In this document: positions 1 to 64,000 of the stretch, piece by piece | Layout of the letters: each line of letters starts with the position of its first letter | How positions within the stretch are numbered: position 1 is the first letter of the stretch | Source: Euglena gracilis | Taxonomy: Eukaryota | Length of the DNA: 64,000 nucleotides | Reading direction: 5' to 3' | NCBI GenBank assembly: GCA_039621445.1 | Contig: CP154954.1 | Span: forward strand, 29,397,411-29,461,410 | The notes under the pieces: model-generated | Seen by the model: the letters and a program-made list of their open reading frames with translations, nothing else | Told to the model about the DNA's origin: nothing | Databases searched by the model: none | Translations under genes and position numbers: made by a program

Positions 1-489
1 CTGGGCCGGCCACCCCGGGGTAGTGGTGGGGCGGGGCGGGGCCCCCGGGGTGGGCCGCAGTGATGTGGGGTGGCAGGGGGGAGGCCATGGGGGGCGAGGG
101 GGGGCGGCACGCCTGCGGAGGCGGTGGCGATCTGATGCCGATGGTTTGGTGGCTTTGGTCCCCAGTGCCCCGGGGTCAGTTGGATTTAATTTACTGTGGC
201 TGAAGAGGGGTTGGGGAGGGGGGTCAGGGCACCCCCAAAAAAGCCACAGACAAAGGCACCCCCAAATAGACACAGGGGCTTCCTGTGGCGTGCCATGCTT
301 TGGCAATCATGCAAAAATGGCGTTCTCTGTCTATCTACGCCACTTGGTTGTGCCATAAGAATGCCATGAGAATTGACAAGAAAAATCATTTTGAGCTGTG
401 AAACCCTTCCATGCCCGCGGGGGGAAAGGAAGACATTTTTCAGTGACCAGCACAGGGGGCGGTTCCTCTCCCCCGGAGACGAGGCGTGC

Positions 490-2364
490 CCCCCGGCGCA
501 ATAGAGCGTTGGGCCTGGTAGGGGTGGGGGAGGGGGGCGGAGGGGTACTGGCCGGCAGGGTCCTGGCGGTACCCCATCGCCGGGGTCATGGGCGACATGG
601 CGTTTTGTGGGGCCATCGGGGCCGGGCCCCGCTGCGGCGGGGTCAGCAGGGTATTAAGCTAAGTGGGGAGGAGGTGGCCTGGACCCCCGTGACAGGGCGG
701 GGGGGGGTGGGGCACGTCGGACCCCCCTGTGCAAAAAAACTTTCTGTTGCAAAGTGCCAGAAAACCGCGTTTTTGCGCTTTTTTTTTGAAAAACAGGTCA
801 AAACATACACCAAATTTTTCATCATTTCCGGCGTGAAGCACTGGAAAAAAAAATTGGGTTCCCGGGGGGGTCCTGGACCCCCTTTGCTCCGAAGGGAGGG
901 GAAGGAGGGGGTTGGTGTGGACCCCCCCTCCCCTGGGGGGCCTCCTCCCCCCTCCGCAAAACCACCTCTCACTTAATACCCTGGGGGTCAGCCTTCCTCC
1001 TTTCGGGCCCAAAGTGTTGGGAGGGCTTGCCACCCCAAAAATCTGAGTTTGGTCCACACGGAGGCGAGCGGCGAGGAGCGGTCCAACTGAACTCATCCCA
1101 CGTGTCTGCGCCACGCAAGCAAATTAGAACTGCATGGAGCTGGGGAGTGGAATCCTGCAAACCATCCAACACCTTTTCGGGGTTGGCGGGAGAGGGTGGC
1201 TTCGCATCAATCCGGCAAAAGATGGAGGGTGGGACATCAGAGGGCTACTTATTCATGCCTTGCTGTACAGGCTTCATGGCACACCCGAAGGACAACGAAG
1301 TTGCGTCCCGACAGACCCACACGCTCCCCCATGCCCCCTCCGGGCCATCCGCTTCCCAGGGGGGCCCGAGGCGGGGTCAAGTGGAATGTCCCCGCGTGGC
1401 CTTCCACGTTGACGGCGGTGGAGGTCCCCGCGCTGCCCAGCCCGCCGCCCTGCCACCCCGCAGGCATGGGGGGCTGCTGTTGGTACGGCCCGCCCAGGCT
1501 GCCCGCAGGCACCCGCGTTCCGGTCTGATATGACTCGCGACTCGCAACTGCAATTGTGACTCCAAGGCACGACTCACGACTCGCGCCTTGCGCTTCACAA
1601 TCACAACTCCAGAGTTGCGACTGACGGCTCATGACTCACAACTTGCAAAACGCGGCCCTCCCCCAGGGAGGATATGTAGTGAACTGGACCCCAAAATATG
1701 CGCTAAAATATGCTAATTATGCAAAATATGCGCAATACAGATATACGCAAACACACGGAAAAATATGAGATTTTTTCGAAACCAGGAAGCTTTGGGTTAT
1801 GTTCTATTAAGTACTTTCAGGACATTTCGGTCATTTTTGGGGGCCATTTGAGTGCATGATCAGCTACAATTGGCTGTTGTCGGACCATTTTCGACCAGTA
1901 CGAGCCATTTTGGGCCATTTTGTGGCCGAAAGTGACCCAAAATGAAAGCAAAACCACCCAAAATTGTCGGAAGAAATTCAGAACGGCAACAATAATATGC
2001 GGAAAAGATGCAGAAACGGGCAAAATGCGTGGCATAAAAATTCTGAAAATATGTGCTGAATATTCAAAATATGTTCAAAACAAGCGCCCCACATATCCCC
2101 TCCTGGTAACTCACAACTCACAACTCTCTGGCTCCAGACTCGCAACTGACGCTCACAACTCACAACGTGTGACTTGCAGCCCGTGAATTGCGGCTCATTC
2201 ATGACCCGCTCCGTCTGGCTGGACTCCAGCGTGACGACAGGTGCCTGGCCAGTGGGCGCCCCTGGCGCGGGCGGGGCGGAGCCGGGGGTGAGGGTGGACG
2301 GGGCGTACACCGTCAGGCCGCGGCCGGTGGAGTCGTACAGGGTCATGGGCGTCAGCACTTGCAT
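490..2364 (-). CDS. Unknown Pro/Gly/Gln-rich protein, multi-exon, 3' end probably beyond the left edge
   Basis: ATG at 2364 follows a pyrimidine-rich ...TTCCCAG. GC-rich coding-like blocks: ~2210-2364 (MQVLTPMTLYDSTGRGLTVYAPST...), ~1385-1516 (RVPAGSLGGPYQQQPPMPAGWQGG...) and ~490-640 (APMAPQNAMSPMTPAMGYRQDPAGQYP). No domain recognised, exon ends approximate. Confidence 0.55.
647..983. mobile_element. MITE, 12-bp TIR CAGGGTATTAAG, 8-bp TSD
   Basis: CAGGGTATTAAG at 647 and CTTAATACCCTG ending 983. GGGGTCAG is duplicated at 639-646 and 984-991. Confidence 0.92.
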
Positions 2365-2965
2365 GACGGCGGGAAGTGAGAGAAGTAAGCGCCTGGGAAG
2401 GGGGCAAAGGGAAGACCGTGGCGGAACGCGAAGGTGAGATAGTGCGGGTGCTAAGTGCCTGTGGGGGTCCCCTAAAAAAGGTTGTTGCGGTCACAACACC
2501 ACCTTGAGCCCCCTGTTGGGAGTATTGTCTCCACGTCCGCAATTGGACATTCCCCGAATCACAAATTCAGGTTGTTTCCAATTCACCCAAGTTGCAATTG
2601 GCGGGCCTGTTTGATCATACGTGACAATCTGGTCAACGGAATTGCTCCTGATTGGGGCCCATAGGCACCTGAAATATTCCCACACTTCAAGTTCACTCAA
2701 TGAATCCGGGGGAGAGGGGGGGCTGGAAAATTTACTCTGGTACCGCACATAATTGAAAACAAAGCAAATACAAAACTACTGACATGTTTCCGAGGCTTCA
2801 AATGGCATCAAAAACACTGCATGCTTTGCCCAGCGGGAATTCCACCACAAATGGGTATCCTGGTTGAATTCTAATTCTCAGATGTATGGGATGATTCCCA
2901 GAGCTTCATTTGCAATCCATTGGGACATTTAAAATCATTCAATTAAATAGTCACACAATATTTGT

Positions 2966-5900
2966 CTTAGGTGGCGCTAATTGCCCTACCAATTTCTGCG
3001 TTTTTTTGACGTTTTTTTTGGGCTGTTTTGAAACCCCCCTAAAAGGGCACAAAATTTTGGGTTGAGAAGGGTGTGTGGCGGCTTTGGACCAAAAAATTTT
3101 GAAAGTGGTTTTGCGCAATTTTCCGCCCAAAATGATTTACGATTGTGTGTGAACTGTGTGAGTTGGGGGTGTACTAGACATGTTTGAAATGGCTCAAAAA
3201 ACACTGACTTTGAATGGGTGTGACGTGGGGCTGTGTCTTCATGGTTTATGCTAATAACAGTATTTGAGAAACAAATGAATATTGCAAGCGTACGCGGATA
3301 ACCGCGTAAAACGAAACAAGAGGTGACAGACGACAGAGTTAAATGTTTGGGTGGATAACTGCGTAGAATAAACTTGTACGCGGATTTCCGTCTACAACTG
3401 AAAACAAAGTATGGTACACGGATTACCGCCTACCATACCACAAACAGTTGATGACTGGTAGGAGGGAATATGCCTGCTGTGTGCGACTATGTGGTGAGTG
3501 TATGGCGACTTGATGTAGGCGGGAATCCGTCTGGATTGAATAAGAAACAATGGTGGTGCCCTGGTGTTGTTGCTCTCACCCCCCCCCTGTGTCGAGACTG
3601 GCATAGGCCAGGTGCCATTGCCTGCTGGGGTCTCTGGAATGGGGGACAGCAACGAAAGTAGCGGAGAACTCCCTGACGACGTGGGCAGGTGCCACACAAT
3701 GATATCCTGCCTTCGCCAACGCACTTGAATAGAAAAAGGTTCCTGTCTAAAACGGCCCAAAAAAATAGAACAAGTAACTGATTTATGAAACTCTGCACTC
3801 GCAGCATCCAGTATGAGCCAAAATCCACAAAGTCTTTCCACCCAATAACAATTTTGTTTCAGGCGGTTAACCGCCTGACCATTTCCACATTAATTTAAAA
3901 ACACTATTGAGGAGTTGGCATGGGGTTAGGTGGGGACCAAGAGACGACGTAGGCGGTTATCCGCTTAAAAGAAAATACAGAGCGCCCGCTCAGGAGGCCA
4001 ACAGATGACTTGTCACGCTTGAGCACTGAGGCCTGGTCTCCTTTTATGAATTCGGATGGAAACGGGGTGTGCACAGACACAACTTATGAGATGGAGGGGG
4101 GGGCATACCAGTTGTGAGGTCAGAGAATTCAGGAGGGAAAACGCCTGGCCGGGTTAAGGGTGGGCAGAAAAAGCAAAGCATTTGTGGACGATGGGATGGG
4201 GGTGGAAGATGGAAACCACCCTAGAAATAAACTGTGCTGGTTTGTTTGCAAAATTTTGCAACCCTACTTGTGACACCAGTCACAGGCGTGAACCTTTGCG
4301 GAGTACACGGACGACAGAAATTGTTGCCAGGCTGCCAGGCAGTTTGCAACTGAATGGTGCCTGGCATGTTGTCGTGAGTTTGAGGGGTGGAGGATTATGG
4401 AAACCAGGGATAGGAGTTTGTACCAGCAGGGTTTGACCAAACGAGGAGAGACGGCCAGCCCTTAAACTTGGGCACTCAGAGCAGGGGTGGTTTCCAAAAA
4501 GACCGGACACACTTGTGCTGAGAGTGGTTACATGGATGGAAGCCAAATGCATCGGGTCAAACATCGACCCGGCGTTGGTTGAGAACGACAACCTTCTGGT
4601 TTGCCCCCCTCCCACACGGCTTCTGACGGTGGAGACCACCGTTGCCTCCTCTGGAGGCATGTTGCCAACCCCAAAGGAAGAAGAGCCAGAAAAAAGAGGT
4701 GGTTTGGGCATTTTGTCTGGATTTAAGCAAAAACTGCAACTTTTCAAAGAAAAAATGAAAAAAAATTCTTTCAAAAAACAATTAAAAAGGCCTTGACTTT
4801 TTCAGAACTTGGGAGACTCCTTCCCAAAACCCCCCCCATTCTTTCGATTGCTGTCACCAGCTGATGAAACAGGCGTCCAGATCTTGAATCACTTCTTCGT
4901 CAGCCTTCCCCAAACCCTGATTTTGGGCCACCAAAACCGTTGGGTTCCAAGTGGAGGCCCTGGGAGATGCCTTTGTTCCTCCTGAGAAATCAACCTTATG
5001 TTTTTGGCTGTTTTTCGGGAGAATAATAAAATATCACCTCTGCTACAGCTCACCCGGCCTGGCAACTGACACATGCGTTCCACTGCTGTCCCTGCAGACG
5101 ACCCCTTCACCACTGGCCAGGGGGAAAATTACCGCCTCCTCGTCGGAGAGGAGGGTGTCCACCTCCTGCTCAAATGCCAGGCGGGTTTCCGCCTGCTCGG
5201 GTGCTTGCTGTCCCGGCGCAGCAGCCACAGCTCCCCTTCAACCTGTCCCGCCCAACTTTCAAACATTGTGCCGCCGACAACGACCACCGACACCGACACT
5301 TCGGGACACCGAAACATCACAAACACAACCCATCAAGACAGCAACAAGCTCCACGCAGGTTTCCGCCCAAACCACATCTGGGCGGAAACCCGCACAAAAT
5401 AAAAGCGGAGTAGGCGGATAACTGCCCACTGCCGTCGTTCAATAACGCCTCAAAGTCCTCCTCCCTCTCCCACAAACTTGTTCATTAACAACTTCACGCG
5501 ATGAACGACTTCTGGAGGTTTCAGCGCATTCCCACGTGTCATCCACAAACACGAACTGTTCTCATTCTCAAACCCTTCTGCGCGGGTTTCCACCTAAAAG
5601 ATCCCCAGCTCACCCACATCATTCATATGCCGTGCGTGCTGCATCCCCACCCCGACACAGCACCATCCACCAAACAAAAAAAAAACTCCAACACAACATG
5701 CCCACTCATTCTAGTCAGCTGTGCGTGAAGCTTTCTAACGTTTCATGCATTCATGTGCACGGAGATCCGCCTGCAAACGGCCTTACAAAAACTTCCAAAA
5801 AAAAGTTGCGTTCTGTTTCCACACCGCCTCAAACAAAATCTTTGAGTATCTCTCAGTGGGGGTTGAAAGGTGGGGGAAAATGTTCAGTTTTGCGTGGCCC

Positions 5901-6855
5901 AGGTGTGTCATCAGGAGGGAGCTTGTGTGCGGACAAATTAAGGACACCACGCACTCAAACCGCATCTCATTTCAGTTCACCTTGGCCACAAGTTTCTCAA
6001 AGTTCTTGAACTTGTGATGGCTAGAATGGTGTTGAAGCCTTTCCCAACCCCTCTGTTCTGGATGGCAGCACAGGCAACCAGGCCCCTCTCCCTCCCGTGC
6101 CTTCCTGACCCAACTGTCATCCCGCGCTGCTAAATGATACATCGTGGTGCACAGCCCAGGAGGAGGGGGATGCTGGGGGGCTTGTAAACCAACCAGGACA
6201 CCCGGGGCAAGCACACACAGCGCACACCTTTGTTGCGCTGTGTTGCTTTGTTGCGGAATCAGCACTGCTTTACGCGGTAAACCGCCTAACCTCAGTTTTA
6301 ACATTATTCCCAGTCCAGTCCCCTCCATAAGGGTAGATATCTTCATCACAAAAACAAATTTTGCGCGGTTTACCGCCTAACACGTCCCTTTCAGAAATTA
6401 TAGCATCTTTTGGGCAGTGCTGTCTGTTCACCTCCCTAATCACTGGACCTCGGGACTCACGAGATGTTCAAAAATAGGCGGGTTGCTTAGGCGGTTGCCT
6501 CTTCTTCACCTGCCACACCGTGTCACCCCCCTCCAGAGGGGTTCCGGCAGCATCGCCAAACAACCGGGGCTCCAGTGGCCAGGTGTTCTCCCACTGTTCT
6601 CTGTTTTTCAAAATTTCAGGGCGTTCCAGGGGGGTGTTTTTGAAAACCCCCCTAAAATGATCATAAATTTTCAAAATCGCCACATTGTCAAAATGCTTAA
6701 AATGGACCCAGAACGACCCAAATTTTTGTGCTGGTGTCACCCTCTCAAAAGTTTAACCTCAAACAGGTAACAGGTGGGGTATCGTAAGCGGAAACCCGCG
6801 CACCTCAAACGCACAGAAATTGGAAAAAAAAATTGGGCAATTCGCGCGGCCTAAG
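2966..6855. mobile_element. Decayed ~3.9-kb TIR DNA transposon with 5-bp TSD
   Basis: Left end CTTAGGTGGCGCTAATTGCCC..CCAATTTCTG. The reverse complement of the right end is CTTAGGCCGCGCGAATTGCCC..CCAATTTCTG. TTTGT flanks both ends (2961-2965, 6856-6860). Only broken ORFs inside. Confidence 0.7.
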
Positions 6856-7339
6856 TTTGTATGTAATTCCAACTTTGCCATTCACCACTTCAACGCTCTC
6901 CTTTTTTCCCTGTTACCTCCCCCCTGTCATAGCACCGGAAAATATCGACATATTGCACCGAGGGGTGCTTAGACAAGGGGGAGAATACAACGACTCAAAA
7001 AAAAAACAGCGCTCCACCTGAAAAAAAATTCCTTCCATTTTTGTCAATTGCTCAACTTTGAGGCATTTTGGGTGTATAAAGTCCACAACATCTCACCAAT
7101 TAACCTTCGTGAATAAAAATCTTCATAAAAATCTGATAAAAATACATTAGAAAAACTTGCATTCAGGGAGTGGCCTTTAAAAAGATTGTCAAGCACCGGG
7201 GAAAGGGGGGACTGGGATACTCCAGTACTTAGACAAAGAAAAGATTTCTTTCAGGGGAATATTTTGGGTCGATAACCCTCTGGTAGTTTGCGCCTAAAGA
7301 ACCTGAAGCACCAAGAAACTTGGGTGAAAAACTAGAATG

Positions 7340-7505
<166 letters not shown>

Positions 7506-7757
7506 GCAGAGAACTTCTTTGGGCTGGATAGCGCAAATATCTATGGTACAGGAACGGTGGATTTCCCGGAGTCACCCCCCTCAACTGCCTGAGTGGCGCC
7601 AGACAGGCAGGCGATGCACCAACAAGACACAGCCCGCAATCGGACAAATCTACAACCGGTTAAACAAACGCAGGGGAGGCGTCTTTTGCAGAGTGCAATT
7701 GCGGCGGGCAAGCGTTCGGGGCAAAAGGGGGTTGCTTCGCCACCAACCCCCACCCCA

Positions 7758-10700
7758 TCACGCCTCGGCCGCCATGTCCTCCTCCTCCGGCCCGTCCTCC
7801 TCGCTGTCCTCCATGTCCCACAGCAACACCGTTCCCGGCTGGGCGGTCGCCACACGGACGACAGCCCCCTACCCGCTGTCCATGTGGCCTCAACTGTTTG
7901 AATTGGCCAACACTTGATCGACGCAGGGGGGCTTTTTGAAACTAGGGGGAGGGGTCCCCACCCACCCACCGAGGGGTGTCCCCCACCCCCGGGGGAGAGG
8001 TGGGGTCTGGGGTACCCACATTTTGAGGGTCAGTTTTGGGTAAAAAAAAGCGCCGAAAAAAAGGAAAGACTGGCCAAATCCCCACCTTTCCAGGGAACCA
8101 CAAGGCCCTTAGGGTACCCCAGGGGGGTCTGACAGACCCACCCACCCTACACCCTCGACCCCTGGGTGTCCAACCTTTAAAAAAAAAACCCTGGGGGGAT
8201 TGGTAACATAAGGCTTGGGGGAAATTGGGGGGAATTGCGATTGCAGAAAAAAAACCCGCAGGAAAAATCATACACATTTCTGCTGGAGGGATTGCTGGAG
8301 GGAGAAAACTCGCCTTGAATTTCTTTCATTTTGCAATGTTGGAGGATATGTTGAGCCGCCATTCACACCTTTCCAAGCTGATTCCAGAATATAAAAAATT
8401 GTTGTCCAAAAAAAGGAACAGAATTCTGCCAAAATGTTGGGTCTCAGAAGAAAATCTGGGCAAATGCCAAAAATTTTCTAAGTCGAAATAATTTCCAGCA
8501 GCACTCTCAACCCCCCCCCGCATTTATACATTTTAATACATTTCCTGGGGAAAAAAATCCAGTCCATCCAAACCCCTGGTGGGACCTTGGTGGGGGGGGG
8601 GGGGCGTTCCAGCCTGAAACAACGAAAGAAGCCCGATGGCAGCGGCGGGGAGGGGGCTGCGCAGGCGGTGCCCCGCTTCCCAGAGCAGCACAGCAGCGGG
8701 GCGTGCTGGGGGGTGAGGGGCCGGGGCAGGGCGGTGGGGGGCCCGAGCCCTGCGGCGTGGGTCTCCGCCACCCCCGCGTGGCACCAGGGGTTGATGGGAC
8801 GGGAGGTGGGCTGGTCAAGGCGGTATGTGGGGAGGGGGGTGCCCCTGCGCACATGTGCGCGCACACACACACTGGCCAGAACGAAGAATTTTCGACACCC
8901 CGAACAAGCCAAAGAGCTTTCAAAGTTTGAAAGGAAAAATCTTATTCAAGAGGGAAAAAATAAGAAAAGTTGACCTTTGGGGGTCCCCAAGTAGGTGGCG
9001 GACACCCCACCAAAAATCCGGACACACATCGAACTCTGCAAGGAGCGCCTGGTGGATGCTTGCTGCGTCGAAGGGCTCGGTCGGCCCCCCTCCTGCCCTG
9101 GGGGTAAGCATGGGGGGGGGGCACATAAGAGTTGTCCCAACCCAACCGACAGCCACCCGCATTCCAGGTCTGGCCCAGAGTCATTGAGGAGGCTGGGCAG
9201 GCTGGCAGGAGGAGGAGGCTCTCGAGCCTCCTCGAACGTGCTCGAATGACATTCGAGAGGCTCTCAAGTCTCCTCAAATGTCGTTCCAGGTAGTTTGAAG
9301 AAGTTCGAGAGCCTCCTCAAACATGTGTTCGACCTTGAGACTGCAAAAAAATACATATTTCAACTAATTTCATCTCCCTTTGCCAATGCCCTTTGTAAGC
9401 AAATGTTTGGAGGGCCCTAAAATAACAGAATCCCTTGTGTTGCATATGCCCTGTGTGTGTGCAACTTCCTTTTGTTGTGGATGCCTTTTGCATGCAAGTG
9501 TTCGAGTGGCCCCAAAATGACAAAATCCCTTGTGTTGCATACCCTCTGTAACTCCCCTTTGTTGTCAATGCCCTTTTCGTGCAACGTTTTGCAGAGGGCC
9601 CCAAAACAGCTGCGTGTGTGCGCGTCGGAGGAGGCACTTCTAGAGCCTCCTCGAAGGTGGTCGAACGACATTTGACAAGGCTCGGGAGCCTCCTCGAACG
9701 TTGTTGGAACTGGTTCGAGGAGGCTGCCCAAGCCCCCTGGAGTGGGGCTGAAAAAAATTCGAGTCTCCTCCTATGATACCCCCCCCCGAGGAGGCAGGCC
9801 AGGCAGGAACGACAGCTGCTCCAGGTCCAGGAGGGCAACGGGGGCAAATGCCTGCCTGTTGTGCTCTGCATGTGCCGACGGTGCGAGGGGAGGAGTGGAG
9901 TCACCCAGTGGCATTTGCTGGAGCAAACCCCAAATATACTTTCAACACTTTGCAGTGCCCAATGGCTTTGATGCCCAAATAGCTTTGCAGGTGAAGGTTG
10001 AAAAACAGAAAAGAGTCCCGGGACAGCATAGACCCCAAATCAGGGCAGGGAGTATGGGTACGGGCTTGCAGCACAATGATGCCCAACATGAAGGGCTGGC
10101 TGTACAGAAGTCCTGGTTGGGGGGCTCGGCCCCCTACCCACCACAGCACCGCTGAAGGAATCTTCCTTCGGCGCCAAAGGCGCTGAAGGAAGATTCTGAC
10201 CACCTACGCCCCCAGAAATACGGAAGGTTTGATGGGGGGATGGTCGACCCCCCCCCCCGCCCACCACCCGTAGGGTTTCGGGATTTCCCATGCGGCGTTG
10301 CCAACACGATGTCGCTTTGCCACCGGCCAGGCCGGCAATGCCGGCGATGCTGCACCGCCGAACCATCCTCAGGGGGTTGAGCGGCCAGCGGTTGTCTTGC
10401 CCCCCCCCCCCCCCCCGCTGCCGCACTGGACCCCCGAAGGCAGGCACTGGGCCGAATGTCTCCGGCACGGCCGACCGGTTCCGGCTGACACCGCCAGGGC
10501 CTCCAACAAAGAGCCCCAGGCATTGCCTTGCCCCCCCCCCCCCCGTGCACGACACGCCAATGTTCCTAAATCCCGTACGCCCTCCTTTTATCGCCTCTGT
10601 ACCACCACTTTCCTCAACACCATCGGCTGCGTTCCGGGGCTGCCCCTTCCCAGAGGGGCGCAGGGTGTGGTTGCGGGGGCGTCGGCGGTGCCTCGCGACG

Positions 10701-13700
10701 GCCCTGGGCGAGGCACAGCAGGTGGACCGCCTCCCCCACCGGCGCGAGGCGGCCCCAGGGCGGTGCGGGTCGGCCCAGCGCGGCGACCCCCCCCCCACCC
10801 GCCGCAGCACTTCGCCAAAAAGGCCTTCGGCGTCCCGGAAACCGAAATGCGGCGGGGGTGGGGGGTCGGACTCCCACCCACCCACCAGGACGGGGTGGGG
10901 GGGGGGGGGTGGGGTCCGGCCACCCCCCCTCAACCTGCAGGGTTTCGGGGGTTTCCGGACCGCCCTGGGCAGCACGCCAGCAGCTCATCGCCCCACTCAT
11001 GGAAGGGGCTGCCCTGGCCGGGGCTGGCCTCAGGGGGAGGTGGGCGGTCCCCTGGACGGTGCTGGTCCGGGGCGGGGGGGGGGGGGCTGCCACCCATTCC
11101 CCTCAGTCCTCGGCGGCCCACTGGGCTTTGCGCAGAAGGACGTAATGCATTCTTCGGCACACTTCAGCCCAAACCACAAATTGTGGAGGCGAATCCGGCC
11201 CGTTTTGAACGGCGAAGGATTCTGCCGGAAGTGGTGACAAAATTGGGCGGCCCGAACAACTCACCAGGGTGACCAACCTTGGAACAGACCGCCATTTAGT
11301 GTGTTTCACAACGCATCTGTGATCCATTAATTTTTTGGCGACACATCTGTGATACATTAAATTTTTTTGGTGATACATATGCGATACATTAAATTTTAGG
11401 CTGTGATACATGTGATACGGGAAAAATTTTTTGGTGATACACACTAAACGGCGGTCTGCCTTGGAAGCGCAGGCGGGTGGCAAACAGCTGCCCGGAGGTT
11501 TTTGCTGAGCAGAAGCACACCCCTTCTTTTAGCAGCTCCTGTCACCACTGGAGCCCCAAAGAGGGCTGGGCAAGATGAGGTGCATGGACGGCCCCTGTCA
11601 AGCCAACAGGTGCCGCTCTCCAAGGCTGGCGTTGGTCCCGACAGCGGCTCCCTCAGCACCACCGGCAGCCCACCGATGCCAAACCACACACCGCACCAGT
11701 CCATGACCCAATGACGAGCAAACTGTCCACAAACCATTCTGCACCGAAAACACAAAAGGGAAAACCCCCAAAAGAAACACATCCGCGTCAACCGCCGGGA
11801 AATCGGAAACTGCAAAACACACGGCATCCGCCGAAACCGCCACAGGGGAGCACTCCAGGCCTCGGCGGGGCCAGCACGTTGCGCCGCGTCTGCGGGGCCA
11901 CGAGGCCTACGGCGAAGTGCGCAAGGCCGGCAGCGCCCGAGGCGGGGACGTGGGTGGCGACGGCCTGGGGGTTGAAGCGCAGGGTCCTGCGCGGCATCCA
12001 CCGTGGCCATTCCGCCAACAAACCAAACACGGGCCGCCTCACCGCGGCCGGCAGGGCTCCGGCCGCACAGGAGGGCGGCGGGGGCGATGCGGTCGAGGCC
12101 CACCGCGGCGGCCGGGGGCGGGGGCGGGGGGTCGCCGAACGCGGCCCCGAGCAGCCGCTCCAGCCGCTGGTGCACCGCCTGCATGGACCGCGCATCGTCC
12201 GGGGGGCCCCCCTCCAGGAACGGCAGCCGCGGCCACGCGGCCAGGCCGCTCAGCGAAGTCATTGCGGCGCCTGGCGGCCGGCACACACCACACCCACACC
12301 CGCGCACACCACCCACACACATGACACCCACCCCTGCACCACATACACAACACCACACACCCACACACGGTGCACGCACACCATCCATGCAGTTAGTGCG
12401 CCACGGCGCAAAAAAAATCATGCAGTGGTCGCAATGAAAAGAAGCTTTTTTTGCCACACACCATTGTTATTATGTGCATCATCATGATAATTAAAAATAA
12501 TTATTAATGATAATCATTAATTATTATTAAGCGGCAACGGTTATTGCCGGGGTGGACGCAGCACAAAGAAAAAAATTAGCCTCGGTGGTCGTGGCGCAGG
12601 CAATTTTGTTTTGCTGCGGTGCACGAGGTGCAGATTTTATCGGCATCGCAGAACCCCAAAAACTTTTTCGCTGCAATGAAAAAAAACAGAATTGGCTCAA
12701 TACCCTTCCATGGTCGAGAAAATATCAAAGAGGCCGGACAGAGAAGCCTGAAGAAGGTACCTGCAGCACAGAAAAAAACATTGAAAAAAAAATTGCTGGG
12801 GCAGTAATCAAAAGTTGCCGCAGCGGTCGGGGGCACAGAAATTTTTTGCAGCAGCTCTGTTAGTCACAACAATATTTTCCACCGTCGTTGCGGACCGCTT
12901 TTGTGCCACCCAACGTTTTGCTCTGGCAATTTCTTTGTGGGAACTGGCAAACCCCTGTGGTTTGCAGTGCACTAGCCGCTGGGCGTGTGGTATGGTGTGG
13001 TGTGGTCATGGGTGGGTGGGGGTGTGGGTGGATGGAGGTGGGTGTGCACACGTGTGTGCACCGGAATTCTCATGTGGGAGGGAGGGGAGGTGGTTCCCTT
13101 CGGCAGTGGATAGGCCGGGTGCAGGTCAGGGAGGGGAAGGGCGTCCAGTGGGGAGGAAAGGCCTGGGCAGCACCCCAGACTGCAGGAGGCGAGTGATGCG
13201 GCAGGCCACCCACCGCCGTTGGGAGAGCTACCCTGGGGGGAGCAAAGATAATTTTGGTTCCGAAACAGTTGGGGAAAAAAATGGGAGAAATTTTCAAATG
13301 TCCCAGACAGCCAGAAGAAAACATTTTTCCGGACCAAAAATTTTAATGGTTTCCTGAAAAACACGAAAACGCATCGGGCACCTCCACAAAAACCAGTATA
13401 CGACCCAATCTCTTACCCCCCCCCTATGTCCAATGACCGGTAACCTCTGTCCTCTGACCGGGGGGGTGGTCGTTGGACATAGGGTAGTGACCAAAAAGGT
13501 GTCCTCTGACCGGGGGGGTGGTCGTTGGACATGGGGTCAAAAGAAAGTTGGTGGGTACCCGGGTCCCTACCCACCCAAAAATGCCCAAATTTTCCCTTCC
13601 GGCGCTTTGCGCCGAAAATTTTGGGCAATTTTGACAAATTTTTGTCCAAAAAAGTGTCAAAAATGGCACTTTGGCCAAATTTTTGGCCAATTTTGGGGCA

Positions 13701-16700
13701 AAATTTTTCGTCCCGGCGCTTCACGCCGGGACGAAAAATTTGGTCAAACCTCCGAAAAGGTGTCCTCTGACCGGGGGGGGGGGGTGGTCATTGGACATAG
13801 GGGGGGGGGTCGTTGGACATAGGGGGGGGGGGGGTAAATTGATCCGAAAAAAATTGGTGTTTTCTCCAAAGTACTCTCGGGAACATTTGGGCGGGTTTTG
13901 CCCGTCCAAATTTGTCCAAACAAAATTTTTCTATGCCTCCCCTGGCATATCAAATACGGAGCGCGGGGGGGGGCTCCAGTGGCTGGCTGGGCGCGGCACA
14001 CGTCCACGCTGCGCTGCTCCTCCGCGGTCCACGGCGACCGCGCCCGCCCGACCACGGCCAGCACCCGCTCCGCCCGCGCCTGCTGCTTGTTCAGCCAGTG
14101 GAGCAGCTCCAGCATGCCGGCCTTCGCCTCCCCAGGGCTGCCGGGGCTCTGGGGAGAGGGGCGGGGGGCAGTGAGGTGGGGGGGGGCACGGTGGCACGGT
14201 GGCGGGTGTAGCGAGGGAAGGCCGGACACGTGTCCCCCGGTGCTCACCGGCCATATGCCACTACGCGGTGCCTCCCTCGGGGCCGACCAGCAGACAGGAA
14301 CCTACAACCCCCTAGCAGGGGTATCTGGTGGGAAAAATTTCCCACTGCCCGCTGCAAAGCGCCAGAAAAAATTTGACCACCCAAAACGTGCTAAAAATGC
14401 TCATTTTTGGCAATTTTTGGAACAAAATCAGCCAAAAAAAGCACATTAATACCCAATTTCCACCTCGGTGCACACTGCCGTAGGATTTTTTCCCCCAGTT
14501 GGACCCTGGGACCCTTCTGGGGGGGATGGAGAGTCCAGTGTCAGTGTCCTTTTTCTGTGGCTGGCAAAATGGCCAGCTAGTGGACCCCCAGGTCCTTGGA
14601 CAAAAGCATGGACACCTATTAGTGAAAAATCTAGTCACCTCTGCGGCCATCTGGGCCGCATAGGCACAGTGGTGTTTAGGGTTCTGCCCTCCTACTTGCT
14701 TTGCGTTTTGAGGTGGGCCTTTGCATCCAGAGGTCTTTTTAAGGTTGATGATTCCAAGGACAGCAGGCTGGGACCCAGCCCAGCGCCCCCCCCCCCAAGA
14801 GAAGTTGGGGTCGGGCTCAATGGGAACCCCTCCACTGTTTTGGACAAAAGTTTCAACATCGAGATTTCCCCCGAAGAGGAGGATGGTTCGGTGCCCCCTA
14901 GGGGTGGTACAAATGTGGGGGAGTCTCAGTGCGTAACCGGAAGAGATCCAAAAATACCCCCAATTTTTGCACCAGGGGGTAAAACAATGTATTCTGGGGC
15001 AATGATTTGATGGTCTTTTCCGAAACACCATAAATTGGCATGCCCACCACACCTGTTTTTTTCGGCACACCGTGTGATTTTTGGCCCAATTTTATCTCGT
15101 GCTGCTTCATCATTTTTCCCTCTAGGGTTATAAGTCACGATTAGCACAGGGCCAGGCAGAACGGAGATCAGTCAATAGGCTGTGGGTGCGCTGGAGGTAC
15201 AGTTTTGAAGCAGCACTCCGGTTGGCAGGGGTCCAAGGTGAAAGCAGAGCCAGAAAGAGCATCGGTGACCAAGACACCTTTTCCATTTTTTTGCGTGTTT
15301 GTTTGTGTGTGTGCTTGTGAGTGTGTTGTGCATGTGCGTGTGGGTGTGTTTTGTGTATCTGTGTGCCTGCATGTGTTGTGTGTGTTTGTGTGTGCATGTA
15401 TCTGTGTGTGGCGCATGTGTTTGGTGTTGCATGTGTGAGCTTGTGTGTGTGTGTGTGTGTGCGTGTGTGCGTGCGTGTGTGGGAGTTCCTCAAACAGGAG
15501 GGCTGTCCAGCCTCCTCCATCAGTTCTTGCAGTGGCTCCGAATGCAGTCCGAAGCTGCCGTACACTGCCGGGTCAGGGCCTGGGCAACGTCTTAGCTGGG
15601 AAGCAATGCATTCCCAGAAGAGCAAATGTTTCACACCACTACAGGAGGTTTTCCAAAACAACAACGTCAACAACAACACTTGATTAACCCAATCCATCAA
15701 CCCCGGGCTGGGCCGTGTGTCTGCCCCGCCCCCGGCTGAAATAAAGTTGAGGCCAACTCAGACTAAGTTGGTTGAGCTGAATGCTGAAAAATGTTGTTTG
15801 TGAGAGGGGTATGGGGGCTATATTATATGCCTGAAAAATCCCAACCCAGTTGGATTCAGACTTCTTCGTCACATTTCGGGTAACAGCTGGGTCCAGCCCG
15901 GCAAGCCACTTTTGAGAGGGGCTGAAATGGAACCCTCAATACCCGCTTCATGGAACTGACCCCTCCCTCCCAGGCAAATAATTGTGCGTAAAATTAGCCG
16001 GATTAAGAACAGAATAAATTAGCCCCTTGTCAATTTGGGGGGGGGACAAATTGAGCAGCGCAAAGGTGGTGAGATGCACATTTTGAACATTCTTACGTCC
16101 AATTTCACACAAAATCCTAGGGATGACCCATGTGTAGAATCCATGCAAACTACCCAAAAATTGTTGTTTGTGGTGCTTCTCGGCATTCCTGTTCCGAGTC
16201 GATTTGCATCGAAGGGAAGGTCACAAACAGGCACGCACAAAGGGGGTGACAAATGCCTGGCGGGATAAACCAGTTTGTCATTAAAAAATGGAATGGCGCA
16301 AGTAACGGCGCAGTGCGACGAACCTGTGCAATTCTCAAAAGAAGGGGAATTCCCCGGCCAATGCTCGCGTCAATCGGATCCAAGCCACACCCAGGGCACA
16401 GAACACGGCACTCAGCAGCTCCTCCACCGTGAGGATGACGTGGGCCAACCCGGGCTGCAGAACCTCCACCACCCGCCGCACCAGCTTGTGGATCGGCCGG
16501 AGGCGGCTGCGCGTCCGCTGCCACCCCCCCCCACCATGTCGGGCCTTGGGAGGGCCCAGGGTTGCAGCGGCCCTCGCACACCCGTCGGGCGACGCGCGCA
16601 ATGTGATGGCCGACCCCGATTCCCCACCGTTGGGTCCTATCCCCGCGAGCTCGCAGCTCGCCGCTCGGCGGGAGGCGGTGGTCCAACAGAAGTGCACCTC

Positions 16701-19700
16701 AACGTCGATTGGGCGGCTCACCTGCGTCATCAAAAAAATGTCCAAAAAACACGAGACCTCCCGTATTGACTGCACAGGAGGATGAGCCTGGTGAGATGGA
16801 AGTGGAAGAAATAGAAGTGTGAGAACCCCACCACCATTTGCAGCTGCATTCGCTGGCAATGGCTGTGCCGATATTCATGCTGGTGCCACCTGCTGTGTTG
16901 TGACAAGGGGGGGGGGGGACGCAACATGGACCATTGAGAAACGCGACACAAAAACCGATCTCAAAAATTGTGCAATCAATTTGCTGGAAAGAAATAAGGG
17001 CAAAGACAAACTTCCCTGATACCACACTTTTTGTCTTGACAAAAAGTGTGGTTTCAGGGAAAAAACTGGGCCAAACTATGGGAATTTTTCGAGTCGAAAA
17101 AATCTACCATTTTTTTCCAAATAAAATAGGAAAACACAAATACAACAATATGCGCCCCCATAACAGCCGTGGTGCCTGCTGTGCCATACAGCAGCGGTAC
17201 CTGCCAGCCAGTATGAACAGAAATGCATTGGCACCGCAGAAAATATTATCCCAGCAGGAGTGTCCCCTGCACAGCCGCCTCGCCTGGCTGTGGAGGGCTG
17301 CCTCTACCTGGGCGTCACTTGGCAACCCCCCAGGGGGGGTTGGGATTCAGCCCAGAGGCTAAAAAATCTGGGCTGGCTGGAAAAAAGCTGCTGGCTGACC
17401 CCCCCTCCCACAGGAATCCCCCGGCTGGTCTGACTGGGGTCGACTGAAGGTTCCAAAAAAAATCGAAACTGCAAAAAAAAACGACAAAAAGGCTGATTTT
17501 GCAAAAACAACCAATTTTAGACGCAGAATTTGCCCTGGAAAGCCCAAATCTGATTGATATTTGCCCATTTTTTGGCCCATCTTTGCACCTCCAAAGCCAA
17601 AAAAAATCCGTTGCTGTCCGGCCGTCGCCTGGGCCGCTGGAAAACAACCTCATCGATGGGATGGGGGAAGGGGGACCGGGGCTGGAAAAAGGCTGCTTGC
17701 TCGCTGGACCCTCCCCCCCAGGGGGGATGACCTCCGCTTAAGCGACGCCCTGGCCTCCACCTTCTGGCAGTGTTTTGCCGTGAAGTTGCAGTCCAGGAAC
17801 GTGTGCAGCGTCTTGCCCATGGTCCCCGTCACATGCCGGCAGCCGGCCGCCGAATGGGGCAGACCAGCCACATTTCCCCTGGTGGGGCATTGTCTGCCTG
17901 CGGGTGTGCATCCCCGCTGCGCCGAGGGTGCGGAGGGTTCGAAAATCGCCGTTTTCAAGTCAATGAAGCAGTAGCGGCCTGTTCCACTTTATATGCGACG
18001 CTTTCCTACCCGCTGCACTGTGCATTCTACCTCTGCATTTATGCTTCATACACAGCTACCATTGGTCCGCGCCGATGCATCCCTGTCTTCCATTGTACAT
18101 AGACCACCTGAGTGTGGTTTTCTGTTGTTGTAATTCTCTACTTTTTTTCATGTTTTGTTCATTAGCTCAGTTCCGGTAGGGCTGAGCCTTTGTCCAGTTT
18201 GCTTGCTCAGTCACCATTGGTCTGAGCCCCTTCTCATCTGCCTTACAGCACTGTATGATTACTCCATTTTCTGTTGATGTGAGCGCCCTCCGTGGGAGTA
18301 TGTGAGCAATAATTTCTGTTTCACTTTTTTCCCTTACTTTTTATCTTTCTGATAAAGTACCTCTCCTGCTCAGTTCTAGAACCCCTGAGCATAATAATCC
18401 ACTTACGCGGAGCCTGTACATGCCCAGGCACCAAACCAAACCAAACCAAACCACCCGCCCACCCTCTGGGGTGGGGCCCCCTGGGGGAGGGGATCCTGGG
18501 GGACCCACCCACTTTTGCCCGAAAATGGCCAAAATGCTAAAAATAGCACCCTTTTCAAAAAAGATATACCCTTTTCCGAAAAAGATATACCTGCCAGCCC
18601 CTACCCCCACCCCGTGGAGGAGGGAGTCCAAGGGGCCCACCCACCCCCCCCCCCCGGGGGGAAGGGGTCCAAGGCTAAAAAAAAAACACCTGAAAAAACA
18701 CCCTGGGGGGGGTCTGCAAAACCTTAAAGAGATGTCTGGCTCGGGATCGGTGTCATCCTCTGACACAGTTCTGCTGACGCTTCGCCGGCCCTCTGCTCGG
18801 AGGTACAGCAGCGCCGCGGCGGGGTCGACGGCCAGCCCCGCCGCCGCCAGGTCGTCCACCAGGAACTGGAACTTCTTCGTCGGGGGCACCTCCCTGGGCC
18901 ACAGCACAGAGAGTGGATTTTCAAGGACATGGGTGGTCGGGCCCAACCTGTTGTGGGGGGGGGGGGGGCTCGGGTTTCTTTCAGGGTTAAAACACAAAAA
19001 ACAGAGGTGCACATCTAGGAGTAATCTAGTGCGACCCACCCGGAGCCTGCTGGTCCCATAAAAAGAAAGGTCTGCGGCACACAATCGCCGTGCTCACAAA
19101 CCTCACAGATGGAGTTTCTCGCGGAGGTGTGATGCCGACAACCTTGCTGGGGTCCGCTCCCCCAAAATGCCGAACAAAGCTCAAATCGTGCGCATCAAGA
19201 AGAATAAAAATATGGAATTGCCGGTGATCTGACTGTCTGAGATGCACGATGGACAACTGCTCAACTGCTCAACTGCACAACGGGGGTGGCCAGGAGGGCC
19301 GTCGTATCTGCCCACGTGGACTGCAACCACCGCCCGGCACCTTCCACAGCAGGATGGCATCGGCGGAGGTCCTTGCAAAGCCCCGTTCGTAATGGGGAGA
19401 AAAATGCAGCAATGCTCCAGCAATATTTCCATTGCATAGGATTTGAACGTTTGGGTAACATTTACAATTGATGTTTGCAGCATTTGCACGACAAAGGCAA
19501 GATGAGGTTTGATGTAATTAGAATAAAAGGTGACACAGAAAGAAACTGATTAATTTGAAAATTTGAAAAAAAATTCAAATGATTTAACTTAACTTGTCAC
19601 TGAAGGCCACCCTGTCCCACGATGCCCAGCATCTCCCGCAGGTAGGCGCAGTGCGCCGCCACCGTGGCGACGGCCACCGGGTGCCGGTGCAGCGCTGCGA

Positions 19701-22700
19701 GGGGGACGGCGGCGCGGAGGAGGTCGCGCTGGAGACCGGCCTCGGGGCGGGGAGGGGGGACTTCGGCGGGCGGGCTGGGGATTGGGGTGGCCAATGGGGC
19801 GGGCAGGGATTGGGCCGGCGGAAAACCCGGCGATTGAGACGCACGTGGGTGGAAACGGGAACCACAGGGGGGACAAGGGGGTGGCCTTTGCCTCCAAAAA
19901 TAGGCAACGGCAAGCGGCGGGAGTGCAACTGCTCTGCACTCCATATCCGCCAACTGCCCCAAACCATCCGTGTTTGATATGCGCCGTATCATCCGCTATC
20001 CTTTTCCAATCTCCTTTTCATTTTGGAAAGTTCCAGTTGCCTTTCATGGATTTGTTTCGCGCGGAACCAACCGCCACGCCGGAATGGCCTGAACGGCAGG
20101 GGGGAGGCCGGCCTCCTCGGGGCTGGCGGCCGGGGCGCTGAGCAGCACATCCAGCCGGCCGTGGTCTGCCGCCAGCGCCAGGCCGTGGCAGCGGTGGCCC
20201 CCGGCGGGCAGCGCTGGCAGCGCAGGCAGGGGCCCGTCGGGCAGGGGGAGGGGGGAAGGCTTGACTGCGGCTGCAGGACTGAGCCGGACCAACCAGAGAT
20301 TTTTGAAAAAAGACTTGGAGGTGGACCCGCTTTTTGGGGCGTCAGTTTGGCAGTCAACGTAATTTTCGACATTCCGCGCAGAAAATGGGCCAGAAAAGGG
20401 GGAAACCCCAGCTTCCAGCAGGGCATCCACTCAGCCTGACCCCTCCGGGGGGACAGGGTCTGGTGGACCCCCATCCCACACCCTCCAGGGTTCCAAACAT
20501 GGGGTGAGGTACCACAGTTTGGCTGGGGGCTGCCGACCAGGAGCAGAGCTATTGCTGGCCCCTCGATGCCTTGGCGGAGGCCCTGGGCGGAGGGCTGAGG
20601 AGGGACGGCAGCTGGAGGTGCTGGATGGGGAACCAGCCGTGGGGGCGGGGCATGGGGGCAGCAGCCGAATGGGGTCGGGGGAGGAGGGGGTCATAATGCT
20701 AATCGGGGGGGGGGGTCCAGTGGATGGGAATGCCACTGATTTTGTTGACGAAAATTCCCCAAAAAGGGCCTTTTGGAAAGTTTTGGGTCAAATTGACATG
20801 CTTCGTGTCGGTCACTGTAAAAAAAACTCACTCCAGCTGGGATTTCTGACAGACCCCCCCAATACGGTGGTCCACTGGAAATTCCACTGGATGAATTTGG
20901 ACTCCTCCACCCCGGGTGGTACTGCAAGTCCTTAAGAAGACGCCTGCTGCAGGTGGCCTGAGAATGGTCGTTGTCACATCAAGCTCACAAGCTTGGTCTG
21001 TATCACAGAACGGCACACTTAACTGTGCCGGTTAGCCTGCCGTTTAGTTGCTCAGTCTGCCGTCCACACTAAACCAAGCAGCAAACTTCAGGCTCCCAGC
21101 GGTGCCAGGAAGCTTACCAGAGTGCAGCTCCCCAGAGTGCAGAACCCAGCTGGGAGGGGGAGGACCCATGCTCCGGGAAGACTTTGAAGTCCACGAGGCC
21201 CCCAGCACTGAGGCAAGCCAGGATGGAGACCTCTTCGGCGGATGCCTGGACCGGGGGCAGGGCCGAACGTTGGTGGGGAGGGCCCACGGCAATGCACTGG
21301 CCATGCCTGCTCCACCTGATTTCCATGTTTTCGAGGAGATGGAACAGGAAGGAGCGACGCCCTTCGGGTTGTGTGAAGACACAGCCAAGCACCTCTGGTC
21401 ACCCATGCCCTTGAGCCCAGCATCGCCCAGCATCGCCCAGCATCGCCTTTGAAGCCCTTGGAGGTGTACCTCTTGTACCCACATTCACTCAGATACCTGC
21501 CTCCAAAACATCCAATACAGCATCTACATGCACTTCATCCACTTTCATCCACATTTGGTCATTTACCCACTTTTACAACTTTTGGCCGCTCTTGGCCACT
21601 TTTGGCCACTTTTGGCTACTTTGCCCGATTTAATCCACCTTTGGCCGTCTTTGGCTTGCGGTTACTACCAGATATGCTTTCAATTTGACGGCTGATTGAC
21701 TGTTTTGGCTCCTTTAAGACCATTTTGGTCGGCCAAAACCAGTTTTAGACCATTGGCCACAAGCACTTCCCCCAATCCCTTACTTATCCATTTGGCCAAA
21801 CCAGCATCTGCATCCATTGCACTAATCCAATATCTGCATCTTGTTCAATATCTGCATACATTGCTTGTCTAGCATCTGCATCATTGTCCAGTATCTGCAT
21901 CTTGTCAAGAATCTCAATCTTGTCCAGTATCTGCATCCGTTGCATCCTGCATCCACTGCCTTGTCCAGCATCCGAATCTTGTCCAGATCTGTATCCACTG
22001 CATCTTGTCTCATTGCATCTTGTCCAGCATCTGCATCTTGTCCAGCATCTGCTTCTTGTCCAGCATCTGCATTGTGTCCAGTATCTGCATCTTGTCTAGC
22101 ATCTGAATCTTGTCCAGCATCTGCATCTTGTCCACCATCTGCATGTTGTCCAATGTCTGCATCCACTTCATCTTGTCCAGCATCGGCATCTTCTCCAGTA
22201 TCTGCATCTTGTCCGGCATCTCTGCATCTTGTCCAGCACCTGCATCTTGTCCAACATCTGCATCTTGTCCAGTGTCTGCATCTTGTCTAGCATCTGCACG
22301 TTGTCCAATGTCTGCATCCACTTCATCTTGTCCAGCATCGGCATCTTCTCCAGTATCTGCATCTTGTCCAGCATCGGCATCTTCTCCAGTATCTGCATGT
22401 TGTCCAGCACCTGCATCTTGTCCAGTGCCTTCATCTAATTCATCTTGTCCAGCATCTGCATCTTGTCCAATATCTGCCCAGCATTCGTCCGGTGGCTCCT
22501 AAGCAAACCAAATAACCACAAAAGCCCAACAAATGACCACAAAAAGCCCAAAATTGACCACAAAAAGCCCCAAAAGCAACCAAAATAACCAAAAATTGTC
22601 CAAAACCCCAACAAATTCCACAAAAGGTTGTGAAAAATGACCCAAAATCACCAAAAAAGCGCAAAATGGCCAAAAATGCCATAAAATCTGCTCAAAAAGG

Positions 22701-25700
22701 CCCCAATTAGCCCAATACTTGCCAAATCAGTGATAAATAGCCCCCAAATTAGCAAAAATTGACCCATAATGGCCAAAATAGGTGTAAAACTGGAGCTTTG
22801 TGGGAAAATTATCCCAAAAATGGTTCAATTCTCCAAAATATACAAGAAAAATGCCAGCATCGCCCAGCATCGCCCAGCATCGGAACCCCACCTCTGGTCT
22901 CCAAAAATCCAGCATCGCCCAGCATCGCCCAGCATCGCCCAGCATCATCAGAGGTGCTTGGACACAGCTGCGCCCCTCGAAACCAAACACCTTGCATTCT
23001 GGTGGAGCCCTGATCCTTCCTGATCAGGGGTTTTTTTTTAAGACTGGGGGGAGGGGGTCCCCCACCCATCCTCCCCCTGGGGGGGGGGGGTCCCGTGGGA
23101 CCCACTGACTTTTCCCCGAAAAATGGCCAAAGCTCGCGAAAAATGCAAAAATAGCCCCTTTTTCAAAAAAAAATTTGGCGCCTTCGGTGCTGAAAAATAT
23201 ATCCCACTGGGGGGGGGGGCTCAGCCGGACCCACCCACCCTACCCCCCCAAGACCAAAAAACCCCTGTTCCTGATTGTCCCTGGTTGGCAAATTATTGGT
23301 CAGAGGTGGGCGTATGCCAATTAAAAAAATTCACGTTTGGCCGCTTTTGGGCAGCGTTTGGCCAACTTGCCCACTGTTGGCTGCTTCTGGCCACTTTTGT
23401 CTTTGGCCACTTCTGGCTGCTTCCGGTTCCTTTTTGCATATTGGGGTTGGGTATGACCTACAAAATTGGGAGTGTAAATAATGCCCCATGTTGTAGGTGC
23501 CTGCTCATCACATTTTGGGTTGATTGTCAGAATTGTATTTTATATATGGAGTCACAGCATGGTCAGAAGCACAGGGAAAAAAATGTTTTTCCACCTCTAC
23601 ACCTCCAGCTCCTCTTGTTATACTTGCTCGTGATTTATGTGTCACTACACCTTAAAGAACTCCTATGGCTTCACATTTCACAACCACCTTTCTGTTGCAA
23701 ATCTCAGATATGTATATATAGTGTATTAGGAGTATGACTCATCTAGGAGTATAAGAGAGGAGAAAGAGAGAGAATATCTAATATCTTAAAGTATCAAGAA
23801 GATCTAAAAAAAGAGAAAAAAAACTCTGAGAGAAAAGAGAAAAAGAGACTACAGAGAGAAAGAAGAGAAAAAGAGAAGAACAATCTAAGACTATATATGA
23901 GATTCTATAGATATAGAAGCATTAGTGAATAAGAGTATAATCTATAGAAGGAATAGAGCAGAGAAATATTATCTTAAAGAGAAGACACATAAAAGGCAAA
24001 AGAAAAAAATACAAGAGAAAATATGAAAAGGGGAGAGGAAGATAGAGAGAGAGATAACTAGAGAGAGTGAGAGAGGATACCAAACATTAAAAATGATTAG
24101 AAACAAAGAGAAATAGAAACATATCTAAAGAGAAAAGAGAAGAGAGGAATAAGAATATATAGAGAGAGATAATTATATAAATCAGAAGATAAGAATAAGA
24201 GAAATAGAGAGGGAATATAGAATATGAGAGGATAGGAGAAGAATAGACAGGGGAGAGAAAAAGAGAGGAGGGGGGGGTAGAAAAGTTAGAAGAAGACACG
24301 ATGAGAAGAGAATGAGTAGATTAGAAAGAGATCTTTCTCTCTCTGACACAATAAAAAGGAGAGAGAATCTAGAAGAAGAGAAAAGAAGTTTCAGAGAGAT
24401 AAGGACTAGAGAGAGCCCTACGAGGGGGTATAAATATAATATATTTTAAAGATAATAGAGAGATAAAAAAACGAGAAAAGAGAAATAGAGTCGATATTAA
24501 ATAGAATAGAGAAGAAATATTCTATGAATATATTATAGAGATATTATAAGTAAAAAGAAGAAAATATGAGACAAAGAGAGAGTGAGAGAAGTAGGACAAT
24601 CTCTTCTCCTACAGAAGAAGAGAGAGTGAGAGAAAGAGAAGAGGAAGAGAGGAGGAGAGAGAGAGTGGAAAGAGATGAGAAGAGAGAGACAGAGGAAGGA
24701 GAGAGAGAGAGGAGGAGAGGAGAAAGAGGAGGGGAGGAGTGGAGAGGATGGAGAGAAGAGAGGAAAGAAGAGCGGAGAGAGAGGTCGAGAGAGGAGGGGA
24801 GATAAATAGAAAGATTGGGGGAGAGAGGAGATATAAGAGTAAGAGAGAAGGAGAGTCGAGCAGGGAAAGGGATGAAATGAGAGGGGAGGAGAGGGAGACA
24901 GAAGCTAAGAGTTGTAACTATTCGAGAGAGAGGAGGAGAGGAGAAATATAAGAGATATGTAATAGAGATATAGAAGTGGATACAGAGCGATGTCTAGAGA
25001 GAAAAGAGAATGGTATATTATAGAGACATAGAGAGAGGAGAAAGAGAGAAGAGATAGAAACTAGAGAGAGATATATATAATATAAAGAGGAGAACAGATA
25101 TAATAATATAGATATAGATAGATAGAACATGTATAAAGAAATAGAGAAGAGAGAAGAGGAGTATTATATGAGAGTAAGAGAGAGGAGAGAGAGAGATAGA
25201 GACTATATATATAATAGGGAGATAGAGAAGAGTATAATGATATATTGTATTATAATGCGGGGGTATATATATGTATATATATAAGATAGAAAGAGAATAA
25301 AGAAGAGAGAGAAGATATAAAGAGAAAAAGAGAGAAAAAGAGAAGAACTTAGAAAGTAAAATATACTCTATATAAAAAGAGAGAAGACATATATAACATA
25401 TAATATATATACACAGAGAGAATATAATATATATTCTGGAAGATAGAGAATATAGAGAGGAGATAGAGGATAGAAGTAGGCGTAGATAGGGGAGATATAG
25501 GGATATAAACATATAGAGACATAGAAAATAGAAAGAGATAAGAGAAAAGAGAGATAATAGAGAAAAGAGAGATAGGAGATAAGAGAGAAAGAGAGAGAAG
25601 ATAAGAGGGAAAGAAGAAAGATATAATAAGAAAGATATACAAGAGAAAGAGAGGAGGGTAGAGGAGGAGAGAGATATACAGGAGAAAGAGGACAGGAGGA

Positions 25701-28632
25701 ACAGATATAGACAGAGAGAAAGAGAATATAGAAGAGAGGGAGAGGGATGAGTAGAGGAGAGGAGGAGATAGAGGGAGAGAGAAGAGAGAGAGATGGGCGA
25801 CAGGGAGAGAGAGGGACAGAGGGAGAGGGAGGGAGAAGAGGGGAGAGGGAGAGGAGGGGGAGAGGAGAGGAGAGAGAAGAGAGAGAATAGAAGAGAAGAG
25901 AAGAAAAAGAGAAGAGAGAGATAAGGAGAGAAGAGGAGAGAAGATAGAAGAGAGAGAGAGAAAGAGAAGAAGAGAGAGAGAAAAGAGAGAACAGACAGAG
26001 AAGAGAGAGAGGAACAAGAGGAAGAGAGAGAGAGAGAGGGGAGAGACAGGATTAGGAGAGAGTGCGGATAAGAGGGATATAGAGATACATATAGGGAGAG
26101 AGATATGAAGAGGGGAGATAGAGAAATATAATATAGAGAAAGATAGAGATGAAATATATTAGAAGAGATAGAAAGAGAGGACAACAGAGATATATAGATA
26201 TAGAGATAGAGAGATATTATATAGAGATAGATATATACATGGATACAGACTATATATATAATATCGATATATAATATACATATTAATATATAAAGTATAT
26301 GTGTATAGACATATATATATATATATATACATTTGTATGTATATATGTATAAATCTGTATACATATATACATGTATATAATGTATATATATGTATATAAG
26401 TGTATATATATTATATATAATATATATAAATATAATATATATAAAATATAATAAAAATATATAAAATATAAATATATAAATATATATATATATTCTGTAT
26501 ACATGTATAATAGAATGTTTGAGTATGACAGGGGATGATGGGACACGAAGCAAATGTTGTCACTAAAACAAATGCTGTCTCTTGAGTAATATGCTCTCAT
26601 ATATACCCTCACACTCTCAAATTCACTCTCAAATATGTTCATGTGGGGGGCACTGTTGAGCCAAGCAACACTTGCCGGACAACCTGCAGCAAGTGCCGCC
26701 CTTTCAGGTGCTTGAACGGGGAGAGGTGGTCGCCCTCCCCGGCGACCGGCGGCAGGAAGGTGTCGATGGCGTGAAGCAGCCCGTGCTCGCTGTCGAGGGA
26801 GAGGGTCGGCCGTATGGGGACTGGGTTGTGAGGTGTTTGCCATCTGCAGGGATCTGTGAACAGAGCCTGGCCACCCTCATAACGGAACATCTTCGAGGTT
26901 TCTGAGTTCTCCGGGAGCTGGCAGGCAAAATGGGAGTCAAAACTTCATTCGTGCATTCCGCTGCTGAACCACCTCTGTATCATTTCAATGATGCCACAAG
27001 AGACCAGGATGCTCTCCGACAGCAAAAATAAAGAAATTAATAAGTTGTACTTGCAGAATGGTTTCCAATAACGCTGGCCCACTTGGACGTTTGGTGTAAC
27101 CATGCCAAAAACTTTGCCCTCACTTGCAAAAGTTTGGAAACTGTCACACTTGTGACTGTTCCCAAGATGTGTATGCATGCACATGCACACGCACACACAT
27201 ATACACACATGCACACACACACACACACGCACGCACGCACGCATGCACACATGCACGCACGCATGCACACACACATGCACACACACACACGCGCTCACAC
27301 ACACACACACACGACACTGGCTGAGGTGGCCACACAATGTCGCGAAGGCAAGGGAGGCAATGTATCATGAACAAACTTGAGTTGTGAAAAATAAATAATT
27401 GAAGAAGGACCCAGGGAGTTATTGACGACGCCTGACATGAAATTAGATGCAATTCTCTCCTAACACCAACACACAGCACATACAGAAATATTGGAGCCGA
27501 CCCTTTGCAGACCAGGCCTTCGGCAGACGCCGGCTCACCCAACACATGTGAGTCACAGCAGTGGTGTGCTGGTGCACCATCCGGGCCGAGGACACGGCCT
27601 CCGCGGTGGCCGAGGCGCTGAACCGCACCACGCACTTCCCGTCCTCCACCCGGTGGTCGCAGGGCCTCCCCGCCTCCAGCCCCCCCCACGCACAAAAAAA
27701 AAGTAACGGGAAAGGCAGATGAATAAAATGAAGAACACAAATAGAATGCGCCACTGTAGGACATGAAAGACAGATAGTTTGCGTGTGACCTGGCACAGCG
27801 TTCAACGGCCCGGGGCCTGGGCAGAGGTGCACCTCGCCGTTGGCCAGTCCCGCCGCCAGAAGCTTGCCGGTGGGGCTCCACAGCAGCGCCGTCACCTCCG
27901 CCGGGGTCGTCAGCTGGAACAGCCGCTGGAACGACAGCGCGTTGTGCAGGACGGTCCACGGCCGGTCACGCCGCGATGAGACGTGACCCAAAATGACTCC
28001 GATCCACTCACTCCGTCTTGGGGGGGGGGTCAGATCAACACACGTTGCACCTTGCACTCAATTGCCTCCTGAAAATGTGGTGGATGGATCGCAATGCAAC
28101 GCAGCGTTCTCAAGCTACAATATCGCTTTCAGTGGAGCGGCTGGCTAAGACTTACCTGGGGGGGTGGCCAGCATACAATTGCTTACCGACCCCCGGGGGG
28201 GGGGGAGGGGGGTCACTCCACTTTTTTTTAAAAACCAGTCAGTCACTCATTTTCAAAAAACCAGCCAGTCACTACCCCCCCCCCTGGGGGAGGTCGGCCA
28301 CTCAGAAAAACGGCCACTTTCCAGTCACTTTAGGCCATTTTAGGCCCAAAAAAATTTTCGGCGCCGGGGTCACTCAAGCCACTTTTGCCCACTCCTGGCC
28401 GACCCCCCGGGGGGGGGGGGGGGAGGGGTCCGGGCCAAAAACCAGTCAGTCACTCTGAAAAAACCAGTCACCCCCCCGGGGGGGGGGGGGGTTGGTCAGT
28501 GCTTAAGCAATTGTCTGGTGGCCAGCCGGGGGCGATGCTGCTCCGCGCCGCCACGGCGACCAGGTCCATCTCATGGCACAGTGTGACGAGGGAGATCGGG
28601 CCCGGCACGGCCTTGCTGTGGAGCAGCCGCAT
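7758..28632 (-). CDS. APC4: Anaphase-promoting complex subunit 4 (N-terminal WD40, helical domain, C-terminal WD40), roughly 20 or more short exons
   Basis: Exons 28532-28632 and 27823-27953 splice to [77 protein letters not shown], colinear with the ANAPC4 N-terminus as remembered (DLIALANTAGEVLLHRLASFHRVW...LAWRPDGKLLA). Mid exons read [17 protein letters not shown] and [19 protein letters not shown]. The last junction and exon (7758-7855) read [24 protein letters not shown]...AEA*. Several internal junctions are unresolved. Confidence 0.88.
7856..8662 (-). other. Nonconventional (euglenid-type) intron, last APC4 intron
   Basis: t|gcg CAGCCCCCT ... AGGGGGCTG tcgtcc|gt gives a 9-bp terminal stem with N3/N6 spacing. 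Joins in frame as RGTACVAT. Confidence 0.8.
10756..10967. mobile_element. MITE coinciding with an APC4 nonconventional intron (10751-10970)
   Basis: Minus-strand TIR CAGGGCGGTCCGG / CCGCACCGCCCTG. TSD gtgctgcc / gggccgcc (6/8). Removal gives [17 protein letters not shown] in frame. Confidence 0.8.
16488..17289 (-). other. Nonconventional intron following a 13-nt micro-exon (17290-17302)
   Basis: cac|agc CAG gcGAGGCGGCTG ... CAGCCGCCTC cggCCG atccac|aag. Yields VEAALHKLVRR, gap-free against remembered APC4. Confidence 0.65.
17308..17752. mobile_element. MITE coinciding with an APC4 intron
   Basis: Minus-strand TIR CAGGGCGTCGCTT / AAGTGACGCCCAG. TSD gtggaggc / gtagaggc (+ strand 17753-17760 and 17300-17307). 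Internal sequence resembles ~55165-55875. Confidence 0.88.
17835..18798 (-). other. Nonconventional intron of APC4
   Basis: ctc c|gag CAG ... ggCTG ccggc|at gtg. Joins LYLHVTG in frame, with no GT/AG at the ends. Confidence 0.75.
18170..18453 (+). mobile_element. 3' end of a 5'-truncated relative of the non-LTR element
   Basis: TCCGGTAGGGCTGAGC (18172) matches the 56-bp 3' UTR repeat of the full element. The end CGCGGAGCCTGTACATGCCCAGGCA(CCAAA)4 resembles 51781-51824. 5' boundary uncertain and may extend to ~17860. Confidence 0.75.
21805..22480. repeat. 18-bp minisatellite (TGCATCTTGTCCAGCATC)n
   Basis: Over 30 degenerate units. (AGCATCGCCC)n 10-mers lie nearby at ~21419-21447 and ~22856-22946. 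Confidence 0.92.
23025..23267. mobile_element. MITE, TIR CAGGGGTTTTTT, 8-bp TSD
   Basis: TTCCTGAT is duplicated at 23017-23024 and 23268-23275. Confidence 0.9.
23700..26520. repeat. Purine-rich AG / TA low-complexity tract
   Basis: Almost C-free scrambled (GA)n/(TA)n. Probably a long microsatellite with base-calling noise. Confidence 0.85.
27655..27822 (-). other. Nonconventional intron 2 of APC4
   Basis: ctc t|gcc CAGgcc ... ggccCTG cgacc|ac cgg. Joins VHLYRVEDGK. Confidence 0.8.
27954..28531 (-). other. Nonconventional intron 1 of APC4 (CGG/CCG variant)
   Basis: atc gc|ccc CGGctggccac ... gtgaccggCCG tggac|c gtc. About 10 of 11 positions pair. Joins SSIAVLHN. Confidence 0.78.
28172..28517. 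mobile_element. MITE, TIR CATACAATTGCTTA/TAAGCAATTGTCTG, 8-bp TSD, internal CCAGTCAGTCACT repeats
   Basis: GTGGCCAG is duplicated at 28164-28171 and 28518-28525. The element is intronic. Confidence 0.92.
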
Positions 28633-29130
28633 CGGTCCTGACCCGCCGCCCTGCCGCAGCGGGTCAGGCGCCCACAGGGATGGCGGGTGCCCTGCGGATG
28701 GGTGGGACAGCCGTGGGGGGGGGGGCTGCTTGTGGGAGGAGGGCGGGAGAGGTGGGGACTGGGGAGAGACTTCCCCTGAGACCAGCCTTAGGGGTTGGCA
28801 AATTTTCCACCAATTTTGGCCCAGTCCTTATCCTTATCCGGTTCTTTGACCGTCCGCGGAACCGAAGTTTTCCCACCCTCTTACTGTCGAGGTGGGAGGG
28901 GAGGTCTGACCCCCCCTGTCCGTGTTGGGGGTCTGGTCCCGCTTCCCACACATCCCTGGCCGTGTGCTGTGGGGCCTCCGGCTCCGGGGAACCCAAACGG
29001 TCAAACAGTCCTTGCACTTCCCCCTGCAGTTCTGCGACACCAGACAACATCTGGTATAGTTTACTGATCTGGGTGCCCTATATTGGTACTTGAAAAACGT
29101 GGTTCCGTCGCGAGATCGGCCGCTGGGGGG

Positions 29131-29684
29131 GGGGGCAGAACGAGAAGGCCTGGTGGGTCGACCCCCCACCCGGGAGGTAGGGGGTCGAACCCCCCACCCA
29201 CCACAACATTTTCATCAATTTCAGGAAAACAGGGATGTTGGCCAGGAAAATTTTTGAACTTTTTTGAAAATAAACCCAAAATGCATGTAATTTTTAGGAG
29301 GGGGGTGAAAAAAATGAAGGTCAAAAAAATTGGACCAAATCCTGGCACAATCAAATTTTACTGACATTTTTTCTCTTTGAATTCCTTTCAATTTTCAATG
29401 TCATTTTTTGCTTCAAAAACCTCTCAAAATTAAAACTTTGAGAAAATGTTGAATTTTTGGAAGGTGTGAAAAAATGGGGTTTCGGGGGGTTTTTTGGGGG
29501 CGGGCCCCCTATATGGGTCCGAAGGCGCCGGAAAAATTTTTTCTGGTCCAAAAATTGGTGCTCCCGGAAATACGGGAAGAGGTGGGGGGGGTGGTCGACC
29601 CCCCACCCACTATGCAGGGGGTGGGGGGGGGTCAACTCCTCCACCCACCACTCTGGCCGTTTGGCCAATTCCCGTTCTGCCCTG
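29131..29684. mobile_element. MITE, CAGGGCAGAACGGGA family, intergenic copy
   Basis: Right TIR TCCCGTTCTGCCCTG is intact. The left end is eroded in a G-run. The body closely resembles 52431-53035 and 37649-38240. Confidence 0.82.
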
Positions 29685-30499
29685 GGGGGGGGGGCAATGT
29701 GACTGAATGGTTTTGGAAAAAATGGAAAATGAGCAGGTAAGCAAAGGTGTGGCTGGGACAAACGGCCACCCAGTTCCAAAGGCTCCGGGACATTGCTGCA
29801 CCCACGGAAGAAAGCATGGCTTTCCGTTTCTTTTTTTATTGCTCAAGCGGTCGATGGTGGGGTGGGGGGTCAAAATGGTTGGGAAGAGGAAAGCAAATGC
29901 GGGGAAAACGCCCTGCTCCACTGCCGAGAATTCTCTTCCAACTGTGCTCCGTTATTCTGTCGCTGTCAAGTCCAACCCGGCACAAGTCGCAGTCGGCAGG
30001 TATCCATTTCGACGTGTAATTGTTGTTGACTTTAAAATGCACTCATATTATAACCTTTTGAATTATGAAAAACTATCATCATTTTCCCTCCAATGTTGGA
30101 TTTCCCCTTTTTTTTCACATCATTTTCACCGTAATTTTGTCTCCCGCAGTTTTGTTCGCGCTGTAGACAAAATTTGGAGGGACTGCTTGGTATGGTTTGG
30201 GCTGGTGCACAAGGTTAAATAACAATGCGTCAAAACAGGGTCACCAAAGAGGTCACAGTAATGAAATGAAAAGAAAGGCAATGGAAGGTAATGATGTGCT
30301 GTACAATCATGCCTCCTCTGCGACTTCATGGGGTTTTTTTACAATGCAGATGAAAGAGAGAGAGAGAGAGAGAGTGTGTGTGTGTGTGTGTGTTTGTGTG
30401 TGTGAATGTGTGCATCGCAAGAAGGCTTTGACTTGCCGAGCAAAATGTACAATGAGCACCTGATGGGCTATGGTACACAACAGCGAGGGGTTGCAGCGA

Positions 30500-33400
30500 T
30501 CAAACACAGCGGACGCAGACACGGTTGGTGTTGGTGAGGGCAAGGCGGGGGCAACACTTGTCGCAGGCCACGCAGCCGCACACCCGGCAGTGGTGGCGGC
30601 GCCGGACAAATGTGAACTGCGAACAGCGAACGAAAGGAAGTTGCGAAGGGGGGCAGGGAGGTTTGCAGGCAGCCGGAAAAGGCCCAACAGAATCCCCGAC
30701 CACTTTCTTCACAAATGCAAATTCTGGGGAATGTCGTACAATGTTCTGCAGTACAAAATTCCAATCACACCTGGTCAACCACAGATTTGCGCAATTGACA
30801 GATTGAACAATGCAAGAAGCGAAAGAATGTCCCACAGATGCGTCAGCGACAATGCTGCCTAATGAATTCTCATCTCAACACCCACGGAGGGATTAAAACA
30901 CCTGTTGAACCGCAACTGCGGGCACAGCTGCAGGGGGGGGGGACCTCCTTGCGGCAGACACTGCAGTGGGTGCTGTCGGGCTCCCACTGCTCCCTCCGGA
31001 TCCACACTTTTGGCGCATCACCGTCAGGGGTCCGCTCTTGCACCTTGGCACGGAGAGGGGATGCGAAGGGTGACTGACACAACACCCACCATGGAAGCTG
31101 GAGACCTAAACACAGACTTAAGTCAAAATTCGACCCAAGGGATTCTTGGTGTTTTCCAACAAATGTTTAGATACATGCATTAAAACAAAAACATGTATGC
31201 ACATGTGTTCACTGAATTGAAAACAAGGACACTGGCGATAAGAAAATTCCCAAAGCGTTGGATTTTTTTTTCGGGAAAAAGGTCTGTGGGAGGTGTTTGG
31301 AGGAAAACAGGTACGGGGTGGTATCTTTGGATGTGACCCAAAATTTCACCCAACCCACGTAATGGACATTTTGGAGTGGGCTTATCGCAAATAACCGCAG
31401 GGATATTTCGAAATTAATGCGGCCGGTGTGCCATGTACGGAGCATAGCCTTGCAAAAACGACAGGGAGCAGATGCATGCAAACGGCAGATCGACTTGTTG
31501 AAAAAACATTGGAGACCAGGAATAGTTCCAACCCAAATTGTGGTGGATTGAAAATCCCCGTACAGGATATTTTACCCAAATGGCAATGTGTTCGAAATTT
31601 GAATTTCGTTGATGTTGATTATTGCCAGTTTTCTGATTGGGGGACCAAAAACACCCATATTTGGGGGAGTGAGAATCTCCTAAGTTTGAAGGATAAAAAA
31701 TTTTAATGGAAAAACCTGCCCAAATATGGCGTTGAAGGAGAGGGGCAGGTGGACGCACATGGAGCAATTGGGTGGGAGGCATATGCACATCAAAAATGGA
31801 GAAAGCCTCAAAAATTGATTGAATATCTGCTTTCGGCCCTTGATGTTAAGGAGGAGAAGTTTTCCTTCGAAAGGGAGGATTATGCCATGAGAAACTTGAC
31901 TGAGGAGAATTTTCAAAAGAGAGCCGAAACGGATTGCTTTGCCCCCTTCAAAAATTATCAATGTGCTTTTTTTTAGAAAAAAGAAGAAGCCTTGAGCATT
32001 GATTGCGGGGGCATGGTGTGGTTGAACCCCCTTTGCCTTTGTGGCATAGGGTGGCAAAAAAGTTGCAAAGAACCCCGTGTGATGCAATATGCATTGTTCC
32101 CGATTGGCAAAGGGAATGGGTGAGAGAAATTGTGTGAAACACAACACACAAGTTGTATTTACAGGCTGGTACACCGCCTTTCGAAGTGGACTGGAAACCC
32201 ATGAGAGGTGTGACGTGGGGAGTTTGGGTCTTGTTGATAGAAGGTAACAAGCCTCCCACCAGCACTAACGCGCCTGAGGAACCAAAGGTTTCACGTTTGA
32301 AGTCACGCATGGTGAAGAAAAGGCACTCGCGCACAGGATCAGCAAGTTTTCTAAGGATCGGCAACTTTTGCTTCGCACAAAAGTGATTTTGGTCAACGGG
32401 GAGGAACGGGATATGTATATTTTGGTGGATGCAGGGGCGGAAGCAAACCCCATAAGGCAAGGATTCATAAGCGATCACCTTATGCACACGGCTGAACATC
32501 CCCTTAAGTTTGAAATGGCTGACGGCCAATTTTAAGTGGGGGTACAAAATGCACTAAGGTGAGAATGAAGTGGCTGGGTGAGGAGAGTAATGGGGCACCA
32601 CCCGAGTGCGTTGAGTATGAAATATTCGTATTTTACGAAGCAAATGAAAAGGTGCATGCCACTTTGTCGTTCCCATGGCTTGCCCGAGCAAAGCTTGGAA
32701 TTTTCCCACATCACCGAGCTTTGGTTTTAGAGAACCCTGAAGAGAGGGAGAAAGACTGGAAGACCTTTGACTGCATCAACCTTTCATAGTCGGCCTTGAA
32801 AGTCATCACCTGAGATATTGTGCGAGATGGAACTGTAAAAAAAATATTGGAAAATATTGAATAAGAATGATATGTGATTCAGCCTCCTCCAGCAGAAGTG
32901 TACACATTCCCAAAACTGCAATTTCCGCAATTTTCCCGATTTTTTCCCGCAATTATTACAAATGCCTCCGATATCCATCCCCTTCCAAGCAATGATATTT
33001 ACAGTCAATTACCACTTATCATGTTGCATTCAATACACTATCAGCAGCAGCACTTCAAAGTATCAATTCTTTTCATTTTGCAACATTTGTGCATGTTTCG
33101 AGCTGTTGTTTACACTTTTCCAACAAAAAAATACAAAAACAGGATTTTTGTACTTTTGGGAACATGCTGATTTTAGAAATTTGGAAATTGTTGGCTGAAA
33201 AATCCGAAAATGACTAAAAATTGACAAAAAGTTTGGCCTCAGGTTAAATCTGGTCCAGAATTTTTATAAACTGAAAAAACAATTCCCATCAGAAATTGGG
33301 GGAAAGCCCTAAAAAAGGCCATAGAATCGCCAAATTTTGTCAAAATTTGTAAAACTTGGCAAATTTTGGCAACAAAGTAACAAAAGGCACCTGGGTTCCT

Positions 33401-35440
33401 TTGTAAAACGTTCAAAGAATGGGCGGAACCCGTTTCGCCTTTCATTTTCAGATTTCAGGTTCGTGCGGGAGGTTTGCGAAGAGGGGAGAAAACTGCGGAA
33501 AATTTCGAAAATTGTGGGGGAAATTGCAGATATCAATTTCCCCCCTCTGCTGATTGAAAATTTTCAATGTTGATTTTTAAATGGATAAAAAATGTTGAGC
33601 TTTGGAAATGTGATGAACACACACTATGATGAATGCACTTCCCCCAGTGGTGAACGTTTGGCTCGCTGTGCCCAGAACGAGACCCGCACGCATAGCGCTC
33701 GGCACACCTCGGGAAACGCGCGGTAGTACTGGAACGGGTCCTCCAGCAGGGGCCGGGCGGCCTCTGCCACCTCCCGCTTGCGCGCCTCCGCCGCCGCGGC
33801 GTCCCCTTTGGCGAGGAAGACGAAGGCGTGGGCCATCGGGCGCTGGACCTGCGGCGGGCAGGGGCACAAAAGAGCCATTGGATGGACGCTGTGTTCCCGC
33901 CGGGCGAGTTGGCCAGCACTGGGGACCCCGGCAGCGGGGCAGGACCTCCCAGGGTCTCGGGCATGACAGTCCCCTGGGTGGCCGGCCACAGTTCCAAGGC
34001 TGCTTCGGCTGCCGAGGAATCAACAGACGGGCTGCACGGCGGGGTGGCAAAAAGGTGAAATAAGACGGTTCTGAGATCTCGGGGGCAGCAAACGGGTGTC
34101 GATGCACAGTTGGGGGCCGGTGGTGTAAAAGATGGAAGTGGGCCGCGCTGTCTGGAACAGTGGAAACTAAAAGAAATTGAAGGCCCCACCAGCAGAAAAC
34201 CCTCGGAAGGGGGAGAAGAGGAAGGGGGCGGACCTTCTCTAGAATCTCCCGCGCCTCCTCCTCGTGGATCATCTCCTTGGCCTCCTTCTCCACGCCCTTC
34301 GCCAAAGCGTCGTACTGCTGGAGGAACTCCTGTGTGACAAGCGGCACAAGAGCAAAGCGCCGTCACATCTCACTCTGGGGGGGTGACGATCACACACGAC
34401 TGCGGAACCGTTGAGGGGATAAGGAGGAGGGAAAGAGGGAAAGGAAGACAAGGAGGAAGGGAAAGGATAAGCGATGGTCCAAGGATGCCAGGAATAACTC
34501 TTTCCCCCAAAATCGACCTGTGCTTTCGGCCAATTTTTCTGTGGACTTTTCACTGAATGTGCCAGGACCAAACGTTGACTAAAGATCCGAAACAACATGC
34601 AATGGGGGGGGGGCAGCCAATAATGCACAACGCAAAGAATTGCAAAGAAAATGCAAAATTCATTCCCTTCAGCCCTCAGGAAGGCTGCTCTGCTGCCACC
34701 AAACGCAGTTGAGAGGTCGTCCACAAAATTTGCAAATTACCATTGTGAACAAAACAAAGAAGCGGCCAGGGGCTAAACTAGAAAGTGGTGGTGACAACGC
34801 GCCCATGCAGGGTGGGAACAGGGGGAGGGCATGCCTGCACTTGGGGGTAGCGGACGTACAGCTCCGCCTTTGGGCCAATGAGGCATTCTGTGGCGATCTT
34901 AAGGCTGGTCCACGCTGCGAGGACCTGCAGAGACACAGAAGCAGCATGGAAAGGGAGGCTGGAGCTGTAAGGGAAGGCCTGGGTGGGGAGGTGGTGGTGA
35001 CCCCCCTTTAGGTAGGGATGGGGCTGTGTCACGCACGAGATTTGGGGCGTGGGCAGGGGGGGGGAGTGGTTGGAGTTTCTGGTATTACCGTTCAGCCAGC
35101 TCGGGGGGGGGGGGGAGGCAACCTCCAAACCCAACTGTGTTCCTACCTGTATGTGCTTCATTTCGGCTTTTCGGATTTTTTGCCATTTTTCTCACATTTG
35201 GCTGGCGAAACGGCTTTTTCGCCGTTTTGCCAAAAAGCAATTTTGAAACAAATTGGCTTCTGATGGGTGGGAAAATGACTGGGCTGGGTCCCTGAGGCCA
35301 GCAACTCAGCAATTGTGGACTTGCATCAGGACTGGGTCTGCCCCAGGCTTTTGCTTAAGGACCCCCGGGGGGGGGGGGGTACTGGCTAGCCAATCGGCTA
35401 GACACTGGAAAAAGTGGACTAGCTAGACCCCCCCTCCCCC

Positions 35441-35475
<35 letters not shown>

Positions 35476-38400
35476 CCGGGGGTCCCCCGGACTGGAAAAA
35501 AAATCGCTGCGCGCCGGAGGAAAAATGAGGTTTTTAACAGGTTTTTGGCTGATTTTGTTCCAAAAATTCCCAAAAATGGCCAAAAACGGGCATTTTTGGC
35601 CATTTTTGGGGGTCCCAAAAAAAATGTTCGGCGCTTTGCGCCGGTCACTGGAAAAAAAATTTCCACTAGCTAGCCCTGCTAGCAGACCCCCCCCCGGGGG
35701 GGGGGTCTGCTAGAAAACCCACTAGCCAAATTTGGACTAGCTGCAGTCCAGCCCCCCCCCCCGGGGGGGTACTGCAATCCCTTAAGCAAAAGCCTGGTCT
35801 GCCCCCCCCAATGTGGCTGGCATTGGGGAACCTCCCCCAAATGCAAACAACCCGTTGCTTGAACTTCACCAGGCAGGCTGAAGGGTGGATGAACTTTGGG
35901 CAAAACAACAAAGAAATGCCTATTGTGATGAAGGAAAGGGGTGGCATTTTTTTTGACGAAAAACGCCTGTCTGCCAGCCCAAAAAAATAAGCAATGGTCG
36001 TCAAGTTGGTTGGGTGATTTTGTTGCTGATTGCTTTGGATTGGAGTGGAGATTTTCCTTCGCTTTCCCTAAATTTTAGCTTCATTTCCAGAGGTCTCTTA
36101 ATTTTGGACTTCGCGGTGGTGTCGGGGGGGGGGGTTCAATTTGGGTGTCGGTCGGTTCGGCCCCACAGGTTGCTGAAAATTGGGGGTTACTCACAGCGGG
36201 AGGAGAGGATGGCCGCTGGAGGGCGGGGGGGGGGGGGGGGGCACGGCCCCACCTGCTGGCCCTGCCGGCGACCCCGGGCCCGCTCCAAGTCGCGAAGCAC
36301 CCGGTGACAGCGGGCGAGGGCGTCCTGCATCTCGCGGTACCGGATGGCCGCCTCCGCCTGGGCGGGTACCGCCAGGGCCCCGGCCCGGTTGTCAAGAAGA
36401 AGGCTGACGCTCGCGCGCACATGCACGCGTGCGTACCATTAACCGTGCATTCCAAAACCAACAATATTGGTGTGAAAGGCGGCTCAGTGCTGGCTGTCCC
36501 CCACCCACATGGTTTTCTGGGGGGGGAAAGCGTGCGGCTGCTGAGGCATGTGGCTCACGGCGGGAAACACAATTGAAGCACAGCATTCGGGGGGAGGGTC
36601 AACATTTTGCCTCTCCTCACACTTGGGGCCCATGGTGAAGGTGTCTTGTGCTATGGGGTGCCTGCACATAGCAGGCAGACCCCTTGGTGAAAATACTCAT
36701 TTCGTGGTACCTGGCATGCCGTGAGGGGAGTGCGGCTCCAGCACTGCCCGACCCAACCCCAACCCCAGTGCAAAATCCACCCAAATGGCTTCAGGGGGTT
36801 CATATTCAATAATTTGGGTGAAACCTCGAGTTCCGGCCACTTTTAGAAAAAGAACACCGCTGCCCATTGGAATTTGTTCGTCAAGGCAAACCCACCCCAT
36901 TGAAAATGAAAATTGCCAACAAAAAGTTTTGCCTGCAAGGGAGGAAAAGGGAGGTTGGTTCTGGATTTTGCTGGGGTGGCCGGTCGTGGGGGCTTGTCCC
37001 ACCCCCCCCCCCACTGCCTGTCCACAGCGCCAACCCACCCCTGCGGGGACCGCACCGTGACTGGGGTGCGACCTTCCTTGCAAAGAAGACATGAGCACGT
37101 CCCTGCGCGTGGGAAAACACATGTGTGTGGTGTGGCTTATTGTGTTCCGGGGTTCCCCTCGAAGCCTGACAGACGTGGCCCTGCGCACGATGTCCTCCAG
37201 GGTCCCCACCTCCTGCAGCAGCTGATCCGCCTCCGGGCACTGCCGCCAGCGCATGGCGGCCGGTGGTTGGCCGTCGGGGGGCCCGCCTCCCCCGCCCCGT
37301 CAGCCCGCCCCACCGGAGAGCGGGGGGCCCAGGCGGGGGGGCCGGCAACCCTGCGGCCGGTAGGCAGCGTTGGCCTGGAGGGCGGCCACCCTGCACCACG
37401 CGGGGGGAGGGGAGCAGCGGGCGAGGAGCCAAAAGGTCAGGCGCGGGGACACTGGGGGAGGGGGTCCGATGACCCCCCAGCAGAGCGGCGGGGGCGGCAC
37501 ACCGGTCGGCCAGGAGGGCCCACCCCTTCTGCATGGCGGGCCCGTCCTGCTGCTCCTCGGGCTTCTCCAGCTGGGCGCGCAGCTTGGCCAGGGGATCCCC
37601 GGGGGGCCCCGGACCAACACTGCATTTGACCACCTGCCCCCCCCCCCCCAGGGCAGAACGGGAAGGCCTGGTGGGGGGGGTGGTCGACCCCCCCCCTGGG
37701 ACGAGGGGGGGGGGTCGACCCCTTCCACCCACCACAGCATTTGCACCACCAATTTCGGGGAAACGGGGATATTGGCCAGAAAAATTTTGAAAATTTTTTT
37801 TGAAAAATGAACCCAAAACACATGATTTTTTGATGGAAAACCACATTTTTTCCACAAAAAATCTCAAAAAATTCAGGGTTAAAAATTGGTACTTTTTAGG
37901 AGGGGGGGTGAAAAAAAAGAGGTCAAAAAAAGTGGACAAAATTTTGGACAATCAAATTTTACTGACATTTTTTCTCATTGAAAATTTTTGGACTTTGAAT
38001 GGCATTTTTTGCTTCAAAAACCTCTCAAAATCAACATTTTGAGAAAATGTTGATTTTCTGGAAGGTGTGAAAAAATGGGGTTTTGGCGCCGGAAAATTTT
38101 TTTCGGGTCCAAAAATTGGTGCTCCCGGAAATACGGGAAGAGGTGGTGGGGGGGTCGAACCCCCCCACCCACCATGCAGGGGGTGGGGGGGGGGGGGGTG
38201 GTCGACCCCCCCCCCGACCAGTCTTCGGTTTACCAACCCCGGGGGGGGGGGGGGGTGCCTTGGTGCCTGCCCATACTAGGCAACAAGGCAAACCCCTCGG
38301 GTGGGTGGTGCCCATAGCAGGCACCCCCCGGGGGTCGGTTTTGGGTCGTGGTGCCCGCCACAATTTCCCCTTGAAAAGGGCCATTTTCGGGCCCCCAGGC

Positions 38401-41400
38401 ACCGGGGGGGGGGGCATGCTATGGCACTGCTCCCCCCCAAAAAAAGAAGCCTGCCCCTGACCCCTGTGAACCCACCCCCGACCAGCCCCTCCCCTGGACA
38501 GAAACGAGTTCTCTGAAACTCACAACTTGGGGGAGCAGTCGTAATCTGCCTCCATCCATCCACCCACCCACTTGCTGGACATCGCGCTGGGCACAAGGGA
38601 TGAGTGGCCGGGTGAAACCGATCCAGGCGTTTGCAGAAACCCAGGAGATCGCTTCACGTGACTGAATGGATTGCTGAGTAATGTGGCATTTTGGCCGGGG
38701 GGGGGGGGGAAAGAGGCCAGCGTCCTGCCACGGCACTTCGCCACATGATCCCGCGCCTCCGTGAACAGCTGCAGGCGGTCCAGGGTCGCCCCGGCATCCA
38801 CGCTCAGCCGCTCATACTCCTGTAGCGTGGCCTGAGCCACGCACAGGGGCCAGGGGTGTGGGCAGTGGCATACACCGCAAGCCATCGCACAACACCCCTC
38901 AGGGTGCATCACACAATATTGGTGGAAAAAACTTGCACAAATGCTGTTGCCTTGCACACGGTCAAGGTCAACCTTTCTGTTTCAGTGAATGAGATGCAGT
39001 TGTACTTAGGATCATACAATTGCTTACCGACCCCCCCGGGGGGGGGGGCACTCCACTTTTTTAAAAACCAGTCAGTCACTCATTTTCAAAACGCCAGCCA
39101 GTCACTACCCCCCCCCCCCGGGGGGTTGGGGGTCGGCCACTCAGAAAAACGGCCACTTTCCAGTCACTTTAGGCCATTTTTGGCCCAAAAAATTTTTCCG
39201 GCCTTCGGCGCCGGGGTCACTCAAGCCACTTTTGCCCACTCCTGGCCGACCCCCCCCGGGGGGGGAGGGGGTCCGGGCCAAAAACCAGTCAGTCACTCTA
39301 CCGTCAGCGGGGCTACCACCGCTCGACGGTGCCCTATCCTCTGTGGGATGAGGTGGTAACCACTTTGTGGTGAACGGGTGCACAGCCGGTAGCGTTGTAT
39401 CTTTACCTGTCCTGCCTGTTCCTTCTTATCCCTCCCCCTTCTCGCTCCGGAACGGCCCTTGGTGCTTGAGAAGTGTCCCAAGATTTTGGGTGGAAAATGG
39501 AGTGTCTGGCTCTTTCCCATATTGAATCTTTTGGTTGGACACGTTAAGGAATGATTGCTGCCAATCTTTCTATGTGTGCCATACGCGGGATGTGCCTATT
39601 CATGGCAGAACATATGAACTCCTGTAAGCCTAGTTGTGATAGCCATGTACGTATTGATGGCAAATCACAAAAACAAAACAAAACAAAAAAAACTTTTTTG
39701 ACAAATGATATTGACATGTCTGGTTATTGGAAAACACACACAAAAGAAACAAGCCGATAGTCCCATTGGTTATTTGTGCATGGTACGAGAAGCATGGGTT
39801 GTGACGTGTGAGTGTGTGTGTGCGCATGCATGTGTACTATTTTATATCCAATATATATATATATATATATTGATTTTTTTTCCCTCACTTCCAAAGTGAA
39901 TGCCTTTTTTTTTTATCCTGTCCCTTCCCATCTCAAAATGACGTTGGAAGATGGTTAACCCACTGGAATGTGTATGACCATCTTCATTTACGTATGTTTG
40001 GGCTTGCCAAATCTTGAAAAGGAAAACATAAGAGGATGTCTTTCTTCTGGCTCCATTTTCTATGTCCAGCTTGCTTATTTTTTATTTTATTTTATATTGG
40101 TTTTCTTATTTTATATTATTTTTTTATTTTATTTTCCTTCCCCATTCGTGTTTTCTCTGTCCAGGGATCCTCACACGTCCGTGCTGGCCGAGGCCAAAAT
40201 GTATCCGTGATTTTCTGTGAATTTCCGTGATTTTCCGTGAATTTCCGTGAATTTCCTGTTTCCGGAAAAGGTCAAAGGCCACATTCCATTCTGCACTGGA
40301 GCCATATTTGGGCGGTTGTGGCAGCAGATCGTTTCTCCATAATATAGTCCTGGAGATCCCCCAGTTCCTATTCACACCTGTATATGAAAAAAAAAACGTA
40401 CAGGAGGGGAAAAAACAACCTTTTGTCCTTGAATTTTTTTTTGATTGCCCCTAAATGGGTTGCCAAAACCCTGTCAGCAGACCGATATAGCGATTGACCC
40501 TTCCGCATGCAGCCTGGGCGGGAAGGTGGAAAGTCATAAAAACCAGACGCCCTCAACTTGTGTGTATTTTTGGAGAACACCTCTGATGCTCTCGAGGTCC
40601 AATTTTGTGACCGGGAGACCAGAATGGAGGAAAACGGCCACAAAATCATCTGTGATTGTCTGGGTGAGGTTTCGCTTAATTCACCGACTCCCGAAAATCC
40701 AACTGCTTCAGTGGAGTGTCCTGGCTAGGAAGAAAAATTACAAAAAAATGAATTGGACGACATTGTCTGTTTGGAAAGGCAGAGAATAAGCAAAGCATCC
40801 CATCAAAATGTGTCTGCACAAACAAAACACATTCAAAGAAAGACCAATTTTTTTTCCCGAACCCTCCTCCTCATCCGTGAATTTCCGTGATTTTCCGTGA
40901 TTTCCGTGAAAATGGCCTTCCGCCCATTTCCGTGATCCTCCGTGAATTTCCGTGAATTTCCTTTTCAGGACGTGTGAGGATCCCTGCTCTGTCCATTCCC
41001 TTTCCCCATGTGTTGCAGCCATTGTTCACCCGTTTATGTTTCGGCATCTTCACAGCTCTTCCCGACAGTTTGATGGCCCACTTCACGGCATTGTCGCTGG
41101 AGGAGCAAGCCTTGGCGGCTTCCCCAAAGACAGCCTTCCCGATTATGTCAGTGGGGAAAGCACCTGACACCAACGAAGTAGTGGTGTCAGCTCGCATCTA
41201 TTCCTCAAAAAAGGAAGTGCACCGTATTCCAGCATCATCGGGACCATGCCTCTCCTCAGTAAATTACCTCTGCATTGGCCCTCCCTCTCCATTTCACTCA
41301 GAAACACACACTATCTCATATTCATATTCACACTCACACATGCGCGCCTCTCCCTCTCTCTCTCTTATCTCTTATCTCTTCTTCTGGTTTCCATTTGTTC

Positions 41401-44400
41401 TCCCGCATTTTTTTTGCATTTTTTAGTAGGGACTCACTCCACGGTTGGGCACAAAAAAAAACCCAAAAAATCCCTCCGACGTTGTGCAATAAGGTTTTTT
41501 TTGGGTTGTTGTTGTTGTTGTTGTGTTATTTAACAATTGATAAATTATTATTTATTGTAATAATAATAATAATATTATATTATTATTATATAATAATAAT
41601 AATAATATATAATATAATTATAATAATATCATTATATTACAATATTTATATACATTTTTTATATAATTTTTTTTGTTATATATGGTTTTATATATTATTA
41701 TATATTATTAGATATATTAGGTTATTATTAATTTTAAATATAATAATAATTACAGGTTTCCGCAGGGGCTGTTTCCCCCCCTTGATATGTCGACAGAAGG
41801 GAACCCTGCCCCCTGTTAGGCAACCTTAAGTGGCCCTCCACAGCATGGATGACCAACACACCTGCTAGATGAAAAAGTTATGAGCGTGTTCACGAGGTAA
41901 GACCGGAATGATTTTCTTTTTCTCCCCCTCTGAGAGTTGATGTATGGGCCGGATTACTTCGCTCCATCAGTCTTTGGTGGCCCATGATCACTGGCGCTTT
42001 ACCAGCAACCAGCATGGCCACTCTCCATAAGGGTTTGCCAGCTCTGGGAGTGGAGTCTTGGAGTGATGTACTTGCTATACTCCTGATGCACTACCCAGGG
42101 TGGGATGAAGAGAAAAAACTGGTTTTTCAGGCTGAGGTTGCTGATGAGTCTCCCGACGTCGAAGTGGCCAATACACATGTTTGCCTGAGTTACATTGTTC
42201 TGTTTATTCCCCCCCCTAAGCTTGAATGTATTTCGTACATAGGTTATGTATGTAGTGTGGGATTGCTTGTTGTTATCTTGTTTGCTTGTATGTTCCCCGT
42301 TTTCCCCTTGAGGACAACAAAAGCCATCCCATTTCCAAAAAAAAAACGGATAAACAAAACGAGTCTGTCCAATCGCATTTCTGGATACTCCACACAAATT
42401 TCTTTTTCCAATTTTGTGTTGTCTCTCAACACAAGGGTGAGCTTCATATACAATATAATTAGTTGTTGTTCTTTTTTCCATCAATGCATATATAAATTTA
42501 TTGTTACTAGCAGTATCATTAGGTTTAGTATTATCTTTGTATTCTCATACTGATGATTTATGATCGTATTTGCAGTTTTTATTCTACAGTTCTTCAACAC
42601 CACACAGTTTACATATTTGAGCTCAATCTAGATTGTGTCAATCTAGAGAGTTTTTCTCTGCCATGCATCCTCCCTTTCTGGTTTTCTTTTCCTTTTTTCT
42701 TTGTTTTTTTTAAGCTACAACGAATGAAGTTTTCGATGGGTTTAGTCAAACATTTGGCAAAAATACCTGCTGAATCTGCCCCATGAACAATTTATGAAAC
42801 TGATTTTGAATGGCAGTGGCAAGGAGAAAGAGAAAGACAAAGATCGACCGAAGACCAAACTTTTGATGCTGATCATATGGTATGCGGTGTACAGTTGGGT
42901 ATCCAGATCATTGAACAAGCAACCGGTGTATGGGTTGAAGATCTCTGAAGATGAGAGTGTTCCAGATTCTCCTTTGAGCCCTGAGGATTGGGCCAAGCTC
43001 GTCAAGGCTGTGGTTCAGCAAGTCAAGGCTCCGCCAGATTGTCCAGGGGTGCTCTCTCATTTTTTGGTTGGAAGGGTTCGTTTGATTATTGTTTTAATTT
43101 ATAAAAAAAAAAAGAAAAACCAAATCGATTTTTTTTTATTGCCTGCGTTGTTTCAGCAAAAACCTGACACTAGGGGGGTCCCCCCCTACTTCCCATGCCT
43201 TCTCCTCTTTTCCCGAGCATTTTATTGGGGACTCAACGACCAGATTGATTCAGGTGGTGGGTGCCTCAGGTTGTGTTTGCCATAAAATGCTTTTTTTTTC
43301 GTGATCAGAGAGAATATGTCTGTTCCTGGGAGAAGGTGATGAAGCCGCAAGATAGATCATCCATTTCTGCGGTGGCTTCGGGTGCCTCTTGGCGGTCGCT
43401 TCTGCTTCCCTCGAGTCCCGCTCTGTCTAGTTCTTGTCTGGTTTTTTCCTTTTTTTTTGGTCACACTCTAATGTTTGATACAGTTATGTTGTGGTGGGGG
43501 GAACCATTAAGTTTATCACGTTTGTCTGCTTAGAGGAAAAGCATACCAAAACACAAGAAGTAATGAAGATGAGAGCCACTTATAGGTGTAAATAGCAAAG
43601 AGCTTGTCTGCAGACTTGCCCCTTTGCTAGAGTTGCTAGAGATGGCTAGGGAGTTACTGGAATTTGCATGCTTTTGTTTATTCTTTCTACTCTATGAGTG
43701 CATTCGGTTTGCCATCGTTTAGTAGGGTTATTGTGGGGGTACTGCACTTTTTCTTTTTGGGAGCTTGACAGCATTTGGCATTCAAGTTTCATGTGTGTCC
43801 ACTATGGACACAATTTTAGAGGAGGTCTTGTTTTTACCTGACATCATTGTACCTCAAGCCAGTGCGGCATTGAGAGAGCTTCTCATCGAACATCAAGCCG
43901 GATCCTCGAACCTGCGCGCTCTTGATGGCATCCGCCTTCTGCAACAACTTCAGATCGCGCTTCGACAAGTGTGGTCCAAGGTCACCACCAGCCAACGTTT
44001 GGCGCTGCTTCGCATACTTGTTCTTCCTATCGGTTTATTCTTTAAAGTTTCCCATATCTATTGATCAGTCTCTTTTGGGCACACATATACCCCCCATCTG
44101 TGAGGAAGTGTGGTGGAGCCAGTGAAATCCCGGACATACGGACATGGCAAAAACGTCATGGGAGGGGGGGGGCACACTATCCTCTCGACCAACGGCCGTG
44201 CTCAAGTTTTTTTTTTATTTCATTATTTATGTACTCCATTTTATTTGCGGCTGTTTCGTTCAGATTTTTTGTAAGAATTTAACAAGGCACATATTGCAGT
44301 TTCCAAAAAAAGCATGGGGTTTTTTTAAGACAAAGGAGGATACATATGAGTGGAAAAGCAAAGGCATGTGGTCATTTTAAGAATACCGTTTACCGTTGAA

Positions 44401-47400
44401 AAAGTGTTTCTGCAAATATGTTTAATCTTCCTTGAAGTGTCAAGTTCAAGGCTTTGGATTTCATTTTTATCAACCTGGTTTTTTTATTGCGGCTGTCGTT
44501 TTTCTTGGTTCTTCTTTTTTTGTTTTATTATATGGCATCCGGTTTTTGCGGTTTTTCTTTTGGGAAGGGCAGGATACAATAATTGAGTGTGTAAAGTAAA
44601 GTAGTCGAGGTGGTGCAGGTTGAGCTTTTAAGAAAATATTTTTCGTTTTTTACCGTTAATAGGCTGTTTGAAAAAGAAAATATTTTTCGTGTTTTACCGT
44701 TAATAGGCTGTTTGAATCCTTTCCTTTGCCACCTTACAAAGGTTTGTCGGTCCACAGTGGGTGTAGTTTAGGGTCAAGGGCATTGTGATGATCATTTATT
44801 TGGTTTTTTTTGGTTTTTATTTGTTTGTTTTTTTTTTCTATTTGGTTGTTGGTCTTGTTTTTGGAACCCGATGCAACCTGGTTTCCAACATGGGACTTCG
44901 GTGGGTTGCACTCTGTTGTTGATCTTCCTACGCTTCGGGCTGCTTTACTGGGCCTGGTCAGAGGGATTTCCTCAAAAACCCAATTAAAAGCCTTCCAAAG
45001 GCTTGTGGAGGAGCATCTTAGGAAACAACTTCCCTCTACGTCTGCAGACCACAGCGTTCAGGCTTTATGTTAGGTTAATTTTAAGTTTCTGTTTGTTTGT
45101 TGCGTTTTCCCCCTCCCCCCCCCCATTTTCGTTGTTCTTATCTCTCTCTTGTTTTCTAATTTTTTGTTTTTTTTTTTTTTTTTTTTTTTTTTTTATTTAT
45201 GGAGCCTGCTGAACCTGATTGGTTTCTGCAAGGTGAGCCCACAACGCTGTCCCATCTTCTCCAATCCTCCTCGACTCTCACGGGAGCTACAGAGAGTCCT
45301 CGTGTTGCTCCCACCGAAGGACAGGAGCGTCCCAAGCCCTCATGGACCGTCAGACCGCTGGAAGAGCAGCAGGGCTCCGTGGTCCGTGTTTTGAATTTAT
45401 CTCGTCAGTTCAGTCCCATGGCGTACACAGAAGCTTTGAGGGAGGTTTTGGATTCTATGGATGTGGTCACGCCAATGAACGTTGATCGTGGTTTTTGTCA
45501 CGTCACGATTCCATGTTATAAATATCGCGAGTTATTTCGGACTTCTGACATGGCGGAAGTGAAGTTGGCTTCTGGGTTATCTTTCAGAATCCGTGGGCGC
45601 ACTCCAGAAGGGGAACCTTACATCGATTTTCGGAGTTCCGCCGCGAAAAGACCCAGGATCGAGGCCGGATCCCGTCCACTTCTCTCGCCCACTTCGTCAA
45701 CACCAGTACTAGCACGTGTTGGTGTGCATCCCATCCCGAGTCCCCCTCCGACTCCGCCGTCATTCTCACGTTCCACGGTTGACTCTTTCGCGAGTTCGCC
45801 TTTCGCCAAATTACCAGCCTCTTTGGATGATATCATGCCGGTTTTCACACATTATGCTCCTGATGTTGGTCGTTTCTACAATTGGTTGTGGATCCCTCCT
45901 CTTCCTCCGGCAGCCTACATCCCCCAGGATTTCCTTCGTCTTTTTGGCCCCGCCATAATCAGCACAAATAATCAGGTCAAAGTTGATTTCCTCAAAGAAA
46001 TAGTGCAGAGATTGGATTGTGTGGACAACCATGGTTTCTATTTTGAAAAGACCTGCGATGCCAAGGGATGTTGGAATTGCGGGTCTGTTTTTTCGGCTGA
46101 TAGTTTGTGTCCGGGCTGTTTGAGTAGTTCGTTTTTCTATATTCCGTGCGACACACAAACAAAATCCTTAATGGGTAATGTGGATGGGTCGGATGCTTTG
46201 AAATTCATCCTCAAAGGGCTGCAACAGACCTCAGCCACTTGGTCCACCATGTTGTCGTCGGTGGCGAGCAAATGGGCTAAAATTCTCCTTAGCAGGCCTC
46301 GCCTTCTGTCGACGGGTGGGGTCTACGTGTCCCCTCCTATCATCAATGATGATGCCTTTTTGGTGTTCTTTTCGATTCCCAAGGATATGCCTCCTCCTCC
46401 CAATTTTCCCATCCCTCCCCTGACCAATGAGGAAGTGCGGTGCATATACTCTTCTTTGTGCTCACAATGTGGAAGGCCCAAGGCAGAAAACATCAAAATT
46501 CTGACAAACACACTGCCTTTTTTTGTCAAGAGTGCGTTGTGCATCCGTTTGGATAAGGGACAAACTTCTGCCAACAAAGTTTTTGCTCAACAGTCTCGTT
46601 GGAATCCTTATGGTCTTCCCCTGGAATTTGTGTTACCAGTCACTCCTCGTTTTTCGTTTGACTGCAACCCGGAACAGCCACCGCCCCCTGATCTCAGGTT
46701 TTGGGTGAAGGAATTGGATGCAAAACTGCCCCCGCTTGTTGATGTCACCAATACTCGAAATCCTGGTTGTTGGAGGATCATGGATTTGAATTGTGGGGGT
46801 GGTTCCTCGCTACCTGCGGTTTGTGATTTGATGTCACTTTTGGATCCAGACTTCATTTTTCTTCAGGAATTGTGGGAGACCGACCCTCGGGACGAGATTG
46901 CTTTTCGCCGATATGTTATATTCCTCAGTGCATTCCGTGATCGTGGTCAAGGCTTGTGTATTATGGTGCATCGAAGGGTGTTGTGTCCCAATTCTGCATC
47001 GAGATCCTCCCCTATGATTCTCCATGATTGTAGATCTTGGTTAGCTCTGGGGTTTCACGTGGGTTCTTCATCTTTCCTTTTGATCAATGTGCATCTTGAC
47101 CCTTCTTTCAACATGAAACAAAAGGTGGAGGAAATGCATTTGATGGGTGCCTTGATTCATAAGTCCAAAGCAGGCTGTCTGGTGGCGGGTGATTTCAACA
47201 TACACCGGACAGCACATTCGTTGATGGAACACTCAACACGTGCTTTCGGTGTCCCGGGTTTGAGGATACCGTATCCTATGGGGCTCCACACAAATCACAC
47301 ACGAGCAGGTAATCGGCTTTCCGACACAGAGATTGATTATATATATGCAAGTGATTTTTTCCCCCTCAAGTGGCATGGCCTGATTCCGGGTCCGTCTTCC

Positions 47401-50400
47401 CATGATTGTGTGGTTAACGACCTCATTATACCACATGTTTTTTCTAATTCTCCTTCCTGGAAGAGGTATCAGTTTGCTAATGTCCCCGCTTCAAAAATTC
47501 AACAGGTGGCAATACTTTTGTCATTTTTCTGGTTTTGGTTGCGTGGTCAAGGTGCACATCCCAATTTGTGGCTCCGTGTTTACTGGTTTTTGGCTGATAG
47601 AGTTTTTGCTCCCTATGATCAACACTCCTCGGCTAAGTCTCTCATACAATTGGGGTTGGCATGTGCCGACCGCCGCTCGAGTGATCTTCTCATGCAATGG
47701 CGGAGCAAATGTGTGGAGCATCGTTTTTTGGCTGGTTTGCAACTCAGCCATGAAGTCGCTTTGCAAATCAGCCCAACCTCCTTAACAACAAAATTGATCA
47801 ACACATGTTCCAAAAAGCCGGGGCCGTATCCCAAATTAGCTTCTGGCCGGGGGGAGGATGGGCAAACTGGCAAGACTTCGGAAGAGGAAATCATCAGTCA
47901 ATTTAAAATGTATCATGCCAATCGGGGTTTATCCATGAATGTGGGTCATTTGTATGCAGACCTTGATGTGGTATCAAATCTTCCACAGGATGATCCCTCT
48001 TTCTTTCATCTATTTGAGGCCCGTCGTGAAGGGTTATGGAACAATGATCTCATGAGTCGGCGCCTGCATCTCTTGGCTCGGCCAATGTGACGCTTTGATT
48101 CCATCCGAGGCATCACAGAGTCTCTGCGTTGCGGAGGTTCCAATGCCACTTCATTGGATTCGCTCCCCATGGCAGTTCTACAGCACTTTACCTTGGCAGG
48201 CATGGTGGCTTTGAGCCATTATGTGTTTCTTCTACGGGGTCTCCCAAAGGCTCTGAGCAATGAAGTCATTCAATTGGCCATTCCCAAGGGTGGTCCACAA
48301 CATTTGTTCACTTCCTATCGGCCCATCAAACTCGGATCCGCCATAAACCGTGTGGAGGCTGGGTCAGTTCATTTAGAGGCAAGTTTTCGCGCTGAAATGG
48401 ATGGTTCTTTCACATCCAACCTCTACTCTTATCGGAAGGAAGTGACTCCTTTTATGCTTGCCTTTGCATTAAGGTCCACAATTTTGCTGTGTTTGAAGGA
48501 AACATCAGAGGCCCACATTTTGGATGGTGATGAATCGGGAGCTTTTGATACTCCTGTTCGGGAGGATTTGGCATTGTTGGATCATATGTGGAAAGGCCAA
48601 TGTGCTTTTGGTAGTTGGGCTCATCGATTTTACGCCACCCAGAGAATTCGCCTTCTAACACATGAGGGTTTGACACAACCGATGAAGACAGGGGATGGCC
48701 TGTCACAAGGTTGCAAATTTGCCCCGACCGCTTACAACCTAATTGGCGTTGGGAGGAACATAACCTTCATGAAATCATTTCAAAGTACGTTGTGTCACAA
48801 CGGCTTACCCCTATGTGAATTTATCTATAGTGACGATCGCCGATGGGTCAGCCCCTGTGCGAATGATTTGGCTATTGCGGCACGAGTTGCGAATGCTATC
48901 TCACAGGAAGCGTGTGCAATCAATAACTTGCAAAAAATGAAGTATGTTGCTTTGAAACGCTGTGCTGATGGTTCCATTTGTACTTTTCGAACCGAAGTTG
49001 CCATCAATGATCAGTGGGTGCAGTCTGTGTGTGAAATTCCTTTGATGGTGGGGTTATCAATGCAACCAGGTGCTATAAATCCTTCCCTACTCCCCAGAAT
49101 CAAAATTCGCTTACAAAAATTGCGGCAATTCATAAAGAAATTGAATCCAAATTTCCTGTTGACTTTACGTTGTACAATAGCGTATGCGATATCAATACTG
49201 GATTATTCCTCCCGGGGCTGTTTTGTTCCATCATCAATTTTGATGAAAGTACAACCTTTCCTTAATCAAGTAATAAGTGCATGCCTTTCCTTCCCCCCAG
49301 ACACCCCCATTTCACTGATGACTCTCCCCATGGCACATTTTGGTTGGGGCTTTCCAAATGTGACTCATCGAGCCCGACTCCAATTTATTTTGGGTTACTT
49401 CGAAGCAATCGATGGTAGGAACAATTTGTGTAGATTCGTGATGCGTCAATCTAGGGATGACTCCGGTGTGCAGAGTGACTATGCTTTGATTCGTTCTTTA
49501 TTTACCCAATATGATCTCTCCGAGGTTGTTCCAGCCTCATTTTTTTCCCCATGCCTACCCAGCCTTTGCCTTTCACTTCAGCATGCCTCCGTACTATATA
49601 TCACAACGGATGCTTCGCTAGTCTCTCTGCAGGATGGTGTGTTCGATCTTCAACGAGCGGGGTTGGGTGTTGTCATCACGGATGGCATTGTTTATCAAGA
49701 GATCTCGTGGGGGTTCTGTTCCGTGGCAGCTTGTTCCACTGATCTGGAATGGATGGGGAAGCTTTTGGCAGTTTGGTTGGTGCGCTTCTTCCGGGGCAAG
49801 ATAGTACTGTTGTGTGACAACTCATCCGTACAACTTTGCAACTTCACACAATGGGTGAAAGTCTCTCCTTGGGTGGACCGTTGGGCAAAGATGATTTTGG
49901 GTTTGCCGGTTTGGGATCATATCACGGAGGGGTGGCTTCAGGCGGAACACGATTCACTCTCTCAAGGATTGGCATGTTCGTGGCAGAAACGGGCAGATTA
50001 TTTGGCTGGTTGGGGCTCAACTCATGTGGAATCGGCTGGTTTCCCTTTGGCTGATATGCTCTCTTCTCTGGCGGACCCCCCCTTTCCTTTGTTTTGGATG
50101 GAAGGCTTGATCGTTTCCTTGAAGAGATTTGTGACCAAGCTCTACGAACTGTGCACTTTCCGTGATTCAGTCGCTTTCGCCACCCTGAATGCTGGTGCCT
50201 TTGTCGTCTGATTTGGAAAAAGTTGGTTTTATCAAGTGATGTTCCATTGGTCATGCACAAAGTGGCAGCCTACCTGCGTGCTGTGCCCTTTTTGTCTCGG
50301 AGTGCTCATTACAATGTGGAATGTCGGTTTTGTCATGCCGAGGTCGGTTTTTTGCCCAGGCACATTGTTGGATGTGTGGGATTGTATGAAGTATTGATCA

Positions 50401-53400
50401 AGGCTTTCTCGGAGGTCCTGCAAACAGTATCAACAGGTTCACTGGGTTCAATACTGGAAAGGTCGGACTTGGCTGCGGTTCTGCAATCTCAAAATGAGAG
50501 GTGGGTCATTGCACTTCTTCCTGAAGAAAACGTCGTCCGTGTGCGTCATTATATAAAGAAAAAAGGTTTCCTTTTGCTGTGTGTTACATGGTCGGGCCTC
50601 ATCAGTGTACCACATCGATTGAGTATGCTTTTCTCCACAAGTGTTCGTTTGGAATTGTGTGCCATAGTATTACGGACATTATCAGCTGCCCCACGAGGAT
50701 TCTTCACAACATCAGATATCGACATTCCACCGCACACCAATTTTCGGGGTTTGGTGGGTTGGTCAAGCAACGACGCACGTGGGTGCCAACCGTCTTTCCG
50801 GGTCCAACGGAGGCTCGCATGGATCTTGCTTGCACAATTTGGAGGGTGGTCGTTTGTGTTCTTCTTCTCGTTCCTTGTCGGTATACCTCCCCCCCCCCGA
50901 TGTTTGTATCCACCTGACCTATTTGATGTAAGGGTTTTTGCTTGTGATGTTAACCATTGTTTTGTCATCTCTAACCATCCTGGGAGAGGCCCTGCATGCG
51001 TGCTGTGTGATTGCCACATAACAGCTCCCTCGTATTGGCATCTCCATCGCTCCTATTCCGAAGGTGCGCTGTACATCTCAGCAGACTTCGGCTCATCGCC
51101 CCTCTAACCTCCAACACAACGCTTCGATCAGGGTGCTCCACTTCATGTGTTCTTGTGTATGTCTGTAGCTCATGTATCCTCTTCCCCCCCTATTCATCTA
51201 CCATCGCTATGTCAAGCACCAAGGGCATGCGCACTTGCTCATTAACCTCTGCCATGGTGTGCTATACACACTGCGATGTACCGTACGGCGATGTACCCTC
51301 TGCAATGCGATTTTATGGATTGCATCGTTTTGGTTGGTGCTGCCCTCTTTCCACCCTGGTCCGACGTGAGTGGTTGTGATGTTTGGGTTGACTCTTTCCG
51401 CTCTCGTTTGGTAGGGCTGTGTTTGTGCTCGAGTTGTTTGTGCTGCCCCCTTCCCGCTCTCGTCCGGTAGGGCTGAGCGTGTGCTGGTGTTGTTCGTGCT
51501 GCCTCCTTCCCGCTCTCGTCCGGTAGGGCTGAGCGTGTGCTTGTGTTGTTCGTGCTGCCTCCTTCCCGCTCTCGTCCGGTAGGGCTGAGCGTGTGCTTGT
51601 GTTGTTCGTGCTGCCCCCTTCCCGCTCTCGTCCGGTAGGGCTGAGCGTGTGCTTGTTTCGTTCGTGCTGCCCCCTTCCCGCTCTCGTCCGGTAGGGCTGA
51701 ATTGTTATTTTATTTTATTTTATTTTATTTTATTTTTCATTTTCCTTCCTTCCCGCAATAAATGCTAAATAAGCCCCTTTCGCGTTGCCTGTACCCGCCC
51801 AGGCTCACCAAACCAAACCAAACCAGTCAGTCACTCTGAAAAAACCAGTCACTCACCCCTCGGGGGGGGGGGGGGTCGGTCAGTGCTTAAGCAATTGCCT
51901 GCTTAGGATGCCAATCGATGAGAATATCCTCTTGTAACCTCAAAATAACCTCAAAATTGCACACCCAAAGAGAGGATTGGAATCGACCTTGTCAAAGCGC
52001 TGCTACTCACAAAAAATAGCAATCGGTTCGGAATCATGGTCCTATCTCTTAGAGGCTGGCTGCTTCCCTCAAATAAAGCGCATCACAACGGCTATTTCAG
52101 AAGCACCAACGTTGATTGCAGCTTGCACACTGACCGTTAAAATTTGTTCGAAACAAAAAATGGGCGTAAAGCTGCCACACCCAGATTTTTTTAGGACCCG
52201 GGAATATCCCGAGGGGTCCAAAAAATCTCAGCGCTTCGCACCAAAAATAGAGGAAATCCCCCCTGGGGAGAGGTTTCACTCTCACTCAGTCCGAACCCCC
52301 CCCTGGGCCTTTAAATTTTAAAAAATCTCTGGGCTGCCAAGAACAGAACGCAGCCCAGCAAAACCTTCTGCGCCTCGGAGAGGATGGGCTCGCTCTTCCT
52401 CAGCAGCTCGGCGCTGGCACACGCCTCTGCCAGGGCAGAACGGGAAGGCCTGGTGGGGGGGTCGACCCCCCCACCCGGGAGGTGGGGGGGGGTGGGTCAA
52501 CCCCCCCACCCACCACAGCATTTGCACCAATTTCGGGGAAACGGGGATTTTGGCCAGAAAAATTTTTGCTTCTTTTTTGAAAAATGAACCCAAAACACAT
52601 GATTTTTTGATGGAAAACCACATTTTTTTCACAAAAAAATCTCAAAATTTTCCGTCCTAAAAACTGGGACTTTTTAGGGGGGGAAACGAAGGTCAAAAAA
52701 AGTGGACAAAATTTTGGCACAGTCAAATTTTACTGACATTTTTTCTCGTTGAACTTTTTTGGACTTTGAATAACATTTTTTGCTTCAAAAACCTCTCAAA
52801 ATCACCCTCTTGAGAAAATGTCAAATTTTTTGAAGGTGTGAAAAAATGGGGTTTTGGGTGGGACCCCCTATGTGGGTCCCAAAATGGGTCAAAAAAACAC
52901 CCGGCACCGAAGGCGCCGAAAAAATTTTTCGTGTCCAAAAAATTGGTGCTCCCGGAAATACAGGAAGAGGTGGGAGGGCCGCCTCCCCCCCCCACCCACC
53001 ACTCTGGCTGTTCGGCCGATTCCCGTTCTGCCCTGGCCTCGGCCCAGAGCTTCTTGGCCGCCTTGCAGTTCCCCTTTTCCACCTCTGCGGGGTACTGGGC
53101 CACGGCGACCTCCAACCGGCTGGCACTCTGCGGAGAAGGTCCGGCCCGGCCTCGCCATGCGGAACCCTCCCTACCCCCACTACGCCAAACCTGCGGGAAG
53201 CGAACCTTCGGAGGCGTCCAGAAGGGGAATGAATGAAATCCAAAGCAGACGGAGCCATGGGACTGGCAACACTTTCTTTGCGCTCTCGGCAAAGCAGCAG
53301 GGGCGATAAGGCAAAACAGAGGTATTTTTTAAAGGACCCGGGGTTCACTCACCCAGCACCCAGGCCCCCTGGGGGGCTGGGAGAGCCCAATTTCAAGGAT

Positions 53401-54291
53401 CAGTTTGGGCAAATTCTTTTCAGTGCGAAGAACCGAAAACAGAGGGGCCTCCCCCTCTCCACAGGGTTCCCACTCAGCCTGACCCCGGGGGGGGGGGGGG
53501 TTCGGACCCCAGGGTACGTGATATCGGAGGCCCTTGGAAAACTGCCGGGAAATTGCGGGAAAAAAATTGCGGAAATTGCAGAAGAATTGCGTGGAATTGT
53601 GGTTGCAGTTTTGGGATTTAGCACATTTCTTCCAGAGAGGACTTAACAAAATTTCACAAATTTGGTCATTTTGCAACATAGATGTGCTTTGAGCCGTTAT
53701 TCACATTTTTTTGCAACAAAAAGGTCCAAAAGCATCATTTTGTAGTTTGGGAAATGATCCTGGAAACATGGAATTCCTTAGGTCCAAAAATCCAAAAAAA
53801 AGACACAACAAATAATTGGAAAAATTTTGTCTCGGGTAAAATCTGGTCCAGGATACTTTTTGAATTTTTGCTTTTTGGGTTTGAATTTTCCTCAGTCGAA
53901 AGTATTTCCCACAGAAATTGGGAGAAAACCTAAAAAAAAAAAAGCTGAAAAATTACCAAATTTTGTGAAATATTGTAAATTCTGGCAAATGTTGGCAAAT
54001 TTGCAAAAAAAAAAATCAAAAAAATCACTTGGGGTCCCTTGTGACATGTTCAAGGAATGGCCAGCATTTCACCTTCAATCTCAGGTTCAAGCGGAAAAAA
54101 AATTGCGGAAAGGGAATAAAAATGCAGAATAATTGCAGAGAATTGCGAAACTTGCAGAAAAATGGCGGATATCAATCCCCCCCTGAAAACCCACATCACC
54201 ACCAGGTCACCATTTTTTAATATAAAAAAAAGTCTGGTGCAAGTGAAAAAAGTGAGAGCCCACATACGCTGGTGACTGCTTTCTGGTCCAT
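30500..54291 (-). CDS. Helical/coiled-coil protein with C-terminal FYVE zinc finger
   Basis: Proposed exons: 54268-54291, 53039-53127, 52365-52425, 38737-38831, 37503-37583, 37187-~37240, 36253-36367, 34856-34924, 34234-34329, 33708-33848, 30945-31043, 30500-30616. The C-terminus WEPDSTHCSVCRKEFTFVRRRHHCRVCGCVACDKCC...RVCVRCV* carries the WxxD, R(R/K)HHCR and RVC FYVE motifs. Confidence 0.82.
35344..35796. mobile_element. MITE, 17-bp perfect TIR CAGGCTTTTGCTTAAGG, 8-bp TSD
   Basis: GTCTGCCC is duplicated at 35336-35343 and 35797-35804. Confidence 0.93.
36368..37186 (-). other. Nonconventional intron of the FYVE gene
   Basis: atc gt|gcg CAGGGCC ... GGCCCTG gcggt|a ccc gives a perfect 7-bp stem with N3/N5 spacing. 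Joins LEDIVPAQAE. Confidence 0.82.
37649..38240. mobile_element. MITE, CAGGGCAGAACGGGA family, intronic copy with divergent right end
   Basis: Left TIR intact at 37649. The body matches 52431-53035. Confidence 0.78.
40162..40986. mobile_element. MITE nested in the retrotransposon, 19-bp perfect TIR, 7-bp TSD
   Basis: CAGGGATCCTCACACGTCC / GGACGTGTGAGGATCCCTG. CTCTGTC at 40155-40161 and 40987-40993. Subterminal TTCCGTGA repeats. Confidence 0.92.
41880..44030 (+). CDS. Putative spliced ORF1-position protein inside the retrotransposon, unknown function
   Basis: Coding-like blocks are joined by phase-compatible GT-AG introns 41897-41934, 42179-42745, 43049-43308 and 43415-43771. Further coding-like blocks lie at ~41040-41245 and ~44860-45062. 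Ends uncertain. Confidence 0.55.
45199..51107 (+). pseudogene. Retrotransposon pol: Cys-rich N-terminus, AP endonuclease, reverse transcriptase, RNase H, CCHC finger; one in-frame TGA and one frameshift
   Basis: APE motifs DLNCGG, FLQELW, AGDFN, IDYI. RT motifs IPKG, SYRPIKL, DESGAFD, GLSQG, YSDD. RNase H motifs ITTDAS, TDLE, LCDN, RADYLA. C-terminal CRFC-x9-HIVGC. TGA at 48088-48090 is in frame with ORF 48154-50211. A -1 shift occurs near 50208. Confidence 0.92.
51395..51700 (+). repeat. 56-bp tandem repeat (~5.5 copies) in the retrotransposon 3' UTR
   Basis: Unit TTCCCGCTCTCGTCCGGTAGGGCTGAGCGTGTGCTTGTGTTGTTCGTGCTGCCTCC starts at 51451, 51507, 51563, 51619 and 51675. Followed by (TTTTA)n and AATAAA. 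Confidence 0.95.
52431..53035. mobile_element. MITE coinciding with a FYVE-gene nonconventional intron (52426-53038)
   Basis: Perfect 15-bp TIR CAGGGCAGAACGGGA. TSD GCCTCTGC (52423-52430) / GCCTCGGC (53036-53043). Removal gives KKLWAEACASAELLRK in frame. Confidence 0.92.
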
Positions 54292-54904
54292 GGGGCAAGC
54301 AACAGGCGGCACTTCTGGAACATTCAACGGCCCTTCGGCTCCGTGAATGCCATTGAGCAGCAGCACCCACCAAGCGCCTGGAGAAAAGCAACAGAGCAAG
54401 CAAGCCAGGTGAAAACTTCCGTTGGAGCGTCGTTTTGTGCACCCTGTGTTTGTGGGAAGAAGACACCTTTCCGGCGAGACCCATATCTGCATATCTCCCA
54501 AGGAGGGCAAGAACTGTGCAAACAGATATTTGTTATGTGCAAACATTAATTTGAACAATTGGCACCCAGCCACCAGACAACACGGCGGTAGCCCCACCCT
54601 CATTGAAGGTGTGCAGGGGCAACTTACCAACAGGTTGCACTGAACACAAAAAAAGCAGCACAAATGCAAAAGCCGTGTCCCACGTCGCACAGCTTCGAAG
54701 GGTCAAAAGGCGCTGTACAGTGAAAAAAAGGATTCTCGCAGGGTGAGCAGCGTGAAAGAAGGTGCGGCTGACGTCTGGATTGCCCCTCGGGCACAGATGC
54801 CAGGGGTGTATCAGTCAATGCGCCATATGAACTCAAATGGCCGGGAAAGCCCAGTGTGGTGTGAGGTGCAAACACATGCGGCCTCGGGCTGCATCGCGTT
54901 TGTA

Positions 54905-57900
54905 TTACGAGGCCAGGATCTCGATGTTGATCATCTTGATGTCCTTCAGGGGTTTGTCTGACCGATCGGTCTTGACCTTCTCGATGGCCTGCACTACGTC
55001 CATGCCTGTGCCAAGTTAGCAGTCGGGATGTGTTTGCGCGCACAGGATTTTGATGAGAAAAAAATCCTGCATGTGTGCAGCAGACATGGAGTCTTCCACA
55101 TGGGTTGATAGGAGGGTTGGATGCACGTGCCAAGGGAATTTATACCTCAAATGAAATAAAGAACGGAGGTGCTCAAGGACCCCGCAGGAGGTCCAGCTCA
55201 GAGGCTGGAAAATTTGGGCTAGTGGGGGGAAAAAAGGCTGCTGGCTGACCCTCCCCCCAAATCGGGGTACCGGGGCTGGAGCTTGGGTGATTTTGGAGAG
55301 AAGAGGAGCACCCCCCCCCCAAACCACTACAAACCAAGTCGCTGACACTTTAATCCAATTATTACAATTTTCTGAGGCGCAGGCCCAAAATTTGCTTGCA
55401 GTGCTATGTTTTAATTGGTGGACTAAAATTCCACACCCTGTTGACCCTATACAATACTGAAACCAAAATCTGGAAAAAAAATTGGGGCCTTCTGGATCCC
55501 ATCCCAATCCCAATCCTTCCCAAAAAAAAAAACGAAATTCCCAAAGTGTCCCAAAAACTGCCAGTTATTCAAAAAAAAATCTTCTTTTTTGACTCTAAAT
55601 TTGCCTGGCCACCTGTTTCTTACCACTTTCGCTAATTTTAGGCCAGTTTTTGCACACCAAAAGGCGAAAGGCCATTAACCGTCCATCCGCCCTTCGGGAG
55701 CCTGGAAATAATAATTACTAATTATTAATTTTTTTAATTTAATTATTAAATTTAAAATTTATTAATTAAATTATAAAACTCATTGTTGGGGGGGTCCCAG
55801 GCTGGTAAAAAAAAGCTGCTGGCAGGGATGGACCCCCTGTGGGGGGGGGTCAAGAGTTTTAAAGCACCGCTCTGCTTCTGATAACCTGTCGCCGTGTTGA
55901 TAACCAACCTATCACATGCGTAAAATCCCCACTCTCGGTTTGTGCATGGGTAACCGGCCTTTTAGGGGTGTACTTTTGGGTCGCTTTTCAAGTGTGCTGA
56001 CAAAGGGTCTTTTGGCCTCCCTCAGGAGTGGGAAAATGTCCATAAATGCATTTGGCTTTGGCAAGGAGAGTGTGCCACCAAGTGCACTGTCAACGAGGGC
56101 AATTGGATGGCCGTTATTGAGGGGCATGGCCGCGGCACGGATGCACCTTTGGTACCCCCACCAAATGGCCGCGGCACGGATGCACCTTTGGTGACCCGCC
56201 CGAAGATGGTGTGCTTGCTGTCGAGGTGCGGGGTGGGGACCGTGGTGATGAAGAACTGGCTGCCGTTGGTGTTGGGCCCTGGCCAACGAGAGGCAGTTTA
56301 TCCGGTGTGTCCACCAAAGGCGAAAGCCATGAGCAATGCAGCGACCTATGCCAATAACGCAAAACAAGCCTGGTCGATGGGCACATGAAAGGGGAAGGTT
56401 GGATCTGTTATACTCCTGGCCACACCACTCTGGACATAATACATGGTGGGGTGGTCGAGTGGTCGGATTGTGCTGATCACCCAAAGAGTGCTGCTCCTTT
56501 ACTTATTGAGTTATTATTCACTAAGACAATTCTGAGAACAAGCCACCACAATTATTCGGCCTCGGCACATTATTTCTTTTTTATAATTTGATTTCATTGG
56601 AAAATTTGAACCTTGCACCCAGCTGGTGCATCTGGGTAAAGAAAGCAGCCACAGCGTACACCTGCGTTGGCCATGGCGACAATGAACGGCCGGTCAAACT
56701 TCAGCCCCTTGCTGAACTCATCCTCGAAGTCCTCCCCCCAGATGCTCTCGCCACCCCTTCCATCCCCTGCAAACACCGAACTCCAGGATATGTCCAGTCT
56801 GGGGGGGGGGGCGGCAATCTGATGCTCATGAATGGCGGGCTTGACAACATTTCTTTTTCATTTTTCAGCGCGGTGATCCATGAGAAAATGAGTCCACAGA
56901 ATTGATCCCTCTGGAAATTAGGAACTCCCATGCGGCAGACAGTAGAACACAGTGGCTTTTCGCAAAACGCGTGTTTGTGGCGACTGTATTTGAATACAGA
57001 GGGAGGGACTAATTAGTACGAAAGAAAAGTGGAGGCAGAAAAATGCAGATGGGAAATTTCCGCGGTGTGACCAAAATGTACGGAAATATTTGGCAAGATT
57101 TCAGGAAACAATTGGCAGAATGTCAAAAAAAAACAGAAAGGAATTTGAATCTCATGAACGCAACTCGTTATAACCTCACCACATGATTCAGGTCTGATTC
57201 CAAAGCTCATCAGCAAATGATCAACTGCCGAGTTGCCTCCAAACAACTTGTGTGCAGATGGCACAGAGACACCAACAGCTTGCACCTCTTGGCAGGCAAG
57301 GAGGACGGGGCATCGAAAACAGGGGTATTATTTGGGTATTTCCAAAAAAAACGTGTGGAAAAATTTGGCAGTCTCAGCCAAAAAAGGTCGAGAAAGATTT
57401 GGCAGGATTTCGTTCTGCCAATATTTTCCTACCACTTTTTTGGCAGCCAGCACTGTTTTGGCTCCTAACAAATCTTTCTTGCAAATTTATGCCTTTCAGC
57501 TAAAACTCTCTTTGGCCGAACAATGAATGGCAGGCAAAGCCAAGGTGTCAGAGCGCAAGCCACATGAGTGAATGATCGATCCTGTCTCCCTTGGGCATCC
57601 AATCGATGTAGGAACAGGCAGGTTGCCTTGAAATCTCTCGACATTTGAACTTTCAAGGGGGGAAGAAATCAGTTTTGAATGTCGATCAATCACTTCTGAC
57701 CCCTGGGGGGGGGGGTTCCAGTTACTCCCTCCAATCAGACCAAAACAGACCAACTACCTCAGGACTGCATCAAATCAAGAGGACGCCGCAGACACAACGG
57801 AGAAACAATTGCGGCGTTCCTTCCCATCATTCGCCAACAGAAAGCAGCGGCGCACCGCCCGGGTCCCCGGTCTGGAGCATGAAGCCCTTGATGACCCGGT

Positions 57901-60486
57901 GGAAGAGGTGCCCGTTGTAGTAGCCCGCCCGGGAGTGGGTGGAGAAATTCTCCACCGCCTTGGGGGCCCTGTAGGGCCAAGGCAGTGGAGGGCACACGGA
58001 ACGGCACACAAATCTCAAACGAGTTCGGCAATCCTCTGCTCAAGACCTCAATTGCTCAGTGTGCACCGTTTTCATATTTGGGGGGTGATCTCTACAACGC
58101 TCCGTAAATGTGCAGGAGTGCATCTGCATGCGAGTGTCCATCCCATGAACTCTGAGGTTAAAATGTTGGGATGCTTCAACCAATTTTGGATGCGAAGACC
58201 CAGAGGAATCGATGTGGCCTTGCGATCAGTTGGAAAACTCAAGCGTCAGCAGACTTTGAATTTAGAAGTATAACGTGTCCGGGGAAAACGCCAGCTTCTC
58301 GGCTTTTTAATCGGCGTTAAAAGATGGCCGATTGGCGTAACAGCACTTTGAGTTATTGGCTTTCCTGGAACAAAAGAATCCTTCTGGTTAAGGGATCATG
58401 CCTGTCAGGTGAGCGTCATTGTGGCACCCCCGGACAAAACCTTGATGAAATGCGCAAGAGGATGTCGTTTTTGGCTGAAATTCATTTTGCTGCACAACGT
58501 GCAACGCCAGCAGAGCTGAATGTACCTTTTTAGTTAACTGCCTCATAACCACACCTGTTTTTGTGGGGGGAAAATGAACACACAGAATTGAATTTGATGC
58601 CTCCTTTGTTGGTCAAAAGCGAATGCTTGAATGAAATTCTCCAAAAAAAAATATCTTTCTGTATTCAGAGAGGTTGAAAGCAAAATAAGGGTGTCCTTAA
58701 ACTCGCAAGCAATGCAACCAACGGCAGCCACACTCGTCAGGGAACAGCTTGAGGTGGATGTCCCCCATCGTGGTGCGGATAATGGCAGCCTGGCCCAGGG
58801 TGAGGTTGGATGTGACCGCCAGAGCGATCTCCTCCTTGGACAGCTTCTCATTGAACACGTCGCGGCCCTTTGTGGGGTCCCCCCTGCGCACGTGAGTGCG
58901 TGGGGGGGGGGGGGCGGGCCACCAAATGTTTTCCACGGCTGAGAAACCATCAGGGGTGCTGTGGGACGATTTTCACCCGGGGTGCACCCCACCTCCCCTT
59001 CTGTCAGACCCCAAGCGTGGGGTTGGAAAGAATGGGGGTTTTGGTCTACAGTTTCAATGCACATCGGCCGGAAGTGAGCACTCCAGCAGGGCTGCACAGG
59101 AAAGTATGGGGGGGGGGGTGGACGAAAGTACGTGGGGGTGGTAGGACTTCCTTCCATCCATCACACAGAAAGAAAAATTCCCTCCACATCGAATGCGCCG
59201 AAGGAAACTCCCATCTAAAAATTGGTCCCACTGGGGAAAAGGAGGGGGTGGGGAAAACGGGGAGGGGGCAAGGTGGATGGACCCAGCCACCACGGTGGAG
59301 ATGGGAGTGGTCGACGCCCCCACCCACCCCAGGGTCTCTGGGTATCCCCTTTGCCCTCCGGGGCAGATCCCTTTCCCAAAATTAGAAAACATCGTCAGCC
59401 CTCTTGTATGAACTTCCTCCAAAGTTAAGAGCTGGGGTTGAGAAAATTGCTCTTTGTTTCCATAAATGTGTTATCAAAGGTCCTTGCGTACCTCCTCCAG
59501 ACAAATTCACTCCTTCTTCTTTTGACACAAAAAGAAGGGCTGTTTTTGTCGCCCGTTGACTCCAATTTTTAAGCAGCCCCCCGGGAGCCCAGTGACACCA
59601 AATGAAAGCAGCCCCAAAACGTAGGCACCCCCTTGGCGGCAAAGCCCAAATGCACGCGGCTGGTTTAAATGGGGGGCGGAGGCTCCAAGGGCGCACTCGT
59701 CAGCTTCTTCAGGCTCCCTCCGGCTGAAGATGTAGAAGCGGACCCGCTTGTAAGCCACGCAGAAGAGGGAGGGGTCTGGCTGGTCGAAATCCACTTCTCT
59801 GTCAGGATGGCAAGGGCAATCTGGAAGGTCTGAACTGTGGGATCATAAAAAAACCGTAGGTGCATTTCCTTCAGGCATCACGATATTCTGAAACGCAAAT
59901 CCCAGCAGGTGGGTTGCAATGTCTTTTTTCTGTCTCAAGGTTCGGACAAAACAGGGGGTCAAGCTGGCCGCTTTTGAACAGCGTTACAGAACACGAGGCA
60001 TCAAAACTGCACCGAATTTGCAGCCATGCTCATAAATTTTTGGTTTGGGCCATGCTATTTGAGCAGTTGCGCAAATGGATGTTTTTCAAAGTCGTCACCC
60101 CTGGAAGCCAAATCTGTGTAATCCAACCATGGTGCCCCAAGCAGCAGGTCTCCCAGCATATGGGACACACACCAAGCATGTGTGTTTTGGGAATATGGTT
60201 GCCTCATCAGTATAAGATGCTATCGGAACAATTTCGGGAAGGTAAGACGGAGTGCTAAACCACACCTTTCACTTTGTCTTTTTAAACTTCTCTGGTCCAC
60301 AGTTGCACAAACGGACCACTTGTGCAATTTACAAATGGTCTACTTTTGTAAGTTGCACAAGTCATGTTGCACAGTTTGCACATTTGTGCAAGTCATCCGT
60401 TTGCAGAATTGCGCAAATGAACCACGTTCACAATGTCCCAGACGGACCATTCAGTGGATGGATTTGCCTTATTTTGCGAAGACTTC

Positions 60487-60575
<89 letters not shown>

Positions 60576-63373
60576 AACAACAACAACAACAACAACAAAT
60601 GAAATCATCAAGATTGAAGAGTAACAAAAAACCCTCTTCTGGTGCCAGGTTGGACATCCACAATTGAACCTGTGAAAAAAAAAATTTACCCTGAAATTCG
60701 AAAATGCCCTTCACCACCTGTGTTTCATCGAGAAATGAAATTCAATTCATTGGCTGCGATTGAAAGCTTTCTGACTTAAAAAAAAAAAGAACATGGCGTT
60801 CGGGGAGCGTTTTGTGCAATTACCTGACGCGGTTCCTTTGACCCTGTAACATGTGACCTTGTGGACGCCGTGATTCCACTCTGCTCCGCCCATGCCATTG
60901 CTTAGCGACATCCGGGGGGGAGGGGGGGGTCACTTTCCACTCTGAAAAAAACCAGTCAGTCACTTTTTTCGGCCAAGCCAGTCAGTCACTTTCCCCCCCC
61001 CGGGGGGGGGGGGGTCGGCCACTCAGGAAAACCAGACACTTTTTGGCCTTTCAAGGCTATTTTTGGCCAAAATTTTCTCCGGCGCCTTTGGCCCAAGGCG
61101 CCGGTTGGCCACTCAGCCACTTTTGGGTGATTTCTGGCCTACCCCACCCCCAGGGGGAGGGGGGTCACGGCCAAAAAACCGGTCAGTCACTCTGAAAAAT
61201 CCAGTCAGTCACCCCCCCCCGTGTGCACTGTGGCTGTTTTTTGGTGCCTTTTATCCCTTCTTCTGGCCTGGCGCTGTTGTTCGCCTCTGGCCCTTTTGTC
61301 TGTGTACGTGGAGGTGGTCACCCATACCCCGGCCCGGCAGCGCGACCCCAAAGGAGGCAGGGGGACAGATTGTGAAAAAGATAAAGGACGCTGGACGGTC
61401 GCAATGGATTTTGCGCGGCCATAGGCCCACAATGGGGTGTCACTGAAAAAGTCATGCGGCCCGTGCCAGTGGCGCCCAACTGGCACCCTAACCCTGAATT
61501 TGTGGCGGGTGCATCAGTTGGGTACCTATGCCAAATATAATTGAAAATCAAAAAACTTTTCGTCCACTTGCGCAATGGCACAAGTGAATTTTTGAATGGT
61601 CCACTTGCACGATTGCGCAAGTGGACAACTCAAAGAATAAAGCAAAGTTTGCAGGGAAGAGGTACCTAGGATCAATTGCACACATGGTCCAATTCAACAC
61701 CAACCTGTGCCAGCCTGTTTGGAGCCGGAAATTCAATGCCATGATATTGTGGTATTCCCTATCCTGTACACCTGTGGTTCTGGATTATGATGCAGCCAAC
61801 TTGCCACAGAACAGAATTGGTTGCTGGTGGCACTCCTGCTGTAATCTTTATTCTGTCAACCTGTTTGTACTAACATAACTCCAATACCACCAATATGAAA
61901 ATCTTCCACAGGTCCTCGACCCCCAGAACACCATTTGGTGCTGGCAAGAAATGCGCAGGACAAAGCCAGGGTTTTGGTATATGGGAAACTTAAATTCCTA
62001 ATTTCCCACGGTCAGGGGAAACAAAACCTGGCATTACGTTACGGAGGGCAGAAAACACGAGATTTTTGGCTTTCCACCAGACCTCAGCCCCGAAAAACAG
62101 TGTTAATCCACATACACCCCAAAAGACCCTCCCCCAAAAATAAGACCCCCCCTGGGCCGATCAAGCAAAATTCAAAAATAAGACCCCCCATAAATAAGAC
62201 CCCCCTGGCGGCGCGAAGCGCCGGGGACGGCGAAGATTTTTTCCTGAAAAATTACCAAAAACCCCAAATTCAGACGCAAAAGTGATGAAAATCAAAAAAT
62301 TTTCAGATTTTTGAAGTTCAAAAAAAAATGTTTAAAATCAATTTACACCAATTTACACATGGCACAAAGCGCCGAAGGAAAAATTTTAGTGCTCTTTTGA
62401 ACCTGAAAAATGGTGGTTTTTCAGGCCCGGTTCGGTCAAAAAAAACAAAAATGAGACCCCCTCCAAAAAAGACCCCCCTGGAGGCTTCCTGCAACACACC
62501 CAAAATTAAGACCCGGGTCTTATTTGGGGGGGGGGGGACCATCATATAACCAACAGTTCAAAAACATGGGTTTGAAACCCCGGGGGGGATGGATTTGCAA
62601 CATGCGATTTTGGTCAGCAGAGGGACGTGCAGCACACCGGGCAAGGTCCTTCTGTGTAAGCTGGAACACCGCCTGGTTTTGCTGCACGGTGCCCTGGAAC
62701 AGCGCGACCTGCATGAAGCGCTCCGTCCCCTCCACCTTCCCCAGAAGACGGCTCAGCGTGTTGGTGGGCAGGTGGACCACTGTGACGCAGCAGACAGGAC
62801 ACAAAAATGCTTCCAGCCCCACATAAAATGCACTCCGCCGTGTTCCTTCATCACAACTGGAAGTGCGATGGCAGTTGCCGGATAATGGAATACCACCTCA
62901 TGCTTGGAAATGAAAGCCCATTACACAAAACGTCGATTTGGGTCCATGGGTAACCCCCCCCAAATTGTCGCCCCCCCCCCAAGGGGGGTGACAAATAGGG
63001 GGGGGGTCACGTTATCAATAAGGCCCACCGCCCTCAACAGAGGTGTTAGGGAATACACCATAACAACCCCACAACATACAGCAAATGAATTCCGAATCTC
63101 GGTAGGCTTCAAAGAATAGAAGGGACGGGACAAAGTGCCCGAAACGGCCGAAAATTCCTCCCCCCCCCCTGGTCGCGGCATCACAAGCGGAAAATGAAAC
63201 ATGTCAACCATCAGGAGTAAGCAGAACCTTGTGAGAAAATGGGCACTGAACCCTTCTTCGCCTTTGTGCCTTCCGGGAATGGAGAAACCCCACACCTTTG
63301 ATGCCCAACAGAGTGGCATAGATGAGGAAGTGCCCAGATTCATCAAAGGCCGTGTTGTATGGCCAGCAGGCTC
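54905..63373 (-). CDS. PPWD1: Peptidylprolyl isomerase domain and WD repeat-containing protein 1 (spliceosomal cyclophilin), 3' portion
   Basis: Exons 63296-63373, 62638-62779, 59697-59798, 58734-58883, 57856-57968, 56662-56766, 56186-56278 and 54905-55005, all GT-AG and phase-compatible. Reads [19 protein letters not shown]..., RDVFNEK..., [76 protein letters not shown]. Confidence 0.95.
55165..55875. mobile_element. Degenerate MITE related to 17308-17752, in the last PPWD1 intron
   Basis: Shares CAGAGGCT..AAAA..TGGGCT and AAAA(G)GCTGCTGGC blocks. Ends eroded. Confidence 0.55.
60486..60598. repeat. (CAA)n microsatellite
   Basis: Direct read. Confidence 0.98.
60891..61220. mobile_element. 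Truncated MITE of the CCAGTCAGTCACT family
   Basis: Starts CATGCCATTGCTTA and has the same internal repeats as 28172-28517. Right TIR missing. Confidence 0.7.
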
Positions 63374-64000
63374 CTGTGCAGCACGCCACAGGCACGGGGA
63401 GGCGCGCACTTCCCAAATGGCACACTCGAAAACATGCTGATGAAGGAAGGGTTTGCTTCAAGAAAAAGCTTACGATGAGAGCGCAAAGTACGAAATGTCA
63501 GGTCACGAGGCGTGCTTGTTCCAACCCAGCTCACTTGCCGGGGTCACAGTGGCCCAAAAGGCCAGGGGCCAACTTCCGAGAGGGACAAAATCGAGCCAAC
63601 GAGTGCTGGTATCCCAATGGGAGGATACACCTTGGGGCCAGAGATTCACTTAGACCCCGGGGGGGTTTTTTCTCAGCACATCCCGTCGGCCGTTGGTCAT
63701 CCCTTGGGCCCGAGGGCGGTCCTCAATGGGCGGTCCTTCAGGAAGAAGAAAAAAATCCGTGTCCCACATGGACCGCCCTGGACCTCCCACACACCACCCA
63801 GAGGGTTTCCGGGATTCCCGATCAGCCCTGAATCTGCTGAGCATTCAAAGAAGTCTTGTGATCTTTCGAAAGCGCACTTATACACGCAGGTCCGGTCTGC
63901 GAGGCTGTTTGAGGACCTTGCTTTTTGGATTTTTCCATTGACCGACTGATGACCTTTTTGGGACAGGGGGTACATTGCTCTTCCGGATTCAAACTGCACT

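Follow-up and report, generated by a model that had tools for sequence, protein, structure and literature searches.

Genes and putative introns

We analysed a 64-kb window of euglenid-type nuclear DNA from Euglena gracilis, in which six putative introns, here numbered 1 to 6, are all read on the minus strand. Introns 4 and 5 interrupt a gene whose N-terminal exons lie at 27540..28632 (minus strand). Exon 1 (28632-28532) begins with the ATG, exon 2 covers 27953-27823 and exon 3 runs from 27654 to about 27540; third-codon-position GC of these exons is about 95%. Exon 2 matched the Pfam family ANAPC4_WD40 (PF12894) with E = 5.8e-7 (30.1 bits, cut-off 22.9), and APC4 chains from the PDB matched with E = 0.004-0.005 in alignments that begin at the first residues of this exon. 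The gene that holds both introns is thereby predicted to encode an N-terminal APC4-type WD40 domain. The rest of APC4 (the PF12896 region) was not detected when single exons were searched.

An earlier note on this DNA had described the six stretches as lacking GT-AG borders and carrying N3-C(A/G)G...C(T/C)G-N5/6 ends. This description was confirmed: the pattern fitted all six on the minus strand, and none had GT-AG or GC-AG ends (termini GC..CC, AG..AC, GA..GC, GC..CC, CC..AC and GC..GT for introns 1-6). The code published for nonconventional introns of Euglena is N3CDG-/-CH'GN5-6|R (Nomura et al. 2025, PMC12501133). In its strict, complementary form this code was matched by 5/6 stretches (introns 1 and 3-6), and intron 2 failed with CAG versus CCG. 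The downstream exons begin with G, A, A, A, C and A, that is, with a purine in 5/6 cases. Tolerated border slides were +1 for intron 1, +1/-5 for intron 2, -1 for intron 3, none for intron 4, +-1 for intron 5 and -2 for intron 6.

Folding of the ends supported the terminal stems. Terminal-duplex energies of introns 1-6 were -35.1, -30.0, -25.7, -18.5, -21.0 and -24.6 kcal/mol, all below the mean of 3000 random signature-satisfying pairs (-13.0, sd 5.5 kcal/mol); the fractions of this null at or below the observed energies were 0.0017, 0.0053, 0.023, 0.16, 0.095 and 0.030. In MFE folds of whole introns, positions +4..+6 paired with their expected partners in four of the five code-conforming introns (1, 3, 5 and 6), versus 48 of 253 random pairs (19% background). 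This pairing was off by one in intron 2 and did not form in intron 4, whose stem is weak. The coding score, 0.3-0.96 per codon in exons upstream of the introns, fell to between -0.29 and -0.75 within them, the sequence upstream of intron 2 being the exception. As the earlier note had it, all six join an open frame. This is weak support, since the DNA is GC-rich and many other frame-compatible pairs lie nearby: within +-60 nt of each intron there were 15-39 further code-fitting pairs that keep the frame, and 1-16 GT-AG pairs.

Intron 4 (27655..27822, minus strand, 168 nt) lies between APC4 exons 2 and 3, reads GCC-CAG...CTG-CGACC|A and is free of in-frame stops. Its duplex ranked 11/27 locally. 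The ANAPC4_WD40 match stops at its 5' border. Intron 5 (27954..28531, minus strand, 578 nt) separates exons 1 and 2, reads CCC-CGG...CCG-TGGAC|C and ranked 5/34, with a bpp of 0.91-0.92. The exon after it begins with C, not a purine; its borders slide by +-1 nt, and the +1 slide gives a G at the exon start but N2/N6 spacing. When both were spliced as nonconventional introns, the APC4 model scored 47.4 bits against WD40 repeats in an ungapped 72-residue alignment through both junctions. A GT-AG alternative for intron 4 (27832..27644) gave a gapped alignment of 36.2 bits, and the unspliced sequence one of 42.0 bits that stopped at the border. Three APC4 junctions had been said to align without gaps. 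Two do so, those of introns 4 and 5; only these two of the six lie in the recognisable part of APC4, and no third such junction was found. Judged by this homology, and allowing for a slide of the borders, intron 4 is very probably real and intron 5 quite probably so.

Intron 1 (7856..8662, minus strand, 807 nt; GCG-CAG...CTG-TCGTCC|G) precedes a last coding exon (7761-7853) that ends in a stop. It follows the code with N6, carries a 15-nt inverted repeat (93% complementary) and has the strongest duplex among 19 local candidates; its +4..+6 pairing appeared in the MFE fold as expected (bpp 1.0), and no coding-preserving GT-AG alternative was found within +-60 nt. With its borders as given or slid, it is likely to be a real intron. 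Intron 3 (17835..18798, minus strand, 964 nt; GAG-CAG...CTG-CCGGC|A) follows the code with N5, and its ends are paired in the MFE fold (bpp 0.99). Its stem ranked 7/46 locally, it is the better of two coding-preserving local candidates, and no GT-AG alternative within +-60 nt keeps the coding sequence. With the same tolerance, we regard it as reasonably likely.

Intron 6 (36368..37186, minus strand, 819 nt; GCG-CAG...CTG-GCGGT|A) lies before the last exon of a coiled-coil-like gene. It conforms to the code, and its 7-bp contiguous stem ranked first of 40 (bpp 0.88-1.0). A conventional alternative, GTGCGC...CCCGCCCAG|G, would also keep the frame; its ends are 2 nt and 16 nt from those given here. 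The balance leans slightly towards a nonconventional intron here, again allowing for a slide.

Intron 2 (16488..17289, minus strand, 802 nt; AGC-CAG...CCG-ATCCAC|A) has uncertain borders. It breaks the strict code, as an A lies opposite a C, and a 5' end that does agree with the code is available 9 nt downstream. It has a 13-nt inverted repeat (92%). The mini-exon upstream scored -0.32 per codon, with a third-codon-position GC of 64% (counted by eye). That an intron exists here, even when a slide of the borders is allowed, is doubtful. Taken over all six, the nonconventional reading is partly supported: well for introns 4 and 5, by homology, reasonably for introns 1 and 3, ambiguously for intron 6 and weakly for intron 2.

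Intact MITEs and possible traces of target-site duplication

Seven intact MITEs with CAG...CTG ends, belonging to several families and starting with CAG(G), lie within the window. Their termini are identical at 12/12 positions, and at 13-16/16 over 16 nt. The target-site duplication (TSD) measures 8 bp in 6/7 and 7-8 bp in the seventh, with 7-8/8 matches. hAT-type MITEs have 8-bp TSDs and YARNG-type termini. The intact elements are alike in their CAG(G) start and, in 6/7, their 8-bp TSD; as a superfamily assignment this is a lead only.

One of the intact elements, a family A copy at 52431..53035 (minus strand), reads as an in-frame nonconventional intron. Its terminal inverted repeats match at 16/16 positions and its 8-bp TSD at 7/8; three copies were aligned. 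It is flanked by minus-strand exons at 53035-53124 and 52365-52418, and excision of N3 + element + N5 would take the element plus 8 nt, with the frame kept.

A family B element (28172..28517, unstranded), counted among the seven, is nested in intron 5. It has CAT...CTG termini and an 8-bp TSD, GTGGCCAG, at 28164-28171 and 28518-28525; further family B copies lie at 39013-39299, 60891-61215 and 51768-51901. It inserted 3 nt from the 5' stem of intron 5, and the duplication left one copy of the stem intact. The claim that some introns gained nested elements without losing their ends therefore stands for intron 5; in introns 1 and 3, fragments of dispersed repeats (at 18393-18448 and 18477-18591 in intron 3) no more than hint at it. 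None of the six introns recurs at full length in the 64-kb window, where only nested pieces match elsewhere.

The six introns had been reported to have no detectable TSD. This does not fully hold, as a weak TSD-like signal is seen. At the 8/9-nt register introns 1-6 showed 5/9, 6/9, 4/8, 4/8, 2/8 and 3/8 matches, summing to 24/51, versus a mean of 14.7 and a maximum of 20 in 24 shifted registers. Among 2393 coding-flank decoys, P(sum >= 24) was 0.018. Taken singly, only the repeat of intron 2 (6/9, with TCCACA in common) nears significance. Introns 1 and 2 suit a 9-nt rather than an 8-nt register, in which they differ from the 8-bp TSD of hAT-type MITEs.

Terminal complementarity was 10-14/16 in introns 1, 3, 5 and 6 and 8/16 in intron 4; intron 2 reached 6/16 ungapped and about 14/16 with a 1-nt indel. 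These terminal inverted repeats overlap the functional stem and so do not discriminate between origins. The proposed gradient from intact MITE to bare stem exists descriptively, from 12/12 terminal and 7-8/8 TSD matches in the intact elements, through 14/16 and 5/9 in intron 1, to 8-12/16 and 2-4/8 in introns 3-6. Introns 1 and 2 are less eroded than had been claimed, because they keep inverted repeats of 13-15 nt and TSD-like repeats.

Alternative explanations

Some of the six, mainly introns 6 and 2, might instead be conventional or 'intermediate' spliceosomal introns that use nearby GT-AG sites, their stems being incidental or auxiliary. In-frame GT-AG alternatives within +-60 nt are numerous for both, 16 for intron 6 and seven for intron 2 (for example GTAGAG...CCACAAG|C). 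Conventional splicing also operates nearby by prediction: in a cyclophilin gene in the window, three profile-anchored junctions are conventional (two complete GT-AG introns and an additional 3' AG). The ends of these introns, GTGTGG...CAG and GTGCAT...CAG, match the published conventional type, with a GTG-type 5' site, a C-rich tract and a CAG 3' site (PMC11170887). However, the alternative at intron 6 loses 5.5 units of coding score, where the nonconventional code is perfect and the stem pairs as given above; the scored GT-AG alternative for intron 4 is contradicted by the WD40 homology; introns 1 and 3 have no coding-preserving one within +-60 nt. Moreover, hybrid introns are rare, at 0.8% in E. 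agilis (PMC12501133). We consider this explanation unlikely.

A second explanation accepts the six as nonconventional introns that arose without transposons, by double-strand-break repair (a process that likewise produces short direct repeats) or by descent from conventional introns, with stems that reflect the needs of splicing alone. Break repair has been proposed as the cause of the 8-nt direct repeats of a newly gained nonconventional intron (Milanowski et al. 2016, PMC4770533), and pairing beyond CAG/CTG is reported to be essential for splicing (Nomura et al. 2025, PMC12501133). The lack of a full-length second copy of the six in the window is in line with this. Against it stand the seven intact MITEs of the window, which share the CAG...CTG termini and have 7-8-bp TSDs; one of these interrupts an exon in frame just as the code predicts, with N3 + N5 = 8. 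The inverted repeats of 13-15 nt kept by introns 1 and 2 also speak against it. An origin of this kind appears improbable.

A third concern is that several borders are chance picks from stretches within larger introns, or that their flanks are noncoding. In an unbiased scan, 1427 code-fitting pairs with coding-like flanks were found on the minus strand and 1019 on the plus strand; 73 and 51, respectively, were 'strong' candidates, combining motif, stem and coding-like flanks. This combination is common by chance in the window, hence unspecific. A DP parse on coding score reproduced both borders of intron 5 and the 5' border of intron 3, and none of the others; it omitted the mini-exon upstream of intron 2 and absorbed this intron into a larger one, 17783..16535, so that intron 2 might be a MITE remnant in an intron from about 17783 to about 16488-16535. 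Homologues of the genes flanking introns 1-3 and 6 were not detectable. This explanation is nevertheless very unlikely, and for most of the six chance is opposed by the end energies, the MFE pairing in 4/5 introns versus 19% in the background, the first local rank of introns 1 and 6, the homology behind introns 4 and 5, and a TSD-register signal that had not been a selection criterion of the earlier note.

Discussion

We favour, with some reserve, the reading that most of the six are ordinary nonconventional introns of minus-strand genes which would by origin be old insertions of CAG...CTG MITEs. Splicing would proceed as in published work: in the pre-mRNA, a helix would form between the CAG or CGG at +4..+6, with the bases that follow, and a CTG or CCG located 5-6 nt from the 3' end, so that the exon borders would come to lie side by side; cuts 3 nt before CAG and 5-6 nt after CTG would then be made by a non-spliceosomal machinery, and the intron would be released as a circle, as described in the literature. 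This mechanism is taken from that work, and the present analysis contributes the fit to the cis-code, the folding and the WD40 repeat of APC4 that removal of two introns restores.

The likeness to euglenid nonconventional introns (PMC12501133; Milanowski et al. 2014, 2016) is close. Common to both are non-GT-AG ends, pairing of CAG/CGG at +4..+6 with CTG/CCG 5-6 nt before the 3' end, extended pairing, a purine that usually starts the exon, borders that slide on short direct repeats, and co-occurrence with GT-AG introns within a gene or a region. At the level of DNA sequence, nothing essential differs. Two details depart from the published descriptions: the non-complementary CAG/CCG of intron 2 is not among the working variants they give, and a pyrimidine follows intron 5.

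As to origin, the ancestral elements may have made target duplications of 8 bp, some perhaps of 9 bp. With N3 + N5 = 8 nt, excision would take the element plus one duplicate. Body and TSD would then decay, and the terminal pairing would stay, needed by splicing. Since pairing is required for splicing, survival of the stem does not discriminate between origins. The earlier note's reading of the six as eroded introners is plausible, and a MITE origin of nonconventional introns has already been published, as a hypothesis only, one paper stating that the origin 'remains unclear'. In Micromonas, dinoflagellates and other eukaryotes, introners are short, non-autonomous elements bounded by terminal inverted repeats and TSDs, and they become introns after insertion into exons (PMC11282704), and the family A copy at 52431-53035 resembles them in this behaviour. 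Classical introners differ in that they are removed by the spliceosome, at splice sites that the element brings along or that are recruited together with the TSD (PMC11282704); here the separate nonconventional pathway would serve. The six introns, single-copy in the window, would be former introners at best.

More tentatively, the spacer lengths of nonconventional introns may be a fossil of transposition. N3 + N5 = 8 and N3 + N6 = 9 would equal the TSD of a superfamily of CAG...CTG MITEs, possibly hAT-like, and the splicing machinery would in effect carry out a 'precise excision' at the RNA level, taking out the element together with one duplicate. In this view the six introns would be old survivors that keep a selected terminal helix and a faint trace of the TSD. 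A link between spacer and TSD length, or named element families, was not found in the literature searched.

By themselves, the six introns add little, as further cases of the commonest Euglena intron class: nonconventional introns make up 71.8% of the introns of E. agilis (PMC12501133), and in E. gracilis they account for 16,151 of 28,337 introns (PMC11170887, Table 1). Their context may matter more, as the same 64 kb holds intact MITEs of several families with matching termini and 8-bp duplications, one of them a putative in-frame intron, beside a graded loss of terminal repeats and TSDs. If this were true genome-wide, it would turn the hypothesis of a MITE-like origin into a testable model that ties the 3-nt and 5/6-nt spacers to target duplication.

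Six candidate introns with the ends of nonconventional introns

Six stretches, here called introns 1 to 6 (7856-8662, 16488-17289, 17835-18798, 27655-27822, 27954-28531 and 36368-37186), could be read sensibly on the minus strand only, with N3-CAG/CGG at the 5' end and CTG/CCG-N5/6 at the 3' end. None of the six combines a GT or GC start with an AG end. The non-GT-AG ends and the N3-C(A/G)G...C(T/C)G-N5/6 pattern from which the earlier note had started are present in all six stretches, and this pattern is the already published cis-code of the nonconventional (NC) introns of Euglena, 5'-N3CDG-/-CH'GN5-6|R(exon) (PMC12501133). Its strict complementary form is kept in five of the six, the exception being intron 2 with CAG opposite CCG, and a purine opens the downstream exon in five of the six (intron 5, whose borders may slide by 1 nt either way, is followed by C). 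The intron class concerned is already known and very common: NC introns account for 71.8% of the introns of E. agilis (PMC12501133) and for 16,151 of 28,337 in E. gracilis (PMC11170887, Table 1), and it is established that their ends pair, that their borders can slide and carry short direct repeats, and that they are removed late, in circular form (PMC11282704, PMC3935182, PMC4770533).

As a calibration we analysed the cyclophilin (Pro_isomerase) gene in the same window (54920-58918, minus strand), which is split into Pfam-anchored exons covering profile positions 19-58 (57973-57854), 94-134 (56294-56172) and 129-158 (55009-54920), all on the minus strand; an exon for positions 59-93 was not found in the window. 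Three junctions could be read and all were conventional, comprising two whole GT-AG introns (GTGTGG...CAG and GTGCAT...CAG) and one further AG 3' end. NC status can therefore not be assumed by default. The same gene carries a 24-nt duplication over an exon end and its GT 5' splice site (56130-56210, minus strand); the copies (exon tail plus GTGCATCC...) lie 16 nt apart and provide two candidate 5' splice sites.

Homology and local alternatives

Homology argues for introns 4 and 5, which would interrupt the N-terminal WD40 exons of APC4 (anaphase-promoting complex subunit 4). A Pfam search with all 263 stop-to-stop ORFs of 100 aa or longer placed ANAPC4_WD40 on the exon between the two introns (E = 5.8e-7). 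The exons run from 28632 to 28532 (from the ATG at 28632), from 27953 to 27823 and from 27654 to about 27540 on the minus strand, and alignments to APC4 chains in the PDB start at the opening residues of exon 2. When spliced by script, the APC4 N-terminus scored 47.4 bits against the WD40 repeats of P0001 and aligned ungapped over both junctions, versus 36.2 bits, with gaps needed, for the in-frame GT-AG alternative to intron 4. The unspliced form reached 42.0 bits, and its alignments end exactly at the claimed border. When the APC4 ORF served as query in a protein homology search, the only matches were a generic WD40 protein (at longer lengths) and the window's own unspliced ORF (at near lengths), and a 40-nt exon 2 probe had 0 matches among metagenome contigs. 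Of the six junctions, only two thus fall within recognisable APC4; the third of the three APC4 junctions said to align to homologues was not identified. The stretch 7.7-28.6 kb may form one long APC4 gene, an idea prompted by the resemblance of an acidic C-terminus. Inside or adjoining the APC4 gene region we also observed a tandem array in which an 18-nt unit recurs about 34 times, with an open, coding-like minus-strand frame (21864-22477), followed by several kb of simple repeats rich in AG, AT and CA (24613-27317).

Among the other introns, intron 1 is clearly the best local solution: it ranked first of 19 local candidates, has a 15-nt inverted repeat and is without a coding-preserving GT-AG option. 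Intron 3 is the better of only two options that preserve coding sequence. Intron 2 is doubtful at its present borders. Besides the failed CAG/CCG complementarity, the mini-exon on which it relies (about 36 nt, at about 17290-17325) has a coding score below zero. For its 5' end, a position 9 nt further downstream (17280) would conform to the code, 17307 is another candidate, and GT-AG pairs offer alternatives as well; the stretch may instead be a MITE remnant within a larger intron. Intron 6, with perfect code and stem, could also be read as a conventional intron, since an in-frame GTGCGC...CCCGCCCAG|G pair lies with its borders 2 and 16 nt off, at 37188 and 36352.

The host genes of introns 1-3 and 6 had no Pfam, PDB or Atlas match when single exons were searched. 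Pfam queries with the 263 ORFs, with 56 further minus-strand ORFs or exons (19-28.6 kb) and with 21 exon segments yielded nothing besides APC4_WD40, FYVE and weak chance matches, and a PDB search did not support 'HVTGTMGKT' as a Mur-ligase or FPGS-like mark. The FYVE zinc-finger exon (30503-30874, minus strand; E = 1.3e-5, just under the Pfam cut-off) indicates a putative further minus-strand gene between APC4 and the host gene of intron 6. Directly 3' of the stop codon of the intron 1 host gene lies a (GTT)n microsatellite with some 55 units (7340-7505), and a similar array in inverted orientation was found at 60486-60598.

Terminal pairing and its specificity

Duplexes between the 24-nt ends of introns 1 to 6 had energies of -35.1, -30.0, -25.7, -18.5, -21.0 and -24.6 kcal/mol, respectively, compared with a mean of -13.0 (sd 5.5) for 3000 random code-fitting pairs, of which fractions of 0.0017 to 0.16 were at or below the observed values. 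In whole-intron MFE structures, positions +4 to +6 paired with the expected partners in introns 1, 3, 5 and 6 (bpp 0.88-1.0), but not in introns 2 and 4; 48 of 253 random code-fitting pairs showed the same MFE pairing. The G+C content at third codon positions of exons is about 95%, and therefore usable as a coding score, which drops sharply at the 5' borders of the introns.

Code, stem and coding signals nevertheless discriminate weakly in the GC-rich DNA of the window. Within 60 nt on either side, each intron has 1-16 GT-AG pairs and 15-39 further code-fitting pairs that are compatible with the frame. An unbiased scan that required the code, a stem at least as strong as -20 kcal/mol, flanks that look coding and interior ends that do not gave 73 candidates on the minus versus 51 on the plus strand. 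A dynamic-programming gene parse by coding score (third-codon-position GC model, NC or GT-AG introns), whose precision is too low for judging borders, recovered exactly only intron 5; of intron 3 it found the 5' end. Rfam families were not found in the window. At the sequence level the earlier observation largely holds, and probably four to five of the six stretches are true NC introns with these borders.

Intact MITEs and a nested insertion

The young end of the proposed age series is real: the window holds intact CAG...CTG MITEs with target duplications. Seven such MITE-like elements, belonging to several sequence families, start with CAG (one end of one is CAT) and end with CTG. They lie at 647-983, 11285-11458 and 23025-23267 (target site duplication, TSD, 8/8 each), at 35344-35796 (terminal inverted repeat, TIR, 16/16; TSD 8/8), at 52431-53035 (family A; TIR 16/16, TSD 7/8), at 28172-28517 (family B; TSD 8/8) and at 40162-40986 (TSD 7 bp, or 8 bp counting the terminal C). 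Terminal repeats are 13-16/16 identical, except for about 15/20 in family B, where they are not scored over 16, and the target duplications match perfectly or nearly so over 8 bp, one of them over 7-8 bp. A length of 8 equals N3 + N5 of the published NC code. The family A copy sits between minus-strand coding segments, and the frame is preserved when N3 + element + N5, 8 nt more than the element itself, is removed. Matches to its 20-nt TIR at two metagenome loci were dismissed as chance, similarity being limited to the 20-mer. A hAT-like label, suggested by family features (8-bp TSD, CAG-type termini), is taken as a lead only. Among the main texts open to the literature search, none was seen to describe particular MITE families that serve as NC introns, or to mention that N3 + N5 equals the TSD length.

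The family B element, with copies at three other places in the window, is nested in intron 5. Its insertion point lies 3 nt away from the 5' stem. The insertion duplicated 8 bp, GTGGCCAG, and left the splice site with one intact copy of the stem. Since one of its termini is CAT rather than CAG, the element itself lacks the NC code when read on the transcript strand. Fragments within introns 1 and 3 are 63-84% identical to dispersed sequences elsewhere in the window, and such fragments may be either later insertions or original body. The gain of nested elements without loss of ends, as claimed earlier, therefore stands for intron 5 but is ambiguous for introns 1 and 3. By the inner target-site copy in intron 5 lies a consensus-like 5' splice site, CAG|GTAAGT (28140-28160, minus strand), which is probably due to chance; a matching 3' AG is absent at the end of the intron.

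TSD trace and origin

Terminal identity over 16 positions is 14, about 14 (with an indel), 12, 8, 10 and 10 in introns 1 to 6, and matches in the TSD register are 5/9, 6/9, 4/8, 4/8, 2/8 and 3/8, with TCCACA common to both borders of intron 2. The sum of 24/51 exceeds all 24 shifted registers (mean 14.7, maximum 20) as well as decoy sets with coding-like flanks (P = 0.018), and the earlier statement that no TSD is detectable was therefore too strong. The gradient from intact MITE to bare stem can be described in TIR and TSD grading against the intact MITEs, but it remains descriptive (n = 6), and a full-length paralogue was found in the 64-kb window for none of the introns. Because pairing adjoining CAG/CTG is needed for splicing (PMC12501133), survival of the stem carries no weight for origin.

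Elsewhere in the window, an AT-richer block (45160-50208) holds two long plus-strand ORFs: one of 976 aa, whose Exo_endo_phos (APE-type endonuclease) domain suggests a LINE-like retrotransposon, and one of 706 aa, for which no Pfam family was found.

A MITE origin of NC introns has been proposed since 2014 and was still called unclear in 2025 (PMC12501133), and a recently acquired NC intron, reported to have 8-nt direct repeats, has been attributed to break repair (PMC4770533). The reading of these introns as putative eroded introners is a reasonable extension of the published hypothesis; in the window it is supported by intact MITEs that resemble them, by a single nested insertion and by a TSD trace that is weak.

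Follow-up and report, generated by a model that had tools for sequence, protein, structure and literature searches.

Genetic work has established the code of the nonconventional (NC) introns of Euglena, 5'-N3CDG-/-CH'GN5-6|R-3' (Nomura et al. 2025, PMC12501133). These introns make up approximately 72% of the introns in Euglena agilis (PMC12501133) and are reported to be removed late (PMC6221363; PMC11282704). The suggestion that they derive from small non-autonomous DNA transposons (MITEs) dates back to 2014 and has been made without identifying families of elements (PMC3935182, PMC11282704, PMC12501133), and PMC12501133 proposes a MITE origin while stating that the origin 'remains unclear'. 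An eight-nucleotide direct repeat was described at a recently gained NC intron of the E. agilis gapC gene (PMC4770533). This literature describes the spacers, the CAG/CTG repeats, repeats resembling target-site duplications (TSDs) and one 8-nt repeat; neither the relation 3 + 5 = 8 between spacers and duplication nor a named superfamily was found in the texts searched.

Two other systems are close enough to be compared. Introners, or MITE-derived spliceosomal introns, are described from Micromonas, Aureococcus and dinoflagellates (PMC11282704). Among the DNA transposons, two Merlin families with 8-bp TSDs and TIRs ending in GG are reported from E. gracilis (PMC8101967).

Here we describe a 212-nt element with the hallmarks of a MITE in a 64-kb stretch of E. 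gracilis DNA (the window). The element is probably an old MITE copy that was inserted in a minus-strand coding exon and now serves as an NC intron.

The element and the predicted intron

By direct reading of the sequence, the element occupies positions 10756-10967 and is 212 nt long when read on the minus strand. Its TIRs, which were part of the original prediction, are confirmed with 13 nt per arm, complementary at 12 of 13 positions. The left arm is CAGGGCGGTGCGG (10756-10768) and the right arm is CCGGACCGCCCTG (10955-10967). These arms are the only two zero-mismatch matches in the 64 kb to the TIR pattern first proposed. With up to two mismatches, at least eight matches were listed against 3.28 expected, and eight were reached in 2 of 100 shuffles. 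Direct reading, the TIR/TSD scan and the family alignment place the element in a family with CAGGGC-R-G termini.

Read on the minus strand, the element is flanked by GTGCTGCC (10975-10968) and GGGCCGCC (10755-10748), two 8-mers that are identical at six of eight positions. The upstream copy, GTGCT|GCC, consists of five exonic nucleotides followed by the three that would form the N3 spacer. In the downstream copy, GGGCC|GCC, five nucleotides would form the N5 spacer and the last three are exonic. Both differences lie within the first five positions, as had been claimed; the chance that both would fall in the N5 part is 10/28. The element itself has no coding-type frame, in that none of its frames has the codon periodicity of an exon (GC3 0.68-0.82, GC2 0.68-0.82). 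When the upstream exon frame is read into it, a stop is met after 12 codons. Rfam gave 0 matches.

Element and one flank repeat together read GCC-CAG...CTG-GGGCC|G on the minus strand, an exact match to the NC code. On the 5' side, exactly three spacer nucleotides (GCC) are followed by the CAG of the 5' TIR on the RNA strand (CAGGGCGGTCCGG, 10955-10967) at intron positions +4 to +6. On the 3' side, the CTG of the 3' TIR (CCGCACCGCCCTG, 10756-10768) at positions -8 to -6 is followed by the 5-nt spacer GGGCC and a first exon base G, a purine. The NC intron predicted from code fit, fold and frame therefore spans 10751-10970 on the minus strand (220 nt, the element plus one repeat copy). Its borders are GC...CC, and the three slid versions have CC..CG, CC..GC and CA..CC, none of which is GT/GC-AG. 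With such borders the element is not a spliceosomal Introner, and direct reading finds no AG at or near its 3' border. Conventional splicing was rejected, because the one GT...AG pair in the vicinity (10961/10705) would take out the best exon-like block, the downstream exon.

If GCGTGCT is joined directly to GCCTCGCG, 220 nt are lost and the two flank frames run on into each other without a stop. The N3/N5 cut that had been predicted to join the flanks in frame is borne out in this respect, and it is the cut of the published code (PMC12501133). In the predicted intron RNA the two ends are paired (MFE -157.3 kcal/mol, z -3.5; 0 of 200 shuffles as stable), and the terminal stem is found in the MFE and centroid structures alike. 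Short stems alone mean little and were set aside as evidence for NC introns, because a loose signature scan (stem extension of at least 6) returned 229 candidates in 4 kb and a scan for TIRs of at least 8 returned 2308 pairs vs 1727 in shuffles. We infer that the 220-nt junction is used in vivo.

On this reading, a MITE with 8-bp target-site duplications and the ends CAGGGC...GCCCTG, now present as an old and decayed copy, would have landed in a coding exon that belongs to the 3' part of a gene with an APC4-like 5' end. Its terminal CAG and CTG, together with the two target copies, would have provided the full NC signal (3 nt, CAG, stem, CTG, 5 nt, purine), so that the cuts in the pre-mRNA would fall 3 nt upstream of the element and 5 nt downstream of it. 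The element would thus leave together with precisely one of the two 8-bp copies (3 + 5 = 8), and the frame that existed before insertion would be restored.

The proposed host gene and its exons

The host gene would be roughly 18.6 kb long on the minus strand, with a 5' end (28.6-26.7 kb) that is APC4-like by sequence comparison. The APC4-like 5' exons (28632-28534, 27952-27823, 27654-27521 and 26809-26744; minus strand) were located with PF12894 and by tblastn of the spliced homologue P0009. PF12894 (ANAPC4_WD40) is matched at E 5.8e-7 (30.1 bits vs a cut-off of 22.9) directly after the start codon, and is the best Pfam family of P0009 (59.7 bits), although generic WD40 proteins match it too (13 of the 13 other proteins scanned). 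A search of representative proteins gave 1077 matches, nearly all of them generic WD40 proteins, with P0009 alone being useful. Only generic WD40 proteins were found when the WD40 exons and P0009 were compared with longer proteins.

The same gene provides a control for the code. The second of its introns (27655-27822, minus strand, 168 nt) was located through P0009 and reads GCC-CAG...CTG-CGACC|A; the junction codon predicted by the code, T|AC (tyrosine), agrees with P0009. By eye, introns 1 and 3 have no simple fit to the NC code.

The blocks that flank the element lie 17 kb downstream of the APC4-like exons, and are on the same strand as, and colinear with, the exon-like islands of the gene. 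The islands at 20.1-14.0 kb may bear some resemblance to the APC4 helical domain, a likeness that carries no weight here. The long domain of APC4, PF12896, was absent from 132 ORFs at E<=0.1, a miss that is expected for short exons. At E<=10, Pfam found no APC4 family, PF12896 included, in 12 ORFs. The PDB sequence search with two presumed exons gave no APC4, the ESM Atlas gave no usable match to a 40-aa exon, and the homologue search with the exon at 12268-11942 returned nothing but its own ORF, as found in DNA of a different sample (P0002, 98% identity). The assignment of the locus to APC4 in the original prediction is thus supported for the APC4-like 5' end of the gene, but the exons adjacent to the element have no detectable similarity in the homologue, Pfam and PDB sequence searches. 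That these flanks belong to the APC4-like gene is inferred from their position.

The composition of the flanks is exon-like. The confirmed exons of the host gene have GC1/GC2/GC3 of about 0.64-0.72 / 0.40-0.57 / 0.89-0.95. The upstream flank (10971-11025, minus strand) is a probable exon with values of 0.74/0.58/0.89; its upper boundary is uncertain, with 11025 being suggested by a CTG-N5|A site. The downstream flank (10710-10750, minus strand), a probable exon of 41 nt, has 0.92/0.38/1.00 and was flagged independently by a blind periodicity scan, as 10757-10692. In both flanks the exon pattern is found only in the frame first proposed, and it ends at the borders of the element and at 10710. 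Once the 220 nt are taken out, the flanks again form a single coding frame that has the codon periodicity of an exon: the 96-nt site minus the element is one continuous frame with values of 0.88/0.47/0.94, a strength equalled by 1 of 63,904 contiguous 96-nt windows.

Reads from three RNA runs (X21, X22 and X24) and one DNA run (X2) were mapped on 9001-15250. First mates of the stranded run X24 lie almost only on the plus strand across 10464-12344, and the RNA across the locus is therefore from the minus strand. RNA depth is approximately 1x per run, and the joints listed consist of DNA-contig rows, with no RNA joint among them. Depth in the bins of 10464-10881 is like that of other presumed exons, and there is about none in 11091-11508. 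The bin 10673-10881, which is mostly element, has more RNA than an exon of 41-78 nt alone would predict and is approximately equal to the exon bins. The excess may mean that the element is often retained or that repeat reads are misplaced. Since NC introns are reported to be removed late, retained forms are expected in RNA.

In the DNA run the depth of the bin over the element is 156 against a baseline of 105-120. The element is thus about single copy at >=95% identity, and its multi-copy status rests on diverged relatives. It is also present in this second sample, in which a contig across 10515-10796 has one difference. At 10751/10756 an X2 contig runs through the junction and contains the element, and none of the joints listed is an empty site.

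Relatives of the element and alternative explanations

A scan for CAG...CTG inverted-repeat pairs (arms of at least 10 nt, at most one mismatch, 40-1500 nt apart) found 63 in the window, whereas 20 block shuffles averaged 24.1. The flanking 8-mers match at six or more positions in six of the 63, of which four match at 8/8, one at 7/8 and one, the element at 10756-10967, at 6/8. In the shuffles, matches at 6/8 averaged 0.05 per shuffle, and 7/8 or better never occurred.

Three members of the family to which the 212-nt element belongs were found within the 64 kb. The outermost 25-30 nt of the termini and the inner blocks are common to all three. The first relative (10107-10304, minus strand) is decayed and has degraded termini; sequence comparison shows that the subterminal module and left inner block of the element recur in it, in the same orientation. 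It had been predicted both as a relative and as the filling of a nearby intron. The relationship is real, but the candidate that fits the code runs from 10355 to 10139 and not from 10304 to 10107. This candidate NC intron (217 nt, minus strand, GTG-CAG...CTG-TGGTG|G), which comes from the signature scan, contains most of the relative and would join two exon-like frames in phase. The other relative lies 42 kb from the element (52431-53035), is 605 nt long, and has a 16-nt TIR, a flank repeat of 7/8 and exon-like flanks in another gene.

The signature scan also gave a candidate for the next NC intron of the host gene (10490-10709, minus strand, 220 nt, GCC-CAG...CTG-GCGGT|G), which keeps the frame. 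It has no sequence similarity to the element and was rejected as a family member. A mini-element near 63716-63780 that ends in these termini was also rejected, as by eye it has no convincing flank repeat.

The four elements with perfect 8-bp flank repeats are also CAG-ended, and include 11285-11458 and 23025-23267 inside the gene. Their flanks are all without coding periodicity, and they look like insertions into noncoding DNA. The scan and the family alignment agree with the earlier view that the family of the 212-nt element is distinct from the other CAG-ended elements of the window. The evidence here speaks against the further proposal that several unrelated MITE families generate introns: of six tested CAG-ended elements with TSDs, only 10756-10967 and 52431-53035 have exon-like flanks, and both are of one family.

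Other explanations of the locus were considered. The element could be a MITE relic within a larger intron, a 3' UTR or intergenic DNA, with the 'exons' being chance GC-rich frames and no splicing taking place at its ends. Related G-run/C-run repeats crowd the region at 10.0-11.3 kb, a GC content of 64-74% readily yields open frames, and all four perfect-TSD elements are in DNA that looks noncoding. The flanks without homologues and the missing RNA junction among the joints listed at such depth point the same way. We consider this explanation unlikely, as each flank has the exon GC pattern only in the frame that becomes continuous with the other once the 220 nt are removed, the pattern stops at the borders of the element and at 10710, and the RNA depth of 10464-10881 is that of presumed exons. 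Slightly less probable again is a true NC intron in which the stem and the flank repeat arose in place or by double-strand-break repair. Its likeness to a MITE would then be convergent, because the splicing code demands CAG...CTG stems. The code alone does select stems with such ends (PMC12501133), double-strand-break repair has been offered for the 8-nt repeat at the gapC intron (PMC4770533), the flanks match at just 6/8, and the element is about single copy at high identity. However, termini and inner blocks are common to two other loci, one of which has its own 7/8 repeat, and the perfect 8-bp duplications of other CAG-ended families in noncoding DNA are a mark of transposition and not of splicing.

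The least likely of these explanations, which we regard as improbable, is that the element interrupts an exon but stays in the RNA or is poorly removed, leaving this gene copy or its 3' end disabled, or the product truncated at the stop 12 codons in. The amount of RNA in the bin that is mostly element, and the single TIR mismatch, would fit such a history. Against it, NC introns are reported to be removed late, so that retained forms would be expected in any case (PMC6221363, PMC11282704). The positions shown to matter (PMC12501133) are intact here: CAG and CTG, the length of each spacer, and the purine. The flanks also retain a strong coding composition, and the element is found in the second sample. 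An old MITE copy that serves as an NC intron thus remains the preferred explanation.

Relation to known introns and transposons

Whether the reading extends to NC introns as a class is a more tentative matter. It is possible, though we would not call it probable, that these introns in general are exonic insertions of CAG-terminated transposons with 8-bp duplications, the spacers of 3 and 5 nt adding up to 8. If so, the cut in the RNA drops the element with one duplicated copy and the original message is restored. The window would then show both states, with young noncoding copies that have perfect duplications and older exonic copies that are introns. A bolder extension would be that the excision machinery recognises transposon ends and is descended from, or has co-evolved with, the transposition system. 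The relation 3 + 5 = 8 would explain in a simple way why the spacers of the NC code are 3 and 5 nt long. With a code-fitting intron that coincides in extent with one copy of a repeat family, and CAG-ended families with perfect duplications in the same 64 kb, the MITE hypothesis becomes directly testable.

Transposons of the hAT superfamily have 8-bp target-site duplications and, typically, termini that begin with C-A-G. The elements of the window are like hAT elements in the length of their TSDs. They are like Merlin elements in having 8-bp duplications (four to six elements of the window) and short TIRs, but end in CAG, whereas Merlin TIRs end in GG (PMC8101967). With Introners the locus would share a non-autonomous DNA transposon that becomes an intron within an exon, and a target-site duplication that helps to define the splice sites. 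Introners differ in being removed by the spliceosome at GY-AG sites, while the borders of the element described here are GC..CC, and direct reading finds no GY-AG pair in frame that would leave the downstream exon in place. In its gene, the likeness to APC4 lies in 5' exons that match PF12894 and P0009; the difference is that PF12896 was detected in none of the searched ORFs.

The likeness to the euglenid NC introns is close. As in these, the borders are not GT-AG, the CAG at +4 to +6 pairs with the CTG at -8 to -6, the spacers are of 3 and 5 nt, the downstream exon starts with a purine, and a terminal stem joins the ends. Short direct repeats give NC introns a 'slidable' junction, which here slides by 3 nt (PMC12501133; Milanowski et al. 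2014 and 2016, PMC3935182, PMC4770533). The difference is that the predicted intron described here has the extent of a recognisable repeat-family member, one with 13-nt TIRs and an 8-nt flank repeat. Because the MITE origin of NC introns is already a published hypothesis, the locus is a good instance of that hypothesis and not a new kind of intron.

The element and its relatives

The element at 10756-10967 on the minus strand is 212 nt long, and its arms, CAGGGCGGTGCGG and CCGGACCGCCCTG, are complementary at 12 of 13 positions as terminal inverted repeats (TIRs). The adjoining 8-mers (minus strand), GTGCTGCC and GGGCCGCC, are identical at 6/8 positions, and both mismatches sit within the first five. 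This anatomy is confirmed, and the original prediction was correct throughout in its description of the length, TIRs, 6/8 flanks and both differences in the first 5 nt. Exact matches to the arm pattern in the whole 64 kb are the element's two arms only; with up to two mismatches, at least eight matches were listed. The window is eukaryotic, with GC-rich islands in AT-richer DNA full of repeats, and an Rfam search of it returned 0 matches. Elsewhere in the window, 45160-51104 (+) contains extended open frames (976, 706 and 313 aa), and an Exo_endo_phos domain (PF03372, E 3e-10) in the first suggests a LINE-like retroelement. A (GTT)55 microsatellite lies at 7340-7505; at 24000-26500, 2.5 kb of purine-rich, low-complexity AG sequence is followed by AT repeats.

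Two relatives of the element were recognized. One, at 10107-10304, has the same orientation and decayed ends; the other, at 52431-53035, is 605 nt long with a 16-nt TIR and flanks matching at 7/8. Common to all three are CAGGGC-R-G termini that lead into a GGAA...CGAAA block, together with a G-run and a left inner block of the form C-run...CAGCA. The kinship of the more decayed copy, as first suggested, is borne out by the termini, the G-run and the left inner block. Repeats similar to the element's G-run/C-run core occur at 38.1, 29.6 and 52.5 kb. Excising 52431-53035 would give an exon-like frame in a different gene, and Pfam gave no match for its neighbouring ORFs.

Inverted-repeat pairs starting with CAG and ending with CTG (at least 10 nt, at most one mismatch, 40-1500 nt apart) number 63 in the window; 20 block shuffles average 24.1. 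Six of the window's pairs are flanked by 8-nt repeats that agree at 6/8 or better; the shuffled controls gave 0 at 7/8 or better and 0.05 per shuffle at 6/8, so that CAG...CTG elements with 8-bp target duplications are a real feature of this genome. Besides the element and 52431-53035, they comprise 647-983 (337 nt), 11285-11458 (174 nt; CCTTGGAA on the plus strand as the duplication, 20-nt TIRs with one mismatch), 23025-23267 (243 nt) and 35344-35796 (453 nt), each with an 8/8 flanking duplication. Because the TIRs differ (those of 647-983, 23025-23267 and 35344-35796 are unrelated), several families are present. All four elements with perfect duplications have flat GC1/2/3 in their flanks, two of them inside the APC4-like gene, and they have the appearance of insertions in noncoding DNA, intronic or otherwise. 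The bin of 11285-11458 reaches a DNA-run depth of ~140,800 against a baseline of ~110, hence very high copy. Its RNA depth is about 0 and its flanks are without coding periodicity; it looks like an insertion inside an intron, not its own intron.

Exon-like flanks occur at only 2/6 elements with target-site duplications, both of the main family (10756-10967 and 52431-53035). The wider proposal that several unrelated MITE families generate introns is therefore unsupported within the window; on compositional evidence, one family may have acted as an intron source twice.

The nonconventional splicing code and a probable coding context

Read on the minus strand, the element together with one copy of the flank gives GCC-CAG...CTG-GGGCC, then G. 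With GC..CC borders, it is not a spliceosomal intron. The Euglena nonconventional (NC) code, 5'-N3CDG-/-CH'GN5-6|R-3', was defined through knock-in mutagenesis; it has a donor spacer of 3 nt, with no length change tolerated, an acceptor spacer of 5 nt, with 6 tolerated, and a preference for a purine as first base of the downstream exon (PMC12501133). The predicted intron agrees with this code at every position. The exon begins with the same three bases as N3, so the predicted junction would be slidable by 3 nt, as is reported for 84% of introns (PMC12501133). In the RNA fold of 10741-10985 both ends are paired (MFE -157.3 kcal/mol, z -3.5, 0/200 shuffles as good).

In the APC4-like gene, probably of euglenid type, the NC code operates at least once. 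The minus-strand ORF 27446-28057 matches PF12894 (ANAPC4_WD40; E 5.8e-7, 30.1 bits, cut-off 22.9). A search of 1.84 billion representatives found a 268-aa protein, P0009, whose first ~160 residues are a spliced homologue and whose best Pfam family is again PF12894 (59.7 bits). With tblastn it aligns to four minus-strand blocks: 28632-28534, which begins at ATG, 27952-~27823, ~27654-27521 and, weakly, 26809-26744. The 168-nt interval between the second and third blocks reads GCC-CAG...CTG-CGACC|A, and a code-based cut creates a T|AC codon exactly where P0009 has tyrosine, with no gap. Conventional in-frame borders for the 168-nt intron failed by eye. Introns 1 and 3 (within 27522-28533) showed, by eye, no simple fit to the N3-CAG/CTG-N5 signature and no frame-keeping GT-AG borders; a terminal stem of 9/10 is present in intron 1. 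The misfit of the two introns is consistent with the 61% of NC introns stated to carry the signature (PMC12501133).

Against Pfam, neither the 132 minus-strand ORFs searched in 5975-23651 (E<=0.1) nor 12 chosen ORFs (E<=10) gave a family, and a PDB search of two presumed exons gave no match. The sole relative found for the presumed exon at 12.2 kb is the corresponding ORF in another sample's DNA (P0002). Composition is more informative. In the four exons supported by the homologue, GC1/GC2/GC3 is 0.64-0.72 / 0.40-0.57 / 0.89-0.95; the upstream flank (11030-10971) has 0.74/0.58/0.89 and the downstream flank (10750-10710) 0.92/0.38/1.00, each flank in the predicted frame only. Taking out the element plus 8 nt leaves 96 nt spanning the site at 0.88/0.47/0.94, within a single uninterrupted frame, and only 1 of 63,904 contiguous 96-nt windows is equally strong. 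In a blind periodicity scan all four confirmed exons came up, as did 10757-10692 in the predicted frame and a colinear run of exon-like blocks between 20.2 and 9.8 kb. An 18-nt tandem repeat at 21864-22477 (~34 copies) falsely mimics exon periodicity and matches LED_rpt weakly.

The exon-type signal ends where the element begins on either side. Within the element the exon pattern is absent from every frame, and the upstream frame meets a stop after 12 codons. The signal ends again at 10710, the start of a second code-conforming interval (10709->10490); removing this and a third (10355->10139) leaves one open frame across four blocks. A coding context for the element is thus supported by composition, and composition and frame suggest that the flanks are exons joined at the predicted junctions. 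The N3/N5 cut originally proposed agrees with the published code at each position and joins the flanks in frame; the flanks are putative APC4 exons. Comparing the window with another sample's DNA (P0002 and the X2 contig), the presumed exon 11942-12268 (-) differs at 6 bases, of which 2 change an amino acid, with 0 indels; the adjoining 11403-11940 has ~12 substitutions plus indels. On these few differences, there is a hint of constraint on coding sequence at 11942-12268.

RNA and DNA reads

Part of the stretch is contained in 20/24 listed runs, 0 of them recorded as RNA. Raw reads from three RNA runs, all under the same species label, and reads from a single DNA run were mapped on 9001-15250. 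RNA depth was ~1x (1-16 reads per 209-nt bin across the three runs), and at this depth no RNA junction was among the joints listed, all of which came from DNA contigs. Nearly all first mates of X24, a stranded run, map to the plus strand over 10464-12344, which points to minus-strand RNA. RNA depth in bins 10464-10881 is similar to that of other presumed exons; 11091-11508 has almost none. Bin 10673-10881 holds more RNA than expected for a 41-78-nt exon, an excess compatible with late intron removal, retention or mislaid repeat reads. Homopolymer C/G tracts of ~17 nt (10399-10418, 11069-11086) collect many partly matching RNA reads with poly-C/poly-G loose ends; this artefact raises the depth of two bins adjoining the element.

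The bin of the element has a depth of 156 in the DNA run, X2, where the baseline is 105-120; this indicates very few near-identical copies, consistent with an old insertion. The element is present in an X2 contig that spans 10751/10756, its border. Repeats at 13390-13807, 9210-9627 and 14226-14434 reach a summed DNA word depth of up to ~2,070,000 against a baseline of ~110; they are present in RNA too, strand-biased in X24.

Comparison with known systems

A MITE origin of NC introns was proposed in 2014, when, according to that paper, no euglenid transposon had been identified (PMC3935182). It was again put forward in 2016, 2024 and 2025 (PMC4770533, PMC11282704, PMC11170887, PMC12501133, PMC12621601). 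In the 2016 paper, break repair is suggested to have produced the eight-nucleotide direct repeats at a gapC intron that was gained recently (PMC4770533). In the main articles searched as full text, neither named element families behind NC introns nor a statement that 3 + 5 = 8 was found. The element is a well-formed instance of the published MITE hypothesis and a candidate for a spliced NC intron of the APC4-like gene.

hAT elements have 8-bp duplications and termini beginning C-A-G-like, and an affinity of the CAG...CTG elements to hAT may be regarded as a lead. The two Merlin families described from E. gracilis also create 8-bp duplications, but have GG termini (PMC8101967).

Follow-up and report, generated by a model that had tools for sequence, protein, structure and literature searches.

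A transposon-like element in a coding exon of Euglena gracilis, probably removed as a nonconventional intron and bordered by GT-AG through coincidence

The gene and its introns

The window examined here is a stretch of 64,000 nucleotides of Euglena gracilis DNA (contig CP154954.1 of assembly GCA_039621445.1), and all positions given below are those of the window. Its minus strand carries a gene with several exons, one of whose introns contains a MITE-like element flanked by a short direct repeat (Table 1). On that strand the locus reads ...CAG AAG GTGGA GGC CAG GGCGTCGCTTAAGC ... GCCAAGTGACGCC CAG GTAGA GGC AGC....

Table 1. Features of the element, the introns and the exons around them, in window positions
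Feature	Positions	Strand	Details and basis
MITE-like element, 445 nt, with inverted ends	17308..17752	minus	Scan for inverted ends and duplications; high-copy repeats inside
5' copy of the 8-bp target-site duplication, GTGGAGGC	17753..17760	minus	Last 8 nt of the upstream exon
3' copy of the target-site duplication, GTAGAGGC	17300..17307	minus	One mismatch to the 5' copy
5' inverted-repeat arm	17737..17752	minus	CAG, then GGCGTCGCTTAAG(C); arm type as in 28172-28517 and 35344-35796
3' inverted-repeat arm	17308..17323	minus	Ends ...GACGCCCAG; arm position 2 changed, CAG for CTG
Upstream nonconventional intron, 964 nt	17835..18798	minus	N3-CAG...CTG-N5, then exon A
Upstream coding exon, 82 nt	17753..17834	minus	RNA joints 17834->18799 and 16494->17753; exons join in an open frame
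Intron in the nonconventional register, 453 nt	17303..17755	minus	N3 (GGC)-CAG...CAG-N5 (GTAGA), then exon G
Micro-exon between two nonconventional introns, 15 nt	17285..17299	minus	15 letters inside the joint of an X15 contig
Downstream nonconventional intron, 790 nt	16495..17284	minus	N3-GAG...CTC-N5, then exon G; 10-bp perfect terminal helix
Next coding exon, 98 nt	16397..16494	minus	Piece of an X15 contig

Two kinds of euglenid intron matter here. The conventional introns of E. gracilis open with a 5' site resembling GTGTG and have a C-rich pyrimidine tract before the final CAG (PMC11170887). The nonconventional introns follow the code 5'-N3CDG-/-CH'GN5-6|R (PMC12501133), in an older description with CAG and CTG at positions +4 to +6 and -8 to -6 (PMC4770533). 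The five neighboring introns with RNA support are all nonconventional: the form N3-CAG/CTG-N5 occurs twice among them, N3-CGG/CCG-N5 once and GAG/CTC twice. Three of the five fit the published code, the remaining two being the GAG/CTC pair. As for the protein, six exon pieces of the host gene, each of 24-34 amino acids, gave no match in Pfam at E values up to 10.

What the RNA contains

Four public sequencing runs that carry the same species label were compared over positions 15700-21800: a DNA run (X1), a small run that is guessed to be RNA (X15), and two runs of raw RNA reads (X21 and X24). Read depth in the last three forms short, exon-like blocks between empty bins, and X24 is stranded with its first mates on the plus strand, in agreement with RNA made from the minus strand. 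Four joints (17834->18799, 20219->20587, 20640->21179 and 16494->17753) appear in these three runs but not in the DNA. The one that spans the element, 16494->17753, is found in a single X15 contig of 196 nt (depth 234.3, with 83 letters on the short side), in four X21 reads (two plus two, with four starts) and in two X24 reads, while no contig of the DNA run X1 contains it. The raw-read support is thin, with six reads from two runs of which about 5-6% each was sampled. The element had initially been taken for an intron, and these joints bear that out: it is removed from the RNA of an expressed gene.

Between the two sides of its joint, the X15 contig holds 15 letters identical to window positions 17285-17299. 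The order in the mRNA is therefore the exon 17834-17753, the micro-exon 17299-17285 and the exon 16494-16397. The downstream exon drawn in the initial annotation was too long, since the real exon ends after these 15 nt and the drawn reading enters the next intron. Loose ends before 16397 in X15, X21 and X24 show that the mRNA continues.

The spliced message reads ...GTGGAGGC followed by AGCC..., which as codons is ...AAG GTG GAG GC/A GCC... in an open frame. The right side of the contig matches the window from 17753 without a differing letter at 17758, so the valine codon is GTG. No differing letters are listed in the RNA at 17758, 17305 or 17309. Excision at the GT-AG borders would give GTA, and the GT-AG register is not the form observed in the sampled RNA. 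Among the best 15 of the 69 joints there is no GTA joint, no excision of 447 or 459 nt, and no back-joint of the intron such as a circle would leave, although the libraries may not retain circles. Since contigs drop rare variants and only the best 15 of the 69 joints were taken, a minor GTA isoform may have gone unseen.

The runs do not all come from the same strain. At 20149, 8 of 11 X21 reads disagree with the window and X15 agrees with it; X21 is therefore a different strain from the window. Reads of the RNA samples themselves leave the 3' copy of the duplication uncovered, and the X21 strain might carry GTG in both copies.

The element and its ends

The ends of the element form an imperfect inverted repeat, CAGGGCGTC... 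at one side and ...GACGCCCAG at the other, in which 10 of the 12 terminal positions are complementary. Read in one orientation, the 5' arm starts CAGGG and the 3' arm CTGGG. On the RNA strand a 5' CAG is usually matched by a 3' CTG; here the 3' triplet is CAG as well. The two copies of the duplication are identical at 7 of 8 positions and exactly adjoin the arms; by our own arithmetic, a direct repeat of 7/8 at a single preset register would arise by chance with a probability of about 4e-4. Reading the minus strand and a script both reproduce what had first been reported from the sequence, namely a 3' inverted repeat ending in CAG and a duplication starting with GT. The inverted ends and 8-bp duplication likewise sustain the original description of the element as MITE-like.

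The initial annotation had also raised the prospect that the unusual CAG is a sequencing error. In the DNA run X1, contig pieces covering 16907-17385 and 17678-18098 include both copies of the duplication and both CAGs with zero differing letters, which makes such an error unlikely, with the caveat that X1 is possibly the sample behind the assembly. The same run gives an idea of copy number. Word depth in X1 reaches 76,290 in the bin 17332-17535 and 9,929 in the bin 17536-17739, compared to about 200 in single-copy bins, while the outermost ~75 nt on either side of the element share single-copy contigs with their flanks. Near-single-copy termini around a high-copy interior suggest an element that is old or low in copy number and has high-copy repeats inside it.

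Among the hallmarks of hAT transposons are short inverted repeats at the termini that open with a CAG-type sequence. From its 8-bp duplication and the CAG of its 5' arm, the element may be hAT-like.

Related elements and the direction of the substitution

The whole window was scanned for inverted arms with C.G ends that are directly bordered by an 8-bp duplication of at least 7/8 identity, with 20 block-wise dinucleotide shuffles as the control. The scan returned eight elements, compared to a mean of 1.05 and a maximum of 3 in the shuffles, and most of them have perfect duplications (8/8) and perfect arms (12/12). Six are strong: 647-983, 11285-11458, the target itself, 23025-23267, 35344-35796 and 52431-53035. 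A looser scan added 21386-22960, with CAA ends, and 28172-28517, with CAT/CAG ends. Each of the five other strong elements starts both of its arms with CAG. Two elements, 28172-28517 and 35344-35796, share with the target an arm of the form CAG-N6-GCTTAAG followed by a palindrome of a C-run and a G-run. When the six arms of these three elements are aligned, arm position 2 is A in five, and T is found in the 3' arm of the target alone.

The CAG at the 3' end of the RNA strand is thus, judged by the arms of related elements in one window and not by a full family, a derived single substitution. The initial annotation had proposed one such change in the terminal repeat, and had named as an objection the case in which every copy carries CAG at that end; the related arms favor the proposal and do not bear out the objection. 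Other searches for relatives found little. Comparing the element with the window by blastn gave one partial match of 65 nt (55194-55258) and many short matches to the palindrome of C-run and G-run, and searches for arm motifs, leaving aside both arms of the element itself, were at chance (21 hits with 13.3 expected, and 5 with 4.2 expected). A set of 119 metagenome loci sharing a 14-nt stretch of the arm was set aside as chance, as none of the matches extends; of 57 flanking positions, 15.5 are identical on average and 24 at most.

One could also explain the locus without any transposon. The helix would then be a functional stem of the intron, and the direct repeat a product of double-strand-break repair, as has been proposed for an intron of recent origin whose direct repeats are extended (PMC4770533). 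Short direct repeats are found at 84.4% of E. agilis introns (PMC12501133), and the single-copy contigs that hold the terminal ~75 nt of the element with their flanks imply that it has no near-identical copies. However, the repeat is exactly 8 bp long and exactly adjoins the inverted ends, the window has eight such elements where 1.05 are expected, mostly with flawless duplications and arms, and two of them share the arm build and palindrome of the target, whose interior is high-copy. Break repair is very improbable as the origin of this intron.

Where the intron could be cut

The initial annotation had drawn the intron in two ways, as 17303-17755 by the nonconventional rule or as 17308-17760 by the GT-AG rule. 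Each drawing does remove 453 nt and keep the frame, and GTG or GTA is the sole difference between the products. A script listing shows that the observed GTG product is obtained in six registers, from 17300-17752 to 17305-17757. Only one of these has the form N3-CAG/CAG-N5 followed by G, and it is the only one that fits a C-D-G after a 3-nt spacer. The GT-AG register lies outside the six. A GC-AG register lies inside them, at shift -2 and one base from the nonconventional register, and this compatibility of GC-AG with the GTG product had been missed in the initial annotation. Its proposed reading of the valine codon in cDNA has now been carried out and gives GTG; by its own key this means nonconventional excision, but GC-AG excision gives GTG as well. 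With one product shared by six registers, GC-AG among them, RNA cannot separate nonconventional from GC-AG excision.

With respect to the conventional spliceosome, the GT donor, GTGGA, matches the GTGTG consensus at three of five positions and is without the G at position 5. The 20 nt before the 3' CAG include nine pyrimidines and no C-rich tract.

The GC-AG register raises the prospect that the intron has already changed its type. The T-to-A substitution at -7 would have killed nonconventional splicing, and the spliceosome would now cut at GAG|GC...AG|GC to make the same GTG product. Besides the register itself, the fifth intron base in that register is G, which is the sole prominent position of the GC-AG introns of E. 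gracilis (PMC11170887), and single substitutions within CAG or CTG abolished nonconventional splicing in knock-ins (PMC12501133). If true, a nonconventional intron derived from a transposon would here have been fully converted to a spliceosomal one with no change in its product. We nevertheless regard it as rather improbable. The acceptor would be a GAG that lies 6 nt downstream of a CAG, and the shortage of pyrimidines noted above departs from the C-rich consensus (PMC11170887). An active spliceosome should favor the GT donor together with the CAG acceptor, yet no GTA form and no form of 447 or 459 nt is seen among the best 15 of 69 joints. Furthermore, the geometry and helix suit the nonconventional model, and so do the five nonconventional neighbors.

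Another way for the spliceosome to take part, in line with the snapshot raised in the initial annotation, is through dual processing, in which most transcripts would be cut nonconventionally and a minority at GT-AG to give the synonymous GTA. The GT and CAG borders are present and in frame, the intron opens with GTG at positions 1-3 in the partial match to the consensus just described, and removal by two mechanisms is explicitly allowed in PMC4770533. The sampling also leaves room for a minor form, with six raw reads, contigs that are blind to such forms, and joints that are the best 15 of 69. Against this stand the lack of a GTA among those best-supported joints and of any mismatch at 17758, a donor without the conserved G at position 5, the missing C-rich pyrimidine tract, and the judgment in PMC12501133 that hybrid introns are processed nonconventionally. 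Dual processing is unlikely on this balance. More broadly, the initial annotation had suggested that the intron may have been handed over to the conventional spliceosome; the product seen is GTG, and nothing in the data shows such a handover.

Fit to the nonconventional introns

In most respects the intron resembles the nonconventional introns of euglenids. It has the 3-nt and 5-nt spacers, with a C-D-G at +4 to +6 (GGC, then CAG), a purine opening the downstream exon (G at 17302), a terminal helix and nonconventional neighbors. The junction in the mRNA is consistent with the nonconventional register, as GTG in the X15 contig and as the same joint in the X21 and X24 reads. Intron positions +3 to +7 are CCAGG, identical to the consensus of the nonconventional introns of E. 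gracilis, and positions -9 to -6 are CCAG, where that consensus has CCTG (PMC11170887).

The helix at the ends of the intron is predicted in both the minimum free energy and the centroid folds. Here +3 pairs with -5 and +4 with -6, A(+5) and A(-7) stay open, and 11 pairs follow. Its energy is -6.2 kcal/mol when 10 nt of each end are folded (10+U7+10) and -22.9 kcal/mol with 20 nt (20+U7+20). The first value is inside the range of -10 to -2 kcal/mol given for nonconventional introns by the same 10+U7+10 measure (PMC11170887). The fold of the whole intron is no better than that of shuffled sequences (z of -0.62), and only the terminal helix is meaningful.

The one departure is the open A·A pair. 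The code asks for a C-H'-G at -8 to -6 whose middle base complements that of the 5' triplet; the target has CAG and then GTAGA there, so that the spacer and outer bases fit and the middle bases are A and A. Unlike in the euglenid introns described, this breaks a pair that is treated as obligatory: +5 and -7 are paired in all 55 introns of one set (PMC4770533). In knock-in assays, single substitutions within the CAG or the CTG abolished splicing, and among knock-ins with second-position variants the CTG-CAG combination alone kept the ability to be spliced (PMC12501133). Exceptions in nature are common, as only 61.2% of annotated nonconventional introns fit the published code (PMC12501133). The lack of complementarity between the middle bases of the two triplets counts against nonconventional excision here, and a GTG product is not proof of the mechanism.

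How the class of the intron is named depends on the definition. Milanowski et al. (2014) defined intermediate introns by canonical GT/C-AG borders at any slidable position along with a stable end-to-end helix, and the target answers to that description through the GC-AG among its slidable positions together with the terminal helix. By the 2014 definition it is thus a conventional/intermediate intron via GC-AG, and under the published code it counts as nonconventional, with middle bases that are not complementary.

How the intron may have arisen and may be removed

Taking the evidence together, we consider it probable that a hAT-like, non-autonomous transposon in a coding exon is removed as a nonconventional intron, and that its GT-AG borders are an unused coincidence. 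The proposed course of events runs as follows. A DNA transposon with CAG-starting inverted ends would have inserted into an exon of the multi-exon gene on the minus strand and produced the 8-bp duplication. In the pre-mRNA, the inverted ends would pair and bring both junctions together, and the RNA would be cut 3 nt ahead of the 5' CAG and 5 nt past the 3' triplet. The 3 and 5 nt would add up to the 8 nt of the duplication, so that the element would leave along with one copy and the frame that existed before the insertion, K-V-E-A-A-L, would be restored. That splicing would exactly undo the insertion in this way is suggested by the geometry and coordinates of the locus, read with the published spacer rule (PMC12501133).

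At some later time, T-to-A at intron position -7 would have turned the 3' triplet into CAG and opened the +5/-7 pair. This change, combined with the chance occurrence of GT at the start of the duplication, would yield apparent GT...AG borders that lie 5 nt upstream of the true cut sites. We infer that the nonconventional machinery still removes the intron. The A·A mismatch is probably tolerated owing to the 11-bp helix behind it and the two pairs (+3/-5 and +4/-6) before it.

Relation to known introns and significance

Little of this is new in kind. Milanowski et al. (2014) argued that mutations could switch the mechanism of excision and that intermediate introns are transitional forms, and proposed MITE-like elements as a source of nonconventional introns (PMC3935182). 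The same group later defined a hypothetical real intermediate intron, one that is removed by two mechanisms (PMC4770533). In the survey by Nomura et al. (2025), introns with both sets of motifs make up 0.8% of those in E. agilis and were judged to be processed nonconventionally (PMC12501133). Inverted ends and duplication-like repeats at nonconventional introns are described in a review (PMC11282704). Type conversion and intermediate introns with canonical borders have therefore been in print since 2014-2016 (PMC3935182, PMC4770533), and hybrid introns, the conversion hypothesis and an origin from MITEs are all published (PMC3935182, PMC4770533, PMC12501133).

The target is like the intermediate or hybrid introns of Euglena in having canonical dinucleotides at a slidable position along with a stable helix at its ends (PMC3935182, PMC4770533). 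Unlike them, it has a GT-AG drawing that is 5 nt off and can be told apart by its product through the one-base difference between the duplication copies, with GC-AG alone being equivalent in product. That difference makes a direct test of the register possible, and the outcome is compatible with nonconventional excision. A second likeness is to the hAT-type MITEs and introners (PMC11282704), with which the target shares the 8-bp duplication, short and imperfect inverted ends (the 5' one starting in CAG), independence from any coding capacity, insertion into an exon and removal at the level of RNA. Introners elsewhere recruit the normal spliceosome by means of a GT or AG taken from the duplication or the ends, whereas the GT-AG of this kind in the target is unused in the sampled RNA.

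What the locus offers is a clean, single-locus case in which a cut geometry of 3+5 nt equals the 8-bp duplication, so that splicing would undo the insertion exactly. The arithmetic of 3+5 = 8 was not found stated in the excerpts of the literature searched, and may nonetheless be published. Since the copies of the duplication differ by one base, the locus is a natural reporter of the cut register in use. In addition, this naturally occurring intron is spliced out in spite of an A·A at +5/-7, a pair reported as obligatory, and should therefore be well suited to the published EgGSL2 knock-in assay. Finally, aligners that favor canonical sites would class this intron as a conventional one of the GC-AG type. 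Among the GC-AG introns catalogued in Euglena there may likewise be some of the nonconventional kind, whose borders can be shifted onto GC-AG inside the duplication.

MITE-like elements and other repeats

Elements bounded by an 8-bp duplication and inverted ends number 8 in the window, against 1.05 expected from shuffles. They include the 445-nt element (17308-17752, minus strand) that is removed as an intron of the minus-strand gene. The duplications mostly match at 8/8 positions, and the inverted ends start with CAG in most of the set. This intron-forming element and the two elements so marked in the table have in common an arm that reads CAG-N6-GCTTAAG, behind which comes a long palindrome made up of a C-run and a G-run. 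Palindromes resembling those of the arms are seen at many further sites in the window.

Two intronic repeats are very high-copy, with DNA word depths of up to 289,768 (18352-18759) and 1,137,516 (21208-21800) compared to about 200 in single-copy bins. In the first of the three long open frames, a Pfam search found an endonuclease/exonuclease/phosphatase domain (E 3e-10), which is likewise present in non-LTR retrotransposons; the same search, at E up to 0.01, returned no match for the other two.

Features of the window
Feature	Position	Strand	Remarks
MITE-like element	647-983		8-bp duplication, inverted ends
MITE-like element	11285-11458		as above
MITE-like element	21386-22960		as above
MITE-like element	23025-23267		as above
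MITE-like element	28172-28517		as above; arm common to intron-forming element
MITE-like element	35344-35796		as above; arm common to intron-forming element
MITE-like element	52431-53035		as above
Nonconventional intron, GAG...CTC ends	16495-17284	-	RNA-supported; helix -30.4 kcal/mol (20+U7+20 intron-end construct)
Nonconventional intron, GAG...CTC ends	19726-20118	-	RNA-supported; helix -27.7 kcal/mol (same construct)
15-nt micro-exon	17285-17299	-	between two nonconventional introns; RNA-like contig
GT microsatellite, imperfect	15295-15481
Minisatellite, 18-nt unit, ~34 copies	21864-22477
Long purine-rich AG-type tract	24613-26046
AT tract	26190-26493
Three long open frames (976, 706, 313 aa)	45160-51104	+

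Exons and nonconventional introns

The micro-exon accounts for the 15 letters that the RNA-like contig carries between the two sides of the joint 16494->17753. On the minus strand, seven of its nucleotides (CCTCCAC, 17290-17296) are perfectly complementary to GTGGAGG at the end of the upstream exon (17754-17760), and these two segments are paired in the minimum-energy fold. The complementarity may be due to chance, or it may aid in bridging both introns.

At exonic position 20149, G is found in 8/11 reads of one RNA run (X21) and in 1/5 of another (X24), while the DNA run (X1), the contig of the small, presumed RNA run (X15) and the window all have A; this is probably a strain difference rather than editing.

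Both RNA-supported introns of the table have GAG...CTC instead of CAG...CTG; their spacers are of the normal length (3 nt and 5/6 nt), and their helices are strong. These introns fall outside the C-D-G/C-H'-G code published for the nonconventional introns of euglenids.

Follow-up and report, generated by a model that had tools for sequence, protein, structure and literature searches.

Retrotransposition through RNA normally removes introns, and a gene split by introns within a LINE is unusual for this reason. The window analysed here, a stretch of 64,000 nucleotides of Euglena gracilis DNA, raises the question of whether a LINE can carry such a gene from copy to copy. An initial annotation, made from the letters alone, had placed a LINE with an intron-interrupted 5′ gene in this window. 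The layout from which it started was confirmed: about 5.9 kb (39300-45198) separates the left target duplication (39282-39299) from the pol ATG at 45199.

A single insertion of a non-LTR retrotransposon

Positions 39300-51819 are one member of a multi-copy family of non-LTR (LINE-type) retrotransposons (Table 1). The element lies in a repeat of which two copies without the insertion, 28172-28517 and 60891-61215, are found within the window. In the uninterrupted copy at 28172-28517, the 18 duplicated bases are present once, at 28439-28456. The left flank of the element (39013-39299) matches 28172-28456 at 87%, the right flank (51820-51901) matches 28439-28517 at 92.7%, and reads and contigs from other copies of the target repeat continue without break at 39299. 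A contig from run X15 begins at 39303, near the 5′ end of the element. Sequence self-comparison revealed no terminal repeats in the element, unlike in pseudo-LTR elements. A 5′ part of 5.9 kb is very long for a LINE.

The 3′ half is, as judged from profile and motif matches, a divergent endonuclease and reverse-transcriptase gene. The endonuclease was recognised by Pfam Exo_endo_phos (E 3e-10, residues 544-745); RVT_1 reached only E 0.013, under the cut-off, and the match to the R2 reverse transcriptase (8gh6/8ibw) was weak (E 0.26). YSDD and TDAS motifs were spotted by eye in the second part of pol, and profile searches did not confirm an RNase H in the pol end. Only three pol relatives were found in 5.8 billion clusters, P0001 (46%), P0002 (39%) and P0003.

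The copy at 39300-51819 is defective, with a stop of its own, a shifted frame and a MITE nested in it. The TGA ending the first part of pol is private to the window copy, since position 48088 is C (CGA) in four of four X6 contigs and in the sole X15 contig. Residues 994-1079 of P0011 match 50214-50471 in a frame differing from that for its residues 2-978. The MITE shows a perfect terminal inverted repeat of 19 nt (score 19; shuffled sequences reached at most 11), 10-bp subterminal repeats and the 7-bp direct repeat CTCTGTC on both sides. Its DNA depth is 3.1-3.5e5, compared with about 5e3 around it, and loose ends occur at 40162. It forms part of the 5.9-kb region and had been missed in the initial annotation.

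Table 1. Features of the inserted element and its borders (positions in the window)
Feature	Position	Strand	Length	Remarks
Whole inserted element	39300-51819	+	12,520 bp (12.5 kb)	Single insertion between the copies of the 18-bp target duplication
Left target-site duplication	39282-39299	+	18 bp	Identical to 51820-51837
5′ terminal non-coding part	39300-40161	+		Presumably 5′ UTR with promoter; pol-like codon scores absent from all frames
Nested hAT-like MITE	40162-40986		825 bp	Not element proper; terminal inverted repeat, direct repeat and depth
Coding block 1 (block A)	41073-41223	+		Likely start ATG at 41073; relatives P0005, P0014
Intervening stretch 1, intron candidate	41224-41936	+	713 bases	Sole GT..AG solution near the end of likeness
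Coding block 2 (annotated exon 2)	41937-42178	+		Matches to P0005, P0010, P0004
Intervening stretch 2, intron candidate	42179-42745	+	567 bases	Acceptor 42745 fixed by in-frame TAG
Coding block 3 (annotated exon 3)	42746-43048	+		Seven relatives
Intervening stretch 3, intron candidate	43049-43308	+	260 bases	Relatives continuous across
Coding block 4	43309-43533	+		Likeness to relatives stops at about 43440; open frame to stop 43531-43533
Stretch with further annotated blocks (43772-44064, 44870-45073)	43534-45159	+		No relatives
T tract	45160-45198	+	39 bases	Directly 5′ of pol start
Pol, first part	45199-48090	+		540-residue N-terminal region with Cys motifs, then AP-type endonuclease
Pol, second part	48091-50211	+		Reverse transcriptase, then RNase H-like end
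Pol, C-terminal part	50214-51107	+		Other frame (frameshift in the window copy); Cys-His motif
56-bp tandem repeat	51394-51700	+		5.5 copies, in 3′ untranslated part
Short tail of 5-base-unit repeats	51806-51819	+		Element 3′ end
Right target-site duplication	51820-51837	+	18 bp	18 bases shared with 39282-39299

Coding blocks of the upstream gene

Likeness to other proteins argues strongly for a real and conserved protein gene in the 5.9 kb at the 5′ end. Along P0005, four blocks are collinear, with 61, 54 and 43% identity for blocks 1-3. Residues 56-109 match 41082-41243 in block A (E 2.6e-15), residues 103-182 match 41933-42172 in block 2 (E 2.9e-24), and block 4 was placed on P0005 by alignment A4 (46% over aligned columns). 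The relatives of block 3 scored E 4.6e-27 to 5.3e-9 among 1.84 billion representatives. Codon scores of blocks 2, 3 and 4 (0.135, 0.193 and, for 43309-43413, 0.105) rank in the top 0.9, 0.4 and 2% of 543 control frames and equal the 0.133-0.14 of pol, while those of the intervening stretches are negative. Exons 2, 3 and 4 of the initial annotation were thus borne out as real coding sequence.

Open frames arising by chance in a T-rich spacer, with no gene at all, would be an extremely improbable account of the whole. Frames about 100 codons long occur frequently in the region (an antisense one at 41999-42544 has 181 codons) and the splice-site argument is at chance level (see below), but relatives match the four blocks in order with E values down to 4.6e-27. 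A collinear match of this kind is far beyond chance, and for blocks A, 2, 3 and 4 chance frames were ruled out by it.

The 5′ end of the gene differs from the one first proposed, an ATG at 41880 followed by a 38-base intron (41897-41934). P0005 and P0014 put the conserved N-terminal 50 residues at 41073-41223/41243 and, because this N-terminus maps upstream, 41880-41896 falls inside an intervening stretch of about 700 bases. The likely start at 41073 lies 800 bases upstream of the earlier one; it is the earliest ATG in its own frame, and P0014 begins with Met at the corresponding place.

At the other end, the fourth proposed junction (43415-43771) and the block behind it (43772-44064) could not be upheld. 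All five relatives reaching that point lose likeness, and the codon score is in the top 10%. No relatives were found for 43534-45159; when 43772-44064 was compared with 1056 candidates of 169-2000 residues none of them scored, and no usable match came from the Atlas. Codon scores of 43772-44064 and 44870-45073 are only in the top 10-15% of the 543 control frames, and both blocks are possibly chance frames. Positions 44048-44451 are rare among copies (depth 811), and in other copies 36 other letters replace 44267-44522.

Between copies, three of five differences listed in block A and five of eight listed in block 3 are synonymous; taken together, these are 8 of 13, whereas the other frames give counts of 1 and 2 among the 13 (P 0.002-0.012). 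This synonymous excess and the pol-like codon scores indicate that the upstream gene is probably still under selection in the element family. In agreement with the earlier report of no recognised domain, profile searches with the upstream protein and its eight relatives matched no Pfam family, and a fold prediction (pLDDT 49) was of no use. Source names among the relatives were limited to 'hypothetical protein', for three JGI entries, and the named proteins of annotated proteomes include no relative.

Intervening stretches as candidate introns

Comparison with the relatives suggests that in genomic copies the gene is split by at least three candidate introns of the spliceosomal type, at about 41224-41936, 42179-42745 and 43049-43308. 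P0005 and P0014 are continuous from block A into block 2, P0004, P0005 and P0010 are continuous across site 2, and P0004-P0008 run from block 3 into block 4. P0005, P0004, P0010 and P0014 are single open frames whose source contigs may be RNA or DNA. Stretch 1 contains the formerly annotated exon 1 and AT-rich repeats at 41546-41719; in a junction search, a GA start at 41242 outscored GT..AG, and the best fit of the relatives needs this GA start. The donor of stretch 2 is uncertain (42158, 42164 or 42179). At site 2, where P0006 and P0009 start, the likeness of P0014 is lost and that of P0007 begins behind T-rich-type residues, indicating that the interruption at this site is probably old and common to relatives. 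The relatives sharing it are only 38-54% identical.

The dinucleotides at all four proposed junctions were as stated in the initial annotation. The use of GT-AG with matching phase as evidence of splicing failed, because with 207 of 256 arbitrary dinucleotide pairs, too, each of the three relative-supported junctions can be solved in matching phase and without a stop. The pyrimidine share before the acceptors (0.55-0.62) is not above the background of all 277 AG in the region (0.52 ± 0.12), and the donor sites are weak. RNA runs X21 and X24 yielded 139 and 158 reads, almost all of which map to the flank repeat or the MITE. One X24 read spans a proposed boundary unspliced. As RNA depth on the gene is almost nil (0-0.36), the absence of spliced reads and contigs is uninformative rather than negative.

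In DNA run X6, mostly-intron bins match exon bins in depth, and the 713-, 567- and 260-base stretches equal the coding blocks in abundance. One X6 contig inside stretch 2 (42370-42533, depth 1600) is identical to the window and another inside stretch 3 (43130-43297, depth 1412) differs by one letter. An X15 contig leaves block 3 and continues 25 bases into stretch 3, unspliced. Joints that remove an intron were absent from the 15 joints listed of 35.

These observations could also be accounted for by an ancestor with an uninterrupted ORF1 like P0005, broken by insertions or filler that were never spliced, the copies being non-autonomous relics moved by other elements. The chance-level splice-site argument, the weak donors with ordinary pyrimidine tracts, the lack of spliced RNA at a gene depth of 0-0.36 and the damage elsewhere in the window copy (the stop at 48088, the frameshift and the MITE) would all fit. 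We consider this unlikely, since the blocks have kept the synonymous excess and a pol-like codon use, distant relatives share the interruption at site 2, and three independent insertions would be demanded, all leaving stop-free, phase-compatible joints. Nor do the stretches have terminal repeats or duplications at their bounds; a search for bounding terminal inverted repeats found none, with the MITE as a clearly positive control.

Origin of the upstream gene and comparison with known elements

Our preferred explanation, with a probability of roughly 0.58, is a family of LINEs in which the upstream gene is interrupted by introns that stay present through transposition. The main idea of the initial annotation thus stood, but two of its four junctions were left unsupported. 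The single insertion, the conserved gene in pieces and the multi-copy interruptions are observed. According to this explanation, a full-length unspliced transcript would be the template for reverse transcription at the target, and its introns would thereby be copied too. A proportion of these transcripts would be spliced and act as messenger for the upstream protein, which may serve as the accessory (ORF1-like) protein of the element. The weak donor sites might, as in retroviruses, leave a large share of the RNA unspliced.

The earlier alternative, a single event in which a pre-mRNA was captured, is unlikely as a one-off because the 5′ gene region proved to be multi-copy: single positions are covered by 5-11 distinct contigs. 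A captured gene that was later amplified is somewhat unlikely: an unspliced pre-mRNA or a read-through upstream host gene would have joined the LINE once, by 5′ transduction or template switching, and been carried along as a passenger when the chimera amplified. LINE chimeras with other RNAs are described in PMC13174262. An N-terminal region of 540 residues with Cys motifs belongs to pol itself, which also has a separate ATG behind the T tract and may therefore need no upstream gene. Linkage of the gene to pol is observed in the window copy alone. The eight relatives of the upstream gene come from contigs 610-2694 bp long. Of the seven pol relatives listed, five are on contigs of 0.33-2.1 Mb, where they start at the endonuclease, and no relative of the upstream gene is listed from any of these long contigs. 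Against capture, the region is multi-copy with a depth like that of the 5′ end of the element, its codon use equals that of pol, no relative is a named protein of an annotated proteome, and the differences between copies are mostly synonymous, whereas a passenger would not be expected to stay selected.

A separate element nested in the 5′ UTR was also considered, e.g. a DNA transposon with an intron-bearing gene that occupied about 40987-45150 since landing in a subfamily ancestor. A nested DNA element, the MITE, does adjoin at 40162-40986; the unusual length of the 5′ part would also be explained. However, no terminal inverted repeat or duplication was found around the gene region, and the 25 longest of 78 inverted pairs are of low complexity except that of the MITE. 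The gene also shares strand and codon use with pol. In run X6, for which single-copy depth is uncalibrated, DNA depth is level from the 5′ terminus (5317 in bin 39604-40007) through the gene (2400-7400), so that a separate copy number for the gene region is not apparent, and it climbs to 7000-21000 in pol; fewer 5′ than 3′ parts are present among element copies. We therefore regard nesting as very unlikely.

The element in the window resembles AP-endonuclease LINEs with ORF1 (L1, I, Jockey, CR1) in its order of an upstream gene, then endonuclease and reverse transcriptase, on one strand. The variable-length target duplication, 5′-poor copies and a 3′ repeat tail are common to both. ORF1 of AP-endonuclease LINEs is not known to be interrupted and is of known types, whereas the upstream gene in the window is split and has no Pfam family. 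In retroviruses and in LTR retrotransposons with a spliced downstream gene (e.g. plant Ogre), unspliced RNA is the template and spliced RNA the messenger, and weak splice sites help. Those LTR elements splice to reach a downstream gene; the element in the window is non-LTR, and its candidate introns lie within the upstream gene.

Genomic copies with retained introns, here candidate introns, are a likeness to Penelope-like elements (PLEs), in which spliceosomal introns are kept after retrotransposition, a feature described in PMC8557442 as 'highly unusual among retroelements'. In the PLE cases described there, a single intron lies within the 5′ UTR or separates parts of an ORF, compared with at least three candidate introns inside a separate upstream gene in the window. 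PLEs encode an endonuclease of the GIY-YIG type and a reverse transcriptase like that of telomerase, and they have pseudo-LTRs; the element in the window has an AP-type endonuclease, no terminal repeats, a simple-repeat tail and a target duplication of 18 bp. Human L1 SpIREs (PMC5860796) document that splicing of LINE RNA can occur and that the spliced state is recorded in new copies. SpIREs arise by cryptic splicing that removes needed sequence and yields dead copies; in the element in the window, splicing would instead be needed for expression of the gene, and the unspliced form would be the one that multiplies.

Boundaries of the insertion and the pol region

In a self-comparison of the window, the left flank of the element (39013-39299) aligned with 28172-28456 (87%) and its right flank (51820-51901) with 28439-28517 (92.7%), and a third copy of this target repeat was likewise unbroken at the insertion site. 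Alignment and direct reading showed an 18-bp duplication at the two ends of the element, which is single in the uninterrupted copy. At 39299, other copies of the repeat continued straight on in 20 and 29 reads and in 173 contigs. The flank matches, the duplication and the uninterrupted reads and contigs together indicate that the 12,520 bp of the element are one insertion. The self-comparison showed no repeats, direct or inverted, at the ends of the element. Its 3' end carries a 56-bp tandem array, a (TTATT)6 stretch, one AATAAA and a short tail of 5-base units. The target repeat family itself is made up of C-run/G-run palindromes and CCAGTCAGTCACT units. It was the most abundant sequence seen, with a depth of about 8e5 in the DNA run X6, and was transcribed in both RNA runs, X21 and X24, with a strand bias in X24.

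The ATG of pol (45199) directly follows a 39-base T tract. In the 976-residue pol frame, a Pfam search identified an Exo_endo_phos domain at residues 544-745 (E 3e-10; 40.7 bits, cut-off 24.5), which is preceded by an N-terminal region of 540 residues. The frame 48091-50211 gave RVT_1 at E 0.013 (Pfam; 15.7 bits, below the cut-off of 29.6) and R2 reverse transcriptase structures at E 0.26 (PDB sequences); a YSDD motif was spotted by eye in the reverse-transcriptase part. Fold prediction for the RT-RNase H part (5 rows) yielded a pLDDT of 34, too poor for fold searches. Three relatives of this frame were found among 5.8 billion clusters, namely P0001 (46%), P0002 (39%) and P0003. Motifs spotted by eye, together with the name a source gives to P0001, suggest an RNase H-like end of pol; no RNase H profile match to the pol end was obtained in Pfam, PDB sequences or NCBIfam. 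The TGA stop at 48088-48090 is private to the window copy, position 48088 being C in all four X6 contigs and in the sole contig of a further run, X15. Compared with the window pol, a further relative (P0011) carries on from 50214 in another frame, the change lying at about 50170-50213, which points to a frameshift in the window copy. The private stop and the frameshift indicate that this copy is defective; the family nonetheless has a long pol frame. The element has an AP-type endonuclease, no long terminal repeats, a target-site duplication and a simple-repeat tail, and it is multi-copy with fewer 5' than 3' parts as judged by uncalibrated X6 depth. It fits AP-type LINEs in all but a formally significant reverse-transcriptase match.

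Features of the element and of its target repeat (window positions)
Feature	Position	Remark
Target repeat, uninterrupted copy	28172-28517	
Target repeat, copy holding the element	39013-39299 and 51820-51901	
Target repeat, third copy	60891-61215	
Duplication, 18 bp	39282-39299 and 51820-51837	
Element	39300-51819	
MITE, 825 bp	40162-40986	
Block A	41073-41223	
Stretch 1 (site 1)	41224-41936	intron candidate
Block 2	41937-42178	
Stretch 2 (site 2)	42179-42745	intron candidate
Block 3	42746-43048	
Stretch 3 (site 3)	43049-43308	intron candidate
Block 4	from 43309	
Tandem repeat, 44 bp x 2	44630-44716	97% alike; ahead of last 5' block
pol frame	45160-48090	
Tandem repeat, 56 bp x 5.5	51394-51700	94% alike; 3' untranslated part of element

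The gene upstream of pol

Block 3, which the initial annotation had proposed as an exon, is indeed coding: a search of 1.84 billion representatives yielded seven relatives with E from 4.6e-27 to 5.3e-9 and 42-57% identity, and a profile search with alignment A4 of the relatives' proteins contributed P0014 alone. All of them lie on ENA, JGI or Logan contigs of 610-2694 bp. P0005, a single open frame of 317 residues, aligned in order and without gaps to 41082-41243 (61%), 41933-42172 (54%) and 42761-43030 (43%) and then to block 4. P0014 begins with a methionine opposite the window ATG at 41073 and spans the first two blocks, P0004 and P0010 are continuous from block 2 into block 3, and P0004-P0008 are continuous from block 3 into block 4. 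These collinear frames indicate that the conserved gene is divided, in the window, into four or more pieces. The open frames of the relatives lack the three stretches, exactly and in frame, on source contigs that may be RNA or DNA. Beyond block 4, all five relatives that reach there (P0004-P0008) lost their likeness within about 8 residues of one point, and for the block 43774-44061 there was no relative among the longer proteins and no usable Atlas match. DNA of the relatives was not found in scans of metagenome, genome and viral contigs, for which a broad first alignment was discarded as too diverse.

Two independent tests supported coding. The first used a codon model that had been trained on pol, with scores conditional on sense codons: blocks 2, 3 and 4 scored 0.135, 0.193 and 0.105 per codon, compared with 0.133-0.14 for pol and -0.06 ± 0.085 for 543 control frames outside the element; the intervening stretches scored negative in all frames. 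The second test drew on between-copy differences, 40 of 367 being listed and 13 of those lying in blocks A and 3. Among these 13, eight were synonymous in the proposed frame versus one and two in the other frames (expected share 0.22-0.28, P 0.002-0.012), and over all five blocks 9 of the 16 differences listed were synonymous. The view that the blocks are chance open frames is refuted for four of them and scarcely credible as a whole. An antisense frame at 43837-44034 (codon score 0.179) was rejected as coding and judged a chance result among about 100 frames. The top scores of the 543 controls, 0.563 and 0.282, belonged to the open frames 7287-7589 (+) and 22013-22498 (-), which had no Pfam match and may be remnants of related elements.

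In the upstream protein, a charged run of Lys/Glu/Asp precedes a hydrophobic helix that is conserved and rich in Trp/Tyr. That the protein contains no recognised domain was borne out by Pfam searches with the window blocks, P0004-P0008 and P0014, in which no match with E <= 1 rose beyond chance level. Known LINE ORF1 profiles (L1 ORF1p/Transposase_22, zinc-knuckle, esterase, PHD) did not match it either, and the fold predicted from P0005 (11 rows, pLDDT 49) was too poor for fold searches. Its position, co-amplification and selection suggest an ORF1-like protein.

Interruptions, copies and transcripts

Stretch 1 contains both the ATG 41880 and the 38-base intron of the initial annotation, neither of which is supported; the conserved N-terminus is encoded by block A. 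In a protein-guided search, a canonical joint from GT 41224 to AG 41936 lay near the end of likeness at site 1, and a GA start at 41242 fitted the relatives slightly better than this GT. For site 2, an in-frame TAG pins the acceptor to 42745 and there are several fitting donors, while the joint initially drawn at site 3 fits, but as one among several. The fourth junction proposed and the blocks 43772-44064 and 44870-45073 had no relatives and middling codon scores; one RNA read was unspliced near 43751. The argument from four phase-compatible GT-AG junctions did not stand beyond chance. When stop-free, phase-compatible solutions were sought at all three supported sites, with the donor and acceptor windows limited by where likeness ends and by the closest stops, GT..AG kept the frame at every site, and so did 207 of the 256 dinucleotide pairs tried arbitrarily. 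Over the 40 bases preceding the acceptors, the share of pyrimidines was 0.55-0.62, which is the background level (0.52 ± 0.12 for all 277 AG of the region). As a rival reading, an ORF1 broken by stretches that never leave the RNA is quite unlikely. At site 2 the likeness of P0014 ended and that of P0007, P0006 and P0009 began within a few codons, and in P0007 it was preceded by residues typical of translated T-rich DNA. At the protein level, the position of this interruption thus appears to be common to diverged relatives; with four relatives interrupted there, it would be older than the 38-54% divergence among these proteins. The stretches were also considered as DNA transposons or introner-like elements and rejected, as they had no terminal inverted repeats above those of shuffles.

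Copy number was assessed as relative depth, uncalibrated to a single copy, in the Logan contigs of X6, which were read to about 86% and may be the window's own source. Summed depth was 5317 at the 5' end of the element (39604-40007), 2400-7400 over 39604-45259 with the MITE bins excluded, except for 811 at 44048-44451, and 7000-21000 over pol. Single positions were covered by 4-11 distinct contigs, within the gene by 5, 6 and 11 at 42813, 43940 and 44897. Exact or near-exact contigs inside stretches 2 and 3 and inside the fourth intron initially proposed had a depth of 1400-1600, and mostly-intron bins equalled exon bins. None of the best 15 of 35 joints removed a stretch, and the start of an X15 contig, at 39303, is only three bases into the element. 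The even depth, interruptions included, indicates that the 5' part acts as a single repeat whose copies are somewhat fewer than those of pol. The lower count is what 5' truncation would give, on contigs too short for linkage. Capture of a host gene in one event, with later amplification, is an unlikely origin. Few copies have the segment 44048-44522 (depth 811, compared with 3000-7000 beside it); in other copies 36 other letters replace 44267-44522 (depth 1722), and four contigs diverge after 44010.

A nested DNA element, which the initial annotation had named as an objection to its own reading, does exist and had been missed, but it is confined to the MITE upstream of the gene. The 5' 5.9 kb of the element are therefore composite. 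The MITE has a perfect 19-nt terminal inverted repeat (score 19, shuffle maximum 11), whose first bases we take to resemble hAT ends, as well as 10-bp subterminal repeats. It lacks a transposase and is flanked by a 7-bp direct repeat (7/8 if read as 8 bp), the hAT-type criterion being terminal inverted repeats with an 8-bp target duplication. Its depth in X6 was 3.1-3.5e5, 60-fold that of its surroundings, with loose ends at 40162 and many internally deleted variants seen as joints, and it was present in the RNA reads of X21 and X24. A separate nested element bearing the gene is highly unlikely, the depth being even across the rest of the 5' part. Among the runs listed as containing the sequence, none is registered as RNA. 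The two RNA runs, which carry the same species label and were read as raw reads to about 5-6%, yielded 139 (X21) and 158 (X24) mapped reads, almost all of which fell on the MITE or the flank repeat. RNA depth over the gene was 0-0.36, and at such cover no joints were seen at the three sites, so that splicing is neither supported nor refuted.

Interpretation and comparison with known elements

The most economical reading is a LINE family with an upstream gene of at least three introns, which multiplies with the introns in place. Stated in full, an AP-endonuclease LINE would carry in the ORF1 position a gene for a new protein family with three or more spliceosomal introns, its unspliced RNA would multiply, and the gene would be expressed only after splicing; we put the probability of this at about one half. 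Weak donors could leave most transcripts unspliced, these could serve as the template for retrotransposition, and the spliced fraction would yield the upstream protein. On this reading, the relatives would comprise unspliced as well as spliced (or spliced and then reinserted) forms of related elements. The T tract before the pol ATG, 4 kb downstream, could be a putative site of internal entry, re-initiation or leader addition.

Retrotransposition is a textbook route of intron loss. Phrase searches of the literature, with incomplete coverage and supplements excluded, found no AP-type LINE with an intron-split gene. A passage in PMC8557442 describes intron retention after retrotransposition as a peculiarity of Penelope-like elements. 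For human L1, cryptic splicing that kills copies is reported (PMC5860796). Penelope-like elements are defined by a GIY-YIG endonuclease and pseudo-LTRs, whereas the window element has neither; Exo_endo_phos was its sole endonuclease match in Pfam, and no GIY-YIG endonuclease was found. If the proposed reading is true, it would mean that a non-LTR element balances splicing in the manner of retroviruses, and that introns are retained outside Penelope-like elements too. A family moving with its introns would mean that target-primed reverse transcription can routinely use unspliced RNA, which bears on the place and time of LINE particle formation, and would offer a natural system for comparing what becomes of one RNA when it is spliced and when it is not. 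A new protein family would also join the short list of LINE accessory proteins. In practice, such a 5' part would escape repeat maskers and be labelled as a host gene by gene finders.

Ten long frames elsewhere in the window had no Pfam family. An Rfam search gave no match, and a dinoflagellate spliced-leader motif had no match within 3 mismatches. The segment 24001-26000, which overlaps a minus-strand open frame of 513 codons with no Pfam match, showed extreme strand asymmetry, with a GC skew of 0.74-0.85 and an AT skew of 0.54-0.58 at a GC content of 0.36-0.38.

Follow-up and report, generated by a model that had tools for sequence, protein, structure and literature searches.

In the FYVE gene of Euglena gracilis, a MITE flanked by a target-site duplication (TSD) splits the coding sequence between codons 37 and 38, and 613 nt, corresponding to the element plus one 8-bp copy of the duplication, are precisely removed from the RNA, leaving a colinear protein. 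Very probably, the MITE inserted into an exon and is excised from the pre-mRNA by the nonconventional splicing of euglenids. The locus lies in a stretch of 64,000 nt (the window), onto which the transcript-derived protein P0003 (eukprot:EG_transcript_11399, 387 aa; Pfam FYVE, E=1.2e-10) was mapped as 14 exons on the minus strand, running from 54291 to 30503. This exon map and the colinear protein bear out the original prediction that the MITE interrupts the coding sequence of the FYVE gene. P0003 runs uninterrupted over the MITE site (...KKLWAEACASA...), and no gap opens over it in the alignment with three orthologues (70, 49 and 48% identity; one named Eutreptiella gymnastica), in which AKK.W is invariant beside the junction. 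P0003 and the window disagree at two residues in exon 3 and in a few further places, which implies that the gene has a second allele or paralogue. The features of the locus, in sense direction, are:

54268-54291, minus strand: exon 1, coding part (MDQKAVTS); the intron after it, 54267-53128, is GT..AG
53039-53127, minus strand: exon 2 (SASRLEV...KKLWAE), with the joints 53127 to 54268 and 52422 to 53036
52426-53038, minus strand: intron 2, the MITE intron, at the N3-CAG...CTG-N5 cut; 613 nt
53036-53043, no strand: TSD copy GCCTCGGC; in sense orientation the upstream copy, GCCGAGGC
52431-53035, no strand: MITE body, 605 bp, with an AT-rich interior and subterminal palindromes rich in G/C; belongs to a multi-copy family
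53020-53035, minus strand: right terminal inverted repeat (TIR), matching the left TIR perfectly as its reverse complement
52431-52446, plus strand: left TIR, CAGGGCAGAACGGGAA, 16 nt
52423-52430, no strand: TSD copy GCCTCTGC; in sense orientation the downstream copy, GCAGAGGC
52365-52425, minus strand: exon 3, encoding ACASAELLRKSEPILSEAQK
37649-38240, no strand: sister MITE copy inside intron 4 of the FYVE gene; right terminus missing, 86% identity over 444 nt
30503-30619, minus strand: last coding exon, with the FYVE zinc-finger core RRHHCRVCG...RVCVRC
29131-29684, no strand: sister MITE copy located downstream, past the FYVE stop codon; left terminus without its first CA, 77-93% identity in pieces

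The MITE and its precise removal from RNA

A 605-bp MITE with perfect TIRs had been predicted at this site, and its 16-nt repeats enclose exactly 52431-53035. On the plus strand, its borders read GCCTCTGC / CAGGGCAGAACGGGAA...TTCCCGTTCTGCCCTG / GCCTCGGC. GC from either flank extends the 16 nt of the element to an inverted repeat of 18 nt with 100% complementarity (52429-52446 with 53020-53037). The flanking 8-mers are identical at seven of eight positions, for which we calculate a chance of about 4e-4 (at least 7/8). The element thus combines a perfect TIR and a flanking TSD with the small size and the presence at unrelated loci (three copies in the window) that define a MITE. Its 15-nt terminus has four exact occurrences within the window; allowing up to two mismatches gives five matches against 0.16 expected, a number reached in none of 100 shuffles. 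The sole difference between the TSD copies also lies where it had been placed: under the N3/N5 cut, the first 5 nt of the downstream copy are intronic, and the mRNA joint retains the upstream-copy base at 53041, not the base at 52428.

The evidence from RNA consists of reads and contigs of runs X21, X24 and X1, while the kinds assigned to runs X1-X19 are guesses. The joint between 52422 and 53036 skips exactly 613 nt, i.e. the MITE (605) plus 8, and is carried by 27 reads in X21 (14+13; 20 starts), 14 reads in X24 (11 starts) and one contig in X1. None of the contigs of the DNA-like run X20 contains this skip, with the locus covered at a word depth of about 50-80. The neighbouring introns have similar support, with 41 reads in X21 and 11 in X24 for the upstream intron, and 20 reads in X21, 13 in X24 and one contig in X1 for the loose end of exon 3 at 52364, which resumes at 38830. 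RT template switching at direct repeats was ruled out as the source of the joint, because its counts in X21 are on par with those of the neighbouring introns (27 vs 41 and 20). In X24, all 14 first mates map to the plus strand, which fits minus-strand RNA in a stranded library. The RNA junction foreseen in the original prediction, in sense TGGGCCGA^GGCGTGT, is present in the reads as this exact sequence, and the flanking blocks, which had been expected in one mRNA, are joined there together with the FYVE exon. Like a nonconventional intron, the 613 nt are missing from the mature mRNA, and the precise removal of the MITE with one TSD copy is confirmed.

Splice code and competing routes

Six equivalent cuts ('both=5') are compatible with the reads, from 52423-53035 through 52428-53040. 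Cut+3 reads GGC-CAG...CTG-GCAGA^G and satisfies the N3-CAG / CTG-N5(6) rule with a purine starting the next exon, as laid down in the accessible text of PMC12501133; the reads fit all six cuts equally. According to that text, the nonconventional code 5'-N3CDG-/-CH'GN5-6^R-3' was genetically defined in Nomura et al. 2025. As far as the accessible parts of Milanowski et al. 2014 (PMC3935182) and Nomura et al. 2025 (PMC12501133) describe them, euglenid nonconventional introns carry CAG at +4..+6 and CTG at -8..-6, set off by spacers of 3 nt and 5 nt, and the exon that follows begins with a purine; their ends pair, and direct repeats render the junction 'slidable'. At cut+3, the MITE intron matches them in all of these. 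Pairing of the intron ends is seen both in the 18-nt complementarity and in the predicted fold, where both the MFE and the centroid structure have the intron closed by the perfect 18-nt stem (z = -7.8, 0 of 20 shuffles as good). Because the six cuts yield identical mRNA, the data are consistent with the 5/3 split and say no more. The proposal that 3 + 5 nt equals exactly one TSD therefore holds in part: the geometry fits the reads and equals the spacers given in the accessible text of PMC12501133, while the split itself, as one of six fitting cuts, is not demonstrated.

In the favoured scenario, a non-autonomous DNA transposon (605 bp, with 16-nt CAG...CTG termini) would have landed at codons 37/38, duplicating 8 bp. 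In the pre-mRNA, the two termini would pair and bring the intron ends close, and the nonconventional system would then cut 3 nt before CAG and 5 nt after CTG. We infer three of these elements, namely the arrival by transposition into an intact exon, the choice among the six cuts, and the nonconventional, non-spliceosomal pathway as the cutter. The N3/N5 route would be expected to release a full-length circular intron RNA joined at ...CTGGCAGA^GGCCAG.... The frame is restored without a scar, because the extra 8 nt removed are one copy of the duplication.

It is unlikely, but the most serious competing view, that the conventional spliceosome removes the MITE as a GC-AG or 'hybrid/intermediate' intron, so that the nonconventional geometry would be a coincidence of an AGGC-containing target. 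Such a route is possible because cut+2 (GAG^GCCAGG...CTGGCAGAG^GCG) is a GC..AG option, the only one among the six cuts, none of which is GT..AG, and because the sense 3' terminus of the intron, UUCCCGUUCUGCCCUG, is pyrimidine-rich (13 of 16). Nonconventional introns are characterised by the lack of GT/GC..AG borders and of a polypyrimidine tract, and by spliceosome-independent excision as full-length circles. Cut+2, an option missed by the original prediction, fits the reads as well as cut+3 does. GC..AG is also the only option for intron 9 of the FYVE gene, where it is apparently used, and introns bearing both motif sets amount to 0.8% in the accessible text of PMC12501133. However, at the GC cut the 5' site is GCCAGG, whose C at +3 and A at +4 both depart from the conventional introns nearby, since all nine neighbouring GT..AG introns read GT[G/A/T][T/C], with a pyrimidine at +4. 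The nonconventional code, in contrast, is fully present in the MITE intron, which also has the 18-nt closing stem.

That splicing plays no part and the joined RNA derives from a MITE-free allele or paralogue is highly improbable. The joined form, and with it an empty, MITE-less site, is found in 0 contigs of X20 despite the word depth of about 50-80, although contigs drop rare variants and the differences between P0003 and the window point to more than one version of the gene in the species. Furthermore, the variants listed for the RNA runs include none in exon 3, which means that the window's own allele is the one in the joint reads. Just as little probability is given to an intron-first history, in which a nonconventional intron turned mobile, e.g. 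via its excised circular RNA, in place of a transposase-driven MITE turned intron. Circular excision products of nonconventional introns are cited in the accessible text of PMC11282704 and PMC12501133, and no transposase was found in the window. Against this history stand four unrelated CAG-ended elements with perfect 8-bp duplications, at least one of which sits inside a conventional intron (35344-35796). RNA-mediated reinsertion would not be expected to yield 8-bp target duplications.

Sister copies, related elements and transposon class

Both sister copies named in the original prediction are real, and the one at 37649-38240 is indeed intronic, the other being putatively intergenic, but both are degraded, each with a defective terminus. 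The TSD of the copy at 29131-29684 is uninformative because the copy sits in a G run. Of the three copies in the window, just one forms an intron by itself. In run X20, the summed word depth reaches 280,532 in the bin 52401-52801 vs about 50-150 in single-copy bins, and a variant at 52596 is carried by at least 57 distinct contigs; depth and contig variety are a rough sign of a high MITE copy number and give no count. A metagenome scan with the 27-nt MITE terminus returned no matches.

The window also holds a class of CAG-ended elements with 8-bp duplications. Among its 99 CAG-start inverted-repeat pairs, perfect flanking repeats occur four times at length 8, once each at lengths 7 and 3, and never at lengths 4-6 and 9-11. 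CAG follows an 8-bp duplication directly in the MITE and in four other elements, and the four CAG-ended elements with perfect duplications are mutually unrelated in sequence. Reading-frame continuity across these other elements is uninformative, the GC-rich sequence being open in many frames.

An 8-bp TSD and short TIRs starting with CA are typical of hAT (or P) elements and are shared by the MITE. hAT elements prefer T at position 2 and A at position 7 of the TSD. The peak of perfect repeats at length 8 among the 99 pairs agrees with an 8-bp TSD, while T at position 2 and A at position 7 are each present in three of seven elements and neither in the FYVE MITE copy. Transposase families (Pfam) were absent from the 105 longest of the 210 window ORFs of at least 110 aa and from five further sequences. 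The suggested hAT/P origin has the 8-bp TSD on its side and no transposase from the scanned window ORFs behind it, and the hAT assignment is unproven. The Merlin elements of Euglena gracilis (PMC8101967, accessible text) resemble the MITE in their 8-bp TSD and occur in the same species. Their TIRs begin with GG in all families covered by that text, whereas the MITE starts with CAG right after the duplication, and a Merlin assignment was ruled out on this rule.

Relation to known introns and introners

Introner elements, as portrayed in the accessible text of PMC11282704, provide a close parallel, since here too a short TIR-bearing DNA transposon in an exon is removed from RNA with sequence equal to one TSD and coding is restored. 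Known introners, however, bring along or co-opt the GT/GC..AG sites that the spliceosome uses, with TSDs of 3-5 nt in the cases described there. In the MITE, in contrast, the TIR ends (CAG/CTG) serve as signals, together with fixed spacers adding up to an 8-bp TSD. Introner families also have many near-identical copies that serve as introns across many genes, whereas a single MITE copy, one of three in the window, is known as an intron in its own right. Unlike the nonconventional introns described in the accessible literature, the FYVE intron has as its body a multi-copy transposon that can still be recognised, with an 8-bp TSD nearly intact, and its sister copies do not form introns of their own.

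A MITE-like origin of nonconventional introns had been suggested before, as the original prediction acknowledged, and is already in print in PMC3935182, PMC11282704, PMC12501133 and PMC12621601 (accessible text). According to PMC3935182, as far as its accessible text goes, transposable elements of euglenids had yet to be identified when it appeared. In the accessible parts of these four papers, no bona fide transposon family is described as acting as such an intron, and no statement links the spacers to TSD length. A statement that N3+N5 equals an 8-bp TSD was not found in the literature searched, which lay outside subscription journals; a TSD-length signal may already be contained in the direct-repeat lengths and intron lists that supplement PMC12501133.

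The original prediction went further and equated the nonconventional code with the TIR plus one TSD for any such MITE, in either orientation. This generalisation has one spliced case and the TSD statistics of the window behind it. The FYVE gene contains three other introns without any GT/GC-AG option, and these fit it in part: one conforms to 3+5 but has no TSD that can be recognised, the spacers of another add up to 7, and the third shows no fit at all. The putative TSD of intron 7 matches at three of eight positions, no better than chance. It is conceivable, if somewhat doubtful, that one class of DNA transposons has left the nonconventional code as its footprint, and that CAG...CTG elements with 8-bp duplications are spliceable from birth, whatever their orientation, since 3+5 equals one duplication.

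For the questions of how the nonconventional introns of euglenids originated and why their spacers measure 3 nt and 5 nt, the FYVE locus offers a concrete, RNA-confirmed example in line with the idea of a MITE origin. It leads to a quantitative prediction: if the two spacers together are as long as the TSD, young nonconventional introns should lie between 8-bp repeats with a 5/3 offset. If the generalisation is true, most nonconventional introns, which make up about 72% of the introns in E. agilis (PMC12501133, accessible text), would descend from such insertions, and the spacer rule would have been shaped by the need for a scar-free erasure of insertions.

A MITE within the coding sequence of a FYVE gene

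The MITE is 605 bp long (52431-53035), and its flanking 8-mers are identical at 7/8 positions. On the plus strand, 52423-53043 reads GCCTCTGC (flank), then CAGGGCAGAACGGGAA ... TTCCCGTTCTGCCCTG (element ends), then GCCTCGGC (flank). A repeat finder paired 52429-52446 with 53020-53037 as an inverted repeat of 18 nt, 100% complementary, which comprises 16 nt of the element plus GC from either flank. The 15-nt MITE terminus has four exact matches in the window.

Exact matches to the 15-nt MITE terminus
29670-29684, minus strand
37649-37663, plus strand
52431-52445, plus strand
53021-53035, minus strand

A fifth match in the window carries two mismatches; five matches compare with 0.16 expected, and this number was reached in 0/100 shuffles. 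Both sister copies are genuine yet degraded. Relative to the 52431-53035 copy, the one in a G run (29131-29684) lacks the first CA and shows 77-93% identity in pieces, while the one at 37649-38240 is missing its right terminus and is 86% identical over 444 nt.

An 8-bp duplication combined with short, CA-starting termini characterises hAT or P elements, and by these criteria the termini and duplication would point to a hAT or P element. No transposase family was detected among 105 of the 210 ORFs of at least 110 aa in the window. Merlin elements with 8-bp duplications are reported from E. gracilis, but all of those begin with GG (PMC8101967), versus CAG here, and Merlin was rejected.

The original prediction that the element lies within FYVE coding sequence is right: mapping of the database protein P0003 over 14 exons places it between codons 37 and 38. 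P0003 (eukprot:EG_transcript_11399, 387 aa, Pfam FYVE domain with E = 1.2e-10) was retrieved with the exon that comes after the MITE-flanking exons; its EG prefix presumably denotes the Euglena gracilis transcriptome. It matches 14 minus-strand coding exons from 54291 to 30503 at 94-100% identity, the FYVE motif itself being located by motif scan at ~30600-30520, and it is unbroken over the insertion site (...KKLWAEACASA...). Two residues of exon 3 differ between P0003 and the window, so P0003 derives from another allele, strain or paralogue. P0002 (145 aa, called on a 1000-nt contig) matches ~38600-39000 on the minus strand, running from an intron through the 38.8 kb exon into the following intron without a break, which probably reflects an erroneous gene call made on unspliced DNA.

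At 51200-51710, a peptide pattern recurs periodically in ORFs of both strands, which suggests a tandem array with units of roughly 56 nt. A cyclophilin gene on the minus strand (54774-63374) matches Pfam Pro_isomerase with E = 1e-12 over two exons; RNA reads show all 8 of its introns to be GT..AG, and its 2.8-kb intron holds repeats of very high copy number at 60822-61623 and 62025-63227, judged by summed word depth in a DNA-like contig set. The region 24001-26600 is a low-GC, purine-rich and TA-rich simple-sequence region with extreme strand asymmetry (GC skew 0.79, AT skew 0.56).

Removal of the element from the mRNA

Four runs were aligned to 52000-64000: X21 and X24, raw RNA-seq from two studies; X1, a contig set guessed to be RNA; and X20, the DNA-like contig set. 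A joint 52422->53036 skips 613 nt, and five letters at it fit on either side.

Support for the 613-nt skip
X21: 14+13 reads, 20 starts
X24: 14+0 reads, 11 starts
X1: 1 contig
X20: 0 contigs

Since 613 equals 605 + 8, the RNA lacks the element and one copy of the duplication. The base kept in the mRNA is 53041, not 52428. The predicted junction is seen in RNA reads, the sense mRNA being GCCGAGGC. Read counts at this joint resemble those of its neighbours, namely the upstream intron (41 reads in X21, 11 in X24) and a downstream loose end (20 and 13), which indicates efficient removal and makes a reverse-transcriptase artefact unlikely. The loose end at 52364 resumes at 38830 and thus defines a 13.5-kb GT..AG intron (intron 3), which contains a further element:

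45160-51100, plus strand, LINE-like retroelement within FYVE intron 3

Its 976-aa frame carries an Exo_endo_phos endonuclease domain (E = 3e-10); the second frame that follows, of 706 aa, has no Pfam match.

Three orthologues, P0004 (70% identity to P0003), P0005 (49%, named Eutreptiella gymnastica) and P0006 (48%), align with P0003 across the junction free of gaps. AKK.W is invariant immediately upstream of the junction in this alignment, and WAEAC is common to P0003 and the Eutreptiella protein. The insertion thus falls within coding sequence of ancestral origin, with which the product of splicing remains colinear.

Because the duplication copies share five nt beside the mismatch, six cuts yield identical mRNA. 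One of them, GGC-CAG...CTG-GCAGA|G, exactly fits 5'-N3CDG-/-CH'GN5-6|R-3', a code that Nomura et al. derived from knock-in mutagenesis; in that code, the donor spacer is strictly 3 nt, the acceptor spacer 5 nt (6 tolerated), and a purine starts the exon (PMC12501133). Conventional or 'hybrid' splicing could also account for the removal, as another of the six cuts has GC..AG borders and pyrimidines occupy 13/16 positions of the sense 3' terminus. However, all neighbouring conventional introns begin with GT (9/9) and have a pyrimidine at +4 (9/9), whereas the GC site of the MITE reads GCCAGG, and introns with both motif sets (0.8% of introns) probably use noncanonical machinery according to the same source (PMC12501133). 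In the predicted fold, the MITE termini close the whole intron (MFE -283 kcal/mol, z = -7.8; 0/20 shuffles as good).

The MITE case is real, and intron 2 is very likely MITE-derived and removed without a scar. It is likely that the whole statement holds, including the use of a nonconventional route with the 3/5 cut.

Other introns and CAG-ended elements in the window

Among the 13 FYVE introns, eight have a GT..AG option and four (introns 2, 4, 6 and 7) lack one. For the remaining intron 9 (34330-34834, minus strand), GC..AG is the sole option (CAG|GCATGC...CACAG|G), which suggests that conventional GC-AG splicing is in use in this genome. The borders of introns 4, 6 and 7 were placed by mapping a non-identical transcript at the protein level rather than by reads.

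Introns without GT..AG besides intron 2
36368-37186, minus strand, intron 7 (819 nt)
37242-37359, minus strand, intron 6 (114 nt)
37600-38731, minus strand, intron 4 (1132 nt)

On this protein-level mapping, intron 7 fits N3-CAG...CTG-N5|A; its termini start with CAGGG and are inverted at 9/10 positions, and its flanking 8-mers are identical at just 3/8. Intron 6, mapped likewise, has CAGGG after its spacer, with a spacer sum of 7. Both look nonconventional, and neither has further copies in the window. Intron 4 shows no GT..AG, GC..AG or N3-CAG/CTG-N5 at its four protein-compatible cuts; it contains the sister copy without a right terminus, and its 5' end (TGGCAGGACG) is similar to the more internal portion of the MITE terminus.

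A search for inverted-repeat pairs (8-nt seeds, 40-3000 bp apart) yielded 11,814, of which 99 start with CAG. Perfect flanking direct repeats of these were counted by length: one of 3, none of 4-6, one of 7, four of 8 and none of 9-11.

Elements with flanking duplications besides the MITE
647-983, CAG-start, perfect 8-bp duplication
11285-11458, CAG-start, perfect 8-bp duplication
23025-23267, CAG-start, perfect 8-bp duplication
35344-35796, CAG-start, perfect 8-bp duplication, within FYVE intron 8 (conventional)
40162-40986, CAG-start, 7-bp duplication, within the 13.5-kb intron 3
21386-22960, CAA-start, duplication 8/8

Perfect 8-mers flank 12 non-CAG pairs, all but 21386-22960 being low-complexity G, C or AT runs. 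The six elements have termini of 9-19 nt, and 4/7 elements, MITE included, start with CAGGG. Elements ending in CAG...CTG with 8-bp duplications therefore form a class in this genome.

The nonconventional code and 8-bp duplications

A MITE origin of nonconventional introns was proposed in 2013, when no transposable elements were yet known in euglenids (PMC3935182). A 2024 review depicts them as having TIRs together with 'TSD-like' repeats (PMC11282704), and two papers (PMC11170887, PMC12621601) only restate the MITE hypothesis. Nomura et al. 2025 call intron origin unclear and report junction direct repeats in 84.4% of introns (PMC12501133). The open-access main texts searched held no case of a multi-copy transposon family member as a nonconventional intron, and no statement that spacers of 3 nt and 5 nt together make up one 8-bp duplication.

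The prediction that 3+5 generally equals one TSD is plausible. The window class with 8-bp duplications speaks for it, but intron 7 fits 3+5 with flanking 8-mers that match at 3/8, no better than chance, intron 6 sums to 7, and intron 4 fits nothing. As such introns age, the TSD should be lost, because the intron takes up 3+5 of the 16 positions duplicated. That the whole nonconventional code may be a footprint of 8-bp-TSD transposons is a tentative idea, attractive and testable.
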